A program made the position numbers and the translations under genes. Shown piece after piece: positions 1 to 64,000 of a DNA stretch of 64,000 nucleotides. The DNA is from a virus (lineage: Duplodnaviria > Caudoviricetes). Positions within the stretch are counted from its first letter, which is position 1. Each line of letters begins with the position of its first letter. Under the pieces are notes generated by a model. It did no database searches, had not been told where the DNA came from, and saw only the letters and a list, made by a program, of their open reading frames with translations. Location of the stretch: IMG/VR virus record IMGVR_UViG_3300028805_000096, positions 13,337 through 77,336 of that record. One strand, given 5' to 3'.

Positions 1-1
1 T

Positions 2-1525
2 ACAGATACTCAGAAACAGATGGCTCTTGATAGAGTTCTTACTTCTATATACCAACAGTATGGAGACATTATTCAAAGACCTATGGCACAAGTTATTAAC
101 GATGTTATGGCTTTAGCTAAAAACAAAGGTATTAGCTTATCACAAGCTCTTGAAGAAAACTTTATGTCTTTCCTTAGACAGAAGCCAGAATATCAACAGA
201 TGCAATCTATGCTCTCTGAACCTAATTTACAGATTATTTGATACAATAGTGACTGAAAGGCTGTTTACTGATATTGGGACAGTGCTACAAAAACTTTTAA
301 GCAAGTAAGTGTATGAGCTGGTGGAATTTCTACTTGATGAACTACTTGAGATGGAACATCATATATTACTAATATACAGCCATTAAATAATTTTATAAGC
401 GACCTTGAAACAAAATATGATATCGCATCTGAGTGATGAACTTGATGATGAAAGATAAGAGGTTGATGATGCTGAACAGTAGTAAATGACTATCTTGGAA
501 GTGTATGAGATAACATCAAACTATCAGAGGCTAATGATATAAAGCCTTATGCTACTAGCAAAGTGCCAGCCGAATGAGCAGTAGCTTACTTTGACTGAAC
601 TCAGTCACGAGCAACTCCAGAAACTAAAAAACACGGTCACGTTTGAATAGTAGTTTCAGATAATGGAGATACAATAACTGTGTTAGAGAGTAATGAAGGA
701 ACTTGACTTAGATATAAAGATTATAAAAAGTCTAGCGTTACTGGTTACTATGTGCCAGAATGAATAAAGACAAATGAATATAAACAAAGTGAATATGGGG
801 ATGCTTTTATAGATGCTGCCAATATAATAAAACCAAAAATGCCTTCTAATGAGGCTAGGTCAGATTTTATGGATACTGTACAAAAGTATTTGGATGTATG
901 AAAATACACGACAGCTTATGAATATATAATGTCTAACGCAAGAAATGTGGCATCAGATAGTGCTACTAGAGAAAAGCTAAATGCCGCCGAAACTGCAATG
1001 ATAGATTTAGTTGCAATTAAGGATGCTCTTGAGGCGTATTATGCAGCTTGATGAGAAACTTGAATATTACAATGAAATCTTGAAGATGTTGCCAATGCTT
1101 TAGGGAATACAACAGACCGTAGATTAGTTTGACTTACTACGAAAATAGCAGAGGCTATACAAGCATATAGGAAGAATATATCTTGAACGGCTTTCTCAGA
1201 AAAAGAAGCAGAAGACTATGAAAAACTATTCCCTACTATAAAGGCTTGACAAGAGTATAATACAGCTAAGTTAGAAGAAGTCTTACAAAGTATGATTACT
1301 AGAGCTAACTGATTATACGGTAATTTAATTTGACCTAATGTATATAAAAACCTATTGACAGCTCACGAAAGTGCAACGTGAAGAAAATACTCTGCATTCG
1401 AAGAACAGAGTGACTTGTACCAATACTTAAAGGATAATTGATATTTAAGCACTGATTGAAACGTTAAAGAACCACAAGACTTTGTTTCATATATGCAGAA
1501 CATAAGAAAAGGGAAAAGATTTTAG
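2..1525 (+). CDS. Phage A virion/ejection protein with CHAP-like peptidase domain (5' partial)
   Basis: Open to TAG 1523-1525 with TGA=G. Contains GGCGTVVNDYLG...GAVAYFDGTQSWAT...HGHVGIVV...TVLESN. Homologous to 47778-50330. Confidence 0.8.
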
Positions 1526-1543
1526 TTTGTAATATTACAACAA

Positions 1544-4051
1544 ATGTGAATATTGAGCCAATCTCAAGAAAATAAAAGAAGGCTAAACACAGCTATACAG
1601 AATACTATGCAACAGCAAAATATTGCAGATAAAAGTATTTGAGCAGAACAACCTATTTGATATAAAAGCCTTCGTGATGATATTACTTCAGTTGATACTC
1701 TGCAAGAGAGAAATACTGCTAAGAGTGTTTCTGATTTAATTAAACACAGAGTAACGCTTAGAAAAGCGATGGCTAACTGAAATCTTACAAGCTGAAATGA
1801 GGCTGCCGATTACTTAGAGATGAGAAGATGATGACTTGTAGATATATTCGCTGATTATATGATGCAGAATAAAGAACTCATAAAAGATGATGCTTCAGCA
1901 CAGTTGCTACAAGATACTATTAAAAAAGAGCCAGAAGCCATTATATGATATATGAAGAATGTTCTAAAGAACCAGTACCCAGATACTTATGAAGAAAAGA
2001 ATAAGGCAATAGATGATTATATTATGAAGTGATGAAAGCTTAATGATGTTATGGACTTCATAACAGAGAAGAACGCTACTCCATATTGAACTCCTAAAGA
2101 AGAAAAGCTAGAGTGAACTAACCCAATTCTTAACTTCTTATGAAGCACCGTAGCAACTCCTATTAGAGAGATATGATGACTTACTCAAATAGCTTGAGAT
2201 AAGCTATGATTAGACAAGCAACAAGAGGAAATAGCAAGAAAGACTGCTACTGTTGAATGAGTATCTACACAATGATATAATGAATACAAGGCAACTTGAA
2301 AGCTACCAAGTAAATTTTCAGAAGATTACGCTAACCTATATAAATGATATGATGATGCTGTAAAGGACTGATTTATAGGTAGCGTGGAAGAATATAACAA
2401 TTACTTATGAGATGTAGCAGTTGCTACTGATAAAACATTTAAGCAACTTGCCGATGACTTTACAGAGAAATACTTGTTTAACCCAAATGAAGCTTGAGCA
2501 GAACCTTGACAAGTGTTCTGAGATATAATGAGTATAGTTTTAACTGAATTATCAACAGCTTGAGCCGCCACTCCAGAATTAGCTGCTACAAAACTTCCTA
2601 AATATGCTAAATATGCAAAATGGTTATATCAATGACTTAAATGATGAGCAGAGTTCCAAGCTCTTGAAGATGCTTATGAATGAGAGTTATCAGATGTACC
2701 AGAATATGCTAAATCAGCACTTACTAATATGGTACTAAAATGATGACTAGAAAGCTTATGAAAGCTTGCAAAGCGATGAATATGAAAGCTGGCTAAATCT
2801 TTCTGATGAATTACTGAAAGAGGAGAAGTCGCTTTAGCTTGAGAAACTCCTACATCATCTGCTGAAAAGATTAAGATAATTAAAGAAAGCAAATGAACCA
2901 ACCCAGAGAGAACTCCAGAGAAAGAAATAATAAAAAGATTTCTTAATTTTAGGAAAAAGGTTAAGGATGATGTGACTTTGTTAAAATGAAAGCAAAGAGA
3001 TATTGAAAGGGCTTACAAATGAGAAGAAGACCCATCAGATTTAGCAAGTAGATTAAATGAGAATTTTGCTAAATCAAAGAACCCAGATATTATGTGAGAA
3101 CAGACAGCTAAGGTAAGTCCAGAAATTCAGATTTGAGAAACTAGAAAAGAACAGTTGATTAGAGAAAGAGATGCCGCCGCTACATATAAAGCAGAAAAGG
3201 ATGCGGCTAAAGCGGAATGAGAAAGATTATCAAAGCTATCTCCAGAACAAAGGGATAGAGAATTAGAGATAAAAGATATAGAAAAATGAGAAAAGGCTAA
3301 AAAGGCTGCCGAAGAAGAAAGAAGAAGAAAATATGAATTTAGAGTTGATAGAGAAGAACTATTAAAGAGCTGATATTGAAAAGACAATGTAGCGTTAATA
3401 GATGTTCTAAAAGAAGAATGGAATAAGATGTTTGTTAAGGAAGGTAGAGAGTTCAATGCTTCTAACCTTTGGGAACTTACAAAGTTAGTAGAAAGCAAGT
3501 CAGCTTGAACTGAATGAACTAAAGAGATAGTTGGTGCTATTAAAGATACTATGGAACAAATATCTGAATGATTATGATGAGATTATGGTAAACTTGCTAA
3601 AGAGAGTTGGAGTAAGTCAGATATATTGCAGTGACTTGATGATGTGTTATGAAAACTCACTAGAAGGACATCTGAAGCTTGATGAGAAATTGCCGCTTCT
3701 GAGGCTTGAGAAAAGGTATTAAAATGAAATTTAAGAGAGCTATTATCTCAAGCTAAAAAATACTATGGCGATGACCTAAATAGAGAAATTGATAGTTGGC
3801 TTATTCATTTGGCAATATATGACCCAGAAAAAGCTGCTGAACTAGCAAAGAACATATATCCATCTCTACCTTGAGTATTAGAATTGCTTATCAATGGAGG
3901 TAAGATGATTGCTACGAAGAAAGCGGCTAAAAATATAATAGAAAAGAACGCACCAGAAGTGCCAGAAAAGATAAGTGTTTGGGATGCTATATGAAGAAGT
4001 GTCCGCTGAAAAACAGCAGAGTGACTTGTAGATTTTGGACAAAGATTTTAG
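1544..4051 (+). CDS. Phage A large internal virion/ejection protein (835 aa)
   Basis: Continuous ORF with TGA=G, helical and charged, lying between the CHAP protein and tail genes. Confidence 0.75.
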
Positions 4052-4070
4052 TTAATATAAACCATAAATT

Positions 4071-5108
4071 ATGGAACAAATTGCAGTAAACTTTACAGAT
4101 GGATGAGTGCCAAAGACTTGACTAACTCCATTAGCTACGATTATAGACCTTAACGGTAATGTAATGGTAGAGAACGGTGTATGTAAAGAACTATGATACT
4201 GATGGTATATTTACAGCTTTGATAGATACTCTCCAGAAAAAGTATATCTATACGTATTTGATGGATGAGATACTCTTGAGAGCGATTATGATAGATATAA
4301 GTTCTGAGGTAATGAGCTTGATGCTTACTCTAATAAATATTCTTGGGGTAGAACTGCTGCACCTTACTTTACTTCTGTTAATGGTAGATTTGATAGAATA
4401 GATAAGTCTATTAAAGATGCTGTAAAGAGCAGAAAAATCTATGATGATAAAGAGGTAAGAAAAGGTTTAGCAGAAATCAAGAAAGAAATCAAAGGTAAAG
4501 GTTGATATGATGTTTATAAGAGGTTAGATAGCCTTGGAAATATTTTAGAGGAGGTTAAACAGTCAGTAGTTGACACAAGTGCCACTAATGATTGAAACAG
4601 CTCTAAGAATTTCTCTGGTATCAATGGAAAGCTTGATTTAATGGCAGAATATGTTGTTAAAATCAAAGAAGATATTGATAATCAACTTTCTAGCTTAGAT
4701 GAGAATGTAGCACAAAAGATACAAGAAAGCAATGATAACATAAACCAATGAATGTCTAATAGAGTAACTATTGAACAGCTATTACAGCAAGTAGAGAGAT
4801 TAGAGAATAAACTTAATGAGGTTGTAGATAGTGTAGTTTCTGAAAGACTGCCACAAGAACTTACAGATAAATATGATGTAAATGTAAGTAGAAAAGGTTG
4901 AATGTCTGATGAAGAAATAATGGCTGCATTAGGTATCCCAGAGAATGAATGAAATCAATATTGACTTAATCAGTGATTAAATGAATGAATGGAAATGTGA
5001 ATGGAAGAAGGGTTGAGTGAGGGTTTATGAGAAGCTAGAGAACAATGAGTTAATGCACCAGTAGATATGCAGTGAATAGCAGAACCAGAAATGCCTTTAA
5101 ATTATTAA
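4071..5108 (+). CDS. Phage A hypothetical structural protein (345 aa)
   Basis: Continuous ORF with TGA=G (MEQIAVNFTDGGVPKTGLTP...), with coiled-coil-like middle and acidic C-terminus. Confidence 0.7.
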
Positions 5109-5119
5109 TTCTAAATTAG

Positions 5120-7756
5120 ATGGTACAAATCATAACTAACAGCAACTGATGAGGATGAGTTTGATTATACAAATACAAGGGAAGCGTTGATTACTATGCA
5201 GACTTGCCTACTTCGTGATTGAAAGTATGAGATACTTATAATGTAGTTAATGCTTTCACTAAAGATGGTAAAGATTACCCAGCTTGAACTAATGTAGCTT
5301 GGACTGGTAGTGACCGAGACCCATTATGATGAAGCATAGACCTAAGCGATTATCAAAAGAAGTTAGTTGAATGAGAATGAATAGACTTAGACCAAGATAC
5401 TAATGAAATCAGTGTAGATACAACAGTTATTGCTACAAAGCAAGACTTAACTACTAAGCAAGATGTAATATCAGACTTAGATACTATTAGAAGTTGAGCT
5501 GCATTATGAGCCACATCTATACAACCTTGAGATAATGTAAGTGAATTAGTTAATGATGCTGGTTATCTTGTAAGTTCAGACTTAAAACAATCTGACTGGG
5601 GGCAAACTGATAGCTCTAAAATAGATTACATAAAGAATAAACCAACCATTTGAAATGGTACTTTGACGGTTAGTAGAAACTGAGTACAAATTAACACTTT
5701 TAGTGCTAATCAAACTTCTAATAGCTGAGTAGATATAAGTGTGCCTACTAAAACGTCTGATATAGAGAATGATAGCTGATATATCGATAAAACTGTTTCT
5801 AACTTAGATAATTACACATTAAGCTCTAACTTATGTGCAGTCGCTACAAGCTGAAAATATTGTGACCTATCTGGTAGAGTTACTGATAACTCTCAAATAG
5901 CAAACGGATGTGGTTATATCACTTCTGCAGCATTAAGTCCTTATGCTAAATGTACTGATATTCCTACTGATAACTGTCAGTTAGCAAATGGATGTTGATA
6001 TATTACTTGAATTAGTAGCACAGATGTAACTGACGCTCTATGATACACCCCATACAACTCTACTAACCCTAATGGTTATACGACTTGTACTGGTACATTA
6101 GTTGCATCAGATTTAACGCCTTATGCTAAAACTTGTGATATAAGCTGTGTATGAAAAACTAACCAATACTGCGACCTAACTTGACTTCCTACAATACCTT
6201 GAGTAATTGATGCTCTTAATTCTTCTTGTACTAATCAAGCATTAAGTGCAAAACAAGGTTGCGTATTAAATAGCTGTGTATCTGCAATTAACTGAAAGAT
6301 ACCTAGTGCTGCTACTACTTCTAATCAATTAGCAGATAAGGCTTTTGTAAATAGTTCTATCAACGCTTTAGCAGCTTTCTATATTACAAAGAATGCAGCT
6401 TGAGACCAATTTGATACTTATGCTGAGTTGGTTTGAGCTACAACATATTACAGTGGATGAGTAGTTAGAGTTCCTACTACTAACGATTATGCAATAGTTA
6501 AATCTGATGAAAACCATAGTGGAGAAACGACTAGATATAGTTATCAAACAAGCCAATGGGAATACCAATATACTGTTAACGAAACTCCTTTAACTCAAAG
6601 TCAATTAGATGCTCTAAACTCTTGAATTACTAGTGGTAAAGTATCTACTTATGACTGATATGCTACATCTAAACAAGATGTATCTAATATGGTATGTACT
6701 TTAAGTTGAGCTGATGATGCACATTATCCATCAGCAAAGGCAGTAGCAGACGCTCTAAGTTGTGCTTGAGCTTGAGATATGCTAAAGAGTGTATATGACC
6801 CTAACAACTGTAACACAGATGCTTTCAACTATAACAATCTGTACAATAAGCCTACAATACCTACAAATAACAATCAATTAACTAATGGATGCTGATATAC
6901 TACTTGTACTGGTACTCTTACAGCTTCTAATATATCTGATGCTGCTTATAGTAGTTCTTGGAATTGAGTAACTACTGTTGCACCTTCTAAGAATGCTGTA
7001 TATGATAAAATAGAAAGTGTAATATCTAGTATCCCTACAAACAATAATCAACTTTCTAACTGATGTGGTTATACTACTTGTACTTGAACATTGGTAGCAA
7101 GCGACTTAACTCCTTATGCAAAAAGTGCAGATTTAGCTGCTGTTGCTACAAGTGGTAAATACTGTGACTTATCTTGACTTCCTACAATATGAACAGCCAC
7201 TTTAACAATTCAGAAAAACGGTACTACTGTTAATACTTTCTGAGCTAATGCTACTTCAAATGTAACAGCAAATATTACAGTTCCTACAGATACTTGAGAT
7301 TTATCTAATAATGCTTGATTTATTACAGCTTCAGACTTAACCAATGGTAGCTGAATATCTATTAGTTGAACTACTATATCTAACAGTTGAGTTCTATCTG
7401 TTAATGGCAATACTTGAGCTGTAACTGTTTCAGAGTTCACGCCTTGAAGCTGAACAACTTGACAAATACTTACAAAGACTGCTACTGGATATGCTTATTG
7501 TGACGCACCAGCTACTTGAATACAATCATCTAATAATACTTATGATAATATCATACATTTATCACAATCAGATTATGATAATCTAGGGACTTATGATGAT
7601 GAAACATTATACTCTACACCAGATGGAGAGGCTTGAAGTTTTGTAGATAATACAGCTTTTTGACCTAGTTGGGATGGAGTAGTAGATAAAGCACCTAGTA
7701 TGAATGCTATATATGATGTATTAGGAGATGTTGAAACTTTACTTGCTAATATATAA
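5120..7756 (+). CDS. Phage A tail fibre protein with internal repeats (878 aa)
   Basis: Fibre motifs YKYKGSV, WTGSDWDPLGG, NQLxNGCGYTTCTGTL repeats, VLSVNGNTGAV, APSKNAVYDKI. Confidence 0.85.
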
Positions 7757-7761
7757 AATAG

Positions 7762-9318
7762 ATGACAATAGCTAGTGAAATAAGCAGATTACAGAATGCT
7801 AAAGCTGATATATGTACAGCTATAGAGAATAAATGAGTAACTGTATGAGATATAACTTTAGATAAATATTCTTGTTGTATTGATGCAATAAGTAGTGGTT
7901 GATGATGACCTTATTATATAGATTATTTAGCTGTTGGTTGATGAGGTTGATGATGATATTATTGTTATAATAACCAATATTGTCCATCTTGATGATGATG
8001 ATGAGGTTGAAATGTAGTAGAATGATGTTGCGAGCAAATACCAGTATCTGTGCCAGTTATTATAGGTAAATGAGGTAAATGATGAGCATTTTGTTGAGAA
8101 GAATGATGAAATACTACTATATGAAGTATAGTATATGCACAATGATGATGAGCTGGAAATCAACGTTGTACTTCTTGCTATACTTGAGGTATTAGTTGAA
8201 CTTGATGTGATTGATGATATTCTTGAAATACTGAAATGATGGGTGGCTGATGATGATGAGCGACTTGATGTGGTAGTTGTTCTTCAGTTTATACTACAGC
8301 ATCTAATTGATGAGCTTGAAAATGTTGATATTGATGATGATGATGAGGTTGATGAGTTTGTACTTATTGAGTTTGATGTGATTGATGATGAAATTGAGCT
8401 TGCAGATATAACTCATCTACTTGCCGTCCTTGTGCATATGCTACTAATGCAACTAATTGTTGATGATGATGAGGATGAGGTTATCCTTGAGGAAATTGAG
8501 CTTGATGAATAGTTAAAATATCATACCCAGCAGATTGAAGTTATTGATTTGAAAAAGCAGAATGAGGAGTAATTACTTGTGAAGGTTGAATAATAACTCA
8601 TACATTCACAGAAAGTTGAGAGTTTAGGATAGCCCACGAAGATGGTTTATGCTATGTAAATTATATGGTTGTGTGATGATGATGAGCACCAAGAAAAGGC
8701 TCTACTTCTATGGGTGGTGCTTGATGAGAGGTAATATTATGAAGAATATCCGTTGAGTGATGTTTAGGTATAACAATAGGATGCTGATGAAATTGTTGTA
8801 CTTGATATGAAAGTTGATGAAATAGTAAATTAGATTATTGAGGATGATGTATTATAGCAACTTGAGGTAAATTTGGAAGTTTTAATAAGAATTATATATC
8901 GTGAAGTTGTTGAAGTTCACAATATATGCCTTGATGAGCTTGAGCCAGATGAAATTGATGAGATGCTGAATTTAGCTATTCAAGATGATGAGCTTGATGA
9001 CAATGATATTGATGCTATTGATGGGGATGAGATTGAGGAGGATGCCGTTGTAGAAGTCATACAGGTACTTGATGAGTTTGATGAAGTTACTATGCTAGTT
9101 ATGATTGATGCGATGCCACTTGTTATTGAAGTTGATGATGAGGTAGTTATAGTAGTTGATATCCTTGAAAGTGATGTCAATGAGTAGTAGATATATGCTA
9201 TCCTACAGATTGAAGTTATTGATTTATGAGTGCTACTTGATGAGATTGTTGTTATACTTGTGATGGGATGTGCGTACATAGATTTACTTCTAACTGAACA
9301 TTTACAATAGTTAGTTAA
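7762..9318 (+). CDS. Phage A Gly/Cys-rich tail-associated protein (518 aa)
   Basis: Runs of TGA codons give GGGGGG tracts. Two tandem glycine-rich domains (YLAVGGGGGGG...HTFTESG; YMVVGGGG...HRFTSNG). Confidence 0.85.
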
Positions 9319-9341
9319 TTTAATTTATAATTAATATATAA

Positions 9342-9851
9342 ATGGCTTTATATAGATGAAGTACAAAACTAGCTGGTATATGAGCTTGATTTAACCCTAC
9401 AAATCTATGAACTCCTAACCAAGTTTTGAAAAGGAATAGTAATTGATATGGATGGGATGATGTAAACGAAGTACCTAGCTGATGAACTGAAGGACAAGTT
9501 CTAACAAAATGAGCTAGTGGTTTTTGATGGGCGGATGCTGCTTGATGATGAGATTTTACACTTTTGGCTACTTTGACACGGAAATGAAGTAAAACACTTA
9601 GTATTACTTGATACAAGGCTATTTTATTTGTGGCTACATACAGATACTGAAGTTACAGCCAATATTACGCTAGTTCTGCCACTATTCCCACAGATGTAAT
9701 AAGCACTATTATTCAATGAGGAGGAAGCTTAAAAGTTGAGATGAAAAAATTATACAACGATAATACTGTAGCCTATGTTGATATAAATAGCTCTTTAGTA
9801 TTCTCTAATAATTCATCTGCAGACCCTATATATGTCTACTGAATTAGTTAA
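9342..9851 (+). CDS. Phage A small tail fibre accessory protein
   Basis: ORF MALYRGSTKLAG...PSGGTEGQVLTK, a typical fibre linker motif. Confidence 0.7.
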
Positions 9852-9875
9852 TTTTAACTCTTAATATAATAACAA

Positions 9876-9908
9876 ATGGCTTGTGGAAGATGATGAAAAA
9901 AGAAGTAG
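9876..9908 (+). CDS. Micro-ORF MACGRGGKKK
   Basis: AT/A-rich leader like other genes. Paralogous to 12457-12492 and 29574-29612. Confidence 0.5.
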
Positions 9909-9942
9909 AAAAAACAAAAATTTATCTTTTAATCAAAATAAG

Positions 9943-10182
9943 ATGAAGAACTTTCGAACTAAACTAAGTGTAACCAAATTAGTATTAATAATTATGGTAT
10001 TAATACTAGGTTTCCAAACTGTGTATCTAACCCTACAATGAGTAGAAACATCTCTATTTAACAATGTTATGCTATCTATCATTGCTTTCTATTTCGGTCA
10101 AAAGAGTATGCAGTATTCAGAGCCAGATAGTTTAATGAAAGATTTACCTACAGAAAATGAAAAAAATGGAAGTAATATTTAA
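9943..10182 (+). CDS. Phage A holin-like two-TM protein
   Basis: MKNF[CGA=W]TKLSVTKLVLIIMVLILG...IIAFYFGQK; two hydrophobic segments. Homolog at 29615-29863. Confidence 0.75.
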
Positions 10183-10390
10183 CTACATAACTGACCCAAA
10201 TACTATAGTAACATTGATAGCTTTTATCTTTGGAGTTTGAGTTGCTTGGAGTAACTTAAATTCCAAGGTAAAGGACATAGAAAAGAGAGTAGAGAAGATA
10301 GAAGATTTAGACTTAGATAGCAGACTAACTAAAATGCAAGTTGATTTAGACCGAATAAAAACTGTACTAAGTGAAATCAAAAAGAAATAA
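10166..10390 (+). CDS. Small TM plus coiled-coil protein (lysis-cassette type)
   Basis: One hydrophobic helix followed by ...RLTKMQVDLD[CGA=W]IK. Confidence 0.7.
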
Positions 10391-10472
10391 GTCAAGCTAA
10401 AGAAAAAATTTACTATTGATTTATCTATTTTTAGTTGCAGTATAAAGATACTTTATATCTGCCTAATCAAAA

Positions 10473-10688
10473 ATGAAAGAAACAACACACAAATATAAAG
10501 ATAACTATGTTATATTGAGATTTGATGAGAACGAGAAAGACTGGAGGACGAACTGAAGAAGCGAGTATTGGACTTGAGATGGATGGAAGCCTTGACCTGA
10601 TAATGCTAAAAAATTCTTGTTTGAAGAATGGGCAGAACAAGAATTAATATCTATTAGGATAAAGAGGGCTGCTTTACTTAAATGATAA
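10473..10688 (+). CDS. Hypothetical protein
   Basis: 71-aa ORF with TGA=G and a typical leader. Confidence 0.55.
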
Positions 10689-10784
10689 ATATGGTGGACT
10701 ATATTGAGTGGATAATATATAAGATAAGCAAGCTATTTACTAATGCTAGAATGAGGAAAATTATTTCAGCATATAAAAGCAAGT

Positions 10785-11099
10785 ATGAAAAGAGAAAATA
10801 AATATAACATACATCACTGGCTTCCTAAAAGCAGATGATGAGATAACAACGATTTGAACTGTGAAATGATAAAGGTCACAACTCACGATGCTATCCACAC
10901 TTTGTTTAGCAATATGATATTCCCAGAGCAGATAGAGAGTTTAACAAGTAGAACTTCTAGGGTATTATTGCCAGAGATACAGAGGGAATTACAAGAGTGG
11001 TTAAGCATTAGAGATATACACGACCCTACACAATGGTATAAAGAATGATGTATTTTAATGCCAAAAAAACACAAATGGATAAATTTAGATACTGAGTAG
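10785..11099 (+). CDS. HNH-like small protein
   Basis: HHWLPKSRGGDNNDLNC...HDAIH. Positional and sequence counterpart at 54215-54550. Confidence 0.7.
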
Positions 11100-11239
11100 A
11101 ATGAGATAAGTGCAGACAAGGGATAGGATGGAAAGAGACTTGTTGGAAATGTAGTTTTGAGTTGCTATGTTTATTTCAACAAAACCAAGAAAGAATATGA
11201 AGTGATATTCACGAAGCAAAGAAGACTTCAGACATTTAA
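11075..11239 (+). CDS. Small four-Cys protein
   Basis: DKCRQGIGWKETCWKCSFELLCLFQQNQERIG. Clear homolog at 54051-54218. Confidence 0.6.
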
Positions 11240-11256
11240 TTTATAATAAATACAAA

Positions 11257-11490
11257 ATGAGCAAAAAAGAATTAACTTATGTCTTTTGACCGGACTGTTC
11301 TAAATGCCATCAACTTAGACCATACGTAGAGAAATGGTGTAGTGAGAATGGATATAACTTTGTTCCTATGCAGTATTGAGAAGACTTATTAGATATAACT
11401 TCAATACCTACTGCTATACTTGATAGAGGAGATGGAAAGGAGATGTTAGATTTTGATGGAATTGTACAGCTTTTATCTTCTAAAAAATAA
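11257..11490 (+). CDS. Thioredoxin/glutaredoxin-like protein
   Basis: FGPDCSKC CxxC motif and SIPT cis-Pro motif, 77 aa. Confidence 0.75.
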
Positions 11491-11492
11491 CA

Positions 11493-12341
11493 ATGGCTGA
11501 CATTAACTGATGTTTATGATTAGGGGAGGCTACCTCTGATTTTTTATTATCTGCCGAAGAAATAGATACTCTACCAGAGATACCTATGCAAGATACTAAG
11601 ATATTTGAGTATAACCAATGAACTACTCCTCACTGTACTTTATACTCTGCTTTATGAGCTGTCTCAGACTTGTTTAACTATGAATGGAAACAAAATGAGA
11701 TAGATGAGATAGTAGAAGAAAGCTATAAGAGAGGTAGAGTTAAATGAGAATGATGGTATATTAAGTTGGCTGTTAATCTTGTAGCTGACTATTGGAATGA
11801 ACATCATTCAGATTTAGGTAAGGTTGTATATTATAGAGTTAGTCTATATGATACTGAATTAGTTGATAAAATCTTACAAAAGAACTATACACTATGTAGC
11901 TGATATAAATGAAATACTGCCTATAAGAATGATAGAGACGATAACTGAGTATTAAACTGAACATCTTTCTGAGCTTCTACTTACTGACACGCTGTTAGTT
12001 GGATAGGTAGAGGGGGTAAGAGATTTATTAAGGACAATTATAAAGGAAGAAAGAAATGAAAGCTATCTACTAATATATATGAAGTAGAGCATAAACCATC
12101 TGAATTAGTTAGTGGATGATGTTATTATGCTGATGCTTATCTATACATAAAAGTAGATAACTCTGAAGAGATAAAAAGATTAGAAACTTTGAAGACAGAA
12201 TGTAATAATTGTATCAAACAGTTATGAATTATACGACATTTAGTGAATGATACGAATTTTCAGTGAATTTTACACTATACAGCAGACAAACTTAGAGCGA
12301 AAATAGCTGATGCAGATAGAGAGCTCAGTAAGTACCGTTAG
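11493..12341 (+). CDS. Papain-like cysteine peptidase (phage A)
   Basis: NQGTTPHCTLYS (Q..C), YGHAVSW (His) and IKDNY motifs. Confidence 0.75.
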
Positions 12342-12456
12342 TGAAATGAAAATAAGACACGTAGAAATTCTGAGCTGAATAATTATTCATCTGTGAATAT
12401 AAACGTGTCTTAAAATAATCAATTTACTTTACATTTATATCATAACTATATATAAT

Positions 12457-12492
12457 ATGCCTTGTGGATGAAGAGGAGGAAAGAGGAAATAA
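12457..12492 (+). CDS. Micro-ORF MPCGGRGGKRK
   Basis: Last ORF before the late terminator. Near-identical peptide at 29574-29612 in the same position in phage B. Confidence 0.6.
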
Positions 12493-12509
12493 AAAATTCT
12501 TTCCAACTT

Positions 12510-12540
12510 AAAAAGAGAGAATAAACATCTCTCTTTTTTT
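12510..12540. terminator. Bidirectional intrinsic terminator
   Basis: AAAAAGAGAGA-ATAAACA-TCTCTCTTTTTT between convergent operons. Confidence 0.8.
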
Positions 12541-12558
12541 GGTTATGATTTTTTGTGA

Positions 12559-12708
12559 CTAGAGTAATATAATTATTAGCAACCGAAATACAATACCAAA
12601 TATTATACAACCAATATTACTCTTCTCACTAATATAACTTATTAGCAATATAATCAAAGGTATTCAGAACTCTATGAATAATATTGCTCATACTATTGTC
12701 CAGAACAT
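12559..12708 (-). CDS. Small membrane protein
   Basis: 49 aa, two hydrophobic stretches. Confidence 0.55.
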
Positions 12709-12709
12709 T

Positions 12710-12919
12710 TTAGCAAATAGGTCAAGAACTAAAAAACTGTATAAAATTAAATATTAAAGATATAAACAAAGCAATTCACAATCGGTATGCTCGTATATAT
12801 AAATTATCGTTAAGTATATCTATTTTCCAATAAGCCTTTTCATAAGCCTCCGCTTTTTTATAGGCTTTATGCACTTCTTCCATAAGTTCTGCCTTACTAT
12901 CTCGTTTTGTTACTGCCAT
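12710..12919 (-). CDS. Hypothetical protein with C-terminal TM
   Basis: 69-aa ORF MAVTKWDSKAEL... Confidence 0.55.
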
Positions 12920-12926
12920 TGTTATA

Positions 12927-13790
12927 TTATTTATAAAGTAAATCTACATTTGAAATTACTTTATCTAAGAATTTCTTAGTGAATTTATTAGTTCACTGAT
13001 TAGATATATCAAAGTTAAAGTCATTCATTCATAATCTTAATGGCGTGTGAGCTACCATAGGATACTCTCTCATATTTATGTTGCTTTCATATCCATATCT
13101 CTCTGCATCCGTCCCAGCCCATACTACTAATGCTTTTCTTCCAAAAGCCTTTGAGCAATGATGTAAAGAACTATCACATCATACAACTGGGTATCTAGCT
13201 GTTAGGGATACAACTAATCTTAAATCTGGAGTATCGCACATTTGACAATTCTTTAACACTGGTTGACTTCATTGTTTAATAACCTCATATAGAGTATAAC
13301 CTTTCTTTGTTAGTTCATCTGCTATATACTGTGCTGCATCAACTGGTATAGAACGATAACTCTTATCAGCTCAGTTTAATCACATTGTACTTCAGAATGG
13401 TTGATATAGAATAGGCTTCTCTCATTGTAGGAAATTGGACATCTTTTCGTGTTCTGCTAAGAATAAACAAGGTTGTGGAATAGTATCTCACTCTATACCT
13501 AATTGTTTCTTAGCAATATATAACCAGTTCTTAGCATCATTAAAGAACTCTGGGTCAGTATAAGGTTCAAGCTCTATATAATCATTCCCTTTGATTACAT
13601 CCTCAAATAAACGCCTATCATCTAATCAATGTACAGATTTGATGTAAGGGTTTCATCGGAATACTAGAGGTCGTGATGTAACAACTTTTACTGGTCTTTT
13701 CTTTGCCACCTCCGATATAGCACCAGTCATTGCTACCACTCTACCAAGTCATCAGTCAATTCTAACGACTAAAGTTTTTTGTTCTGTCAT
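12927..13790 (-). CDS. GT9-like (heptosyltransferase-like) glycosyltransferase
   Basis: N-terminal RIDGGLGRVVAMTGAI and C-terminal VGCDSSLHHCSKAFGRKALVVWAGT motifs, 287 aa. Confidence 0.7.
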
Positions 13791-13812
13791 ATTATATTTA
13801 TTAAGGAATAAA

Positions 13813-13938
13813 TTATTTATTATGCTCTTTTCTTCGCTTGTCTTGTTGTTCTTTATAAACAATTTTACTACAAGCTAGACAATACTTTTTTGGTCATCTT
13901 CAACCTATTTCTTTTCCACATCTTTCACATTGTTTCAT
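13813..13938 (-). CDS. Small Zn-finger protein
   Basis: MKQCERCGKE...KYCLAC. Confidence 0.6.
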
Positions 13939-14072
13939 CCTTTATTTCTATTAGGCATATAAAAGTCGCATAGTATATGTGCTATTTCTCTCATCCTTTC
14001 TTTGTTCTGTTCTTCGAACTCTGAAAGGTCGTTTAGTTCTTCAACTAACTTATCTATTTCAGCTTTCTCCAT
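13905..14072 (-). CDS. Hypothetical protein
   Basis: 55-aa ORF. Confidence 0.5.
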
Positions 14073-14081
14073 TGTTATTAG

Positions 14082-14276
14082 TTAATCTCTAAACATTCTA
14101 TCTAACAACATAGGGTCATATCAATCATATTCATCAGTCTCATCATAATCACTATCTGCATATTTATCCTCTATGTCGCACATAGCATTAAATAAGCACT
14201 CTCTGCAATTCTCTATCTTAACTCACATTAAGCAGTTCTTGCATTCTTCTTCTCTTACTTTATCTAGTTTGTCCAT
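14082..14276 (-). CDS. Small Cys-containing acidic protein
   Basis: CKNC...CREC, acidic tail; preceded by the TAATCAGACTTTTAT leader. Confidence 0.55.
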
Positions 14277-14304
14277 AACCTATAAATTAAAATATAAAAG
14301 TCTG

Positions 14305-14457
14305 ATTACTTCAAGTAGCTTATCAAATCTTCAATAGGTGTATCTGATATTGATAGTAGCATTAGCAACCTATCCTCTCATCACAATTCTCAATAGTATC
14401 AGTCATCTAACTCTATTTGTAATCTGAATTCTTTAGTTTTTTGCACTCGGTCTATCT
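14305..14457. repeat. Direct repeat, copy 1 of 63848-64000
   Basis: 151/153 identical, offset 49,543 bp. Confidence 0.95.
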
Positions 14458-14677
14458 TATCATTCTCTACTAACCATTTAATAAATCAATACTCCTTACT
14501 TATAAGTCTTGGAACTTCTAAGTACCAACTCTTCCAATCTCATTCTCAATTATCATCTCGGCTCAGCACTAAATATGAAGAGTTCCACTCTGTCGCTGGC
14601 TCTATTCTATAAGTTTCAAATGGTCAACAACTACTTGTGTGTCCATATTCGTTTATAAATCTAATAAGTTTATCCAT
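14306..14677 (-). CDS. Hypothetical accessory protein 'gene X' (copy 1)
   Basis: 123-aa ORF ending LLMLLSISDTPIEDLISYLK. Its 3' end recurs at 63848-64000, and 21229-21573 is a distant relative. Confidence 0.7.
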
Positions 14678-14707
14678 TTTCTTTAGATAAATAATATAAA
14701 AGTCTGA

Positions 14708-14977
14708 TTAAATCTCTTTAATATTTTCTATAGGTATTGGCTCATACACTCTTACTTGCCAACATCAATTTTGGTAGTTATTGTATCTCCAATTCTCTCG
14801 TGGATTATACTCTACCTCTAAAACAATATCTCCATACTGCTTAGCTTCATTCTTATCTACTGCTAGATATGTACATCTACTCGGTGCATCTCTAACTCAT
14901 CGTAATTTTCATTCAGATTTTATTTTTTCTCGGTTTTCTTTAGTCGTTCAATGATAGAATTTCATTTGTCTAGTCAT
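14708..14977 (-). CDS. Small YHGT-motif protein (ADP-ribosyltransferase-like fold candidate)
   Basis: MKFYHGTTKENWEKIKSEG...TYLA, 89 aa. Confidence 0.55.
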
Positions 14978-15155
14978 TAAATATAAATCACTTATCTGTA
15001 TAGTATCAGTCTTCTGTTGAGAAGAATATAGTATATCATTTCTTCATTAGTTTAAGTCTTCTATTCTCCTCTTTAGCATTTTTCAAATCTAGTTCGTATC
15101 TTAACCTCTCATTTTCTTTTTTTAGAAGTTCTAATTCAGATTTTTCTTTTTCCAT
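14970..15155 (-). CDS. Small coiled-coil protein
   Basis: 61-aa ORF with the conserved leader. Confidence 0.55.
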
Positions 15156-15255
15156 TTCCTTTTGGTAAATAATATAAAAGTCTGATTAGTCTATACTATC
15201 AACAGTATCAATTCAGTATCAATTTTTATTTCATTGATATTGTTGGCTGTTTTTT

Positions 15256-15852
15256 TTAATTCTCGAAATAGAAACTCAACTCCTCTGGATCTATATCTAT
15301 AACCCCATCTTCATACACCTCCCCATCATTATGCTCTAACTTCACTAATCTTCATTTCTCATACCAACATAAATCTTCTACCCAATATCAATGCTTGTTC
15401 TCATGACTATATTTAAATACTTTCTTCTTTAATACAATTTTTCACGTGTATTCCATGATATTTCAATTCCATTCCCTCTTATCTCCACCTCTCATAAATT
15501 GTTGCTTCTCCTCTTTAGGTTCCGATAAAAATTTCCCAGCCGCTATCTCCCTTAACTTATCCATATTCGGTTTCCCCGATTCCATCTTCTCTTGAATAGG
15601 TTCTCTGTTCGGTGTCTCCTTTAACCTCTTATTCTCTTCCTCTAACTCTGCTATCCTTTTCTCTTGTTTCGCTACCTTTTCCTTTAACTCCTCTACCTCC
15701 GCCTCTACTCCTGTTTGGACTAGCCTATATCATTCATCTACTACCTCTAACTCCCCTCTCTGCTTCATCCTATCCAATAACCTCGTATCTTTCGGATTCT
15801 TCCCGAGATATTCTAGTACCTCTTTTTTACTCTGAAAAATTTTTTCTGACAT
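15256..15852 (-). CDS. Hypothetical protein with possible N-terminal DNA-binding region and coiled coil
   Basis: 198-aa ORF with TGA=G: SKKEVLEYLGKNPKDTRLLDRM...EVEELKEKVAKQEKRIAELEEENKRLKE. Confidence 0.65.
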
Positions 15853-16049
15853 CTTTTTTGATTTGTTAGTTCTAAAGCCTTATGATGATATCATATCAAC
15901 TCTTTTATATCTTTTATCTGCTGCATTGCAAGCCGAAAGTTGATATTATGTCAACCGAGAGGCGTTGATTTTCATTTTTTTACAAATTTTTGGTAGCCAC
16001 TATGGCATACCGTTTCCGCCTTTCTCAATTTCTTTGTTAGCGAAGATTT

Positions 16050-16850
16050 GGTTTCAGAAAGATTGCTTTAGCTTTGTGTTTTCTGTGTTTTTGCTGTGTG
16101 TTTTGCAGACAGTTTTCTGTTTCTTTTGTTGCTACCCCTCCCCTTTTGGTTGACATTGTGTCATCTTCGCAGTTCTCCCCTTGCTTCTGGTGTGTTGTGC
16201 CACCTCCGCTGTTGTGTGTGTCACATTTGCACCGTGCTTGCGGTTGTACCTGGTGTTTTGCTGTGCTGTGCTGGTGCTTTTTGAGGTAGTGCTGTCGGTT
16301 TTTCTGTATTTTCTTCCTCTGTTGCCTCTGTGGTGTTGAGTTTTCCCAGTTCTCGTGGTGTGTGGTTGGTGTGTCCTGGTTTTGTGGTCTGTTGGGTGTT
16401 GTGTGGTGGGTGTGTGTCGTGCTGTGTGCTGTTCGTGTTGTCTCTGTTGTGTATTGTTTTGGTTTGGTTGTTTGGTTGTGTGGCTCTGTCCGAGATTTTG
16501 TGGTGTTGTTGCTTCGTGTGTGTCTCGTGTTGCTGGTGTGTGTTGGTGTTGTTGTTCTTCTGTCTCTGTTGGTTCTGTTTTGTTTTGGGTTGTCCGCTGT
16601 TTTGTGGTCCTCCTGGTTGCTGTTCGTCTTCTGGTTGGTTGTCGTGGTTGTGTTGCTCTGTCCGCTTTTTTGCTCCTGGTATGTTTTGCTCCTCCTGGTT
16701 GGTTCATGTTGTTGTTTTTGGTGGTAGGTCTTCTGGTGTTGCTCTCTCCGCTGTTTTGTGTGGGTTCGTGTCGTTTTGTCACGATCTGGTTCTTAACGCA
16801 GAATGCCACCCTGGTTGGGTGGCTGTGTGGTGTTGCCTGTGCGTACTTGT
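16050..16850. other. Adenine-depleted (T/G-rich) tract, probably non-coding
   Basis: About 8 A in 16321-16740 and none in 16496-16680. Contains recurring short motifs. Confidence 0.85.
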
Positions 16851-16853
16851 GAA

Positions 16854-17165
16854 TTAGTCTAGGGTTCTTGGTCGGTTTCTGTCGTTTTCTCCGTATCTGT
16901 CGTGGAGGTAGCTGAGTTGTGCTTCCGCTCTTCTTGCGTTTTGCTCTCTCTTCTGAATGTTGCTGTCTTTTCTCAGGCTTTTTTCTCGTCCCGTTTTTAT
17001 CTCGATCCGCATCTCTTCCTCCGTCTTGCTTTTTTTTGGTCGGGAGTTTGCGTAGATGGTTGGTCCGTCTTCTCTTCTTACTTCCCCTAGCCAGTACTCT
17101 TCTGGGCTACTTGGGTAGATTTTGGTTGTGAGTGTTGCGGTGAACTCTCCTCGTTGTTTTGTCAT
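16854..17165 (-). CDS. Early hypothetical protein
   Basis: 103-aa ORF with AACCAAACAACAACC-ATG leader. Confidence 0.7.
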   Translation of the reverse strand: MTKQRGEFTATLTTKIYPSSPEEYWLGEVRREDGPTIYANSRPKKSKTEEEMRIEIKTGREKSLRKDSNIQKREQNARRAEAQLSYLHDRYGENDRNRPRTLD

Positions 17166-17287
17166 GGTTGTTGTTTGGTTATGGCTAAATGTTTGGCTTG
17201 CAGGAGCTGTGTGTGGTAGGTTGCTCCTGCTTGCTTGTCTGTATCTTATCCCTTTTTTGGTTTTTTTGTACCGTTTTTTTGAATTAT

Positions 17288-17307
17288 GGTATAACCATTG
17301 GTTATCA
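17288..17307. promoter_or_regulatory. Palindromic operator copy 1
   Basis: GGTATAACCATTGGTTATCA, matching the consensus G[AC]TAAC-N5-GTTA[TG]C seen at four other sites (one mismatch). Confidence 0.6.
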
Positions 17308-17568
17308 GAGTTTTCTTCTGATTCGTCCCAGCAGTCCCTCGTTTGCTCGGTGTTTCTGCTGTACTACTTCCCTTTGCAGGTGTTGGACTTGCTCCTGGAG
17401 GTCTTGTATGGTCTCTGCTACTTGATCGGGGTTCTTCTCCCTCTGCATTTCTGTTTCCATGTACCCTGCGACCTTGTGAGCTCGTTTCTCTCTGTCCAGC
17501 GGTATGTGCTTGCAGGTGGCTATGGCTCTTGTTACCCGTCGTTTCACTATCTCGTCGTGGTTCATCAT
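17302..17568 (-). CDS. Early hypothetical coiled-coil protein
   Basis: Track ORF extended by TGA=G to TAA. Confidence 0.65.
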
Positions 17569-17581
17569 TGTGTGCTCTGGA

Positions 17582-17776
17582 TTATTCGTAAAAGTTCTTG
17601 GCTTCGTATACCGCCTGTTGGAGTTCTTGTACTGCTCCGCTTATTTTGTAGTAGAAATCTTTTGCTACCTCGTCCTGCTGGTTCTCCATTTTGTCCTCCA
17701 GCATCTCCATTGTCTGGATTAGCGTTGTTGTTTCTTCCTCTCCTAGGTACGCTTCCAGTTGCTCTAGTTTGTTCAT
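17582..17776 (-). CDS. Early hypothetical protein
   Basis: 64 aa, conserved leader. Confidence 0.7.
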   Translation of the reverse strand: MNKLEQLEAYLGEEETTTLIQTMEMLEDKMENQQDEVAKDFYYKISGAVQELQQAVYEAKNFYE

Positions 17777-17797
17777 GGTTGTTGTTTGGTTTATATA

Positions 17798-18067
17798 CTA
17801 AAAGTCTCTAATTGTGTTCAAAATGTTCTCCTGCATTTCGTCTGCGTAATCTCCTATTTTCGTGTCGATATGTTCTCGTGCTTCTTGTTGGGTTAGGTGT
17901 TCTCCTGTCTCTTCGTTGTCCCGTGTTCACTCTTCCCATCCGTTTCTAGGTGGGTAGAATGTTCGGTGTTCTTCGAAGTCCATTATGGCTTTTTGCCTCA
18001 TGGTTCTTTCAATTTCTTTCATGAGATTCTGTAATCTCCCTTGCTTGTATTGGTCTGTGATTTGCAT
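17798..18067 (-). CDS. Early hypothetical acidic protein
   Basis: 89 aa with TGA=G, conserved leader. Confidence 0.7.
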
Positions 18068-18089
18068 GGCTGTTGTTTGGTTAATGTTA

Positions 18090-18329
18090 CTAAAAGTCGT
18101 CATCGTCCAGGAGTCCTTGCTCCCTTACTATCCTGATGATGTTTGCTAAGCTGAGCCACTCGTGGTTTATGTAGCATCAGCTGGTGAAGTCGTAGGAGTT
18201 CTCCTTGTCGAAGTAGATTTCTTCCTCTGTTCTTTCGTCTGTGTCGTCTCCGTTGTCTCCCTGTTCTGGGTAGTCTATCCCGTATGCGTCGCAGAGAGCT
18301 TCGACTAGTGCTTTTTCTTTTTCTGTCAT
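18090..18329 (-). CDS. Early hypothetical acidic protein
   Basis: 79 aa with TGA=G, conserved leader. Confidence 0.7.
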
Positions 18330-18434
18330 GTTGTTGTTTGTATAGAATATAAATGTTGTTGCTTGGGTTTCTTCCCCTTGCTTGATTGTATGTTATTTAT
18401 TTTTTGTGTTTTTGTTAGTTCTTGTTTGCATTTT

Positions 18435-18453
18435 CCGCTAACCTTTAGTTAGC
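18435..18453. promoter_or_regulatory. Palindromic operator copy 2
   Basis: CCGCTAACCTTTAGTTAGC. Confidence 0.65.
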
Positions 18454-18658
18454 AGAGTCCGATCGTTTTTTCTAAGATTTTTATTGTGTTCTCTATGTCG
18501 TTGTATAGTCTTCCGTATGCGTCTAGGATGTAGTTTCTTCCGTCGATTTTCTTCCAGGTGTATCTGTGTTCTGGGAGGTAGTACTCATTGCATTGTTTGA
18601 GTCTTCTCTTCATTCTTCTCTCTCGGTTTTTGTCGTTTGTTAGTTTGTTGTTTGCCAT
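18449..18658 (-). CDS. Early hypothetical basic protein
   Basis: 69 aa, conserved leader. Confidence 0.7.
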   Translation of the reverse strand: MANNKLTNDKNRERRMKRRLKQCNEYYLPEHRYTWKKIDGRNYILDAYGRLYNDIENTIKILEKTIGLC

Positions 18659-18705
18659 GTTGTTGTTTGGTTAATTAATAAATGTTGTGTGGTTTTGGTG
18701 CCTCC

Positions 18706-19071
18706 CTAGAATGGGAGGTCACCGTATTTTTCTAGTCTGTCTTCCTCGTCTGTTGCTGTTTCTGCTATTCTCTGTTCTAGTTCTCGGTTGTTTATGTCGT
18801 AGTAGCGTTTTGTTGTTTTCCCTACTGTTATTTCCGTAATGCTTCTTTCGTATCCGTCTTCCTCTATTCGTGCTTCCTTAATTTGTGCTATGGCTGGTTT
18901 TCCGTTTACCTCTGTTTCTGCTTCCTTGATCCAGCCTTGTGTTTTTGTTATTGTCTTCTGGTTCTTTACTGTTCTTTTTTTTTCGTCTTCTCTAATTAAT
19001 TTGTTTGTTGTTTTTGTTAGGATGTTTGCTAGGTTGTCTCGACCTTGCTGTTCTTTTTTTGTGTCCACCAT
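18706..19071 (-). CDS. Early hypothetical protein with SSB-like acidic DLPF tail
   Basis: 121 aa ending EEDRLEKYGDLPF. Confidence 0.65.
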   Translation of the reverse strand: MVDTKKEQQGRDNLANILTKTTNKLIREDEKKRTVKNQKTITKTQGWIKEAETEVNGKPAIAQIKEARIEEDGYERSITEITVGKTTKRYYDINNRELEQRIAETATDEEDRLEKYGDLPF

Positions 19072-19210
19072 GTTGTTGTTTGGTAATAATCTAAAGGTTG
19101 CTTGCAGGGGTGTGTGGTTGAACCTTATGTTGTGTGTGGTAGGTTCTCCCTGCTTGCTTGCCTTTTATATATCTAAGATTTGCGATTTTCCTACTGTTTT
19201 TTTGAATTTT

Positions 19211-19230
19211 GTGATAACTTTTGGTTATCA
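19211..19230. promoter_or_regulatory. Palindromic operator copy 3
   Basis: GTGATAACTTTTGGTTATCA (TGATAAC/GTTATCA inverted repeat). Confidence 0.7.
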
Positions 19231-19380
19231 GGTAATTTAATATTTTTCTTGAAATTTCCGTCGTATTATTTATTTTGTATTTGTCCACAAAAATCATTTG
19301 AATTTTCTAAGTTCGTCGGTGGACGGACGAGTGATTAGTGGACACAGCCTGTGGGTTATGGCTGAAATGATGTTTGGCAG

Positions 19381-19411
19381 GACGGACGCTTCGGCGTTCG
19401 TTTTTCTTTTT
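19381..19411 (+). terminator. Intrinsic terminator-like hairpin on the + strand
   Basis: GACGGACGC-TTCG-GCGTTCGTT followed by a T-run. Confidence 0.6.
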
Positions 19412-19469
19412 GAAAAAAGGAGGAAGCATTGCGTCTCCACGTTTATGCTTTACCCTCCCCCGTAATAAA

Positions 19470-19646
19470 TTAAGTGATCTCGGGCTGTTTGTGTTTGGCA
19501 CGCTCCCCTCCAAGTAGTTGTATCATCCCCTCCTTTTTCTCCTGGAGCTTTTTCTTCTCCTCTTCGGATAGGTCGTCGGGTATGTTAAGTATTCGGATCT
19601 GATATCCCTCACCTTTATGTACTCGTTCTGTGTATTTCTTCGGCAT
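19470..19646 (-). CDS. Hypothetical protein
   Basis: 58-aa ORF MPKKYTEWVHKG... Confidence 0.55.
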   Translation of the reverse strand: MPKKYTERVHKGEGYQIRILNIPDDLSEEEKKKLQEKKEGMIQLLGGERAKHKQPEIT

Positions 19647-19725
19647 TTTACTTGGTTATTGACTAAATCTAGTTTTTATATAAGGATTTGTACTGTTAAT
19701 TTCTATTCTATTTTTGTATTTTACG

Positions 19726-20394
19726 CTATCTATTAGTTATCACATGGACTCTTTTATTGTTTTGTTGTTCTTTTATCGTCGCTCGCCTACAATTTTCTTT
19801 GCAGTAGTGTCCGTTTACATCTATTCTATCTATGGTAGTTTGTTTCTCTCCGAATTCTTTTACATGTTTTTCATATGCTTCCCCCATATCGTGTTTGAAT
19901 TCTTCGAAGTTTCTTCGGAAGCATTTTATTCATCTGTCGTAGTAGTTTTTCTTGCCTGCATGTCATTTTACTCTTCCCTGGATATCTAGCCGTATGGTGT
20001 AGAGTCTCATCTTTCTTGTTGGCTGATCGTATTTTCTAAATGTTTTCATTTTTTCTTGGAAATAGCATCAGCATGATACTGGATGTCAATTTGCGAGATT
20101 TGTGAGATTGCATACTGTTATTTTTCAGCAGTCGCATTTTGCTTGTACCATTCTTCTCCCATTTTTCTTTTCCACTTCTTTGATGATGGTTAGGTGTCCG
20201 TATCTCTTACCTATTATATCTTTATGGACCATGTTCGTACATCCACAACTTTTAGAGATTCATTTTATAACGTGGTATGCTCTTGTTTCAATAATTCTTC
20301 AGCATTTGTTGCATTTGCACATTAGTCGTTGATGGTATCAGACTTTTTTTCACAGTCACACTATTGTATATCCTCCATGTATTTCTCCTATCAT
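19726..20394 (-). CDS. Phage HNH-type endonuclease-like protein
   Basis: Two W.CKC/CDCG repeats, LYTI[CGG=W], RGIKC, TIDRIDVNGHYCKENCR[CGA=W]AT. Confidence 0.85.
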
Positions 20395-20410
20395 GGATTC
20401 ATAGTTGTTT

Positions 20411-20929
20411 TTAATTCATCTCATTTTCTAGGATAGGTTTTATAAAATCATACCGATCGCATATGTGGGTTTGATATCGCACGATGTTATATTTTACCAA
20501 TCCGTTGTCGTTTCGGTATATTTCTTCCATCTCTGGTCAAACCTTTTTATCCATATACATCTTGTAGTTTCTATAATTACCATTTTTTATCACATTGCAA
20601 GTATAACATTGAGGAAAGACCTGGTTTTCATCAAATCTATATTTCAGGCATCCTCTGGATCTGTAATGTCATGCCTGCATGTGTCTTCGGTAGTCTTCTG
20701 CGTTGCATGTGACGCATTTACAGCATCTAATTCAGTTTTTGATGTAGCTGTTCTTTATTCTAACGTACATTGAGAAAAAGCAGTCTGCCACGTCTCTCCG
20801 TGACAGCTTGTCTTTTTTCTTTGCTTTTACGTATGATAGGATTCTGATCCGTTCCTCTATATTATCTGGAATTGTCTTCTTTGTGAATAGTTTTTCATAT
20901 TCCAGGATTTTTTCCTGTGGTGTTTTCAT
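20411..20929 (-). CDS. ninG: NinG/Rap-like recombination nuclease
   Basis: CCKCVTC, MQAGHYRSRG, RFDENQVFPQCYTCN. Confidence 0.8.
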
Positions 20930-21191
20930 AGTATGGTTTTGTTGGGAATATAAATTTGTTGGCGTACTCTTCCACGTATCCTGACCGTGTGTTTAGCAAC
21001 TTACTGGAGTTGATATGGTCTGCGTGATATAGTGCGTCTCCTAGACATTTTACGAAGCTCCCTCCGTATGTGCAGAATGCGTCAGCTATTTCTGTTTTGT
21101 GTATCCTATGCTCTTTGTCAGTTGCTGGAACTCACTCTGCGAATATTGCGTACTCTGTCAGTCATTCGTACCTTACAAATGTGTATTGCAT
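20862..21191 (-). CDS. Hypothetical protein
   Basis: YGGSFVKCLGDALYHAD...NT[CGG=W]SGYVEEY, 109 aa. Confidence 0.65.
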
Positions 21192-21228
21192 GTTTATTTA
21201 TTATGGGTTAAATTATTTACGTTTTTCA

Positions 21229-21573
21229 TTATTCTAGTACAGATTCTAAAACTTTTAGCGGCTCGTCCTCAATTGCCAACAGCATTAATAGTTTTTCAAA
21301 TGTTCTCACTTTCTCTGGGTTGTTGAATCATGATGTTTTATCGAACAGTCTGTCGCTTATTTTTAGTATGTCTACCTTTTTATTAGTCACGAGTCGAAGT
21401 ATGAATCATTCTTCTTTACTTATTATTCTACTTTCCTGTACGACTCAGCTATCACCTCAAATTGCTGGGTGTAAACATTTTATGTGTATGCTGTTGTACT
21501 CATAATAATATTCGAACATTCAAGGCAGCATTGAGTTTACTCGTTCGTTGAGTAGTGTTATAATTTTTTCCAT
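21229..21573 (-). CDS. Hypothetical protein, distant relative of gene X
   Basis: MEKIITLLNEW...SKEEGFILWLV...LLMLLAIEDEP. Confidence 0.65.
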
Positions 21574-22013
21574 TAGTATCATTCTTTGGAACTAAAATTT
21601 CATGTTATTTTTGCCTGGGACATCTCATTGATTCTCTCATCCTTTATTGCGGACGCTATCCTGATGAGTGCGTCTAGCATAGGAGTGATTTTCTTATCTA
21701 TGAGAGCCTGGTTCAGGTTGTGTATGGAGATTGGTTGCTGGAGTTTTTTGTTGATTCCCTCCGATGCTGACCTATTTGTTTTGTAATCCTCCCTTGTTAT
21801 TTCTCGCAACTCTGACCTTGCTTTTTCTATGGCGTGTGCGTTGTACGCCTGTGTTTCGTTTATCTTTGCTAATTCTATGTTGATATAGAATATTGCTTTC
21901 TGGAGTTGGAACTGTTTATCATAGTCCACCATAACTTCCTCGGCTATTTTTACAGCTTTTTCTATGTACTTTGTGATTTGGTCTAGTGGCAGTTCCTGTA
22001 TCTGTACGTCCAT
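21573..22013 (-). CDS. Hypothetical coiled-coil protein
   Basis: Track ORF extended through TGA to TAA. Confidence 0.7.
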
Positions 22014-22167
22014 GTTTTCGGTAGTCTTCGAAATAAAATTGAAGCGGTCTGCTTATCGCTCATTGGAGCTCTGCGTCCACGAATCTGATACACGTGTCAC
22101 ATCGCAGTCTTGTTTTGTCTTTTGGATCTAGTCGCTTTCCGCATTTCCTGCATCTGTGTTCTATCAT
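21916..22167 (-). CDS. Small Zn-finger protein
   Basis: CRKCGK...WCDTC; overlaps the next gene. Confidence 0.5.
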
Positions 22168-22177
22168 CTTTGTGCTT

Positions 22178-22489
22178 CTATCTAAATAGTCCTCTTCGGA
22201 ATAGGTTGACGATTATTGTATCTGTGAGGTCCATGTCCTGATCTGTCTCTGCATTTATCACGCAGTTTATTATTGCTAGCTTTTCTACTACTCCTTGGTC
22301 TTCGTTGCGTAGCATGTCGTATAGCTTAACGATTAGTTCATCTCTGTGTTCCAGGCCTCTTCTTAGCTCTGCCAGTTCGTGTATGAATCTTCTGTGTTGT
22401 CTGTCCATGTCGTCGATCTGGTTTTCTGCGTCTCTGAGTTTTGCTCTGAGTTCTTCTATTACTTGTCCTCTTGGTGTGTAATGTGCCAT
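22178..22489 (-). CDS. Hypothetical coiled-coil protein
   Basis: Start overlaps the primase stop (TAATG). Confidence 0.7.
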   Translation of the reverse strand: MAHYTPRGQVIEELRAKLRDAENQIDDMDRQHRRFIHELAELRRGLEHRDELIVKLYDMLRNEDQGVVEKLAIINCVINAETDQDMDLTDTIIVNLFRRGLFR

Positions 22490-23334
22490 TATATTTTTCA
22501 TTTGAAATAAAGGAATGTTAGGTGTGCGTCTCCGAATTTCTCCTTTGCTATCATGAATGTTGTTCATGCTGGTCTTCACTTTCAGGAGAAGTCAGAGACT
22601 ATGTTTAGCGATCTGCTGTATTTGTATCCGTGTGTTTCTTTCCCGTGTTCCCATATACTTTCCGATCCGTGTCTTTGGTACTCTGGGAATAGGGATTCCA
22701 GCACGTCTATTGCAGAGATTGCGTTTATCTTCTCTATCGTATCGAGTGTGTCGTTACGTGTGAAGGTCTTTTTTGGTTGTGGTTTTATTTTTACGATTCT
22801 CCTTGGGAGTGCGTTCATGTTGAGCTTTCCCTGGAGTATTGCGTCATTTACATCCTTGCACCCACTGAGTGCTTCTCTTACGTCGTATAGGTGGAGTTCT
22901 GTGTATGCGATTCTCTTGATTGACTCCTCCGCTGGTTCGTCTTTGTCCACCAGGATGTACACGTCGTAGATTTTCTTCAGCATTTCTATCTCCTTGATTG
23001 CGTGGGGTAGGTTACTGACTCACTTGAGTCACATGAGGTTGTAGTTTTTTGCGTATGGAATTATGGACAGGAAGTCTATCTCTCATTCTACGATGAGTAT
23101 GTCTTTGTCCTTATCCCACCCGTTCAGGAAGAAGATTCATTTTGACCCGTGGCATGTTCTGGATTTAATTCCGTCATGGTTTTCTGGATCTATGTATCTC
23201 TCCTGTCCTCCTGTGACTCAGGCGATACTGTAGAGTGGTACGATTATGCTACATTGCGTGGTTCTACATTTTTCGTGGATGTAGTCACGGTCTAGCATTC
23301 TTCTTTTTATGTACTCCTCTACAGCATTGTTCAT
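22489..23334 (-). CDS. Toprim-domain primase-like protein
   Basis: ILIVEGEIDFLS, LVDKDEPA (DxD), GCKDVND. Confidence 0.8.
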
Positions 23335-23627
23335 ACTAATAGTCAAAGTCAGAATAAAATTATACCTAGAAGAGCTGTTCATATCATTTGCTTTGTTCTT
23401 CTTTTTTCTTCGATTTCCTTTTGGTGTAGAGTGATTGATTGTCTAATTTTTCTCTTCTTTTGGATTTTCTCACTCATCTTTGGAGCTGATTCTAGCTTTC
23501 CTAGTCTTATTGCTAGCTTAGGTCACCAGTTTCTCATTCTCCATCTGAATGTTGTGTAGGATACTGCATCTTTTGGATGTCTTATGCAGTGATCTGTGTA
23601 CTGCTCTCGGTACTTTTTTTCAGCCAT
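23319..23627 (-). CDS. Basic protein with C-terminal TM helix
   Basis: 102 aa; first gene after the promoter/operator at 23.65-23.73 kb. Confidence 0.65.
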
Positions 23628-23707
23628 TTTGCTATTGGTTATGATATAAATGTTGTATTTTGCTTATATCCACAGTTTGGCGATTTGCAACACTTTTTTT
23701 GTATTTT

Positions 23708-23728
23708 CCGCTAACCTTTGGTTATCAC
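23708..23728. promoter_or_regulatory. Palindromic operator copy 4, upstream of a TTGCAA...TATAAG promoter (- strand)
   Basis: CCGCTAACCTTTGGTTATCAC. Confidence 0.7.
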
Positions 23729-23786
23729 TTCTTGATGATCCTGATGTCGTTCCTCTTTACGTTGCTTCGTTTCTTGAAGTATTTCT

Positions 23787-24173
23787 TTAGTCTCATACCT
23801 TAATATTACTAAGTAAAAAGTCTTCAAGTTTATCTTCATCACATAAGGCACTTTCTATTAGTCGGTATTCGTAAGCCATACAAGTCCATCAAGTAAATCA
23901 GTCGCCATAGTCCCAACCACCACTTTTATTTGTAGGCTGTAATCTATTCTCACACACGAATTGCCATAGTCAGCTTGACTTCGTACATAACATTCTATAT
24001 GGCATATATTTACTTTCGCAAGTATATGTTCAGCCTTTTTCTTTTTTAAGAATAATCCATCAAGCCTCAAAATCATATCATTCTCCTGTTTCAATAAATA
24101 CATCTTTTTTTCAGAAAGGACACCGTCCCCTTTCTATCAAGCTATTCAATAGCTGTTCTAATTTGTTTTCCAT
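23787..24173 (-). CDS. Hypothetical protein
   Basis: MENKLEQLLNSLIERG[CGG=W]CPFG...CMAYEYWLIESALCDE. The track ORF 23858-24103 is the wrong frame. Confidence 0.7.
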
Positions 24174-24189
24174 AGGTATAAATAATGAT

Positions 24190-25200
24190 CTAAAATGGTT
24201 TTTCTTCTTCCTCCCAGTCTTTGAATCAGCTGAATCCTAAGTCGTCTCTTATCTTTAGGTTTACTGCTTCCGTCCAGTCTATGCGTCCCTGTGTGTCCAT
24301 GAATTTGTCTGCGTTCAGTCTCCTGGCTTTGTATATTGTTATGTTGGTGTAGTAATCGTCTTCTCTCCACATTATAAGTACTGGTGATGATATTTTTTCT
24401 ATTGCAGATCAGTCTGCTATGTCGTACATGCGTGGCATTCTTCACTCTCCGTCCATCTGTCTGTTGAGCTGTTGCATTGCTATTATTGCCACGTTCTTTG
24501 TTATTGCCAGCTGTTTGAGTCTTGCCATTATGTTTCTGACTCTCTCTGGTTGGCTGTTTCCTGGTGCTTCTATCATTCCGATCCAGTCCACGAATATGAC
24601 CTCGCACCCTCTATTTGCCATCTCTTCTATTGCTTCGGATAGTGTCTCCAGGTTGTAGCAGTCGTAGGACCTCATGAGGTGTTCTATTGCGAATTTGATT
24701 TCGTTTGCCTTGCTCTTGATTCATTCTATCTCCCGTGGTTGGAATTTGTTTATTGTTAGTGCGGAGTGTCTCACTCTTCCTATCCTGCTGACTATCTTGT
24801 CGCAGATTTCCTCTTCCGTCATCTCCAGGGACACGAATCCTACTGCGTGTTCTTTTAGCATGTTTAGTGCTATGTTTAGTCATAGCGTTGTTTTTCCTCA
24901 TCCTGTTCTTGCACAGATTGTCATGATGTTTCATTTGACCGCTCCGAAGATTCTATCATCTATGTCCTTGAATCATGTTGGGATTATGGAGTCGTTGACC
25001 TTTCCCTCTATTCTAGCTTTTAGGTCTTGGAGGTAGGTTGATGTCTCCATGATGATTTGTTTCTCCTCGTGTGGTTCTACTAGCTTTGTGAACTCTGGGA
25101 GGAGTGGTGCGATTTCGTCGTACCTGTCTTCTTTGATGAGTTCGGCGATGAGCTGTCCTAGGTTGCTCTTGTGTGCCTCTTGTTGTTCTTCTGGTGTCAT
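24190..25200 (-). CDS. dnaB: DnaB-like replicative helicase
   Basis: Walker A CARTGGGKTT, FVSLEM, IFVDWIGMI, IAMQQLNR. Confidence 0.92.
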
Positions 25201-25225
25201 TTTTGTTTTGGGTTATGGTGTAAAA

Positions 25226-25879
25226 TTAGTGGTAGACTAATGTATTTGGTTTCTCTTCCTTTTTCTTCAGCTCCCGTTCTCTTATTGGAGTGGTTCATTG
25301 GTATCAGGATGCTATGCTTTTTTCTAATGTCATAAGCATTCCCTCTTCACAATCCAGTCCATCTTTCTTTAATTTATTTACCCGCCTGGTTAGCTGTCCC
25401 TTGTCGAATTTGCGGATCTTTGGTCATGCTTTGTACTGGTCGAATACCAATGTTAATTCTATTACTTTTTGTGGTAGCTGATACTCTATCTCCAATTTGT
25501 TTTTTAATTCTTCCAGTTCCTTTTCTTTTATATTATTCTTATTTATAATATTATGTGGAAGATTTCTTCCACCCTCTCATGGAAGATTTTTTCCACCCTC
25601 CTGGAAGTTTTCTTCCACCCTACCAATTTTGATAGTTCTTTTGTTTCATTCTTTCAGTTCTACTGTAATGTATCCGTGGTTCTGTAGTTCTGTGATGTGT
25701 TCTCTGATTGTTCTTCCTGTCACTCCATATTGTTCTGCTATCCGATCGTTTGTTGCTCGGCAGTATCATTTTTCTGCACATAGCGAACTTATGAAGCAGA
25801 ATAGTAGTTTTGCCTTATCCGATAGTTGTTGGTCGAATAGGACTCTGTTTGGCATTATACCATATCCCTGATCCAGCAT
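25226..25879 (-). CDS. Replication initiator (HTH, lambda O-like)
   Basis: LSDKAKLLFCFISSLCAEKGYC[CGA=W]ATN..IAE; internal iterons; immediately upstream of the helicase. Confidence 0.8.
25556..25621. repeat. Three iterons (putative replication origin)
   Basis: TGGAAG(A/T)TTT(C/T)TTCCACCCT x3 next to an AT-rich stretch inside the initiator gene. Confidence 0.75.
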
Positions 25880-25910
25880 GTTTTTGTTTGGTTAGTATGT
25901 AAAAGTCTGA

Positions 25911-26249
25911 TTAGTTTATTTTAGTAAGTATTAATTGTCCCACACAGTGCTTATATCACATTCTCGTTATCAATTCCTCGCAAGTTGTATATAGATTTTT
26001 ACTATAATTCTTTTCATACTTTAAATCATCTTCCAATTCTCTTATCTTTTTTCTAAGTTCTGCCTTTTCTCTAGCACTTTCATTTTTCACTTTTGATTTA
26101 TTGTATTTCTGATTTTCACTGAGTTTAGCCTCTAGATTAAAAATTTGTCTTTTAAGATTATCTATCTCAGTATTTTTCTTGACTATCTCTCATTCTAAGA
26201 AATTTATCTTTTCTGCTCAGATTTTTTCTATTACTTTTGATATTTCCAT
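25911..26249 (-). CDS. Coiled-coil hypothetical protein
   Basis: 112 aa, AT-rich, bounded by TAATCA(G/A)ACTTTTA motifs. Confidence 0.65.
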
Positions 26250-26440
26250 AGCTCTAAGGTAATGATATAAAAGTTTGATTATAGAAAAGCACCTCGCTAG
26301 GTCGAGTAGCGTGGTGCTTTCCGTGTATTTAAGTCTGACTTTAGCGTCTTACTTAACTCTGTTATTCCATACCCTCGACCTGTATGTTCGTCTCTTATAT
26401 ATTTATTATGTTCCTATTTGCAAGACTTTTTTTTGAATAG

Positions 26441-26461
26441 GTGATAACTTTTGGTTAGCGG
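26441..26461. promoter_or_regulatory. Palindromic operator copy 5, between divergent promoters
   Basis: GTGATAACTTTTGGTTAGCGG, lying between TTGCAA (- strand) and TTGATT...TATAAG (+ strand). Confidence 0.7.
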
Positions 26462-26544
26462 ATTTTTCATTTTTTGATTTGATTTTCTTCTACTTTCAAG
26501 TATAAGGGGGGTGTTATCATTTATTTATTATTTATTTAATTGCT

Positions 26545-26787
26545 ATGAAAGACAGAAACAACAGAAGTTTACTCGTGGCTATCGACGAGTTCAGGAATTG
26601 AAACGTTGAGCCAGGAGATTTGAATTGGGACACTCTTATGTTCTTCTTCGAGGACGCATGTAGAGAGTTCGCATTGGATAAGTTTTACGAGCAAGGTTAC
26701 TCTGATCCTGAAGCTCAGGAGATGGTTGACTCTCCTAAAGGTCAAGAGTACTTTGAAGAGTATCTTGCTATGTATCTCAGGGATTAG
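26545..26787 (+). CDS. Hypothetical acidic protein
   Basis: 80-aa ORF with TGA=G. Confidence 0.7.
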
Positions 26788-26814
26788 TTTTTATCTTCTT
26801 ATTATATTATGATC

Positions 26815-27375
26815 ATGGATGAGAAAATGACATTAAGGCAGAAGCTATTCGAGCTTCAGAAATTACATCTTCGTATAGGTAAGAATGCGGAGGCTGGATC
26901 TGGTTGAAAGTGGAGTTATAAGTACGCCACTTTGGACAAGATTTGGGATGAGATTCAGGACGTTATGGATTCTCTTGGTATCCTAGAGTCGTCTTCTATT
27001 AAGTACAATGACGCAGGAGCTACATTTGTTTATACGTCGTTGTTTAATATTGACGATCCAGATGATACTATCTGCTCTCTATTTCCTTTGGACAATACTT
27101 TGTCTCCTCAGGATATGGGAAAGGTAATCACGTATTGACGTAGGTATAATTTGGTTGCTTTGTTGAATCTCAAGATTGTTTGAGAGGATGACGACGCTCA
27201 GGGTGTTGGTGCGAAGAAAGCTTCCATCAATGGTGACAAGTTCGTTGATACTATATTGGATAGTTGAAATCTTGAAAAGGCGAAGACTTTATTGAGTAAG
27301 GTTGAAGCTGGTGAGTATTCTCTATCTCCAAAGAAGTTAGAGACTTTAGTTGCATTTATCGATTCTAATGTATAG
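26815..27375 (+). CDS. erf: ERF-family single-strand annealing protein
   Basis: YKYATLD, PQDMGKVITYGRRYNL, GEDDDA. Confidence 0.85.
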
Positions 27376-27376
27376 A

Positions 27377-27610
27377 ATGGATGCGTTACACGCCTCGTGT
27401 GAGAATACTGCGAGGCGTAAGATTAAGAAGCTTTGCGATAGTATATTGAGGGATGAGTGAGTTCTAGTTGGTCTTGCTGATCTCTCCTATCGTGGAGATA
27501 ATGTTTGGACATTTGTCCTGGTGGATAAATTGCCAGACAAGTGATATTTACTTTGATGAAAGAAATATAATGAACGTTGTGAAAACAGAAGAGATCCATA
27601 TGTATGATAA
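27377..27610 (+). CDS. Hypothetical protein
   Basis: 77-aa ORF with TGA=G, overlapping the next start. Confidence 0.45.
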
Positions 27611-28328
27611 GACTATCATGTTCTATCCCACTTCCCATCAGTACAAGCTGGTGGTGGGTGAGAAGAAATCTGATTGGCAGACGATTGACTCTGTGTCTCG
27701 TATTTGCGGGATTGTAGATAAATCGGACGCTTTATTGATTTGGGCTAGTAGGCTTTGCTCTGAGTATCTCCTATCACTTCCTGTTCAGAAGAGGACGGAT
27801 GAAGAGGTGAAGATTGCTGTTAATAAGCACAAGGAGAAGAAAGAGGAAGCTGCTAACATAGGAACGTTGGCTCATGCTTGGGCTGAGGAGTATATCAAGA
27901 AAGGGGATATTTCTTTTCCTGACGATCCACAGGTTGCTAATGCTGTGAATGGTTTCCTTGAGTGGAATTCGCAACATGATATCAAGTGGCTTGCGTCTGA
28001 ACGTTTCGTGTATTCCGACGAGTACAATTACGTTGGTATCTGTGACGCTATTGCAGTTATTGACGGGAAGAAGTATTTGGTTGACTTCAAGACTTCGAAT
28101 AGGATTCGTAAGTTGGAGTACGGAATGCAAACTTCTGCGTATGTATATGCTTATGAGGAGGAGACGGGAGAAAGGATTGATGGAGTTATAGTTGCTCGTT
28201 TCTCTAAGGACGACATGGACGTACCTTTTGAGGTGTTCGAGTTCAAGAGCGACGACATATTGTTTTTCTTCGATCTATTCAAGTCTGCTCAGAAGCTTTA
28301 CAAGGCGAAGAAGCTCTACGACAAGTAG
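27570..28328 (+). CDS. PD-(D/E)XK exonuclease
   Basis: GTLAHAWAE, SERFV, VGICDAI, LVDFKTS, QTSAY. Confidence 0.85.
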   Translation: MNVVKTEEIHMYDKTIMFYPTSHQYKLVVGEKKSDWQTIDSVSRICGIVDKSDALLIWASRLCSEYLLSLPVQKRTDEEVKIAVNKHKEKKEEAANIGTLAHAWAEEYIKKGDISFPDDPQVANAVNGFLEWNSQHDIKWLASERFVYSDEYNYVGICDAIAVIDGKKYLVDFKTSNRIRKLEYGMQTSAYVYAYEEETGERIDGVIVARFSKDDMDVPFEVFEFKSDDILFFFDLFKSAQKLYKAKKLYDK

Positions 28329-28350
28329 ATTTTATTCTTTATTATTTCAC

Positions 28351-28686
28351 ATGAAACAAAACATTTTGAAAATCGTGCTTAGTATCGTTGTCATTTTAAT
28401 TGTGACGTTTATTATTTTTGGTGGGGTGGTTGTTGTTCGTTCTGCGTTCACTCATGACGATTTGTGAGCAATAGCAAACGAACTGAACCAGCAAAGAGAC
28501 GCAAAGCAGGAGTGTTTAGATAATCTCACTTATGAGGAATCGAGACAATCTATATTATGATTCACTAAGCCATGTGTTCAGTATGATGAGAGAATTATGG
28601 AATTGAAAGCTGAATTGGATTCGTATTTAGTAAAGGATTATATGAAACCTGCGGGTTTAGCGGAGAGCAGACAAGCTCAACAATAA
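28351..28686 (+). CDS. N-terminal TM plus coiled-coil protein (zero-frame product)
   Basis: MKQNILKIVLSIVVILIVTFIIFGGVVVV... Contains the slippery heptamer G GGT TTA at 28653-28659. Confidence 0.75.
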
Positions 28687-29147
28687 ATCCAGCCACCTGA
28701 TCTGTTGACCATGTTGTTGAGGTCAACGAAATGGTTGCTGTGGAGGAGGTCGAGGATGTCCTCGAACCCCTCCCTGAAGTGAAACATTTTACTGGATCTA
28801 TTCGCCACACATGATATCCTGAGGATTCTCTAGCTCAGAGAGTTGTCAGTTATGCGTATGAGTTAGGTGGTTTGGATTTCGTTCTTGTGTTTGAGTGTGA
28901 GAATGGAACGTATGACATGAATCGTTTGGGTGATCATGGACACGCTCATGGATTGTGTCAGATTAACGACCATTTCCACAAGAATATTCCAGCTGAATAT
29001 TTCACGGATTGGAAGTTTGCGGTAGAGTATTGTTATCAGAAATGGAAGTCGGGGACTCCTTTTTATGGACCTACGACCAGGAGGACTTCTACCAAATGAA
29101 TGATGTGCAAGGATTACGTTTTAAATAGATTTGTAATAAATGATTAA
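28650..29147 (+). CDS. Lytic transglycosylase/lysozyme-like domain, probably reached by -1 frameshift
   Basis: FECENG (catalytic Glu), GLCQIN, YCYQKW. Frame is -1 relative to the upstream gene. Confidence 0.7.
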
Positions 29148-29251
29148 ATGGTTATTTATTATTGCTACAGTCGAAGTGTGTTTGTTTTGAGTCTGGATTG
29201 TATATGAGTGTAGCATTCCGTATTAGTTTTATTTCCTTATTATATATTGCA

Positions 29252-29410
29252 ATGGAAGTATTATTAATTATTCTTGGACTAGCAATTTGGGCTGGTCAGG
29301 TTATGGCAATTATTGTTTGCTGTAAGAGTGAGTCTCCAAAGTGGTTAAGGGTTTGTGGAGCTATTGGATCTATCTTGTTCTTATTAGCATTCTTGTGAAA
29401 TTCTATGTAA
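29252..29410 (+). CDS. Small two-TM membrane protein
   Basis: 52 aa, hydrophobic. Confidence 0.55.
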
Positions 29411-29443
29411 TTTATCTGGACCTGCATTTGTAGGTCCATCTAA

Positions 29444-29516
29444 TGCGAGGAGATGCTTTGGTATGCATACGACTCTCATAAGGTCGTCGTTCCTGGTTCG
29501 AATCCAGGTCTCGCAA
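29444..29516 (+). tRNA. tRNA with CAT anticodon (Met, or Ile2)
   Basis: Acceptor TGCGAGG/TCTCGCA, D-stem ATGC/GCAT, anticodon arm CGACT-CTCATAA-GGTCG, T-arm CCTGG-TTCGAAT-CCAGG; no encoded CCA. Confidence 0.88.
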
Positions 29517-29533
29517 TGTTGTTGTTTGTAAAT

Positions 29534-29564
29534 AAAAAGCAGAGCTTTGTTGCTCCGCTTTTTT
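29534..29564. terminator. Bidirectional terminator between convergent operons
   Basis: AAAAAGCAGAGC-TTTGTT-GCTCCGCTTTTTT. Confidence 0.7.
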
Positions 29565-29573
29565 GTGTAGGAA

Positions 29574-29612
29574 TTATTTTCTCCTACCTCCTCTTTTTCA
29601 TCCACAAGGCAT
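29574..29612 (-). CDS. Micro-ORF MPCGGKRGGRRK
   Basis: Last ORF of the phage B late operon. Counterpart of 12457-12492. Confidence 0.6.
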
Positions 29613-29614
29613 GT

Positions 29615-29863
29615 TTATATTTGGTTAGGATCTAAATCTTTTTTCTCTTCCCTTTTTATAAGTGTGTCTGGGTATTCCTTAGGATTCTTGTCCTTGAAGT
29701 AGTAGTTGGTTATCTGCATTGCTACGGATAGGAAAGCAACTATTACTCCTGTCTTGTCTTCTATGTTTGCGAATACATAGTATCATGTGAAGACACACAG
29801 ACAGATTATAATTATTAGGAAGACGAGTTTTGTTATAGATAGTTTTTCTCGTAGATTTTTCAT
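29615..29863 (-). CDS. Phage B holin-like two-TM protein
   Basis: MKNL[CGA=W]EKLSITKLVFLIIIICL...NYYFKDK. Homolog of 9943-10182. Confidence 0.75.
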
Positions 29864-30024
29864 GGTTCTATTTGCAGAATATAAAAGTTTTCTTTTTGAT
29901 AATGTTTTTATAATACCTATTTAATTTTTTGTATTTTAATGATTCCTATCACAAATAGGATTAAGAATATAAGAAGGAGAAATAATTTTAGCATATTGGA
30001 TTAAAGGAAAGGATAAAAGGCTGA

Positions 30025-31602
30025 TTAGTATAACTTAGTTCGGCTTATGTCTGGTTGTACTGCTTCGTTTTTGAATGGTCTTATTGAACAAGCTCTACTT
30101 ACGGGGTTATAGCCAGGTTGGTCGGCTCTATTAGCATAAGATTGTTGTCTCGCCGCATTTAATCAATAAGATAAAGCTAACGCAGTAGATGTCCAAATAT
30201 ATGCTGTGGTATCCCTATTCATAGTGCCTCAGCTTTCTGTAAGTCATCAACATAAAGGTATTTTAAGATATGAGAGATATTTATCTGCTCAATATCATCA
30301 TTGTCAGCTACCATTTGCAAAATTCCATAATCACATACTATTTCATAAAGTACCTAGTGCAAGCATTTCAGTTCTTGATGGGATATGCCATCATTCAGCA
30401 CAAGGTCATCTTCTAGCTACTAATGTATCTGTTGTATCCCCCCAGAGATTTACATTTTTGCTGCTGTCCCAATATGTAGCAGTTATATACGTAGATGAGT
30501 TATAATAATTATTAGGTCAGTAGTTTTGTGCATTTACTTGTGTAGGACTTGTAGTGGTAGGTCAAGTAAACGGAAATCAATAGTTGTTTCATCGCTGGTA
30601 AAACTTTCAGCAATTACTTTCGCTCATCGTATCTCAACTAGAATATACAGCTGTTGCTCACAGATTTTTATCTGCTATTGTTAGCCAAGTGTTTCAATCA
30701 CTACTCAGACTTATTAAGTCTTCTGTTTTATTCCAATATATTCAAGCTGTTGTTATAGGTGTTGCACTAGGTCGTACTTTTGTTTCTCATAGATAGACTG
30801 CTTTAGCTGCTCATTCTTCTGTTGTTCATTGGCTTACTCATCATCGGAGATTTCAGTTATCTGTCGTGTCCCATCTATATGGACTTGATGATACAGTTAT
30901 AAATGTGTCACTTGAATAATAATTTCAAGGTCAATATACACTAGCATCTACTTTTGTGCTAGAAGTAGTTACACTTCAAGTTCGTGGAAATCAATAATTA
31001 TTTCATCGTTGATAATATTTTCAACAGTTTGCTTCTGATAAAGTATCTCAACTATTCCATACTGTAGTAGCTCATAAGTTTTTATCTGCTATTGTTATCC
31101 AAGTCTGTCAGTCACTACTTAATGAAATTAATCACTTTGAGCTATTCCAAAATATTCATCAGCTTTCTATACTCGTTCAATATAGCTTAGTCCAAGAAGA
31201 CATAGGCACAACAGGGGAATTCTTGAAACAACGGACAGAGGAACCGTACGTACGGCGGTAGACATCCTGAGGATTAAGAGTATCCGAATTGAAGTACAGG
31301 TTGTACGCGTAATTAGTATTGCTACGCGAAGAGGACCAATAGTACCCGTAGGAACCCTGACCGTAAGCACCAGCAGACGAGTTGCTACGGTAACCAGCGA
31401 AAGGCAACTTTAATGCTATTCAAAAGTTAGTTCAGTCTGAACTTCATCCACCTAAAGCTGTTCGGATATTTCTTACAGTTTGCCATTCTGTATTAAGTGG
31501 TACGTGGAACCCATCAGGACAAGGTCACTGCATATCACTTATAGTTATACTTCATCAAGCATACAGATTTTTTATCTCTTTATCTCATATATAAATACTC
31601 AT
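30025..31602 (-). CDS. Receptor-binding protein with repeated CLec/Fib_succ_major-like modules (DGR target 1)
   Basis: 525 aa. QGPCPDGFHVP...LKLPFAGYR...YYWSSS...SVRCFKN, plus further modules (TIADKNLGA, YQWGNN, YIWTST). Confidence 0.85.
31217..31410 (-). other. DGR-type variable region 1
   Basis: GC-richer 194-bp block, colinear with 32126-32319. Differences concentrate in codon positions 1-2 of NNC/NNT codons. Confidence 0.75.
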
Positions 31603-31627
31603 TCTTTTATTTATTAAGAAATAAAGA

Positions 31628-33004
31628 TTAGTCTGTTACAATAGTTATCACATTACTAGATGTTCAACTAGCTGGTGCTGATGTGGATGTTACTATCTTG
31701 TAGAGCTGGTCTCAAACTACTAGGTTTCAAGATACTGTCTGAATTCAAGTTACTCATCACCAAAGATTTCAATTATCTGTCGTGTCCCATCTTCAATTAT
31801 ATTTTATGAATGTATCACTTGAGTAATAATTTCAAGGTCAATAACTACTTGCATCTACTTGAGTTGTACTTTGATTTGCTATTGTTCAAGTTCGTGGGAA
31901 TCAATAATTATTTCATCGTTGATAATATTTTCAACAGTTTGCTTCTGATAATGTATCTCAACTATTCCATACTGTTGTGGCTCATAAGTTCTTATCAGCT
32001 ATTGTTATCCAAGTAGTTCAATCTGAGCTTAATGATATAAGTCAATCTGCAGAACTCCAAAATATACCACCTGCTTCTATACTTGTTCAATATAGCTTAG
32101 TCCAAGAAGAATTAGGTATAGCTGGGGAATTCCTAAAACAACGTACAGATAAACCGCGCGCACGGGTGTCGCTATCCTGAGGACGAAGAGCAGTCGAAAC
32201 GAGGAGCAGTTTGTACGCGCTATAACTATAGTAACGCGAAGAGGACCAATAGTACCCGGTGGAACCATGTTCGCTAACACTAGCATCGCCGTAATTACGG
32301 TAACCAGCGAAAGGCAGCTTTAATGCTATTCAAAAGTTAGTTCAGTCTGAACTTCATCCACCTAATGCTGTCCATACATCATAAACAGCTTGCCATTCAG
32401 TTGTTAAAGGTACGTGAAATCCACTAGGTGCAGGTCACTGCATAGCTGTGTAATCTTTTCACTCATACGTACCATCCAATCAGATTTCATCATTTGTTAT
32501 ATCTATTCAGTTTCCTGCTGTATAGTTACCACCTGTTTGGATAGTCACATCTCCATACTGTCAGTTTACACTTGTGACTCAGGTATTTGAAATAGTGTTT
32601 CAGTTAATTCAGATTCATGTACCTGGTGTTAGTGTATTTTGTTTTCCCGCTATTGTAGTATCCATAGAGCTGATTTTGTCGTAGACAGCGTTTTTACTTG
32701 GAGCTTGTGTTGTGTCTCAATTCCATGATGATCCATAAGCTACATCACTTATTATTTGTGGATAGTCTATATTTACCTCTGTTATGTTTGTTACTTGTCA
32801 GAGATTGTTGGTTGTGATTTGTGGAACTTTCTGTCCTGTACCTTTTGCAGTATATGCTGTTTGTGTATCCAATGTATTTTGTTTTCAGCTTAGGTCTATA
32901 TTTGCTGTTCCGTTAGACATAACACTAGTTCAGTCGACTTTTACATCTTCTACGGGGAAGTTGTAATCTGTGTTATTGAATTTAAATTTTTTGAGTCTAG
33001 CCAT
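31628..33004 (-). CDS. Tail fibre with CLec-like module (DGR target 2)
   Basis: 458 aa. Fibre N-terminus (APSKNAVYDKI, SVNGQYG), then the same LKLPFAGYR...YYWSSS...SVRCF module. Confidence 0.85.
32126..32319 (-). other. DGR-type variable region 2
   Basis: Same length and invariant frame as VR1 (offset 909 bp, no indels). Confidence 0.75.
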
Positions 33005-33008
33005 TATA

Positions 33009-33992
33009 TTATTGTGTTATTATATAAAGCACATTTGCTTCAGTAGCTGACGCTTCACTTGAAGTAGCAACGATTCTTCCGTCTACGTATGTTTTTGTGG
33101 TTAGCTGTGTTCAAGATGTTGGAGTTAAAGTTGAAGTAGGGAGATTTGTGTTGAATGTATTTGTTCATGTGAATGCGTTTGTTCCAGCTTTTGTTGCATA
33201 TCCGCTCAAATCTAGAGTTGCTCATAATGGATCTCGCTCTGTTCCGTTCCATACATAGTTTTGTCAATCTCTATCTGTTACATTCCATACATCTCATGTT
33301 TTTTGGTCTGTTAATGCCTGGAGTTGAGCTCGTGTACAGCTACCTTTTACTCTATATACAGAACCGAGAGCTTGGATCGCATCGTATACAGCATTACTTG
33401 TTACTGCGTTTGTTGAGTTCTCTGTTACTGTGCTGTCTATTTTTACCATTCAGTATGTTGAAGCTCATGCTGATGGGAATGTGATAGTACTTGCGGAAGC
33501 TTGGTTTGTAGTGAATGTTCCAATTGTTGTAGTTGTATCTGGAGATTTCAATGTAACTGTAGTGTTTTTTATAGCTCAGTCAACATATGTTTTTGTTGTT
33601 AAATCTGCCGCATTTGTAGGAGTTTTTGTTGATGTAGGGAGAGATGTATTGAATGTGTTAGTTCCTGTAAATGCGTTCGTTCATGTTGTTGTGGCGATGT
33701 TATTCAATGCTACTGCTCATGTCTGTGGAGTTCATTCATTCAGAGACACACTTGATACTCATGTATCTAGTGAGTTTATTGCGTCGTATACACCTCATGA
33801 TGTTATGAGGTTTGTACTGTCTTCGGTTGGAGTTGTGTCTGTAGGAAGATCTAGTGTAGAGTCGCTAGTTTGGTTTGCAGTAAAAGTTACTGTGTCTATT
33901 ACCGTATTTCCATTTTTACGGTTGATAGTAAGTTGTCCGTCTGGTAATGTTAAATCTACACCACCAAATTTGAATTTTTTGATTACAGTCAT
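33009..33992 (-). CDS. Tail fibre protein (327 aa)
   Basis: TNAFTGTNTF repeats, YRVKGS...WNGTE[CGA=W]DPLG, LTTKTYVD. Confidence 0.8.
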
Positions 33993-33995
33993 TTT

Positions 33996-34595
33996 TTAGT
34001 CTGTTATAATATAAAGTACTGTATTGTCTGTTGCAGACGATTCGTCGTCTGTACTTACTGTCCTTGTATCCACATATCATTTTGTGACAAGGTCTTTTAT
34101 ATCTGTTGGTATTGCACTACTTTGTGGTAGTGTGGAGAATGTTTTTAGTCATGATATAGTTTGTGCTGATGTTAGGTCTAGATATGAAGATGTCATTCAT
34201 TCGTATTCCAATTGGATTGATGACGTTGCGACAAACTGAAGGATATTCATTTTGTTTGTTTGCATTGTTACATCTAGTCCGTTTGGATTAGAGATGTTAT
34301 TTCATAGTGTCACCGTATATGCTGAGTTTCATTGATTCACTCTCAATATGTATATTTGTCATTCTTTGAGTCATGTTCATGCTGATATTGTGAAGTTTGA
34401 TGTAGGGGTTGTATATGTTCTTAGGTTCTCTATCGTAACATCTCATTGTTTTAGTACCCGTCTGAAATCTGCATACTGCATATCTCACACAAGGTTGTCC
34501 CATTTGAACTCATCGTCGTTGTTATATCTAGGTCAATTTCACAGCTGTGGACTATTCACTGAATTTATTCTCACAGGCTTGATTCTTGTTGACAT
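33996..34595 (-). CDS. Tail fibre-associated protein (199 aa)
   Basis: ORF with TGA=G, QTISGLKTF and LVTKGYVD motifs. Shares the LYIIT* C-terminus with neighbouring genes. Confidence 0.7.
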
Positions 34596-34597
34596 TA

Positions 34598-34906
34598 TTA
34601 TTGCGTTATGAGATATAAAGTATTTGAGTCTGTTGCTATACTCTCATTTGCTGTGGGAGTTATTTTTGGAACTGTATCGATATCTGCTTTATTCGCTAGG
34701 TTTGCAGATAGCGAATTTATGCTTTGTGCTATGGCTTTATTTTGTACGGGGTTGGTAGATTCTTCACTAAGGCTTGGATCTATCACAAGTCACGCTCATC
34801 ATCATTCTCAGTATCAGAACGTTGTTTCGTCTTCATATGTTACAAATTGTCATGTGATTGGATCTATATTTGCCTTTAGTCTACTTGGCTTTAGTTTTGT
34901 AACCAT
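34598..34906 (-). CDS. Short fibre-associated protein
   Basis: IDPSLSEESTNPVQNKAI motif, 102 aa. Confidence 0.7.
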
Positions 34907-34930
34907 GTTTTATTCAGTTAAGTAGTAAAA

Positions 34931-37012
34931 TTAGTTTGAACTTACTACTCGGATTATTGCATATTCTGTTGCTCATAGGTTAGAGAATGTTACTACTCCG
35001 TTTGCACATGTGTAGTCTGTTGTTGGGAATAATGCAGTTCCAGAATCTGTGAACACCATTATTGAGCTATCACTAACTGGAGTATGTTGTAGAGTGTAAG
35101 TTGTTGCACCTGCAGAAGTTGTTTCTGTATAGAATCCAAGGTTTACTGCTATGTTTATGTTTCCGTTTCCGAGTATTGATTGGTTGTTTATTGTTTTGAT
35201 ATTTTGTCCACTTATCAATGTTTCCTGCTTTGTATTTAATGCATCCAATACAACGTGAGATGATGGATATTTTGTTGTGCTATCCGTGATTGTAGCTGTA
35301 TCTTTATTTGTGATATTTTCTGGTGTATATCATAAGCTATCTTGTTTTGCGTCTAATAGAGTTTTTACTACTGCACTTGATGGATAGTGAGTTGCGTCGT
35401 TTACTAGAGTTACAGTATCTTTATTTGCTTGGTTCTCTGGAGTATATCAGATTGCGTCCTGTTTATTTGTCCATGTTTGGATCTGTCCTGCTGTTACGAA
35501 CTTGTTTGTAGTAGCTGTATCATCTATATCGTCTGCGTCTAATACTACAGCTCATGTTTGTCCGTTTACTGATATTACTTCTCCACTAGATAACAATACC
35601 TGCCAATCTGCTAGTGTAGATGGATTGTTGTTATTTAGTTTTACGAAAGTTTTTGAGATATCTGTCCTGATTGCTCTATCTCATGTTTCTGCAGTCAATG
35701 CAAGCATTGCAGCTTCACTATCTACTACGAATGTCTGTCCTATAGCTAGTGGAGGTAGTACAGAATCATCTAGTTTTCCTGATGCATTTAATGCTGCTAC
35801 TCCATTTGCTACGTTCTTTTCATTTTGAAGTATGAACTGTGTTGCTGTCCCATTTGGTCATAGGATGAATTGGTCGTTTACAGTTAAGTCTTGATCTATT
35901 GTTGCACTTCCTCCGATACGAGCTGATCCATCTATGTTAGCGTCCTGGTCGATATCTACAGATTTTTTGAAGTTAGCTGCTTCATCTACTGTGAGAGTTC
36001 CTCAAAGTCTAGTGTTTCATGTTGCTTCTAGCGTTCAGTTGAATGTTCAGTTATTTCAGCTGATATCTGCTCCACTTATATTTCCTGTAGCTGCTATAGT
36101 TCAATTCACTGAGGTATTTCCTGCTGTTAGTGTTCATTGGATTTCAGCATTTCATTCTATAGTTGCATTTCATCCGATATTTGCATCTCATTCTGATGTA
36201 ATACTATCTACTGTTGTTGCACCTGCAGTTAGAGTTCATGTGATTTCTTCGTTTCAAGCTATTGTTTGATTTCATCCGATAGTTGAATTTCAGGATATGT
36301 TTTGACTATCTGCTGTGATATCTGTTGCAGTTAATGCTGCTAGTGTAGAAGCTCAAGCTACTTCGAAATCTCATGCTATTTGTGCATCTCATTCTATATT
36401 TAAAGCTTCTCTTACAGTTAAGTTTCCTGTGATTGTTACGTCTCACAAGTACCAAGCTAATGCAGAGAAGTCTCCAGTTATTTCTGTTCCGTTAGACAAT
36501 ACGAATGTGTAGAGTCAGTCGAATGGATCTGATTCTGGGTTTGTTTCTCTGATTGATTCTAGTCTTACGTCAGAATATTGAGGAATTGCAAGTCCTTGGT
36601 TTACTACGAATCTTACTTCGATGTAAGCGTCATTAATGTCTTGTACCATAAATTGTCCTACTGAAGCACTTTCAGTTGATAGGTCGATTTTCTGGTCTGC
36701 TGTCATTGTATAGAAGAATCCTACCTTTGGTGTTCCCTCTCATGAAACTTCCATTTTGTATGTATTGTCCCATGCTATTGGTGTGTAGTTTACTCTATCC
36801 AATTCTTTTGTTTCGTTTGTCTCTGAGAAGACTTTTTTGTCATCACAGATTCCCCAGATAAGAGATTCTGGTGTAGCCAGGTCTACGTACATTTGTCCTC
36901 CTGCTCATTGTACTAGAGTGAGGATGTCTCCTGGTTTACATACTAATCAGTTCTTTGCTACGTTAGAGTATGAGAAGCTGACCGTGTTGATTCTTGCTGT
37001 TTTTACTGCCAT
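34931..37012 (-). CDS. Long fibre protein with beta-helix-like repeats (693 aa)
   Basis: G-N-x-T-I repeats, NGVAALNASGKL, VISVNGQTGAVVL, LISGQNIKTINNQSILGNGNI. Confidence 0.8.
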
Positions 37013-37096
37013 CTTAATATTAGTAAAGGTGTAAAATTATTTTACTGCCTTGAGATTATATGGAATTTTGCATTTTTCAAGTGCTAAAGTATAAAT

Positions 37097-37125
37097 AAAA
37101 AGAGTGCCTACACTTGTGGCACTCA
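37097..37125 (-). terminator. Intrinsic terminator overlapping the portal 3' end
   Basis: GAGTGCC-ACAAGTGTA-GGCACTC-TTTTT on the - strand. Confidence 0.7.
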
Positions 37126-39006
37126 TTCTAAAGGTTTTGCTGGAGTCAGCTGTTGCATTCCTGCTTGTTGCATTGCGGATTGTCATCCCATCATTTGAGA
37201 TACTGCGTCTCCTCATTCATTCATTCCTGCAAGTTGCATGATGTTTTCTTTCATCTCTGCTATTTGCTGTCTCTTCTTGTCTTTCTTTGACTCTGGGAAT
37301 GTGTTGAAGTTGTAATCCCAATACAAGTCCATCAGCTTTCCTATGTTCTTTATTTCCTCTGGTGTAGCGAGTTGTGGGTTTAATTGCCACAATGCTACTT
37401 TGTTTTGTACGTATTGTGTGAGGTTGTTTTTGTCTACCATTTTCCATACTCCGTTGTTTGATACGGTCTGTACTATTACTCTGAATCTTTGTTTGATCAT
37501 GTCTTTCTTGAATTCAAAGTATCCGTAATCTCCCATATCTTCTTCCTCTATTTCTATCTTTACTCCTTTTTGCTTTATCTTCCTGTCTGGTACGACTATC
37601 TTTGGTGTCTCTACTCTTGTCTCTACCAGTTTTCCGTCAGAGTATGTTTTCTTTGTTATGTTTATCAGCTTGTATCAGAACTGCACGATGTTATCCATTG
37701 CTGCGTTCAGACATGCTGTTAATAGATTATTCTTTCCGTCTTCCAACGATCCAAGTCTTGTGTTCCTATTGTTTTCTATTATCTCCACAGTTCCTAGCTG
37801 TGCAGCACTTGGTTCGTATGTGCTTCTTAGGTTCTCTCCTGTATCCATTGTTATCTGGTTGTCAATGAATTGGAGTACTGCCTGGTAGTTTCCAACGTTG
37901 CTTGCTACCTGTGTGAGTTGCATGTCGTTTACTCCACCAGTCATTGATATTTTATTGATCCTGTTAGTTCTGATATTTTGTGTTCCGTCTACGTCACTTC
38001 TGTTTCAGATTAGGAGTAGAGGACTTCCTGACATTCTACTATTATCTAACAAGTTTTGAACAATCTCTTCTTTATATACTACCATTGGTTGTATCTTCTC
38101 AGGAATTCAGATTCCGTATAGGCATGTTTCATCTGGGAAGTATTGAGCCATAGCAATTGGGAGCTGTCAGCTTATGCTTATCATCTTTCCTCTGTATATT
38201 ATCGTATTGTAGTTTGCGATGATTGCCATGTCTCCTGTATCTTTGTTGTAGTATCTATGGATTATTATTGGCTTGTTTTCGTCGTTTGTACCATTTTCTA
38301 TTGATTCCAATGGATATGGTTGGTTGAAGTTATCTGTCCTTTGTGTTTTTAATAGGTTCAGATGTTTGAAGTTTGGATTATTTCCCCATCTCTTCATTAC
38401 TTCCTCGTACGTCAGAGTTTCCTGGATTATGCAGTCTGTTGCGTCTGACATTCTGGCGTGGATCGCTTTGTCATCTACCCAGACGTTTCTGATAGGAATC
38501 CATTGAGGTGTGAATATGTTTTGTATCTCTACTACTTCGTCGTACTTTACATCGTATAGTCAGTCTGATTCGTCAGATGGTTTATAACTTCTTGCTGTCT
38601 TTTCCCATATTCCTGTGAAGAAGCAACACGTTCCGTATCTTCTTCTCTCTCCTAGTCCACGTTTCCATTCGTCATGGAATCCTCCAGCGTAGATTTGGTA
38701 GTCTAGCATCATCTTTGCTACTAGGATTTCGTTCTGGTCTGGCTCTCATGTTGGACGCAATGTGTAGTTTAGGTTAGTTCATTCTCTACCTGCTGACATT
38801 TCCATTACGTTGTGTTCCTCCTTTAGAGCCACAAGGTAGTTTCCGTAGGAATCATATTGTGGTTTCTTTAGCATAGTTGCGTCTATGGCGTTCCACTTTA
38901 CGTCGTATGGATTACGAGCAGCTTTCATGAGATTCCATCTTTTTTGGTAGTAGGACAAGAACCTTTCGTTCTCTATCTCTACGTTGATTACTTTTTTTGG
39001 TTTCAT
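37108..39006 (-). CDS. Portal protein (P22-like size, 632 aa)
   Basis: Five track fragments join with TGA=G. Motifs YGTCCFFTG, LPIAMAQYFP...LYGIGIPE; Q-rich C-terminus. Confidence 0.7.
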
Positions 39007-39028
39007 CCTTGATTATGTTGGATATAAA

Positions 39029-39484
39029 TTATGGATTGTATGGATCTGGTTGTTTTGGTTTTTGAGTTTGGGCATCTATTATAGCATTCAGTCAATATAG
39101 TTGTTTGTCTGTAGCTTGTTGATCCGTGATATTGAATCAATTGTATTTTTCCCGTCATCAAGAGTTTTTATTTTCGACTCTTTTTCGCATATATACAGTT
39201 ATTGACGGTTGATAATTTGATGCTCATGTCGTCACTTTTACCGTTCATCATTCCTCTCACTGTGTTATATCTTGTTGAGATAGAGCAGCAGCTCATAGTT
39301 CTTTTTCTGCATCTTTTAGGTTTACATTTTGTGACGTATCATCTACACATACCAAGCACCTCCCCTTTCAGAAAGGTACTCGATATGTTCATTGCCATAT
39401 TCCAGATGGTATCATTTTATCTGTTGTTATGTAGATTGCTCACACTGGGAATGGGCATTCTATACTATATGAATTATAATCCAT
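39029..39484 (-). CDS. Tail/baseplate-wedge-like small protein
   Basis: FPVGAIYITT...GT.[W]..FGKGRCLVCVD...QPSITVYM[CGA=W]KR. Confidence 0.7.
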
Positions 39485-39498
39485 TGTGTTATTTTAGG

Positions 39499-41361
39499 TT
39501 AAATTGATTGAACGATTTTATATGGTTGTGATTTTTGATGTAATGTCTTTCCCATCCATTCTACTCACAAATATGTCGCAAAGTATCATCATAAGTATGT
39601 TCTCACATCTCCTGATGGATCTAATGCTCATTTAAATGTGAATCAATATGGGCTTCATGCGACTCCAGGAGTATCTGTTTGTGGTCTATAATATAGAGAT
39701 ATCATATCTCATTCATATAGGTCTACTTCACAGTCCATTGTTAGGTCTAGCCAAGGTCATTGTACTGTAGCATATGCTCATCCTTGTTTTGCAGTAGCAA
39801 GCCATACTGAATTATAAGATTGATCTGTATTTCTTGATGTTTGTAAATGTATGCTTCATCTTCATAGATTGATGTACATATTCTGTGATGGTTTGTTGTT
39901 TTCTACTATTATGTGTCAGTATACTCTATAATGACCGTCTTTTATAATGTTTATTCATTGTGCTGTTACCATATCATGATTTCATGTACATTTAGTGAAT
40001 GTCGCTTGTGCTGGTACACCATTTAAGTCTGAGTCAAATGATCATGTAACAGTTTGGTCATCTACTCTAAATACCATCGCACTCCAGATATTTCCATCTC
40101 CTGCCATTCAGTCTTTTGATAGTAGTTGCCAGTATGGATTATCCTTTGGTGCGTCATCTCCTGCTGGTACTCATCCTTGCGTGATATAGTATCAGAATAT
40201 TTCATTTCCCCATGGATCAAATTCTCCTGTGCTTGCTCTTACCATAGCGAGTTGAGTATATGGAGTATTTGCGTTCCATTCTCATTCATTATGTGGAGAT
40301 ATTCAGTCGTTTCCTTTTTCTCCAGGAGCTCCAGGAGCACCATCTTTTCCAGGTCTTCATTCTACTGGTACTACTATTGTTCCTCCTGGTTCTCATTGCT
40401 CTCCATCTGCACCATCTACATTGAGGAGCATCCATCCGTCACTCTCTCCTGGGATATCTTGAGAACCTGCAGGTCTTGTTTTATCATTCCATATCCAAGA
40501 ACATCCTACTCCGTCCTGGTCTGGATATCTTACTATGTCTAGGTATTCGTATGTATATGCAGAGCTCCAGTCGTTTCTTGGTCTAGGAGATTTTCCATCT
40601 TCTCCATCTTCTCCTCTTGGGAGTGTTAGGTCGAGTTCTCTCATTGTTGGAGATACTGTTCTGATATTTGCTGCAGGAGTTTGTCCTCCTGTTACTTCTC
40701 CTATTCTAAGGTCTATTGTGTCTCCATCTTCTCCTTTTGGTCCAGGTTTTCCATCTTCTCATGGCTGTCAGTTTGCTCAAGCTGGAATTTGGAACGTTAG
40801 CTCGTAGTTATTTCCTTGTGGATCTACGATTAGGTTTGCTGGTGAACCTACTGGGAGTGTTTGTACTGGTTTGAACGTAAATGTTGGAGTTTCTCCGTCT
40901 TCTCCCTTTGGTCATTGTGGAGATAGTGAAGAATCGAAATAGTATGTGAATTCTCACTTTGTTGGAGTTATAACTTGCTCTAGTCTGAATTGTCCTCATT
41001 TCTCTGCTTTTGTTGCATAGTTGATATGTTGCAATTCTCCGATTATCAAGAACGTTTGACCTACGTCTTCCTGTGTTATTTCTCCGTTTTGTACTTCCAT
41101 TGTGAAAGTCTCCCATCTTCTTTTTGGGAAGTAGATACACATTCTATCGTGTCACTCTGTAGCAGGTTCTTTGACTTGCTCTTTGTTATAGATGTCGTTT
41201 GTTGCGATTCACTCTATAACTGTTGATGGTGTTGCAGGTATTATGTAACCATTCTCGAGAGAGACGAATATTCCGTCTCTCAGTTCGATTCATTCCTTGA
41301 TTGGTTTTTGGATGGCTACTGGGAATAATGTCTGCCTTGTTTTATTCTTTGATGTTCCCAT
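39499..41361 (-). CDS. Collagen-repeat fibre protein (620 aa)
   Basis: G-x-x tracts (GPKGEDG, GKDGAPGAPGEKG), two W...Y...V modules, beta-rich C-terminal domain. Confidence 0.8.
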
Positions 41362-41422
41362 TTATTATGGTTTAGGAATTAAATATTAATTTGTTGTAGT
41401 TTTTTATTTTGTTTTTACAAGA

Positions 41423-44400
41423 TTAGTCTTCTGATGTTCAAGCTCATCCTGCACGATATTCGTCTCCATAGTTGTTTGAGTTAAGTATCTCTCGTTGCCT
41501 GTCTGTTAGTTCCGTACTTCATTCTTCTCTATTTTCTCGTTCTATTTGTCTTTTGAGTAGGTCTTGTAGCACTCTTAGTTCAGACAAATCTTGTGCGTAT
41601 AATTTTTTTCAGTTATCTTGTCGTTTTTTCTTTAGCTCATCTATTCTTTTTTGAATTTGCTCTGTTGTATAGTCTCATAGTCCTGGTTCTTTATTTACTG
41701 TACCATCTTTTGCTACGTCTACTAGTGGAGTTCATCATGTTGGCTTATTTGGTTCTGGTTTCTTTGGAGTAGTTGGTTCTTCTGGTTTATCTCATCCTTT
41801 GTTTTTCTTGGTTCTTGGATTTACTTTATCCATATTCCATAATAGTACATAGTCGTGAGATGTTTCTACTCAGTCATATTTTGTTACATCTCTCATAGTT
41901 TCTATTACTTCTTTGTTTGATTTTCCAGATTCTCATTTTATGAAGCTTGATAGCTCAGCTAGTGGTACATATTGCCACATTTCGTTTGGTTCTATTCAGA
42001 GTTTTTCACTTATCTGTTTGATTTTTTCTTCTGAGATAGTTGTTCCCTCTTTTGCTATCAATAATCCTTTACCGTCTATTGTGTATTGGTGCTTCTTATC
42101 TGTGTATGCATTATCTGATTTTGTACTTACGGATAGTCCTATTCAGTTTGGATCGTCCTTTGTTTTGTCTAGGTCGAATTCTTTTATATTTGAATCACTT
42201 GCGTGGTAGAATTCTTTATATGGAGACAGTGTGTTTGTGAACTCTATTTTTTCTCTATCCGTCATTTCTCATCTTGCGTCCGTTCCTCATTTGTAGAATA
42301 GGCTGTCTTCTATTTCTTTATTTATCTGATTCAACTGCTTTCTTTCTTCCTTGGATAGTTTATCGGTTTTAGTTTCTTTTTCTCATTCTGCGACTTTTTC
42401 GGACGATACTACCTCTGTTTTCTCGTTATTTTTTTGATATTCTGGTTTATATATGTTTTCTTCTACCCACGCCATTTGCGTTTCTGTCAATCCTTTATTT
42501 CATTGGAATGAGTCGTATTCTCATATTTTCTTTCAGTCCTTAAACACAGTCACGAATGGTGCACCTATCTGTGTCTCTGGATCGTATCATTCTACCTCCA
42601 TTGATATTCATTCTAGTTCTTTGCTTCTTTGTTCTTCAGTTATTTGTGGAGTCTCATTCTGGTCTAAGTTTTGTCTTTCTTCTTCTATCTTCTCTGCCTC
42701 CTTTATTTCTTCAGCCTCTACCTCTTTTGGTTTAGCGAATTGTCCTTGTTCTTCGTATGTTAGTTTGTCGAATTCGTCTGATATCTTATCCATCTGTTTT
42801 GTGTATTCTCTCTTATTCTCTCTGTATGGAGTTTCTGACCTCTTTTTGTCTAATCTCTTATATTCGTTTGCTAGTTCAGTTTTTTGAGCTTTGAGTTCTT
42901 CCTTTGCTTGTATCTCTACGTTTGCTTGTTCTATTATTTGGTTTAGCTGAGTTTTCTCTTCTTCGGATAATCTCTTTCTCTTGTTTAATCTTTCCTGTGC
43001 GACTCTTGCTCTTGTTTTAGGACTCTCTAATGTTGCGATTTTGTCTACAGAGCTTGTATAGGTAATGTTCTGTGACGCTTTTTTACCCATATCTGCTCTT
43101 AGCGTATCTGTCTTTGCTTTGTCGGATCTATAGAATCCTTTATATCATTTTGCATACTTTTGAGCTTGCTCTCATTCTTCTGGAGTGATTTGGCTTTCTA
43201 TTCTGTCATATTCTTCAGTAGTTTCCAGAGTATCGAAGTCTCTATTCGTTTCTCTTACCATATCTTCCCTCTGTTTTTCTCGTCTCTTGTCTCATTCACG
43301 TTCCATTTGGTTTCCTTTGTAGATTCATGCTATTTCTTTTTGTGCTTGTTGCTGGTCTGGAGATTGCATGATTTCAGCTTGTGTGTTTTGTCTTCTAGCT
43401 TTTTCTAGTGCTGATTTTGCAGCTTCTATGTCTACGTTTGGATATTTCTTTGGATTAGCGACAACTTCTTCAAGGTCTTTGATATCTGCACCATCATAGT
43501 TTGTTGTTTCTTCTGGAGCTCATTCCTCGATTTCCATGATGAATTCTTCTATTGAAGATGGCTCTTTTTGGATTTCTTTTGCGATGTTTTCATCTGTGAG
43601 TTCTTCTCCTTTTTCTATTACTTTATTTGTTGCATCTTCTTCTATTATGTCTGCAGTTTCGTTTAGACTCTTCTCCAATATGTCTGCCACTTTCTCTGCT
43701 TCTGGAGAATATGTTGTTTCCTCAGTCTTTCAAAGTGATGCGTCGATTATTTGTTGCTCTGCTTGATTATATCCTTGCTGTGTTTTTTCCTTGTCTTTGT
43801 ATGTTTCTTTTACTCATCTATCTTCTGGTAGAGTGAATGTATCTGTAGCTTCTACTCATCCTTGTGTTGATTCTGGGAGTCTTGGAGTTGTATCTCATAC
43901 TCATTGACTTCTTAGATATCTTTCCCACTCGGCTTGTTTTTGTTCTCTGATTTTTGCTGCCTGTCTATCTATCAATATTTGTGTAGCGTCATCTAGCAGT
44001 TTATCTATCTCTGCTTGTGTTTTTCACTCTGCTATTTTTGATAGCTCGTTGTATCTTTCTATTTCTCCTTTCTTGAAGCTAGCTTTTGTGTTTCAGTCTA
44101 CTTTTAGAGCTTCTACGTATTGGTTATATAAATCTCGGTCTAGCTTTGTTTTAACTGCTTTGGATTTTAGTGCGTTTCATAATCTTTCTAAAGTAGTGAA
44201 TCCTAGTGATCCGAGAACGAATCCTCATCGTCATCCTACAGTTGATGCTAGCATTACTCATGCGTATCTTATCCAGTTTCCTAGCCATACACGAGTTTGT
44301 TTATACTGTGTCTTTGCTTTTATTGTACTATTTACAATGTCTGGAGAATATTTTGTAAGCTCTACCAGTTTTTTTATTCCTGGTAGGATATTCTCCATCT

Positions 44401-47400
44401 GGTCTAGTGTTCCTTTCTCATCTCGCTTTAGTATTTGATTCTTTGCGTTATCTTTTAGCATTGAATCTTTTCATAGTAGGTCTGATAGTACTTCAAGGTT
44501 TTCTGAAAGTTCAGCATATCCTTGGTCTATCTTGCGTAGCATTTCAGATGATCCTTGTTGCTCTAGGAATTCGTTCCATCTCTCATATAACGCTTTTTTT
44601 ATTGCTTTAGGGAAATTACCAGAGCTATCCCAATCTCCTTTTGAAGTGAAGTTTGTTCTGATATTGTGTGCGTCTTTTTCTGATATCCATGATTTTTCTG
44701 TGATTATATCTGTCATGGATTCTATATATTTTGCTACAGCTCTTTCATTTGCAGACAATACTCTACCGTCATTTGCTACTACTGCTCTTTTTGGATTTCC
44801 TTTGTCATCTAGTCGTTCTATATATTCAAGTCCGTTTTCTCTTAATAATCTTTGGAATGGTTCACTATATAGGAATTGTCTTGATCTTATATTCTTTTGT
44901 GTAGATAGTGCATCATATAGCTTTCATATAGCTTTCTTCATTTGTTGGATTCTATCCACGTATTTTTGCATTCTTGTGAGTCCGTCTGATAGAACTTCTC
45001 TTTGGATTTCATCATTGGACAATTTATCTTCTAGCCTTGTGTCTTTTACGTTTCATTTCTTATCTGTGATTTCAGATACAAGTCTGTCTACTATTCTAAT
45101 AACAGAATCAGTGAATGGATTATTCTCCACTACTTCTATTTGCTTCTCTGTAAGTCACTCTCTTCTGAATAGCTCATCCCTTGCCTCTCTCTCTTCAATT
45201 TCTTTTCTTGTTTGTTTTTCTAGGTCTGGTTTGAATATATTATCTACTGCTTCTTTTGCGTTATCTTCTATGTCTTTCATTAAGTCCAGTATCTTTGCAA
45301 TAGTCGTCTTTACTTCTTTTGCTCATTCTGTTTCTTTTACTTCGGCTGTTCATTCTACTGTTTCTGGTGCTTCCGTTACGGCTTCTTTTACTCTGACTTC
45401 AGGATCTGGCATTGCCTCAGATTCTATAGTAGTTTCTCTCTGTGGTTCAGCAGTAGTTTTAGTTGGTTCTTGTACACTAATCTCTGTAACATCTCTTACT
45501 GTTTCTGGGATATTTTCCACTACTTCTCACTCTGCTACTCTTAATTTTTGAGAATCTTTGAATAGCTTTGATGCAGTTTCGAATAGAGTATCTAGTATTG
45601 TTTCTCATCCTGTTTCTTCTTTGATCTTTGCGGCTTCTTCCTGGAATGTTTTATGAAAATTATTTAAGGCATCTTGGAATACTGCCTTTGTTATTTGCAT
45701 CTTATATTTAGCTCATTGTAGATCTACATCTACCTTAGATTTTACATCCTTTGCTTTTGATTCTATCTTTCATGTAGTATCTCAGGCCTCTTCTGGAAGC
45801 TTTGGAGTAGTAGTTCTTCTTATTTTTTCTTTTTCTTTAAGAACATCTACCAACTTTGCACCTGCTTTGATTCTATCTGTATAGACTTTTACAGCTCTAC
45901 CTATTGCTGTCTTATATTTGAGATAGTCTACTCATTTTCTACCTAGGATCTTGAGTCATTGTGCTATTTTTATTGCTGATACTGCGGATACAGCTTCTCC
46001 ATATTTTTCTATTGTTTTTTCATTCCATCAGTCAGAAAATCAGATGAGATTTCATAGTCATATTGCTATATCTGCTATTCCACCCATTACGTAGTTGAAT
46101 ACGTTATCTATTTTAGCTCATATATATGGGAGTCCTGTCGCTGTTGTGAAAGCAACTCCTCCTGGAGTTAGAGACATTATTCCAGCGAATACTGTTGATG
46201 GGATATCGAATCAGATTCTTCATAGTTTTTCATAGTCTACGTTAATTTGGTCGAAGAAATTTCTATCACTATCTCGATCGTTTACTGTTCTATCAATGTC
46301 ATAGTCTAGGTCTGATAGTTGATTTCAAAGATTTATCCATGAATCAACCAAAGCTCTAGATATTCATTTTGAAACTTCATCTTGTTTGATTTCATTTCAA
46401 TTTGTGTCATAGTATTTACCGTCTTCTTCATATGCGTTTCAGAACATTAGGGAATATAGTTTGTCTTTTATCCAAGAACTATCTCCTGTGTATGTTTCTT
46501 TTAGCATAGCATTTATTTTGCTATTGAAAGACTCACTAATGTATTTGTTTGCATAGTCTGATAGTAGTCTGTTATATTCTATTGTGTCTCATGATTCTAT
46601 TGTTTTCCTCAATTCTCTTAAGCTATTCATTTGAGTATCGTATGTTTCCTGGATCTTATTCAGTTCATTTGCAGTAAGATTGAAATTAGTGTAGGTATTG
46701 AATGCGTCTTGTAGTTCTTTTATATCTGCCTCTCATTTGTTTGCAGCAAGTACGGATCTTACTAGGTTGTAGTCTGATGCTCATGATATGTTATATCCAA
46801 GCTCGTTAAACTGGTTTGCTGCGTCTTTTATTATCATTGCAGATTGGATGTATTTTGTTATTTCTTCTGGAGTTCTTCATTCAAGCTTCTCTGCTCATCA
46901 AGCGAATGCAGATATTCAATATGCGATAATATCTTCATCCGTTAATGCTTCTAGTAGGGAATCTTGTTTGTTGGCATAGTTATCATTAACTGACAGAGCA
47001 CCATAAAAGTCTGCATATTGGTTTATATCTCTTCTGTTATCTGTCTCTACGTCATATAGACAGTCTTGAATAAATGCATTTATTGTATCATCTGACACGT
47101 CTTGCCATTCTGGATATGTTTCTTTGATTTGTTCCGCAGTCAGAACTCCTCAGTTTTGAGCGTATTCATATGTTATTGAGTTATATGCGTCTCACAATGT
47201 TGATGTAGAGTCGAGTGATCTTACTATTGGCTTTGATACAATAGTATTCCCGTTTGTTAGATATACAGTATCTCATTCGTTATTTGTCCATCATTCGTTC
47301 AGTCATTTATCTATTCCAAGACTCTTTGCCAATACATCTATTGGAGATGTTCATGTTCTAACTCATTCGAATAGTAGGTCTCCTTTGTTTCCCTTTTCTT

Positions 47401-47758
47401 CTACTTGTTTTGATATTTCATAATCTTCGGCTATCATCTTTGACCCTTGCTCGTATGCTGTTCCTATATCTTTTCATGCTATTTTTGATGTCACTCTTTG
47501 TACTCATTGCTTTGCTACGTCCACTATATTTCTTGGACTTTCCACGTATTCTATTTCTTTAAGCTGAGACTTTTGTTCTGGAGTCGTTTCGGATATTGTC
47601 GTAGATGGGTATTTGGGAGCTTGAGATTCTATTATATTAGAAACTCATTTAGGTATTTCTATGTCTGGTGTAGGCGTACCTGTTCATGTTGATAGCTTTT
47701 GAACTGAATTACTTCTTGCTTGCTGCTCTGCTAAGAATTTTTTTCAAGATGTTGCCAT
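41423..47758 (-). CDS. Very large internal virion/ejection protein (2111 aa)
   Basis: Four track fragments (46916, 44471, 44258, 42608) share one frame joined by TGA=G. Possible ART-like domain near the C-terminus. Confidence 0.78.
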
Positions 47759-47777
47759 GTTTTATGTTGAATTTTGG

Positions 47778-50330
47778 TTAAAAGTTCATCACAGGTTTGA
47801 TTACAGTTCCTGTATTATTATTGGCTTGGTATGCTCATTGGCTACTGAAGTTTGATTTACTCATCTCTGGGATAGCTGGTCAGTTGGTTATGGTCCTTAC
47901 TTGCTCTGCCAAGATATCTATTGCAGATCTTGATTTTTCATCTAATCCCTCTTTTTTTAAGTATCTCATGAGCTCTTGTTTATTTGCTCGGAAGTCATAT
48001 GGATTACCCTTTACGCTTTCGTATGCCTTGAGTAGTTCTGTGTATGTTGTTGGTCAGATTACGTCTGCGTATTTTGTATTTATCGTTGTTAACATTCCAT
48101 CTAATGCTCAGTTTATGATTGCAGTGTTAAGTTCTTTACTATTCTTTGTGCTAGGGAAGATTGATTGATATTCTTTGGTTTCTTTTTCAGAGAATCATGC
48201 ACCTGTAATAGCTTTCCTATAATTAATGATAGCTGTATTTATTTGAGTTGCAAGAGCTCTAAGTTTTGGATCTTTTACTTCTCCTATCTTTTCTGCCACA
48301 TCTTCTTCTAGTCCTGCAAATAGTGATGTTTCTCATCCCATTTTTTCATATTGGTCTAATGCTATTTGAATAGATGCAAGTTGTCCTAGTGCGTTTTGTG
48401 CTGCATTAAGTTGGTTCTTTTCGTCTTGTCCAAGTCATGATACTGATTTTGAAAGGATATACTCCAATGCACCATCATAGTTTCAGGAATCCACAAATTT
48501 CTTCACATTATCTGTGAATTGTCATTGGAATGCTACGGATCGGTTTGGATTTACTGCTAAATCTGCTGCAGTCGTAAATGCAGTATTTGCTTCTTGATTA
48601 GATGTTCCAGGAGTAGTTTGCTCTGCTGTTCAAGGAGTATAATATCATGTCACATCTGATAGCTTATATGTAGTGTATCCTAATCCCATTTTGTTTGAAC
48701 CGTTACTATCGAGCAATGTTACAGTTCATTTTTTTGGATCTATGCTTACTACTATTCCTGTATGTCAGTATTTTTTTGTATTTCATGTTGCTCGGCTTTG
48801 TGTTCAGTCGAAGTATGCTATAGCTCATTCTGTAGGATATTTAGCTGTAGCGTAAGGTGCAAGGTCTTTTGCTTGGCTTATCTTTAAATTAGAACCTAAG
48901 AATCATAGATATTCATTTACTGGTTCTCCGCACCATCATTGTCTGATTGCTCATCCACTTGCTATTAGGTCTTTATATGTTGTTACAAAGTTGTTGTATG
49001 CGGTTTGAACATTGGCTGTTCCTCATCATGTGAGTTCTGATACATCATATCCATAGTTCGCTGCGATGAAGTTTTGCATAGCTTTTTGTCTTTCATTTGC
49101 ATCTTCTATTCCTTGTATATATTTTAATACAGCGTCAGACATTGCTGTTGATGTACTTCCTTGGAGTTTTGATAGAGCTTTCAAGTTATCCTCTGCTGTT
49201 AATATCTTGTTATCTATCTCTTGGAATTGTTGCAATACTGAAAGTTGTATAGATTTCACAGCATCGTCAAAATCTTCTCATAGTCTTTGTATGTTTGTAT
49301 TGTAATCTTGTATTGCTCTTATGTATGAAGCTCTTTGTTTTAGAGATGAGTATATGTAGTTATTTTCTAAGTCGTCCATGTTTTGTTGGTATCCTTTTTC
49401 TACTCTCTGAATCATATATTCTGATCCGCTTCTGTCTGCTATTGCACTCCCTACGCTTGCTGCTCGTTTTTCGTCGAACATACTTCTTTTTAGTGTTTGC
49501 ATTGCAGAATTAAATTGAGCGTCTAGGTTTGTTTTGGCTAGGTTATAATCTTCCATAGTTCTTTGGAGGTTTATATCGTAGTCTTCTTCTGCTCTGAAGA
49601 AGTCTTTTAGTTGTTCTTGTGCGAATTCTTCTCCTATGGATACAAGCTCGCTTGCTTTACCTTGTTGTATTTTTCTTACAACTTCCTGGTCTACTCAAAG
49701 CTGGTTTGCTATTGTTGCAGTATCATATATTCATGCTGTGTATGCTTTTTGTATCTCTTTGATTAGGTTGTTTATATCTGCTACGTTTGTGCTTCCTGTA
49801 GTGTATTGATAGTTTTCACTTGCGAGTTTTAATGATCCCAGACCTTTTATGCTATCATTGAGTTGAGATACTGCTTTTTGGAATGTTGCGTCTGCGTTTG
49901 TATCGTCTATCTTTGGTTCGTACATATCAAAATTACCTTTTGCTTTAAGGTCCAAAGTAGAGTTTGGAGTAGTGGTTGTTGCCTTTGTTGGTTCTACTAT
50001 TCAATTTTTATTGTTCTCGGAAGTGTTAGAAAGGATTTCTAGCATATTATTATAATCTACACTTCATTGTCATTGATTTTGACCTAGAGCGTATTCTTCT
50101 CTCCTTGTTGCGTTGTTTGTACTAGGAGAAGATGGATTCGCTCCATCTATTTTTGCACTACCACCATTCATTGTTTTGCTTGGCTGTGCATTTGCTGTGG
50201 CTTCACTAGTATTTGGTGCTATAGTACCTCATTTATTTCCTCAATATACGATGTCTTCGTGTCAGAGGTATTTTCAGTTTTTATCATAGACTATACCATC
50301 TTTTACTGTGTGTCAATATTGGTTTGCCAT
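47778..50330 (-). CDS. Virion/ejection protein with CHAP-like domain (850 aa)
   Basis: GWCGEPVNEYL...GAIAYFDGTQSWAT...YGHTGIVV...LLDSN. Homolog of 2-1525. Confidence 0.8.
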
Positions 50331-50334
50331 TTGT

Positions 50335-52143
50335 TTAGAATTTATCGGATAAATCGAAGTTTCCTACAGGTGTTGCACGTATTGCCAATCCTGAAAGGTA
50401 AAGGTCTGCACCTGGTGTCTCAGACTTTATTTGTACTCTTATTCTCTTTCCCTTTCTCCTTACCATTGCTTGGTCTAGGACTAAGTCTATTGGGAATAGT
50501 AAATTGTTATATTCGTTTACTACGTCTCTGTCAGTTGGATCGTATTCTGGTATTTCTGGTCCTCATACTTCTATTTGTAGTCTCTGGTATGTATCGTATA
50601 TTTGCTGTCGGTTTACTTTCTTATTGCAGATTTGTTTTCCGTCCACATAAACATTTACTTCGAATAGAGCTGTATTTCATTCGTATATTTGCTCTGTGTT
50701 TCCTGTGTGGATGTTTATTGCTCATGTGAGTCTTACTCCGTTGAACAGTTTCCGCTCTGCGACTTCTCATAGTGCCATGTTAACGGTATTGTATTCGAAT
50801 GCAATTGGATTTACTGTTATCTCGTCATCGTCTTCGTCATATTGTGAGTCATATTTTGCGTCACTCTGATAGAAGAATGTTTTTGGTCAGTTCCATCATC
50901 CTCCTCCTGCTACTACGTGAGCTGTCCCGCTTCTTTCTTCTCCTACTCATCCGTCTGCTGTCCAGTCCCAGTCGTAGTTTTCCATAGAGGCGAAACTTTT
51001 CCCATCATCTATTAGCCATTGTTGGTGTTGGAGGTCTCGGATTAGCACTATATCGTTTTTCTGTACCGCTTTCTTTGACATAAGGTGGAATTCTACTGTA
51101 TCGTCTTGTTTGTTGAAGAAAGCGAATCCGTATGGTTGTTTATCTGCTATGTTATTATCTATCCATTTTTGGATTCCGAAGTGTGTATCTGAAATGTCTG
51201 CGATTTGTGGATCGTAGATTCATGATGTATATCATAATGTTCTTATGTGTTTATCTGCACAGAAGAAGAACACGAAGTTACCTGCTGCTACGCATAGGTT
51301 TTTACCTATTAGTCTATTTCCTGCTGCAAGAGGTAGTGTTCTTAGTGTTTTATTTGTTGCGTATTCTGATAGTAGGTTTCTATCTAGGTATTGCACGCTG
51401 TCCTGACAGAATATGTATAGGTTTTGTTGTGTTGATACCATTGCCTGTACAGCTGATGGACATATTATCTTGTATGGGATGAGGAGATTATCCGCATCTC
51501 TTCTGGCTGAAAAATCTCTAGCGTTCTTTCGCCAGTCTTTAGTGTCCCTATTTATCTCATGTGATAATATAACTCTGTTTGTTGCTTTTAGGTCAGTATT
51601 TATTTCGTTTAAGAATACAAACCCCGAATAGTATACTCCATGTGTTGACATGAAGTTTGTATTTGGAGTTTGTCATCCATCTCTTGATGGCATACATTCG
51701 TTTGGTAGAGGAATTAGTCAATCTCATTCTCTATACCAATATGGTCTTCTTCCTTTTGTTAGGATTAGGAGACATTCCCCTATTGCCACGAGGTCGTAGT
51801 CTGAATAGTTGTCTGATATGAATGTGGATACAAGTCATAGGTCTACAGCACCAGATGGGAGAAGTTTGAATAGGTGGAGATTCCATCATCCGTCGTTTCA
51901 TATAACTAGTGCATATAGGTTATTTTCTGTTGCTTTGAGTTTTATTATCTCTCCTATTTCTCATATTGAAGTGTAGACTCTGAATCAGTCTCTCATTATG
52001 ATTGCCTGATTCTCTAGTCTACAGTTTCTGAGGTAATTGGAATAAGATGTGGGTGTGAATACTTGGTTGTATCCTGCCACAAATCCTTTAGTGAAAGCTT
52101 CACTTATTGTTACGTATCAGCTGTTATTGAATCAGTTTGCCAT
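50335..52143 (-). CDS. Tail/DNA-stabilisation protein (P22 gp10-like position, 602 aa)
   Basis: Continuous ORF with TGA=G, beta-rich, between the adaptor and ejection genes. Confidence 0.65.
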
Positions 52144-53042
52144 TAGATTATTGGTGCTTTACGTTGTAAATTTCTATTCCATCCCATTTCTTGTCTGAAT
52201 CCTTTATTTGTATTTGCATATTTATCGTAGAATAGGATCAGATTTCCGTATCATTCGTTTAGTTTCATTGCTGCGTCATCTGTTCTCTCTGTTTCGTATA
52301 GGAGTTCTCCTGCTACTAATACTGCCAACATATCCAAGTCCCATCTCTCGTCAGGGATTACTGTCTTATCTGTTAGGTTCTTCAATGTTTCTATTTTCTT
52401 GAAGTAATTGAGTTTGAAAGTCTTTAGGTATCGTGCGTCGTATGATACGATCCTTATTAGACTTATTCCGTTCTTGTACAGTATTGTCCAGTATTGTTGG
52501 AAATCTGTTGGATATCTATAGTCTGCGTATATCATCTCCATTTCGTTGTTATCTGTGACAGCGAATAGTTGATATGTTGCTTCAGCTTCGTCAGGGATTT
52601 TGTATAGGAATTCTATTACTGTTCCCTGCTCTACTGGGATTGTTAAGTCTTCGTCTATTGTTAGCCATTGCTCTGTATCTGTTCCGTTGAGTGTGAATTT
52701 GTAAACTGTTCCTTTTACAAGACATCGTCCCTTTGTAGGAACGTCTTTTTTGCTTGCTATATACAGTCTCCTGTCTCACTCTTCGGCTGGTTTACAGACT
52801 ATCTTTTCAGGTCTCCTGTTGAAAGAGTATGTTCCACGTAGGAATTGGAGGTCTCCTCCTTTTATGTTTGGAGCGTATTGGCTTTTTTCCAATACTACGT
52901 CGAACTTCCTGTCTGATAGTACCCTGTGCATTACGCTATTTATCTTTGGTACTACTCTTCCCCATGTGGAGTAGGTTGTATTATCTGAATCTACTGACAT
53001 GAGGTCATAGACTTTATTGATTATTTCATTTAGTTGTAGCAT
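52143..53042 (-). CDS. Head-to-tail adaptor-like protein (299 aa)
   Basis: LQLNEIINKVYDLMS N-terminus, TVIPD...LAVLVAGELL C-terminus. Confidence 0.65.
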
Positions 53043-53049
53043 GTTTATA

Positions 53050-53970
53050 TTATTTAAGAGGTAATTCTTCATTTATTTCAGGATATGCTGTCCTGTAAGC
53101 TTGGCTTAGTTTTACTATTGCTTCTTTTACTGCAGCTGGTTCTTTATCGTATTGTTTTTTGAGTGCGTTTAGTACAACTACAGCTACGTTTTTTCTTTTT
53201 AAGTATTCTGGATCTTTCTTTGCTTGTTCTTTTTTGAATAGTGGTCGGTATCTCCAGTTGAACATTCAAGAGCATAATTTCAAGTCTGAATATGACACGT
53301 AGAATCTACTTTTGTATCATTTACCGTCGTTTGTTCTTCGGCTATTTACGAACCGTAAGCCTCATGTGTCCCATCATACTAGACAGATTGCATGTCCTCC
53401 TGTTCTTTTGTCTGCTTCTATGTATGTTTTTAGTTGTCCATTTGTTAATTCATTCCATGTAGTTTTATTTCATCTCAAGCACCATGCTATTGGACATCCT
53501 GCGTAGAGGTAGCGTTTCATCTTATCTATATCTCTATCCATTCAGCTCCATGAATCATAACTATATCCATCGAACTTTGCATAGTCTCATTCTACTGTTG
53601 CTATTCCTAGCTTTAATGCTGTATTGATTGCTTTTTCTACGTAATCTCCACTATCGTTTTTATCGTCTAGGTCATGTCACATTTTTCCCCACAAGTCTTT
53701 TCGATCTGGAGTTACGATATTCTCCTTTGTTGGCTCTACTCCTTTATCTTTTACTGCGAGTACCTGTACTCCGTGACTTGTTGCGTTAGCTGTACAGCTT
53801 CCCCAACCGTTCTGATAGTTTGTTTTCCATATCCATTTTCACAATGAAAATGATTTAGGAAGTTCTACTGTTAGGTCTAGCTTGATGACTTCTTCTGCTT
53901 TGAAGTCTCTTTCGTCCATCATGTCCTCTGATAGAGTTAGGCATCCTGGATCTTCTCTGATTTCTGACAT
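53050..53970 (-). CDS. Papain-like (C1) cysteine peptidase (phage B)
   Basis: YQNGWGSCTANA, GGHAICLVGWD, L[CGG]FVNS[CGA] = LWFVNSW. Confidence 0.85.
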
Positions 53971-54050
53971 TTTTTTATAAGGTTTAAATCTAAAGTCCCT
54001 TAGGGTTGATTTTATTGGCATTTTGTCTTTATATTTTATATAAAGTTGCT

Positions 54051-54218
54051 CTATGAAGTCTTCTCTGTTTCGTGAGTATCCTTTCATAGTCTTTCTTGGT
54101 TTTGCTCAAATAAACAAAGATTCTCAAATAAGCACCTATAACAACTTTCTATTGCTAATCTGTATCTGCATTCAGATTTTTCTTTTCAGTATCTGTAGTT
54201 TTTTTCTTTTTCTTTCAT
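54051..54218 (-). CDS. Small four-Cys protein
   Basis: SECRYRLAIESCYRCLFENLCLFEQNQERLG. Homolog of 11075-11239. Confidence 0.6.
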
Positions 54219-54550
54219 TTTAGTAGTTCTGGAATATAGAATAAATCGTCATCTGTTTTGTATAGTACTGTTTCCATTATTTCCCTTACTCCAGGCGTGA
54301 GTACTTGTTTGCACATTTCATAGAGCTTTTGCATTGCTTCTCTTGGGTTTTGTTTGTCTTTTACGAAATTGTTATAGTCAATATGGTCTTTTCTTGGTAT
54401 CCTTATCTTATTCTGGTCTATGTTTACGTTATATTGTGCTTTGTACTTCTGACCTAGTATGTGGTGGATATCAGTTGCTGTCTTGTCTATTATTAAATTC
54501 AATTTATATTTCTTACCATCTTTTTCAATGATTTTATCACTCCTTTCCAT
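54215..54550 (-). CDS. HNH-like small protein
   Basis: TDIHHILG...NKIRIPRKDH. Counterpart of 10785-11099. Confidence 0.65.
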   Translation of the reverse strand: MERSDKIIEKDGKKYKLNLIIDKTATDIHHILGQKYKAQYNVNIDQNKIRIPRKDHIDYNNFVKDKQNPREAMQKLYEMCKQVLTPGVREIMETVLYKTDDDLFYIPELLK

Positions 54551-54737
54551 CTTTGACTTTCATTAAAGTTAAAGCTGATAATGCATCGTCTTTATTATAA
54601 AATGTTCTTGCGGTTGATTTATGGACTCCTCGGAGGTCGTTTGCGTGTAGGAATTGGATTAGTAGTATACTTCCTACGTATTTTTTTCTGTAGATTCAGT
54701 ATCCCAGGTTTGTTTTGTATATTTTGTATTCCCACAT
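54534..54737 (-). CDS. Hypothetical protein
   Basis: 67-aa ORF with TGA=G. Confidence 0.55.
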
Positions 54738-54749
54738 TTTTATTATTGG

Positions 54750-54974
54750 TTATTTGCTAAATTCTTTTAAAGCCATTAAGAATTCTTTTTGTTGCTGGTT
54801 GATAGTTTCATTGTATTTGTCTATCAGTCAGTCCATGCTGTTTACATAGAATATTACTATTCATACAATGCTGATTAAAGCACATATCATGATGGCTAGG
54901 AATGTCCCTCTCTCGCTTGATGTTAGTTTTTGGAGTACATTTCCTGTTTCTTGTATTGTTCCCTTATCTACCAT
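54750..54974 (-). CDS. Small TM plus coiled-coil protein
   Basis: One hydrophobic helix, 74 aa. Confidence 0.6.
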
Positions 54975-54995
54975 TTTTTCTTGTATAGAATAAAT

Positions 54996-55046
54996 AAAAA
55001 ACAAGCGAGCAAAATCACCAATATTCGTATTGTGTTCTCGCTTGTT
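54996..55046 (-). terminator. Intrinsic terminator after the capsid block
   Basis: AACAAGCGAG...CTCGCTTGTT-TTTT on the - strand. Confidence 0.65.
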
Positions 55047-55068
55047 GCCATGGTTGTATCTTTAAGAT

Positions 55069-55617
55069 CTAAAGAAGTTTTTTCTTGATCCATTCGATAT
55101 TGTTTTTATAACCAGTTGCTACTGCTTTACCGAATTTCTCAAAGTATTTTTGCCTTAGAGTCTCGATATCATCTTCAGTATTTGAAACTTCATCTTTTTT
55201 GTTTTCTTCAGGTTCTGAACTGTCGTTTTCGTCAGAAGATGCATTTTCATTTTGAATAGGATTTTGGATTTCGTCATCGTCTTCCTTTTGGAGTTCATCG
55301 TCTATTACGACGTTTTCATCTCCTAGTTCTTTTGTGAATCCTAAGAATTCCTTGATTCTAAGTATTTCCTTTTTTAATTGGAAGTACTTCTTGTATTCTG
55401 TAGCGTATACAATTCCTCTATCGTTTAATATCTTATTGTATTTCTCCTTATCGAATACATTGCTCTCAATTCCATACTTTCACGCTAGTATGAGAGCTTC
55501 TCTTTTATACCTGAATAGGTTTGTGTACTCTTCGGCTTTTTTGTTGAGTCAGCTTGCTAGATATGTTTCTTTTTGATCTAGGGAGAACTCAAGTTGTACA
55601 TTTTCGTTATATGCCAT
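55069..55617 (-). CDS. Head-associated hypothetical protein with acidic linker
   Basis: 182 aa ending LRQKYFEKFGKAVATGYKNNIEWIKKKL. Confidence 0.7.
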
Positions 55618-55698
55618 TTGTCATATAGGTTGGAAAATAAATCTATGTCCTGGGACATATATTGGAGGCGTGAATCTCTCCACGTCTCCTTATATGCT

Positions 55699-56874
55699 CT
55701 AGGCAATTGTTGTTCCGTCTCACTTTGATCCCCAAAGTCCGAGTGATGCAACTCTTGAGAATTCGAAGGCATAGTCTCCGATAATCTTCATGTTTGCATT
55801 GTCAGTGTTGTTGTCGATCCAAGTTTTCAATCCGAATCCAGATCCGTTCAAATTAGCCATTTGAAGAGATTTAGTTTGATTGATGAATCTTGTATTTCTA
55901 ACGAACCAGTTAGTTGTATTACCAACTGATACACCGTCTTCATTTGTCCATCCGAAGATTGACATAGGGATAACTCTAACTTTATATCCTCTCCATGAGA
56001 ATACATTTCTTTGAGCAGAGTTTCCGTTAGCGTCTGCACTCTTTCCATTGAATTCGTAAGGAACCCATCTTGAGTCTACGTTAAGGATCTTTCCTGCTTC
56101 AGCCTCTAACTCGATAGGTACGATTAAGTCGTATACTCCATCTAAGTTATCAACTTTCATTCAGTTCTGAAGAACTGGTCCTTGTAATCCATCTTGTAAT
56201 GTTCCTTTCAAAGCCTTAATTGCGTGCAATAATGCTTCTTCAGAGAATACTGGGTGGATTATGTTTCCATTCACTTTCATTCCACAGTTAGCATATTCTG
56301 CTGTACCGTCTTTGAATGGGTGGTGAATAGAGAATAATGGTTCTCCATCTTCTCCAGTTCCAGCTGGTCCATTTATTTGAGTAGCTGAGAATCCTCTAGT
56401 ATATAATGAAGCTCCAAGCTCTAGTAATTTTCTGATTCCAGATCTTACTAATCCAGTAGAACTTTCTTTGATGTGACGTAAGTATTGAATTCCTGTAGTA
56501 TCGTTAGGGATATTAGATAATTCTCTACTTGTCTGTAACCATTGAGTAAGTAATCTTGTATATACAACTTTACCTCCCCAAGTGTGGAATTGATATCCTT
56601 TGTTTGCTCATTTAGCAACGTGGATATCTGGAGCGATTCCTGATTCTGGAATTTCTTTGATGTCTCCGAACTCTCCAGCTGATGAGAATCTCTCTGTTGG
56701 TGAGTATACAGTTTTTGGAGACAATGCAAGTTTGCTCAATTCTCCAGCTAGGTCGTATCCGTGAAGTTCTTCTTCCATTACGTGAGTCAATAATGGATTC
56801 AATAACTTATGACCTCATCCGAAGAAACTTATCTGTGTATTGAAGTCTACACCTCATGTTAATTGGTAAGCCAT
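55699..56874 (-). CDS. Major capsid protein (391 aa)
   Basis: Follows the scaffold and decoration genes. DGEPLFSIHHP, LIVPIELE; strongly biased codons with few TGA. Confidence 0.8.
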
Positions 56875-56900
56875 GTTTGTTTCCTATAAAAGATATAAAA

Positions 56901-57341
56901 TTATTCTACACCTAAATCAGCATCTGTAATGTATCTCTCGAATTCGAATTCTCCAACTCTTGGTCCGAGTACAGCGATTAATCTCCACTGTTTCTTTTCT
57001 CATGTAGCTGATACTTGATATCCACCGTTAGTAGTAGCTTTGATTCCGTAGAATGTTCCTACGTTGTCTTCGTCTAGGTCGAAGTCAGTTTCTACTGAAT
57101 ATGTATCTCCTACTCTTGGTTGACGTACGATTACGTTGAAAGCGTATTCGCTCGATCCACGAGTTTCCTCACAGATTCCGAATACAGGTTCATCTACGTC
57201 TTCAACTGGTGATACAACTCCCTCTACTATCTTTAGAGCCTGTCCTTGGTAGTAGTCTTTAGTTTCATCTGCTTTGAAAAGCTGATTTACCTGATTGTCA
57301 TCCACCTGTCTGCATTGTTTAATTTTTGATACGTGAGCCAT
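56901..57341 (-). CDS. Capsid decoration-like protein
   Basis: 146 aa between scaffold and capsid: GQALKIVEG...VFGICEE. Confidence 0.65.
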
Positions 57342-57366
57342 GATTATGGATTGTTTTGATATAAAA

Positions 57367-58029
57367 TTATAAGGCATCAAATGCTTTTATGGTTTCTTCT
57401 GATATTCCTTGCTGTGTAGCAGGAGCTCATTGTCCACCAGGATGTCACATTTGATTGTTTACAACAGAGTCTACAAGATGATCCTTTTTTCGTTCTGAGC
57501 ATGCATATCAGAACAAGGCATCGATTTGCTCGTCTTTAGCACCTACGAGTAGGTCGTTGGCTTTCTTTTCGAATGCTGCCTTTTCGTCTTCGTTGTCCCA
57601 TTCTACTTCACTATTGAACTTTTCGAATAGTCCAGCGATGTGCTGCTGTCTTGCTTCTTGAGCCTGTTTTGCTTGATATTCTCTAATGATCTGTTCTCTG
57701 TCTAGGTTTAAAGGTGGGAATTCAAGTTGAACCTCTTTCTTACTAGACTCGAAGAAATCCTTTCCGAGAGTATCGTACACGTCTCTAGCCATTTCCATGT
57801 CTTCATCTTTCAGCTGAGTGATGAATTCTGGGTTTCTGACGACTTTTGCTAGGTTAGCTTTGAACGAAGATGCTCTTTGTTCTTTTGCTTCTGCTTCAGT
57901 CTTGAGCTGTGTAATCTTTTTTTGAAATCCCCTTTCCTGATTTGCTCTTAGATTTCTGTCGTAAGTTTTGAATTCTTCCGTCTCCATCCAAGCAGGAGTT
58001 TGGGCTTTTTCGGTTGTTTTCTCTTTCAT
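57367..58029 (-). CDS. Scaffolding protein
   Basis: Charged coiled-coil, 220 aa, upstream of the capsid block. Confidence 0.7.
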
Positions 58030-58455
58030 TGGTATAATGAGGTTAGATAAAACGTAGTTAATTGTAATGTATATCTTATTTTTTGGATTTCAATACATTT
58101 TTTATAGTGTAAATTAGCACTTGTATTTTATTTTGTTTTATATACCGTTTTGAGTGACAGGATTTATTATCCCAATACCAAGTTTGGAGGTCTTCGGTAT
58201 TCATGGACTCAACTCAGCGGGAACTTCATTTGACGCATGTTGTAATATGCAGTACTAGTTAGCATGTTAGTGGTCTGGTCAATATCCCCCTTTATAGCAG
58301 ATTGCGACTAGTGCAATTTACACATTTTTTGTTTGGAGGTTTTATTATGTGTAAATTCACAATCTGCTATGAAGGAGGTTTTGACTCCAGACTAACTAAC
58401 GTGTTCTTATTTTCAGCATATTCCTTTCCTACCACCAAACATACAGTGTGTAAGT

Positions 58456-58839
58456 CTATGGGAGAGTACGCACTTCTGGTTCATCTCATCGTTCAACGGA
58501 CTCGTCAATTTGTGGAGTCCGTTTTTTTGGTGGTCTTTTTTTCCTTGTTAGCTTTCTTCTATGCGTCATTTTCTTGTATTCTTCGTGTCTTGATTTCCAT
58601 GTACTTCAGAGCTCTCAACTATTGAACTCTATTTTTCGTTCTATGTATTCTCTTACGGCATATGGGTTTCTTAGGGATAGTTTCATTTTTACGAACTGTC
58701 TTGCGACCGTTGTTTCTTCTATATCGAATAGGATTGCAAGCAGTCTTTTATGGATTGTGGCGACCTTTGTGGGTGATATCTTATTCTTCACTCCCTTTGG
58801 TCTACTCAGGAGTTTCCCGTTTGGTAGTGTATATGCCAT
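58456..58839 (-). CDS. Basic hypothetical protein
   Basis: Track ORF extended through TGA to TAG 58456. Confidence 0.55.
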
Positions 58840-58849
58840 TTTTATTATA

Positions 58850-59218
58850 TTATGCTGCTAAAAGCTTGTTGTTTGTTTCTTCTAGTCCAGATTTTATTTG
58901 TCCTTTGTCTCTGTATATTGGATCTGGTCTTTCTACTGCGTATGATTCTATTGTCTTTATGAGTTTGCTTACTTCGATTACTACTCCGTTCCTGTAATTT
59001 TGTGCTGCTTCGTCCATAGGGAAGATTTGCATTGTTTGTTCTATGAACCAGTTCTTGTATAGTGTGAGAATCCTTGCGAATTCTTTTACTGTGTTCTTAT
59101 TCAGGTCTTTTAGTCCTTTGTCGAATGCCTGAATTGATGGAGTTTCTCCGAATTCTACATTGAAGTCTTCTCTGTAGAGTTTCTTTAGAGCTTCAAGCTC
59201 GTTTGTTTTTTCTGCCAT
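58850..59218 (-). CDS. Hypothetical protein
   Basis: 122-aa ORF with a typical leader. Confidence 0.7.
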   Translation of the reverse strand: MAEKTNELEALKKLYREDFNVEFGETPSIQAFDKGLKDLNKNTVKEFARILTLYKNWFIEQTMQIFPMDEAAQNYRNGVVIEVSKLIKTIESYAVERPDPIYRDKGQIKSGLEETNNKLLAA

Positions 59219-59257
59219 TGTTATTATATTATATTGTAAAAGGTGCTTTATACCGTG

Positions 59258-60847
59258 TTAGATAATTATACCGTGTATTGTTTGTTGGAGTTCCTGGTAT
59301 TTATTCGTTACAGGTTCTCCTGGCTCTGTTTTTTGCACATACTCAGTGGTCTGACCTGGATAACTCTTCGGAATATTCCTCCATATCTCCACTACTTGAG
59401 CTAGTGCGTCCACTACGTCGACTTTCTCTGAGTTAGGGAACTCTAGTATTTGTGTCAGTAGCTTTGTTTTGTAATCAGCTCTTATGTTCTCGTTCAGGTA
59501 TGTCTGTCTTCAGCTGATTGCAGGTTCTAGGTTGTATGTAATTCTATCTAGTTTGTTTCATTTTCCTCTTGGCTTGTAGTGATACAGCCAATCTCTACGT
59601 CCTGTTGCTACCTGTGACTCATTCAGTAGGTTTCGGAACTCGACCATTCATGCGTTGAATTGTCCTACGTCCTCACATCCTATGAATCTCAGGTGGAATC
59701 CCATCGCCTCTCGCCTGTTTATCATCAGGTAGAGATAGTTGATTGCTATTGTCGGTGCGAACGTATCCGCACAGATGTCCAGGATGTATATGTGTCCCGT
59801 GCTGATTCTTCTTCCTGTTAGTATTATTGCTGTGTCACAGCTCTTGGAGTTGGAACTGAGTGCAGGATCTATTCCTATTCCTAGTTCCAGGTCTCTCTTA
59901 CTCTCTTCATTGTCTATGTCGGAGAGTCTTACAGGGATTAGGTCGTCTGGGTTTAGCAGTCCTCCCATTGCTCCTATCGGATCTTGCATGTACAATGCTT
60001 CAAATCCTCTTGGATCTTGCATTTGTATTCTCCTAAGTGAGTTCACGCTGAATCTCTCTGGTCGGAATGATTGCCGTTTGTCCTCATAGTTTCCTGTTCC
60101 TGTATAGTTTGGGTTTTCTATCAGTCATTTAATGTTGAGTAGCTTGAAAGGTTCGTATTCTATTCCCTCAAGCTTCATCTGTTCCTCTAGCTTTTGTATT
60201 CTTCCTACAAGGTCGTCCACATGCCAACGTGTCATGCAGATTATTGTTGCGGATTTATCGTTTTGCTTACGGGTTGATAATACCTGTGTGTACCATTCCC
60301 GTACTTTGTTTCTATATGTTGGAGAGCTTGCCTCCTCTGCGTTCTTTACTACGTCGTCGACTATTAGAACGTTCGCTCATTTTCAGGTTGCGACTCATCC
60401 TACTGAAGTAGCGACGAATTTTCACCCCATTGTGTTTTCCCATTCCTGTGCCTGTGCCTGCGATAGTTTCATTTCTCCGAATATTGCTGCGTGTCTCTCT
60501 GACGTTACGTATCTTTTTGCCTTATTTGAGAACTCTTTGGCTAGGTCTGGAGAATATGACGCAAGCATGAACTGCATTCTTGGGTTTATTCCCATTGCTC
60601 GTGCGGGGAATATCTGTGATACTAGTGCTGACTTTCCTGTTCTTGGTGGCATGGTTATGATCAGGTTCTTTGTTTTTCCGATCATTACCTCTTCTAGTGC
60701 GTTACAGATATCTTCGTGGAATGGTTTCACTGCGAAGCTTCCGAACGGTTCGAATATCCACTGTGCATAACTAAGCAGGTTCGTTTTGCATTGTATCCTC
60801 AACTGGTCAAGTTCCTCCTGTGTCAGTCTGTCCTGTGGTTTCGCCAT
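59258..60847 (-). CDS. terL: Terminase large subunit (529 aa)
   Basis: ITMPPRTGKS, FPAW, LIVDDVVK, CMTRWHVDDL, ALYMQDP, GIDPA, DVVDAL. Confidence 0.93.
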
Positions 60848-61850
60848 TTACGAATTGGGTAATATTTAAAGCCTTTGTATTGTGTTTGTTTCCTATCATT
60901 TCTAGTACTTTGTCCGTATTCTCTGAAGCAAGGATTGCTATATTTGCTACATTTGGTAGGTCATCTTTTGGATAGAGGTTTGTTGCCTTTCCGATTGACT
61001 CTGCCGTGTTCCTTATCTCCTTTGCTATGTTGATTTTGTCCTGTTTTGTGTTATCGTTTTTCTGGAATTCGTCCATTAGGATTCCTAGTGCATAGGTCAT
61101 TGCTGCCTGTGCGGTCTCCTTTGTGAAGTCTATTCCGTCCATCAGTTCCTGTCTCCTTTGGATCTTTATTACTTTCAGGTATTCTTTGACCTGTGGATTC
61201 ATTCTGTAGTGATACTGTCTAAGTTCCTTACTTCGTCAGACGTTTTCACTAGCTTTTGCTTCTGACATTCCGTTTAGGACATTCAGACATCGATAGTATT
61301 CTTGTTTGGATAGTCCCATGTCCTGTGCTATTTGTCTGTATTCTTCCCTATCGTTGAAGTATTGTTGTACTTCTTCCTGCTGTCTATTCAGGAATTCGAG
61401 AGCTACTTTTGCATTCCCTTTTTTCATAGATTGCATGAGTGCCAGTCTAGCTATTTTTTCCTGTTCAGCTTCAGCTTTTAGGATTTCATTTTTCACGAAC
61501 GTTGGTTTTTCTATTATCATTCCAGCGTCTGTTGTTTTGTCTGTGTATTTTAATCCCCTTTCAATGAAGTATTCAGCTCTAGTCTCTCATAGTCAGAGAG
61601 CTTTTACTGCTACCTTTCGGTTTACTCACTCTCTGATTTGTTGGACTAGCATCCTAACTTCGTTTTCTGGGATTGGATCGAATGGAGAGTTTACTCATTT
61701 GGTTGTTAGTTTATCCGTGGAATCCCGACTTTGTTTTCTTACGGACTCTTTGGCTCAGTTTTTTACATGATTCATTAGTGTAGATTTTGCTCTGGGATGT
61801 TTTCTATTTTCGTACAGCTTTCCATTCTTATCTCTTGGATAGTCTGTCAT
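60807..61850 (-). CDS. Putative terminase small subunit / DNA-packaging protein (347 aa)
   Basis: Track ORFs 60807-61202 and 61236-61520 plus upstream sequence form one frame with TGA=G; directly upstream of terL. Confidence 0.6.
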
Positions 61851-63190
61851 TAGTCTGTTTCGTTAATAAATGTGAAATCTATGTCTCTGTTCAGACATCT
61901 TATTCCATCCACCTTTCCCTCCGTTGCTGTTCTTCCTGTGTACTCTGCTCGTCTCTGTAGTACTGCTTGTACGTATCCAGGCGACATCTCGATTCCGTAG
62001 AAGTTTCTGTCCCATTTCTGACATGCTATCAGAGTTGAACCACTTCCTGTGAATGGATCTAGTACTGTGTCTCATATCAGACTTGAATTTAGCACCATTT
62101 TCTCGAGTAGCCATACAGGTTTCTGAGTTGGGTGGATATATAGTGCAGAGTTCTCTTTTTTCTCTGTCCATACTGTTGTTTTTCCGTGTTTCTCTGCCTC
62201 TCTGTTTGCGTCTATTATTCTTTTTAGCTTCTCTGGCGTGATTTTTTCCCGATCTATCTCTTCCACGTCCGCCTGGAAGATTGTATCTCCGTAGAATTTC
62301 TCTTCTCCTTTGATGGAATAGAAGCAAAGCTCATGTTTTCTCTTGTAACTTCCTCCTACGTGGTTGTAATGTGTCTTATTCCAGACTATTTGTGCCTTTA
62401 TATCTGTGAATTTACTTACTGTTGCCTTGAAACATTCTTCCCATTCCCGTCCGTGGAACGTGTACCAGCTGGCTGGTTTTGTTGTATGTTTGTCGATTAG
62501 CTCGTATGCGTCGTCCAAGAAGAACTGGAAGTTGTCATTTTTGAGGTTATCGTTTGCGATTCCATTGCTTGTTTTCTTTCCTCTTCCTTTATAGTTTACA
62601 TTATATGGGGGATCTGTTAGGAGTAGCTGTGCTTGTACGTCTCCGTAGTATTTATCTATTGTTGAATCTCCGCAGACTAGGATGTGCGTCATGTTTTTGT
62701 CCTTTAATTCGAAGATATCTCCGAATTGTACTGCGAGTTTCTCTCCGTCTACTGGAAGTATTGCGACATCTTCCTCTACAAGGTCTCTGTCTTCTTCCTC
62801 TAATTTGAGTTTGAAATCTTCATACAGTTTCTCCAGCGTGTATCTCTCCTCTCCTGTTGACTCCATAATCTCTTTACGGATAGCTTCTTTGTCATACTCT
62901 GCGAAGTCAGCCGTCTTATTTGCGAGATGTCTATACAGTTTTTTCTGACTTTCGTCCATGTCATCATATACGATTACGGGGATTTTGTCGAGTCACAGCA
63001 TTTTGGCTGCCTCTACTCTTCCGTGACCTGATAGGATGACCATATTTTCGTCGACTTCCACAGGATTTCTCATTCCCACCTTTTTGATGGAGTCTGCGAT
63101 TTTCCCCACGTCCTCTTCGTCGTGGATTTTGTTGTTGAGCTCGTATCCGATAAGCTCGTGTGGATCTAGGTATTGGATCTTATGTTCCAT
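61850..63190 (-). CDS. ParB-like N-terminal domain fused to an N6-adenine/N4-cytosine DNA methyltransferase (446 aa)
   Basis: NNKIH...ILSGHGRVEAA (ParBc), TDPPYNV, HPTQKPV, VLDPFTGSGSTLIAC. Confidence 0.88.
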
Positions 63191-63561
63191 TAGTTGGCGT
63201 TACAATATCTAAAATTGCTTTTATCTTCGTCTGTTTTATACAATAATGTTGTTGGTGCAGGATTATAATCTCCTCTTGGATATCAGTTTGATATTCCTCC
63301 GAGTGTGAACGTTGATGTTTCTGGTTCGTCTTTTTTCTCGTGTTCCAAAAATCAGTAGAGTTCCCATAGCTTTTCTACTGCGTTTTCGTATGCGATAGCT
63401 GCTCCTGTTCTCTGGTCGTAGTCTTTAGGATCTATACAGCTTGAAGTTCCGACTACTTCGAATCCGTTATCTAAAGTTAGTAGACATACTGTTGTCTTTT
63501 TTCCCATGTCGTGATATTCGTGTTTCACGATATGTCTTATAAGGTCTTTTTTAGTTAGCAT
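63190..63561 (-). CDS. Gp49/66-family phage protein
   Basis: TVCLLTLDNGFEVVGTSSCIDPKDYD...GAAIAYENAVEKLWELYG. Confidence 0.8.
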
Positions 63562-63847
63562 GACAATAAATTTAGAAAATAAAATATTCACTATGCATAT
63601 TGCGAACGGTATCCCGTCTTTCCCGCTAACAATATGCGATAGTGAGATAGCGTCGACGTAATTTCCCTTGCGGTACTTTCATGTCCCACTATCGGGTGTA
63701 TTATTTCTTAGATTCAGAATGTTTATACATTCAAGAGAATATTTTCTGACCGTCGGGTGTTACGCACCCTCTTACGAATAGTTGACGGAGACTATTAATT
63801 ACTTTGTATAGAGTTGTATCTAAATTTCAAGAGATTTTTATCTGCTC

Positions 63848-64000
63848 ATTACTTCAAGTAGCTTATTAAATCCTCAATAGGTGTATCTGATATTGATAGT
63901 AGCATTAGCAACCTATCCTCTCATCACAATTCTCAATAGTATCAGTCATCTAACTCTATTTGTAATCTGAATTCTTTAGTTTTTTGCACTCGGTCTATCT
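63848..64000 (-). repeat. Gene X copy 2 (3' end, runs off the window); direct repeat of 14305-14457
   Basis: 151/153 identical. The two mismatches are synonymous (GAA/GAG, TTG/TTA). Confidence 0.93.

Follow-up and report, generated by a model that had tools for sequence, protein, structure and literature searches.

Two phage genomes joined on one contig very probably use the genetic code predicted for Absconditabacteria

The window analysed here, a stretch of 64,000 nucleotides from one sheep-gut contig, carries sequence from two phages (Table 1). The contig is an assembly chimera in which 27.7 kb of a podovirus-like phage, phage A, is joined through a 127-bp word to the complete circular genome of a second phage, phage B. 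Its two terL genes and two sets of structural genes agree with the original prediction that two phages are present. The terL, portal, major head and SU10-type adaptor genes of phage A lie upstream of the window, and its part of the window includes small late genes as well as those listed. The early and replication module of phage B spans about 17.8-26.2 kb, and its late genes occupy 30.0-63.6 kb.

Table 1. Features of the two phages within the window
Feature	Position	Strand	Remarks
Phage A, distal 14.3 kb of 27.7-kb fragment	1-14330	+	tail/virion genes; GC 0.31-0.34
CHAP-domain protein (A)	2-1525	+	
835-aa protein (A)	1544-4051	+	
Tail-fibre-repeat protein (A)	5120-7756	+	
Glycine-rich protein (A)	7762-9318	+	518 codons, 120 of them TGA
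127-bp word, internal copy	14331-14457		exact, common to A and B
Phage B, complete circular unit, 49,543 bp	14331-63873	-	relatives on 47-50.5 kb contigs
HNH endonuclease (B)	19726-20424	-	CGA 20326, 19915, 19783; CGG 19990
Motif CR[CGA]AT (HNH)	19777-19791	-	
Motif TI[CGG] (HNH)	19990-19998	-	
NinG-like protein (B)	20411-20929	-	Pfam NinG; six CGA/CGG codons, no TGG
HTH_36 replication-initiator-like protein (B)	25226-25879	-	CGA 25757; CGG 25742, 25382, 25274
Motif GYC[CGA]ATN (initiator)	25748-25768	-	
tRNA-Met(CAT)	29444-29516	+	contig's only tRNA; ARAGORN; Rfam RF00005, 43.7 bits
Paralogous Fib_succ_major-type receptor-binding-like genes (B)	30025-31602 and 31628-33004	-	internal control
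Motif S[CGA]TKLY	CGA 30040-30042	-	
Motif NL[CGA]GG	CGA 30844-30846	-	
Motif S[TGG]TKLY	TGG 31192-31194 and 32102-32104	-	
Motif NL[TGG]GG	TGG 31760-31762	-	
Papain-like / NlpC-P60-like cysteine peptidase (B)	53050-54087	-	CGG 53353; CGA 53338, 53245, 53701, 54070
Motif L[CGG]FVNS[CGA] (papain)	53338-53358	-	
terL (B)	59258-60847	-	CGA 60599, 60062, 59711, 59633; CGG 60299, 60074
Motif KV[CGG]EWY (terL)	60290-60307	-	
Motif FPA[CGA] (terL)	60599-60610	-	
ParB-N6/N4 DNA methyltransferase (B)	61850-63190	-	CGG 62447, 62249; CGA 61949
Motif QR[CGA]AEYTG (MTase)	61934-61957	-	
127-bp word, terminal copy	63874-64000		closes phage B circle

The internal copy of the 127-bp word lies within a small conserved gene (14306-14677, minus strand) and is identical to the contig's final 127 bases. 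Depth in Logan contigs of the source runs jumps at this word, from about 14-16x in phage A to about 83-110x in phage B, and contigs and unitigs from these runs end at the joint. In one source-run contig, the sequence preceding the terminal copy stands directly before position 14305 onward, which closes the phage B circle. The related locus L001 is colinear from window position 63841 on to 15718-16701, running across the contig end. Alternatively, the 77-kb contig could be one real molecule, with phage B integrated in phage A via the shared gene or the two forming a composite phage, given that it was assembled in one piece and that a small gene at the joint is homologous between A and B. We consider this quite unlikely, since the length of the repeat, exactly 127 bp, is one commonly used as an assembler word, the depth differs between the two sides of the joint, and unitigs end there while a closed-circle form of phage B is present. 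In addition, the relatives of phage B occupy contigs of 47-50 kb and never lie next to A-type genes, and those of phage A occupy contigs of about 39-41 kb.

UGA is reportedly read as glycine in SR1 (translation table 25), a finding attributed to Campbell et al. in 2013. The wider code considered here is also already known: as the original prediction had stated, Codetta predicts CGA and CGG as tryptophan, on top of UGA as glycine, in Absconditabacteria (Shulgina and Eddy 2021, PMC8629427). Among the genes called in the window, which are the longest open reading frames and not the output of a trained gene caller, none ended in TGA, and the stops were TAA (39 genes) and TAG (15 genes). TGA made up about 3-8% of codons in the window and 73% of glycine codons in its phage A part. 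When TGA was read as glycine, the glycine-rich protein of phage A matched Pfam Gly_rich_2 (PF21722) with 60.7 bits. The called genes contain 87 CGA or CGG codons, and phage B has 77 such codons; in phage A, CGA is found at 608, 2774, 5315, 11212, 12234, 13656 and 13671, and CGG at 9579 only. Across the contig's genes, CGA was used about 20-70 times and CGG about 1-54 times per 10,000 codons, which is of the order reported for this code (PMC8629427).

Codon-level alignments were made between the genes of the contig and 11 related phage loci, which are not mutually independent (L001 is almost identical to L002, and L005 to L006). In phage A, TGG stood opposite CGA or CGG in 20 of 182 aligned pairs and at 16 of 69 sites, whereas arginine codons did so in 0 of 607 pairs and at 0 of 233 sites (Fisher p = 1e-11 against the TGG rate). 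The corresponding figures for phage B were 39 of 218 pairs and 18 of 52 sites for TGG, versus 0 of 758 pairs and 0 of 204 sites for arginine codons (p = 2e-14). The partners of phage B's own CGA and CGG codons were TGG 30 times, CGA or CGG 71 times, phenylalanine or tyrosine codons 6 times and an arginine codon 3 times; for CGG by itself they were TGG 14 times, CGA 12 times and arginine codons never. CGA-TGG pairing was seen in phage A as well as in phage B. The single CGG of phage A had no aligned relative, and within the phage A lineage TGG was paired with CGG three times and CGA with CGG once. CGT behaved as an arginine codon (partners CGT 28 times, AGA 13 times, AGG 3 times). Of the aligned TGA sites, 114 of 375 in phage A and 59 of 106 in phage B were paired with GGN, 173 sites together.

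These comparisons bear on whether the phages might simply use plain table 25, with only TGA reassigned, CGA and CGG read as arginine, and the tryptophan placements due to chance or to Arg/Trp polymorphism. The three CGA-arginine pairs of phage B fit such a code, although all of them fall at one variable site, 51529, where three relatives have AGA. We give plain table 25 almost no credence, as with both phages pooled CGA or CGG occurred in relatives at 34 of 121 TGG sites and at 0 of 437 AGA, AGG, CGT or CGC sites.

Standard-code homologues of the two terminases (terL-A and terL-B) and of NinG, from which TGA-recoded rows had been removed, also disagree with plain table 25. Their columns at CGA and CGG positions scored +30.5 bits for tryptophan and -32.9 bits for arginine, so that the amino acids tabulated there favour tryptophan and disfavour arginine, as the original prediction had expected. 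TGA columns scored +66.6 bits for glycine, and control columns returned tryptophan for TGG and arginine for AGA (+58.2 bits). At the CGA of residue 179 in terL-A, 19 standard-code genome loci had tryptophan (15), tyrosine (3) or phenylalanine (1). Eight of the 15 conserved glycine columns of terL-A are TGA, and its conserved arginine columns use CGT and AGG.

It might also be supposed that CGA and CGG, the latter especially, are ambiguous or encode tyrosine or phenylalanine instead of strictly tryptophan. Tyrosine and tryptophan were not separable at the CGG columns, only four in number (Y +4.5, W +4.4 bits), and CGA or CGG stood opposite phenylalanine or tyrosine codons 10 times among relatives. 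We nevertheless think this very improbable, since swaps with TGG (37 pairs) far exceeded those 10 pairs, TGG itself meets phenylalanine and tyrosine codons at a similar rate, CGG and CGA interchange freely, and the CGA columns alone clearly favoured tryptophan (W +26.1, F +1.9, Y -1.3, R -17.8 bits).

All 11 motifs that the original prediction had cited are present on the minus strand where it had placed them. Its description of their tryptophans as family-invariant fits FPA[CGA] well, as residue 83 of terL-B is tryptophan in 96 of 109 standard-code homologues and phenylalanine or tyrosine in the others, but is overstated for KV[CGG]EWY (W 41, N 38, K 21). At the six CGA/CGG sites of terL-B, relatives had only TGG, CGA or CGG, TGG occurring in one or more relatives at five of them, and the Pfam Terminase_6N score was 36.6 bits with tryptophan at these codons and 31.9 with arginine (+4.7). 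A PDB search with terL-B gave chance matches only, and a scan of viral contigs with it gave no pattern match. Translating CGA and CGG as arginine instead of tryptophan cost the HNH endonuclease 16-23 bits, a loss that plain table 25 does not predict (phrog_374, 174.1 versus 151.2 bits, +22.9 for tryptophan; phrog_3377, 70.2 versus 54.0, +16.2; phrog_8790, 71.4 versus 51.5, +19.9). Equally contrary to that table, the tryptophan of the papain-fold NSW motif is a CGA codon: the tryptophan of Asn-Ser-Trp in PDB 3ois aligned to CGA 53338 of the papain-like peptidase, and PDB 6win (Tae2) has tryptophan opposite the CGG as well as the CGA. In the NinG-like protein, residue 81 is tryptophan in 50 of 115 standard-code homologues, residue 159 is Y, F or W, and conserved arginine columns are AGA throughout; two of its CGA sites fall on variable columns rich in E, D and K.

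Across Pfam the comparison was mixed. Tryptophan was preferred by Terminase, NinG and HTH_36 (47.4 versus 42.1 bits, +5.3, for the initiator-like protein). Three comparisons came out slightly better with arginine, as plain table 25 would have it: N6_N4_Mtase by 2.2 bits, Fib_succ_major by 3.5 bits, and HTH_24, which was matched only with arginine. The likely reason for these deficits is that a tryptophan mismatch is penalised heavily at weakly conserved columns, since PDB alignments, relatives and paralogues give W, Y or F at the same sites. The three methyltransferase sites, for example, aligned with W (at a CGG) and Y in 9c3u and with F in 2zie, and relatives have CGA or TGG there. The paralogous receptor-binding-like genes supply the internal control that had been proposed, and CGA and TGG do exchange within the window at four positions. 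CGA 31462 stands opposite TGG 32372, CGA 30844 opposite TGG 31760 and TGG 30442, and CGA 30040 opposite TGG 31192 and TGG 32102; CGA 30982 stands opposite TTT 30568.

Relatives' codons, standard-code homologue columns, profile scores, PDB alignments and paralogues thus agree for both halves of the contig in placing tryptophan or another aromatic residue at CGA and CGG and glycine at TGA, in support of what had been predicted for both phages. We are highly confident that phages A and B, two genomes joined by the assembler, read TGA as glycine, CGA and (more tentatively in phage A) CGG as tryptophan, synonymous with TGG, and CGT, CGC, AGA and AGG as arginine, and stop only at TAA and TAG, in agreement with the prediction for Absconditabacteria (candidate division SR1). 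On this comparative evidence the meaning of the three codons appears established, and it is solely from conservation that we infer the amino acid inserted at each. With the phages in this code, standard translation, and even table 25, misreads their proteins. The database relatives that we fetched had all been called with TGA as tryptophan and CGA and CGG as arginine, so public protein sets of these rumen phages carry systematic Gly-to-Trp and Trp-to-Arg errors. These errors harm conserved motifs such as the papain NSW and the terL tryptophan sites.

As the original prediction had stated, tRNAs with the anticodons TCA, TCG and CCG were not detected on the contig, even at the 90% ARAGORN threshold; the contig does encode tRNA-Met(CAT). 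A search for code-switch machinery in the phages likewise found no suppressor tRNA and tRNA-Met(CAT) alone. A further 18 weak candidates at the 80% ARAGORN threshold, most of which lie within genes and have odd lengths, were judged false. Whole-window Rfam scans gave nothing and missed tRNA-Met too, which a local scan detects; the absence of tRNAs is therefore taken from ARAGORN. Given that the phages carry no tRNA for TGA, CGA or CGG, we infer decoding by host tRNAs, presumably in Absconditabacteria. A host tRNA-Gly(UCA) would read TGA, Trp-type host tRNA(UCG) and tRNA(CCG) would read CGA and CGG, and the host would lack release factor 2.

Looking for CRISPR spacers, we compared 20 kb of phage B with 401 genomes from the class that includes a Gracilibacteria-labelled genome and obtained short weak matches only, with none of the six inspected lying in a repeat array. 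A prophage search of the same sample with the presumed phage B capsid protein gave no match. The bin of locus L040, which contains the closest genome-binned relative of terL-A (61% identity) in a 0.9-Mb genome, gives no evidence on the host and looks standard-code: in-frame TGA is absent from its rpoB, its tRNA(UCG) resembles its arginine tRNAs, and no tRNA(UCA) turned up. The host could instead be another TGA=Gly lineage, such as a Gracilibacteria clade, that also reads CGA and CGG as tryptophan. Some Gracilibacteria are predicted to use CGG as tryptophan (Shulgina and Eddy, PMC8629427), and neither the failure to link the phages to a host by spacers or prophages in the genomes searched nor the standard-code look of the L040 bin points to Absconditabacteria. 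However, both CGA and CGG as tryptophan are predicted only in Absconditabacteria (PMC8629427), and CGA is the commoner of the two here, so we regard another host lineage as rather unlikely.

The likeness to the Absconditabacteria code extends from the three codons and their meanings to low GC, AGA as the main arginine codon, CGT and CGC kept as arginine, and CGA being used more than CGG; the difference is that here the code is found in two phage genomes and not in a cell, and that these encode no tRNA(UCA), tRNA(UCG) or tRNA(CCG). Few phages in the literature follow a sense-codon reassignment, and the only others that we found are two assemblies predicted to read AGG as methionine like their Bacilli hosts (PMC8629427). 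These follow the host, as phages A and B presumably do, likewise carry no cognate tRNA and presumably depend on host decoding, but they involve another codon and amino acid, whereas in phages A and B two sense codons and one stop are reassigned together. Liu et al. (2023, PMC10746230) predicted that certain code-25 phages infect Absconditabacteria and Gracilibacteria. Those phages are TGA-recoded, share the presumed host group and were judged by coding density under table 25; the paper, in which the terms "CGA", "CGG" and "arginine" are absent, emphasizes code-11-compatible phages, whereas phages A and B are heavily TGA-recoded. Other phages recode stop codons and encode suppressor tRNAs or release factors of their own (summarised in PMC10746230); they resemble phages A and B in having genes that are unreadable under table 11. 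Unlike those phages, which depart from the host code and bring decoding tools, phages A and B match their presumed host's code and bring none, and their recoding affects sense codons as well and extends over early and late genes alike. It also reaches the CHAP and papain-like domains, which had been described as lysis genes, although these domains belong to a large protein of the virion module and to a gene next to it and are not demonstrated endolysins.

We found no published report of TGA=Gly with CGA/CGG=Trp in phages. Since the reading of CGA and CGG as tryptophan has so far only been predicted computationally, from the genomes of cells, its use in two unrelated phage lineages adds independent comparative support. 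The three-codon signature is a usable marker for host prediction, and abundant CGA-containing virion proteins (tail, CHAP) are practical metaproteomic targets for proving the code.

The reassigned codons are not used evenly across phage B. CGA and CGG supply 68% of tryptophan in early genes, a share above that of most host genomes in PMC8629427, and 32% in late genes, with a like trend in two relatives; TGA supplies 46% of glycine in early and 44% in late genes. One might speculate, though we doubt it, that synonymous choice in the altered code is structured by expression class and not neutral, the phages tuning or gating expression via host-specific codons. If so, early genes may work only in cells with a Trp-type tRNA(UCG), and capsid genes would be kept on abundant standard tRNAs. 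In the major capsid genes, TGA accounts for 0 of 30 glycine codons in phage A, versus 66% genome-wide, and for 5 of 46 in phage B.

The original prediction treated this DNA as coming from two phages, here called phage A and phage B, and it was right to do so, since sequencing depth, circle closure and relatives all show two genomes. The window covers the last 64,000 of the 77,336 bases in one virus record from a sheep gut metagenome; this record is densely coding under table 25 (TGA as Gly), has in-frame TGA by the hundreds, and holds two phage head gene sets, each complete (see the table). Positions 14331-14457 are an exact 127-bp match of the contig's last 127 bases (63874-64000). In Logan contigs of the source runs, depth is about 14-16x to the left of this 127-bp word and about 83-110x to its right, and the unitigs of these runs end at the word. 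One source-run contig has the sequence preceding the terminal 127-bp copy directly abutting the internal copy, which closes the phage B circle. In addition, L001, a relative of phage B from a 50.5-kb contig, is colinear from window 63841 on to window 15718-16701, and relatives have separate contig sizes of 47-50.5 kb (phage B) and 39-41 kb (phage A). Given the depth break and closed circle, the L001 colinearity and these sizes, we conclude that the 77-kb record is an assembly chimera, in which the assembler joined 27.7 kb of phage A (1-14330 plus upstream sequence) to a complete circular phage B of 49,543 bp (14331-63873). A small gene at 14306-14677, common to both phages and found again at 63793-63907, gave 33-43 nt matches of 84-88% identity in several genomes of the class that contains Gracilibacteria. 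Pfam yielded no family for this gene, which may be mobile and widely conserved.

In codon alignments with relatives, TGA is partnered throughout by GGA, GGT or GGG, and 8 of 15 conserved Gly columns in the phage A terL are TGA. The phage A gene at 7762-9318, in which 120 of 518 codons (23%) are TGA, has a Pfam match to the glycine-rich domain Gly_rich_2, but only with TGA translated as Gly. TGA makes up 66% of the Gly codons of phage A and 44-46% of those of phage B. Within our own gene set, in which calls are heuristic, TGA ends no gene (the stops are 39 TAA and 15 TAG), and 87 CGA/CGG codons fall in the window.

CGA and CGG had been predicted to mean Trp in both phages on the basis of short motifs, every one of which we located where it had been quoted. 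The alternative is the standard reading, Arg, which is how public databases present these codons: all the relatives we fetched (loci L001-L012 and proteins P0001-P0289) had been gene-called with table 4 (TGA as Trp) and with CGA/CGG as Arg, so in the public protein sets of these phages W replaces G and R replaces W. In alignments, this miscalling shows up as switching between W and R at Trp columns, and Gly columns display W. Database translations of close relatives of the phage B terL switch between R and W at shared columns, whether the window codon there is CGA/CGG or TGG; the phage A terL family switches likewise, while R makes up 100% of its true Arg columns.

We aligned the conserved genes of 11 related loci codon by codon, with CGA/CGG masked as X. 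Across these partly redundant loci, some relative had CGA/CGG at 16/69 TGG sites in phage A and 18/52 in phage B, versus 0/233 and 0/204 AGA/AGG/CGT/CGC sites (Fisher p = 1e-11 and 2e-14, respectively). The partners of window CGA/CGG codons were CGA/CGG (97 pairs), TGG (37) and Phe/Tyr codons (10), with an Arg codon at a single variable site only (51529); CGT paired as an ordinary Arg codon does. When only the phage A sequence inside the window was counted, CGA was the partner at 4/22 TGG sites and 0/97 Arg sites, and the CGA at 5315 was paired with TGG. The case for CGG in phage A consists of one codon without an aligned relative, together with swaps in the phage A lineage. Paralogous phage B genes (30025-31602 and 31628-33004), along with repeats inside the first of them, served as an internal control and showed swaps of the same kind.

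Head gene sets of the two phages and codon swaps between phage B paralogues and repeats
Feature	Position	Strand	Details
Phage A head genes	upstream of window		terL, portal, major head gene, SU10-type adaptor; plus-strand tail genes follow into window
Phage B terL	59258-60847	minus	second head set, with adaptor-like gene, tail genes and replication module on same strand
Paralogue swap	CGA 30040		TGG 31192, TGG 32102
Paralogue swap	CGA 30844		TGG 31760, TGG 30442
Paralogue swap	CGA 30982		TTT 30568
Paralogue swap	CGA 31462		TGG 32372

Because relatives that share the code cannot tell which amino acid is meant, we turned to distant standard-code homologues. Rows with W at conserved Gly columns, the mark of TGA-recoded sequence called with table 4, were dropped, and log-odds were pooled over the remaining columns of the two terL genes and NinG. 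W was the best reading for CGA (8 columns; +26.1 bits, versus -17.8 for Arg) and for CGA and CGG together (12 columns; +30.5 versus -32.9), and G was the best for TGA (29 columns; +66.6, versus -70.3 for Arg). The controls behaved as their known meanings, with W best at TGG (Arg -12.2 bits) and R best at AGA (+58.2 bits). The R counts at CGA/CGG columns were mostly gone once recoded rows had been removed, which identifies those R's as translation artifacts. At the first CGA of the phage A terL, 19 standard-code bacterial loci had W in 15 cases, Y in three and F in one. For CGG, the distant columns fit Trp and Tyr alike.

Profiles and solved structures gave a similar picture. Reading CGA/CGG as W rather than R raised HNH profile scores by 22.9, 16.2 and 19.9 bits, HTH_36 by 5.3 bits and Terminase_6N by 4.7 bits, with the gain seen where the sites are conserved. 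In an alignment to 3ois, the CGA of VNS[CGA] falls on the Trp of the papain-family Asn-Ser-Trp, and a Tae2 alignment places W at both the CGG and the CGA of L[CGG]FVNS[CGA]. At the positions aligned with the three methyltransferase sites, solved structures have W, Y and F. The Pfam comparisons that favored R (Mtase, Fib_succ_major and HTH_24) involve sites already discussed or weakly conserved columns, and we do not count them for Arg because a mismatch at those positions is penalized more heavily for Trp than for Arg.

The code points to Absconditabacteria as the likely host, and the ruminant gut is a habitat that we take to be compatible with such a host. No direct host link came from a spacer search (20 kb of phage B) and a phage B capsid search in 401 genomes of the class holding a Gracilibacteria-labelled genome, nor from the bin of L040, a TGA-recoded 33-kb phage-like contig with a terL 61% identical to that of phage A. 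This contig was binned in a 0.9-Mb genome that has an rpoB without in-frame TGA and a tRNA(UCG) resembling its own Arg tRNAs. Either the binning of the contig is wrong, or a cell with the standard code has a recoded phage associated with it.

ARAGORN found a single tRNA on the whole contig, a tRNA-Met(CAT) at 29444-29516 between the phage B early and late modules (RF00005, 43.7 bits; the call covers elongator Met, initiator and tRNA-Ile2 alike), which Rfam scans of the whole window missed. The upstream 13.4 kb and 10 of 11 related loci yielded no tRNA, the exception being a tRNA-Tyr in L009. Since the phages are without cognate tRNAs, we infer that TGA, CGA and CGG are read by host tRNAs, in agreement with the prediction that Absconditabacteria translate CGA and CGG as Trp with tRNA(UCG) and tRNA(CCG) as decoders (Shulgina and Eddy 2021, PMC8629427). 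Phages of AGG=Met Bacilli are alike in having no cognate tRNA (Shulgina and Eddy 2021, PMC8629427).

In the bacteria, the three-codon code is already known (PMC8629427). Phages of this host group that use code 25 are known as well, from a report that nowhere mentions CGA, CGG or arginine (PMC10746230), and full-text literature searching found no report of CGA/CGG as Trp in phages. The meanings given here to CGA/CGG and TGA are deduced from comparison of sequences and structures.

Codon choice varied among gene classes. CGA/CGG made up 68% of phage B Trp codons (23/34) in the early region (17798-26249) and 32% (54/171) in the late region (30025-63561; Fisher p = 1.5e-4), and five early genes were without any TGG. 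The early and late shares differed in the same direction in two related loci, L003 (0.80 versus 0.37) and L004 (0.67 versus 0.15), with small counts and homologous genes. Major capsid genes nearly avoid TGA and have no CGA/CGG. The phage A major head gene (7703-8863 of L007, upstream of the window) used TGA for 0/30 Gly codons, versus the genome average of 66%, and its counterparts from five relatives have one or two TGA. Of the 46 Gly codons in the gene presumed to encode the phage B capsid (55699-56874), five are TGA. A further tract, 16050-17800, has a GC content of 0.46, an AT skew of -0.66 and a plus strand almost without A. Its minus-strand frame is low-complexity, rich in T/R/Q/H/K and without TGA, and L001 matches a part of it, with an identity of only 69%.

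Follow-up and report, generated by a model that had tools for sequence, protein, structure and literature searches.

A nearly adenine-free early/late spacer in a rumen phage lies at the end of a strand-specific ramp of base loss

The locus described here lies in a 64,000-nt stretch of viral DNA (hereafter the window, from whose first letter positions are counted), which belongs to a single 77,336-nt contig that reads TGA as an amino acid: 79 TGA codons fall inside one 2111-aa open reading frame (ORF), and a TGA in a DnaB-like helicase falls on the conserved glycine of its IPTGF motif, which fits genetic code 25 (TGA=Gly). A leftward early/replication gene cluster here gives way to a spacer of about 0.8 kb that is nearly devoid of adenine on the plus strand, followed by a module that leads to the terminase. 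In gene direction the region comprises the following:

16854–17165, minus strand: conserved gene for a 103-aa protein, the last of the leftward early/replication cluster
16805–16823, minus strand: hairpin GCCACCC-AACCA-GGGTGGC, then a T-containing tail, ATTCTGCGTTAAG, at 16792–16804; opens the spacer
16254–16791, minus strand: tract core, with A 0.49, C 0.33, G 0.15 and T 0.03 on the minus strand; holds the A-free (plus-strand) runs 16496–16680 and 16349–16452
16593–16752, minus strand: cluster of repeated motifs, CCAGGAG (16610, 16673, 16692) and A(A/C)AGCGGA (16593, 16661, 16747)
16050–16253, minus strand: T-poor 3' part of the spacer, beginning at the conserved anchor CCAGGTA and conserved among relatives
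15992–16049, minus strand: most conserved non-coding block, with a promoter-like TTGAGA-N18-CATAGT whose second hexamer is preceded by TG, plus a small hairpin
15939–15955 and 15884–15900, minus strand: two palindromic operator-like sites, GTTGACATAATATCAAC and GTTGATATGATATCATC, upstream of the 198-aa gene
15256–15852, minus strand: gene for a 198-aa coiled-coil protein, heading the module that runs on to the ParB-methyltransferase and terminase; third-position T 0.22 (normal)

Across 16050–16850 the plus strand holds only 39 A in 801 nt (4.9%), with T at 46.9%, G at 30.7% and C at 17.5%, and A stays below 8% from about 16061 to 17118 in 200-nt windows. Direct counting bears out the near-absence of adenine reported in the preliminary description of this DNA, with 8 A in the 420 nt of 16321–16740 and none in the 185 nt of 16496–16680. 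The latter is the longest run free of any single base in the 64-kb window, and the next two, of 104 nt (16349–16452) and 54 nt (16727–16780), also fall inside the tract; elsewhere in the window A-free runs reach at most 54 nt and C-, G- or T-free runs at most 28–63 nt. At the phage's own plus-strand A frequency of 0.21, the chance of a 185-nt A-free run is about 1e-19 per start position. The three motif sets listed in the same description are likewise where it had placed them, and two are unique in 64 kb: CCGCTGTTKTG occurs at 16206, 16594 and 16748 only (0.03 expected) and GCTCTGTCCG at 16483 and 16655 (0.04 expected), with CTCCTGGT found at 16610, 16673 and 16692 and at three further sites outside the tract.

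So extreme a sequence could have been produced by assembly or sequencing, as the joining of two phages in this contig and the many short contigs of relatives that stop in or near the tract might suggest. However, an independent assembler recovered 15166–16834 from the source sample with zero differences, RNA-library contigs from another sample cover 16003–16494, 16180–16612, 16679–17249 and 16764–17067, all at 100% identity, and a third data set contributes a JGI contig that matches 16167–17393 at 99.9% identity. With the same sequence obtained from three data sets, homologous tracts from more than ten independent assemblies and a phage-phage join that lies at 14331–14457, 1.6 kb from the tract, an artefactual origin is already refuted through independent recovery and has a negligible probability. 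The RNA-library contigs serve here as sequence, their depth being unusable for ranking expression and their uncovered parts (e.g. 14409–15610, run X4) carrying no evidential weight.

The contig itself is two phages joined, phage A and phage B. Small and large terminase, portal and head genes of phage A lie at 1327–8863 of contig L001, and a separate large terminase of phage B lies at 59258–60847; contigs of the two have depths of ~15 and ~100, respectively, in the source sample, and the contig terminus is an exact 127-nt copy of 14331–14457. From the separate terminases, the difference in depth and the end repeat, phage B probably forms a 49,543-nt circle (window 14458–64000), with which the contigs of relatives, of 49,875 and 50,662 nt, agree. 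The tract is entirely within phage B, a rumen phage; the single long repeat found for the contig end maps outside the tract, to 14302–14457. The boundary at the tract is a junction of modules that differ in G+C, the left module being common to phage A, and the terminase genes lie at least ~3.6 kb further round the phage B circle.

As the preliminary description had it, the tract lies just downstream of the last early gene, the 103-aa gene closing the early/replication cluster. The encoded protein has 16 homologues at 72–96% identity, most of 102–104 aa; three are 92-aa calls, shorter at the N-terminus, and all end in ..LD/ID, with none fused to the tract. Third-position T in this gene is 0.02. 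The fold model of the protein (pLDDT 70) has no PDB match at E <= 0.001 and gives no hint of a role in antitermination or RNA binding, neither the protein nor the tract ORF has a match in Pfam or PHROGs, queries with the 103-aa, 198-aa and DnaB proteins gave no confirmed match in the viral contig collection, and the 103-aa family has no match in the genome contig collection. The hairpin that follows the gene combines a 7-bp, G+C-rich stem with the tail AUUCUGCGUU, whose 5 U in 10 are too few for a call in the consensus terminator scan, and is the sole confidently paired element in the folded minus-strand RNA (611 nt, -57.6 kcal/mol); the rest is almost unstructured, nearly U-free and A/C-rich, in line with what had been foreseen for this transcript. 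Hairpin and T-containing tail are kept at the core start in all relatives, with a longer variant stem, GCCACCGC...GCGGTGGC, in L005 and L007, and these features hint at a weak intrinsic-terminator-like element.

Within the core, paired CCAGGAG...AGCGGAC units occupy the first ~300 nt and are followed by a featureless A/C-rich centre. The CCAGGAG and A(A/C)AGCGGA pairs are spaced 12 and 17 nt apart within degenerate ~86-nt direct repeats, ACAGCGGA has no other occurrence in 64 kb, and the paired units are retained in five relatives (L005, L009, L011, L013 and L017). The 3' part of the spacer adds a fourth AGCGGA copy (16205–16210) and a palindrome, TGACACAATGTCA, at 16151–16163, whose variants in the relatives change jointly with the downstream operator-like sites; in some relatives both operator-like positions carry GTGACA-N-TGTCAC forms. 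At 15992–16049, where the composition is back to normal, the block with the promoter-like match (16028–15999, minus strand) is nearly invariant in seven relatives, too conserved across that number to show any covariation, and is probably the start of the late/packaging control region. Residues 6–37 of the 198-aa protein show 59% identity to the translated ORF L001:456–914, which lies two ORFs upstream of terS in phage A, a resemblance indicating that the 198-aa gene opens the packaging/late module. Neither an Rfam match (E <= 1, 15000–19500) nor a 10–11-nt phasing of AA in the cores, as for DNA curvature, was found.

The T-free strand has no start codon, and stop codons are absent both there and on its A-free complement; all six frames of the tract are thus open by construction and the ORFs listed there carry no weight. 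The 3-nt periodicity of the core (z -1.2 to 2.8, against 10–24 for genes of similar size) and its codon-position composition are flat, and the T-poor, Arg/Glu-rich gene L005_a, which adjoins the core in some relatives, reaches a z of 20.7. Indels in multiples of three number 0 of 20 between L009 and L010, which are 97% identical, and make up ~30% overall among relatives, while a 98%-identical relative has one-base deletions at 16182 and 16262. The core is therefore, with high probability, non-coding, and as the preliminary description also held it is no simple repeat. Some features do speak for a low-complexity, hydrophilic and basic minus-strand protein, such as the T/Q/R/H/K-rich 191-aa product of ORF 16132–16708, that would be built only of the disorder-type residues specified by T-free codons: an ATG in an early-gene leader context stands at 16708, an 'MNQP' start is common to the window, L003, L008 and L010, L005 has a complete 273-aa ORF that starts just past the hairpin and finishes with the conserved ..FANKEI..NGM(P/Q), its stop varying from TAG to TAA (L013 has GGA to TGA there), and gene callers placed ORFs here in relatives. 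Yet the shared ATG is absent in L011 and L017, the longest tract ORFs of the relatives read homologous DNA in different frames, and in the window and L003 an in-frame TAG separates the conserved 3' stretch, readable as ..FANKEIEKGGNGMP and a stop, from any start. Given also the open frames, the absent periodicity, the frame-shifting indels between close relatives and the lack of a family match, we consider such a protein very improbable.

The preliminary description had proposed a search of related phages for a positionally conserved skewed tract. Among contigs that carry homologues of the 103-aa protein, fetched from independent assemblies, every relative reaching far enough (L003–L017) has a T-free core on the gene strand, in the same position and 218–342 nt long:

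L003 and L004, gene strand: T-free run of 342 nt
L005, gene strand: T-free run of 324 nt
L011, gene strand: T-free run of 316 nt
L007, gene strand: T-free run of 303 nt
L017, gene strand: T-free run of at least 300 nt
L013, gene strand: T-free run of 249 nt
L008 to L010, gene strand: T-free run of 218 nt

From hairpin to anchor the core measures 546–663 nt in six relatives, and its composition is narrowly bounded (A 0.46–0.50, C 0.325–0.333, G 0.15–0.20, T 0.015–0.03). The sequence is pieced together from short A/C-rich units and has many indels; position and composition of the tract are conserved and its sequence drifts.

Loss of T extends well beyond the spacer. Third-position T is 0.01–0.04 in six of the seven genes at 16854–19071 and 0.03 in DnaB, against 0.12–0.36 in late genes; four-fold sites of the seven adjacent genes hold T at 0.03 and G at 0.15, as in the core, and their NNY codons end in C 134 times and in T 13 times. 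In 500-nt bins, gene-strand T falls from ~0.20 to 0.01–0.02 and C rises from ~0.2 to 0.33 across the last 3–5 kb before the anchor, and both fractions reset abruptly behind the tract. This ramp is present in the window, L003, L005, L008, L011 and L013 (Spearman 0.70–0.94). The T loss also affects synonymous sites of real genes, and the tract is best seen as the saturated end of the ramp and not, as had been proposed, as a discrete element with a signature of its own. Per gene, the plus-strand G/(A+G) ratio declines as one moves away from the tract boundary (rho -0.54, p 7e-5), with much gene-to-gene scatter, which probably reflects recent gene exchange; the same process may account for the uneven values around DnaB, whose third-position T is 0.03 at 8.5 kb while some neighbours have 0.27–0.33.

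Genes on the opposite strand show which molecule the bias follows. In the plus-strand genes 26809–27375 and 27570–28328 third-position A is 0.13–0.16 and T 0.37–0.43, and 65–74% of their NNR codons end in G, versus roughly 20–30% in minus-strand genes. Plus-strand third positions are 70–77% G+T throughout phage B in either gene direction, an effect that phage A does not have. Since the plus strand shifts from A to G in genes of either orientation, the bias goes with the DNA strand and not with the transcript, which is shown for the milder part of the bias only, as the most extreme 3 kb hold no opposite-strand gene. The one apparent candidate in the T-poor block of L005 (4967–5437) proved to be a spurious antisense ORF. 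The U-free character that the preliminary description had noted for the transcript is accordingly a property of the DNA strand, and a need for U-free RNA does not account for the bias. In the 98%-identical relative, none of the differences listed for 16051–16375 creates a plus-strand A, which suggests that the pressure is still at work.

Several further causes were considered and rejected. Translational codon selection would not extend to non-coding DNA, where the bias is also found, and late structural genes lack it; transcription-associated mutation is countered by two divergent operons that share the DNA-strand shift and hence have opposite sense-strand shifts; and DGR-type mutagenesis randomises adenines without removing them, with no reverse transcriptase noticed on phage B. 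A purge of adenine- or thymine-containing defence targets, raised in the preliminary description, is unneeded for a one-strand bias and found no support. A lambda-type origin, three 21-nt palindromic iterons at 25556–25622 inside a RepO-like gene, shows no change in the sign of the skew, so that one-way replication fits better than two-way.

In light of these results we propose, with moderate confidence, that the tract is a spacer of ~0.8 kb between early and late genes, free of constraint and serving as a termination zone, in which a strand-specific substitution pressure has reached saturation. Its bounds are the conserved hairpin just after the 103-aa gene and the conserved promoter-like block before the packaging/late operon. 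The pressure would turn plus-strand A into G (gene-strand T into C), rise over the last 3–5 kb of the early region and halt abruptly at the late control region; inside genes it would be restrained by amino-acid needs, with synonymous sites still brought down to 1–4% T and proteins pushed towards residues with T-free codons, and in the spacer, free of such restraint, T could fall to 0–3%. By analogy with mitochondrial gradients of single-strand exposure, the cause may be that one strand stays unpaired longer near a fixed boundary during one-way replication. Functionally the spacer would separate early from late transcription by termination and insulation: a weak hairpin terminator would be followed by RNA that is predicted to be unstructured, richer in C than in G and untranslatable, and DNA of such make-up could hold no promoters, start codons or stop codons. 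Its few repeated motifs are probable protein-binding sites.

Pure neutrality is countered by several observations. A neutral spacer should vanish from a compact phage genome, yet the length is held at 546–663 nt; C in the core is held at 0.33 versus 0.19 at four-fold sites of adjacent genes; and in several relatives the central 300 nt are T-free (the gap in L003 is 342 nt), below the 3% predicted from synonymous sites, so that some selection on composition likely acts atop the mutation pressure. Furthermore, loss of adenine in excess of loss of cytosine is unusual for deamination, which counts against the mutational spacer as proposed. A bolder reading, which we regard as rather unlikely, is a self-reinforcing, strand-specific adenine loss in phages of TGA=Gly bacteria. 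The late control block at ~16000–16050 would act as a fixed boundary; during one-way replication the plus strand would remain single-stranded longest immediately rightward of it, and A would be converted to G there, for example by unrepaired deamination in a repair-poor host. Fewer adenines may remove priming sites and so let the exposure grow, yielding a ramp that would rewrite several kilobases of genes into nearly T-free codons, reshape their proteins and end in a zero-adenine spacer. If this were true, the boundary would mark a hitherto unrecognised replication landmark.

The make-up of the tract RNA speaks for the proposed termination zone and also invites a rival explanation at the level of the transcript. 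With C at 0.33 and G at 0.15 the core RNA has a C/G ratio of ~2.1; it follows a stop codon, and its U-free part is devoid of AUG, GUG and UUG. Together with the conserved hairpin and T tail in a T-avoiding setting and the lack of structure, this agrees with the loosely defined Rho entry sites, which are regions where C exceeds G and structure is scarce; CsrA is described as blocking Rho on a GGA-rich leader (PMC12360218). Selection might accordingly have acted on the RNA, with the U-free, C-rich, unstructured and untranslatable tail of the early transcript serving as a dedicated Rho loading zone; the zone could possibly be switchable, a protein on the GGA repeats (CCAGGAG, AGCGGAC) blocking Rho so that early transcription enters the late operon. 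In keeping with this, C is 0.325–0.333 in all relatives with almost no structure, the tract sits after a stop codon and weak hairpin and directly before a co-oriented late operon, each core holds 10–24 GGA, the paired repeat units are conserved, and the RNA-library contigs 16679–17249 and 16764–17067 bridge gene, hairpin and tract, although DNA carry-over is possible in such libraries. However, T is also lost at synonymous sites of the upstream genes over kilobases, the plus-strand genes show the mirror-image shift with U-rich transcripts, which an RNA-level need fails to explain, and known entry sites span 60–90 nt versus 550 nt here. Nothing specific emerged from a literature search that covered phage strand asymmetry and the Rho of candidate-phylum bacteria. 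Selection for a Rho zone as the origin of the tract appears to us rather unlikely.

Alternatively, the tract could work as DNA, as a site of single-strand initiation or second-strand priming, as a recombination hotspot with Chi-like AGCGG repeats on the G/T-rich strand, or as a packaging or genome-end region. The one-strand composition hints that the element acts when single-stranded, the ramp that sets in at a sharp boundary recalls the discontinuity at the mitochondrial light-strand origin, the oriented AGCGGA repeats occur only in the tract, and the boundary coincides with the junction between modules of differing G+C, the left one shared with the other phage. The origin role that had been suggested for the tract is nevertheless hard to reconcile with the lambda-type iterons (3 x 21 nt) of the RepO-like gene at 25556–25622, the tract having only the degenerate ~86-nt repeats; the terminase genes lie away from it on the circle, its A-tracts are without helical phasing, and the core drifts freely, unlike a specific site. 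We therefore consider a role at the level of DNA improbable.

These observations turn a question about one odd element of 0.8 kb into one about a ramp of kilobase scale across the lineage, along which one strand nearly loses one base in genes and spacer alike. If the ramp is mutational, it records how these uncultured phages of candidate-phylum bacteria replicate, including direction, landmarks and gaps in repair, and it gauges how far base pressure can bear on proteins, the relatives carrying genuine genes made up mostly of Arg, Glu, Thr, Asp, Ala and Lys. A selected ramp would instead point to a so far unrecognised constraint on the DNA or RNA of the early region. In either case, as no stop codon occurs in any of the six frames of such tracts, automatic gene calling yields spurious ORFs on either strand.

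Each component of this picture, be it strand asymmetry, a Rho entry region or an early/late control spacer, is already known, and the literature search did not find a description of a several-hundred-nt zero-adenine spacer that ends a kilobase ramp through genes. Bacterial leading strands show a keto (G+T) skew, and vertebrate mitochondrial DNA has a T-to-C/A-to-G bias graded by the time spent single-stranded. As in such replication-linked asymmetry, one strand of phage B is G+T-rich in either gene direction and most strongly so at unconstrained sites, and the change is graded, with an abrupt discontinuity and one base reduced to a few per cent of synonymous sites; unlike it, the extreme part spans only 3–5 kb of a double-stranded DNA phage, adenine loss is far above cytosine loss and no polarity switch occurs at the lambda-type origin.

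The RNA of the tract resembles Rho-dependent and 3' UTR terminators in being untranslated, richer in C than in G, little structured and located after a weak hairpin, where one operon ends and before a co-oriented one that needs to be kept silent. It differs from Rho entry sites in being six to nine times their typical size. Rho primary sites bind pyrimidine-C dimers in general, whereas the tract RNA is nearly U-free. Weak intrinsic terminators are known to cooperate with Rho (bioRxiv 10.1101/2022.07.21.500918).

In overall layout the locus is closest to the late control regions of the lambda Q-pR'-tR' and Ltr/RinA/ArpU types. The 103-aa protein showed no homology to Q, RinA or ArpU, and the phage B spacer is much longer and compositionally more extreme than those of lambdoid phages and Gram-positive siphophages. 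Like their late control regions, however, it follows an early/replication/nin-like cluster, precedes an operon that leads to the terminase and is accompanied by operator-like palindromes and a promoter-like block, and the relatives of phage B carry NinG.

Where one strand lacks A, all six reading frames are free of stop codons, so that gene callers report long spurious ORFs. Antisense ORFs of this kind, rich in Cys, Leu, Val and Phe, cover the adenine-poor spacer of phage B (the tract, ~16050-16850), both here and in the public annotations of relatives carrying a homologous tract:

window 16096-16857 (+), spurious antisense ORF
L011:5641-6759 (-), spurious antisense ORF in a relative

Some of these relatives (L005, L007 and L011) additionally possess a real gene, as judged from its strong periodicity, between the 103-aa gene (the last early gene before the tract) and the tract's non-coding core:

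L005:6578-7321, extra gene, strong periodicity
L007:2323-3066, extra gene, strong periodicity
L011:5624-5890, extra gene, strong periodicity

Its 247-aa product, some 72% of which is Arg, Glu, Thr, Asp, Ala and Lys, is visibly moulded by the T-avoiding pressure (the loss of T from the gene strand toward the tract), and the gene carries zero T at four-fold sites.

Small early genes are preceded by a repeated, putative promoter/operator module with the palindrome TAACC-N3-GGTTA, and early genes share an A/C-rich leader devoid of a Shine-Dalgarno sequence (..AACCAAACAACAACATG); the ATG at 16708, within the tract, is preceded by the same A/C-rich context. In the three relatives an additional module copy follows the 103-aa gene, ahead of the extra genes, and is their putative driver.

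window 17275-17307, 18422-18454, 19198-19230, 19710-19742 and 23695-23727, copies of the TAACC-N3-GGTTA module
window 17160-17185, 18050-18085, 18308-18358, 18637-18687 and 19050-19100, A/C-rich early-gene leaders

The whole contig is a join of two distinct phages. One of them, phage A, carries a separate set of terS, terL, portal and head genes, which lie upstream of the window; its depth is ~15, as against ~100 for phage B. At its end the contig repeats the 127 nt of 14331-14457 exactly. An assembler that left phage A via a gene end common to both phages and continued into a circular phage B of 49,543 nt would be expected to produce such a repeat.

window 14302-14457 and 63845-64000, repeat at the phage join and at the contig end

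A 47-nt inverted repeat (77%; 12454-12500 and 29569-29615) connects the late-operon ends of the two phages. Within phage A, a 518-aa ORF (window 7762-9318) contains 120 TGA codons, such that TGA-encoded glycine makes up about a quarter of its residues, in strong contrast to phage B, whose early genes are poor in TGA. The latter's rightward early operon ends with a single tRNA-Met gene (29444-29516, +), and two large adjacent minus-strand genes (30025-31602 and 31628-33004) have in common repeats of 215-300 nt with 62-81% identity. Among the genes of phage B no reverse transcriptase was noticed.

window 30530-32163, repeat region of the two large minus-strand genes

Phage B further features an array of iterons with the sequence TGGAAGATTTCTTCCACCCTC, spaced at 22-24 nt:

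window 25556-25622, three tandem palindromic iterons of 21 nt each, within the RepO-like replication initiator gene

This array is a lambda-type origin.

Follow-up and report, generated by a model that had tools for sequence, protein, structure and literature searches.

Two DGR-type variable regions in FISUMP-domain genes of a code-25 rumen phage whose record holds no template, reverse transcriptase or Avd

Among the DGR systems closest to the locus described here are the CLec2 DGRs, with variable regions (VRs) of category 'd' (DUF1566/DUF823/Fib_succ_major; Legionella LdtA), in which AAY codons of the template repeat (TR) become NNY codons of the VR (Wu et al., 2018; PMC5758913). In Bordetella phage BPP-1, the whole cassette (mtd VR, avd, TR, brt) adjoins its target, which carries one C-terminal VR. 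Treponema denticola and lineage-4 DGRs use one template for several unlinked targets (Wu et al., 2018), and the known remote targets of cellular multi-target DGRs all lie in the DGR's own genome. Wu et al. (2018) argue that one would not expect DGRs associated with phages to have remote targets; plasmid-supplied Avd, TR, and reverse transcriptase (RT), including those of BPP-1, are known to function in trans (PMC5758913). The Patescibacteria/CPR-restricted DGR clade 2 comprises elements described as cellular (Roux et al., 2021; PMC8144416). Surveys of DGRs begin at the RT and look no further than its own genome or contig for targets, and targets on another replicon are thereby missed; in the literature searched, a DGR target on the genome of an infecting phage is not described.

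The phage studied here comes from the rumen and reads TGA as glycine (code 25). Its record (IMGVR_UViG_3300028805_000096, G000) comprises 77,336 nt with a GC content of 36%, is classed as linear in IMG/VR, and has a CheckV completeness estimate of 100%; positions 13,337 to 77,336 of it form the 64,000-nt stretch analyzed, referred to as the window, in which all coordinates are given unless another contig is named. No integrase was found in the phage, and no close relative was retrieved by neighboring-gene search. Homologs of the RTs discussed below carry the source name Candidatus Gracilibacteria; from such names, we take the host order to be Gracilibacteria/Absconditabacteria.

Two genes built from FISUMP modules

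Two adjacent minus-strand genes, P0002 and P0001, contain the regions of interest, and the genes upstream of P0002 encode tail and minor-tail proteins. With code 11, or with TAG or TAA read as glutamine, the locus holds no long ORF; long ORFs result from TGA recoding alone. The edges of the VR cassettes were set where divergent genes (L011, L012, L018) begin or cease to match. The features are as follows:

31628..33004 (-): P0002, 458 aa under code 25 with 35 glycines encoded by TGA, its ORF open solely with TGA recoded; a fiber-like N-terminal part, then a FISUMP C-half with VR2, then a FISUMP N-half
32315..32443 (-): invariable first part of the P0002 FISUMP C-half
32123..32314 (-): VR2 cassette, P0002 codons 231-294, hypervariable core about 32150-32302; 910 nt from VR1
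31760..32095 (-): FISUMP N-half after VR2 in P0002
30025..31602 (-): P0001, 525 aa with 47 glycines encoded by TGA; a C-half with VR1, an N-half, another N-half, and a non-diversified C-half, in that order
31405..31533 (-): invariable first part of the P0001 FISUMP C-half (QGPCPDGFHVP...KL), with usual codon usage and glycine written as TGA
31213..31404 (-): VR1 cassette, P0001 codons 67-130, hypervariable core about 31240-31392
30853..31185 (-): FISUMP N-half after VR1 (WTKLYG...ITIADKNLGAT...YYQ[CGA]GNNYGF...NL[CGA]GG), of a paralogous repeat family
30043..30420 (-): C-terminal, non-diversified FISUMP C-half of P0001, the internal control

P0001 scores above the curated cut-offs of TIGR02145 (E 1.3e-13, 52 bits; cut-off 41.65) and PF09603 (E 3e-11, 44.3 bits; cut-off 33.9). 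P0002 stays under both (E 2.8e-6 and 28.1 bits for TIGR02145, E 1.6e-5 and 25.7 bits for PF09603) and shares 70-100% identity with P0001 across the FISUMP module. The CLec2-class assignment of the VR domain was taken from PMC5758913; a profile search against PDB sequences returned a weak match to the CD209 C-type lectin (E 0.31), and two AlphaFold2 runs gave mean pLDDT values of 36 and 40, too low for use. The two proteins may well be tail-fiber-type receptor-binding proteins, each with a FISUMP lectin-type domain, which is the best explanation of their nature that we can offer.

Codon signature of the variable regions

The two VRs were compared over 65 codons of the coding strand (minus), read with code 25. 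The stretch 31217-31410 aligns without gaps to 32127-32320 at a register of 910 nt, with 145/194 identical bases, compared with 52/194 at a register of 909; the sequence-only reading had rightly reported an indel-free alignment but had placed its second interval one base off. Codons differ at 32 of the 65 positions, with the third base kept in 24 of these (C or T in 21 of the 24), and four codons differ solely at the third base. These numbers are close to the earlier estimate of about 29 differing codons, about 22 of them with an unchanged third base, mainly C or T. The excess of change at codon positions 1 and 2, contrary to usual drift, was likewise seen on recounting: differences at positions 1, 2, and 3 amount to 21, 18, and 6 in the core (P0001 codons 71-121) and to 10, 7, and 15 in 58 flanking codons (Fisher p = 0.0017).

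The composition of the VRs differs from that of their surroundings. Adenine occupies 5.6% of the invariant VR columns as against 33.6% of the flanks, and TGA, which encodes 58 of 88 glycines outside the VRs, encodes none of the 42 inside (p = 9e-15), where glycine is written GGT or GGG instead. The GC content of the two VR stretches is 50-51%, compared with 36% for the genome. The control C-half at 30043-30420 contains 33% adenine, writes glycine mainly as TGA, and has 15% C at third positions. Within the VRs, AAY-derivable codons vary, the third base is kept, the scaffold is poor in adenine, and no stops are made, which is an unambiguous target-side DGR signature.

The variable columns of the phage VRs fall on asparagine (AAY) codons of verified host-order templates. 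For the G059 TR, the numbers of columns that are Asn and variable, Asn and invariant, other and variable, and other and invariant are 17/2/11/34 (Fisher p = 2.6e-6), and the corresponding counts for the G458 TR are 18/3/11/33 (Fisher p = 7.9e-6). The 3' end of the VRs (TCTGTCCGTTGTTTCAAGAATTCC) matches the 3' end common to the G059 TR and its VRs at 21/24 bases, as compared by eye. The cassette is the product of adenine-specific mutagenic reverse transcription from a template with AAC or AAT at its variable codons and adenine-free scaffold codons; about 22-27 codons per copy were randomized, and third bases and scaffold were copied faithfully. The assignment of about 190 nt of the FISUMP domain to the VR cassettes of the CLec2 (DUF1566/Fib_succ_major) DGR class is strongly supported. 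A conserved GC-rich hairpin is absent downstream of the VR, where the sole stem is AT-rich, 7 bp long, and located within the coding sequence.

The same cassette backbone was found in about ten other metagenome contigs, one of which (L011) is cellular and carries rpsI, a gene for an S-layer/Flg_new/FISUMP protein with a b-type cassette, and thrS; its ThrRS is 96-97% identical to those of four genomes of the order searched. Variable codons differ among all cassette copies. Third-position identity is 54/54 in the cassette and 0.71 in the flanks for P0001 and L014, 52/54 and 0.33 for P0001 and L012, and 52/54 and 0.32 for L016 and L018. Silent sites are thus far better kept in the cassette than in its flanks, which points to recent writing from shared templates, and the existence of two backbone alleles, a and b, implies that two or more templates circulate. 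A few scaffold codons of VR2 deviate from backbone a (e.g., GGC GAT in place of the TCG TCT found elsewhere), and VR2 may originate from a different template allele. The match of L012 to the cassette ends near codon index 100 of the alignment, which fits either writing or import. In L008 and L009, which represent the same phage strain in two metagenomes (99.98% identity over 4.9 kb), the VR is identical; diversification is therefore too slow to show in that pair.

Together, the adenine-poor scaffold, the glycine codon switch, the homogeneity of silent sites, and the match to template asparagines bear out the view, reached earlier from the window alone, that these are DGR-type VRs in CLec-type (FISUMP) domains. 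Its further statements that the VRs are internal and that a non-diversified module lies in the downstream gene also agree with the present annotation, in which each VR is followed by a FISUMP N-half and P0001 ends with the C-half at 30043-30420.

Template, RT, and Avd in phages, host-order genomes, and wider collections

In the whole 77-kb record, we detected no RVT_1 domain and no tblastn match with the RT of phage G003. A profile HMM trained on 120 DGR RTs, which recovers the RTs of G059, G372, and G003, had no match in six-frame code-25 translations of the record, and bAvd (PF22296) was likewise without a match. A both-strand ungapped scan of the record, in which template A could pair with every base, and a gapped blastn search (word size 7) returned the VRs alone. 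Template, RT, and Avd are thus not in the phage, and the earlier remark that the window contains neither an RT nor a third copy holds for all 77,336 nt. None of the components of a complete DGR (an RT in the same genome, a template repeat, Avd) is present in this phage.

In the related phages G001 (95% complete) and G003 (100%), the FISUMP VR is single-copy and has no template. Phage G003 does possess a DGR of its own directly after its FISUMP gene, with a 404-aa RT, the TR (L004:9585-9723), and the VR (L004:9120-9258), all TR/VR mismatches falling at template A; this TR shows no similarity to the FISUMP VR, and a role of the G003 DGR in serving that VR was rejected. The loci fetched around ten other cassette copies contained neither an RT nor a second copy.

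Verified DGRs of the host order occur in small code-25 genomes (G059, G372, G458). In G059, an RT and a bAvd protein slightly under the cut-offs (PF22296 E 4e-9, 37.3 bits, cut-off 40; PF05635 E 1.9e-7, 31.7 bits, cut-off 33.8) accompany a TR, and a surface protein over 4019 aa long contains two internal VRs. TR adenines account for 19/24 and 23/31 of the TR-VR mismatches, and part of the remainder falls at the edges of the region compared. TRs of this VR class are also present in G458, G324, and G447, and VR-like cassettes of the same class lie on several contigs of G467 and G469, both of the host order.

The sequence-only reading had named host bins as one place where an AAY-rich TR might be sought; 141 host-order genomes (two TR patterns) and 401 genomes of the class (BLAST) yielded none cognate to backbone a or b. 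The five genomes nearest to the L011 host also lacked such a template, as well as an RT when the G059 RT served as the query. Searches of IMG/VR (three patterns), GTDB species genomes (core pattern), and GenBank phages yielded no a or b template, and small ORFs of a 5.8-billion protein collection queried with VR and TR peptides included many TR-derived ORFs, none of type a or b. The general TR-motif pattern NNNNRANG retrieved unrelated, ordinary CLec2 TRs of phages from IMG/VR, showing that the pattern method works. The core GGN TAY TAY TGG used in the JGI metagenome scan fits VRs and not TRs, since the templates of G059 and G458 read GGN AAY TAY TGG.

Origin of the variable segments and comparison with known systems

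The cassette also occurs in a gene for a host surface protein, and matching DGRs are present in the host order; the most likely writer of the tip segments of the phage proteins is therefore machinery that the phage itself does not encode. Template, RT, and Avd would reside on another replicon of the infected cell, more likely the host chromosome or a mobile element than another phage, and cDNA would be written into any gene with matching cassette ends, whether for a host surface protein or a phage fiber. The phage could in this way gain hypervariable binding tips without a retroelement of its own. We assign this explanation as a whole, namely that an off-phage DGR writes the phage VRs, a probability of about 0.5.

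A stronger form, which we put forward only tentatively, is cross-replicon retrohoming, in which a DGR of the host cell or of a host mobile element writes cDNA into the fiber genes of a phage devoid of integrase. Host adhesins and phage fibers would then be diversified from common templates, the virus borrowing the hypermutation machinery of its host. Since there is no integrase, writing would have to take place during lytic or carrier-state replication, for which we found no precedent. Counted against off-phage writing were the absence of an a or b template from the searches, the identical L008 and L009 VRs, and the lack of an integrase and of a GC-rich hairpin, together with the failure of the G059 RT query to find an RT in the five genomes nearest to that host of L011.

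Alternatively, the cassettes may have been diversified in cellular or other-phage genes and then acquired by phages through short-homology recombination at the conserved ends (CCT TTC GCT GGT ... TCT GTY CGT TGT TTY AAG AAT TCC CC), with no retrohoming into phage DNA. Such import, which we regard as unlikely, would suit the sharp cassette edges, the conserved ends of 12-26 nt, the presence of one backbone in scaffolds that are otherwise unrelated, a host gene among them, and the VR shared by one phage strain from two samples. However, variable codons are never common to two different genes among 11 DNA-level and 18 further protein-level copies, no donor was seen, and recombination would have only very short homologous ends to act on.

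That the VRs are frozen relics of an ancestral phage DGR for the FISUMP gene, whose RT and TR were lost, appears improbable. Silent sites are 96-100% identical in the cassette as against 33-71% in the flanks, a pattern that frozen inheritance together with the flanks cannot give, and the cassette also occurs in a host chromosomal gene. Loss would agree with the failure to find the cognate TR in the collections searched, with the identical VRs of L008 and L009, and with the complete DGR adjoining the FISUMP gene of G003, although the TR of that DGR is unlike the single-copy FISUMP VR beside it. The sequence-only reading had left the choice between writing in trans and recent loss undecided; trans writing has gained plausibility from the host-order DGRs of exactly this VR class with remote targets and from the cassette in a host gene, whereas its cognate template was not found in the collections searched.

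A DGR on a missing or misassembled part of the phage genome is a still poorer candidate and very improbable: the record is linear in IMG/VR and may be composite, but CheckV estimates it at 100%, G001 and G003 are also devoid of a template for the VR, and the metagenome loci of ten other copies contain no RT or second copy. Finally, a plain duplication after which the binding residues came under strong positive selection, never involving a retroelement, would produce surplus change at codon positions 1 and 2 but leaves unexplained the adenine-poor scaffold, the replacement of TGA by GGT/GGG for glycine, the restriction to NNC/NNT in an AT-rich genome, the silent-site homogeneity, and the agreement with Asn positions of actual templates, and is for practical purposes refuted by the codon signatures and the template Asn coincidence.

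If a host DGR does write phage DNA, diversification crosses the virus-host boundary, the host range of phages of epibiotic code-25 bacteria hangs on a host-encoded element, and catalogs of DGR targets miss a class. If the cassettes were instead imported or recently orphaned, the codon-signature test applied here (adenine-free scaffold, NNY codons, and the glycine codon switch in genomes with TGA as glycine) still finds DGR targets without a template.

The locus can be set beside several described systems. With the CLec2 DGRs (Wu et al., 2018), it shares the target-domain class recognized by Pfam/NCBIfam, the VR consensus AG.R...QG..G.YWSS...L.F.S....P......RA.G.SVRC, and the AAY-to-NNY logic, but the genome that carries the VRs lacks RT, Avd, and TR, the VRs are internal and followed by an N-half, and TGA encodes glycine. 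As in BPP-1, the part varied at template adenines would be a receptor-binding tip with a lectin fold, although here each of two genes has a VR and no cassette adjoins them. The host order resembles Treponema denticola and the lineage-4 DGRs, with their several unlinked targets per template, in that its VR-like cassettes are spread over several contigs (G467, G469) and two VRs share one giant protein (G059), whereas the targets described here are on a phage. The elements of G059, G372, and G458, which belong to small code-25 genomes and have RT homologs named Candidatus Gracilibacteria, recall DGR clade 2 (Roux et al., 2021); in contrast to the cellular setting of that clade, the same type of VR is located here in phage structural genes.

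Tandem FISUMP genes of the rumen phage

No long ORF exists in region 30025-33004 when it is read in the standard bacterial code; under table 25, in which TGA encodes glycine, two tandem minus-strand ORFs appear, each holding one variable region (VR) within a cassette of about 190 nt:

30025-31602, minus strand, P0001: 525 aa, open under table 25 with 47 TGA codons; VR1 cassette at 31213-31404
31628-33004, minus strand, P0002: 458 aa, open under table 25 with 35 TGA codons; VR2 cassette at 32123-32314

Because same-strand genes upstream match tail, minor-tail, and head-tail adaptor families, P0001 and P0002 are probably distal fibre or receptor-binding proteins. A FISUMP/Fib_succ_major domain is present in both: P0001 exceeds the curated cut-offs of PF09603 and TIGR02145, and P0002, which stays below them, is clearly its paralogue. 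Within the C-terminal half of this domain, the variable stretches make up the second part (...KLPFAGYR...GYYWSSSR...SVRCFKNSP). The module order in P0001 is C(VR)-N-N-C, and in both phage genes (30025-33004) the VR-bearing C-half precedes the N-half; compared with the canonical N-then-C order, found in a host protein (contig L011) and in a 270-aa protein of the related phage G003, this may represent a circular permutation. P0001 also carries CGA codons at 31462-31464, 31006-31008, 30982-30984, and 30844-30846, all at conserved tryptophan sites (TGG in paralogues and orthologues; contexts TE[W]Q, D.[W]TALGG, YYQ[W]GNNYGF, and NL[W]GG), which suggests that the phage code reads CGA as tryptophan besides TGA as glycine. 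CGT within the VR still behaves as arginine.

Signatures and age of the variable cassettes

The sequence-only reading had aligned two stretches without indels, and this alignment stands (145/194 identical), except that the second interval was one base off: the true pair is 31217-31410 and 32127-32320, spaced by 910 nt. Its estimate of about 29 differing codons, about 22 of which keep the third base, agrees with our recount of 32 differing codons among 65, with the third base kept in 24 (C or T in 21 of them); four of the 65 differ at the third base alone. Differences at codon positions 1/2/3 number 21/18/6 in the core; the 58 flanking codons have 10/7/15 (Fisher p = 0.0017).

Homologous cassettes were gathered from IMG/VR and JGI metagenomes and combined in a 12-way codon alignment; the JGI scan used a pattern with TAY where templates have AAY, which retrieves VRs and could not retrieve a template repeat (TR). 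An identical set of codons varies in every copy, at positions 1-2, always staying NNC/NNT. Adenine makes up 5.6% of invariant cassette columns vs 33.6% in the flanks, TGA accounts for 0/42 glycine codons inside the cassette vs 58/88 outside (p = 9e-15), and the GC content of the two stretches is 50-51% compared with 36% for the genome. As an internal control, the paralogous non-diversified C-half ending P0001 (30043-30420) shows an ordinary composition, with TGA among its codons. Adenine-specific mutagenic retrohoming is the established mechanism of diversity-generating retroelements (DGRs). The CLec2 class of DGR VRs overlaps DUF1566/Fib_succ_major (PMC5758913). On these two grounds we read the pattern as a DGR imprint: a target written from a DGR template ends up with scaffold codons free of adenine and variable codons that derive from AAY.

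The same cassette backbone occurs on 10 metagenome contigs, all diversified and all differing at the variable codons. Its match starts abruptly at CCT TTC GCT GGT and ends near AAG AAT TCC CC, and these borders hold even where flanks cannot be aligned (L011, L012, L018). Third positions are nearly identical within the cassette, and linked silent changes set apart two backbone alleles.

Third-position identity of cassette copies and flanks (P1, P2: copies in P0001, P0002; L-numbers: fetched contigs)
P1 and L014: cassette 54/54, flanks 0.71
P1 and L012: cassette 52/54, flanks 0.33
L016 and L018: cassette 52/54, flanks 0.32
Allele a: P1, L010, L014, L012, and P2 (the last with a few scaffold departures)
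Allele b: L002, L007, L008, L016, L011, and L018

To judge from these comparisons, the cassette postdates the genes that hold it, and cassettes must have been recently written, or moved, from few shared templates and freshly randomised each time. One phage strain assembled from two metagenomes (L008 and L009, 99.98% over 4.9 kb) has identical VRs; diversification is therefore too slow to show at that resolution. Other contigs share 95-96% identity with the window in neighbouring genes (L007 vs 27588-29155; L009 vs 36420-38000), whereas their FISUMP genes reach only 75-83%, which makes the fibre module a mosaic hot spot.

Retroelements in the host lineage and related phages

When the phage VR was searched by BLAST against 401 genomes from the class of the code-25 rumen MAG G005, it matched G059, a genome of the host order that carries a complete DGR:

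L042:2793-19899 (G059:C4): large serine recombinase, reverse transcriptase (RT), bAvd, TR, a 200-aa fragment of MutS domain I, and a surface protein (>4019 aa) that contains two internal FISUMP VRs

The RT (RVT_1) has 405 aa, the bAvd-like protein scores just under curated cut-offs, and the TR translation is Asn-rich (SFAGNRNYSTADLKNQGSNGNYWSSSPNSAGSNNARNLNLNSSNVNANNNNNRANGLSVRCF). TR-VR mismatches lie at template adenines in 19/24 and 23/31 cases, with some of the others at the margins of the compared segment. Genome G458 contains a TR along with a VR, the latter in a pilin-like FISUMP protein; no RT was found within 18 kb of the pair or detected in the MAG. This pair adjoins a full-length mutS. 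TR-like copies also occur in G324 and G447. Template Asn codons fall on phage variable columns in 17/19 cases for G059 (p = 2.6e-6) and 18/21 for G458 (p = 7.9e-6). By eye, the phage cassette and the G059 TR/VR agree at 21/24 bases of their 3' ends. No conserved GC-rich hairpin was found after the phage cassette. An AT-rich 7-bp stem with a 5-nt loop (CTATATTGAACAAGTATAG) is conserved about 45 nt past it in the phage genes (~31160-31180 and ~32070-32090, coding KLYGTSIE); the host genes on L011 and L018 lack it.

L011 is a cellular contig (rpsI, a 1051-aa protein, thrS; TGA=Gly throughout). The 1051-aa protein combines Flg_new repeats and an SLH domain with a FISUMP domain that bears a b-type cassette, and by eye it also has a signal sequence. 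The ThrRS encoded on L011 shares 96-97% identity with that of four among 141 genomes of the order searched, and in two of these four the counterpart of the 1051-aa protein has an ordinary non-diversified FISUMP module (tblastn). Elsewhere in the order, diversified-looking VR cassettes lie on different contigs in G467 (five contigs), G469 (C22, C60, C61), and G470 (C12). RT searches were negative for G467 and G470 (RVT_1) and for G469 and G470 (G059 RT as query), and no TR was found in G467; the retroelement is either systematically lost from bins or on another replicon. In this lineage it is thus common for targets to be unlinked and for RT/TR to be missing from assemblies.

The related phage G003 (48.6 kb, code 25, 100% complete) has a textbook DGR directly after its FISUMP gene (L004:8076-11130; IMGVR_UViG_3300028242_000055), with a 404-aa RT, a VR at the C-terminus of a 397-aa protein without Pfam match, and a TR 465 nt downstream; all mismatches within the repeat are at template A. 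We rejected this TR as template for the FISUMP VR, as it serves that different protein and bears no resemblance to the FISUMP VR. Both G003 and the related phage G001 contain their FISUMP VR once only. G001 (95% complete) has no RT.

Source of the cassettes and comparison with known DGRs

The phage had been described as lacking an RT and a third copy, which we confirm: the whole IMG/VR record is without RVT_1, and no third copy appears even with any mismatch tolerated at template A. In such a scan, 16050-16850 showed no similarity to the VRs. Tblastn with the related phage's RT and its target gave zero matches in the whole record, and an HMM of 120 DGR RT homologues, which recovered the RTs of G059, G372, and G003, gave none in its six-frame code-25 translations. 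No Avd and no tyrosine or serine integrase was found in the record. No template of backbone a or b was found in the record, fetched loci, IMG/VR, the 141 order genomes, the 401 class genomes, or small ORFs of the protein collection.

We give about even odds (0.5) to a template residing on a separate replicon within the cell, from which the phage cassettes would be written in trans. Import of cassettes already diversified elsewhere is a possible but considerably less probable source. Recent loss of the phage's own DGR is slightly less probable still; a vertically inherited relic cannot give the third-position identity, sharp borders, and two linked alleles of the cassettes. That a DGR-bearing part of the genome is missing is improbable, the record (77,336 nt, linear, the window being its bases 13337-77336) being rated 100% complete. 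Selection alone is a very improbable cause.

CPR-restricted DGR clades are known (PMC8144416), as are the VR class (CLec2, Fib_succ_major), the mechanism, remote targets, and plasmid-borne Avd/TR/RT acting in trans (PMC5758913). In the literature we searched, no paper described retroelement-less phages whose full-length structural genes hold DGR-written VRs and whose host carries the same cassette in its chromosome. Wu et al. (PMC5758913) argue against expecting a phage-associated DGR to have remote targets; the present phage, if written in trans, would be the converse of a phage-associated DGR with a remote target.
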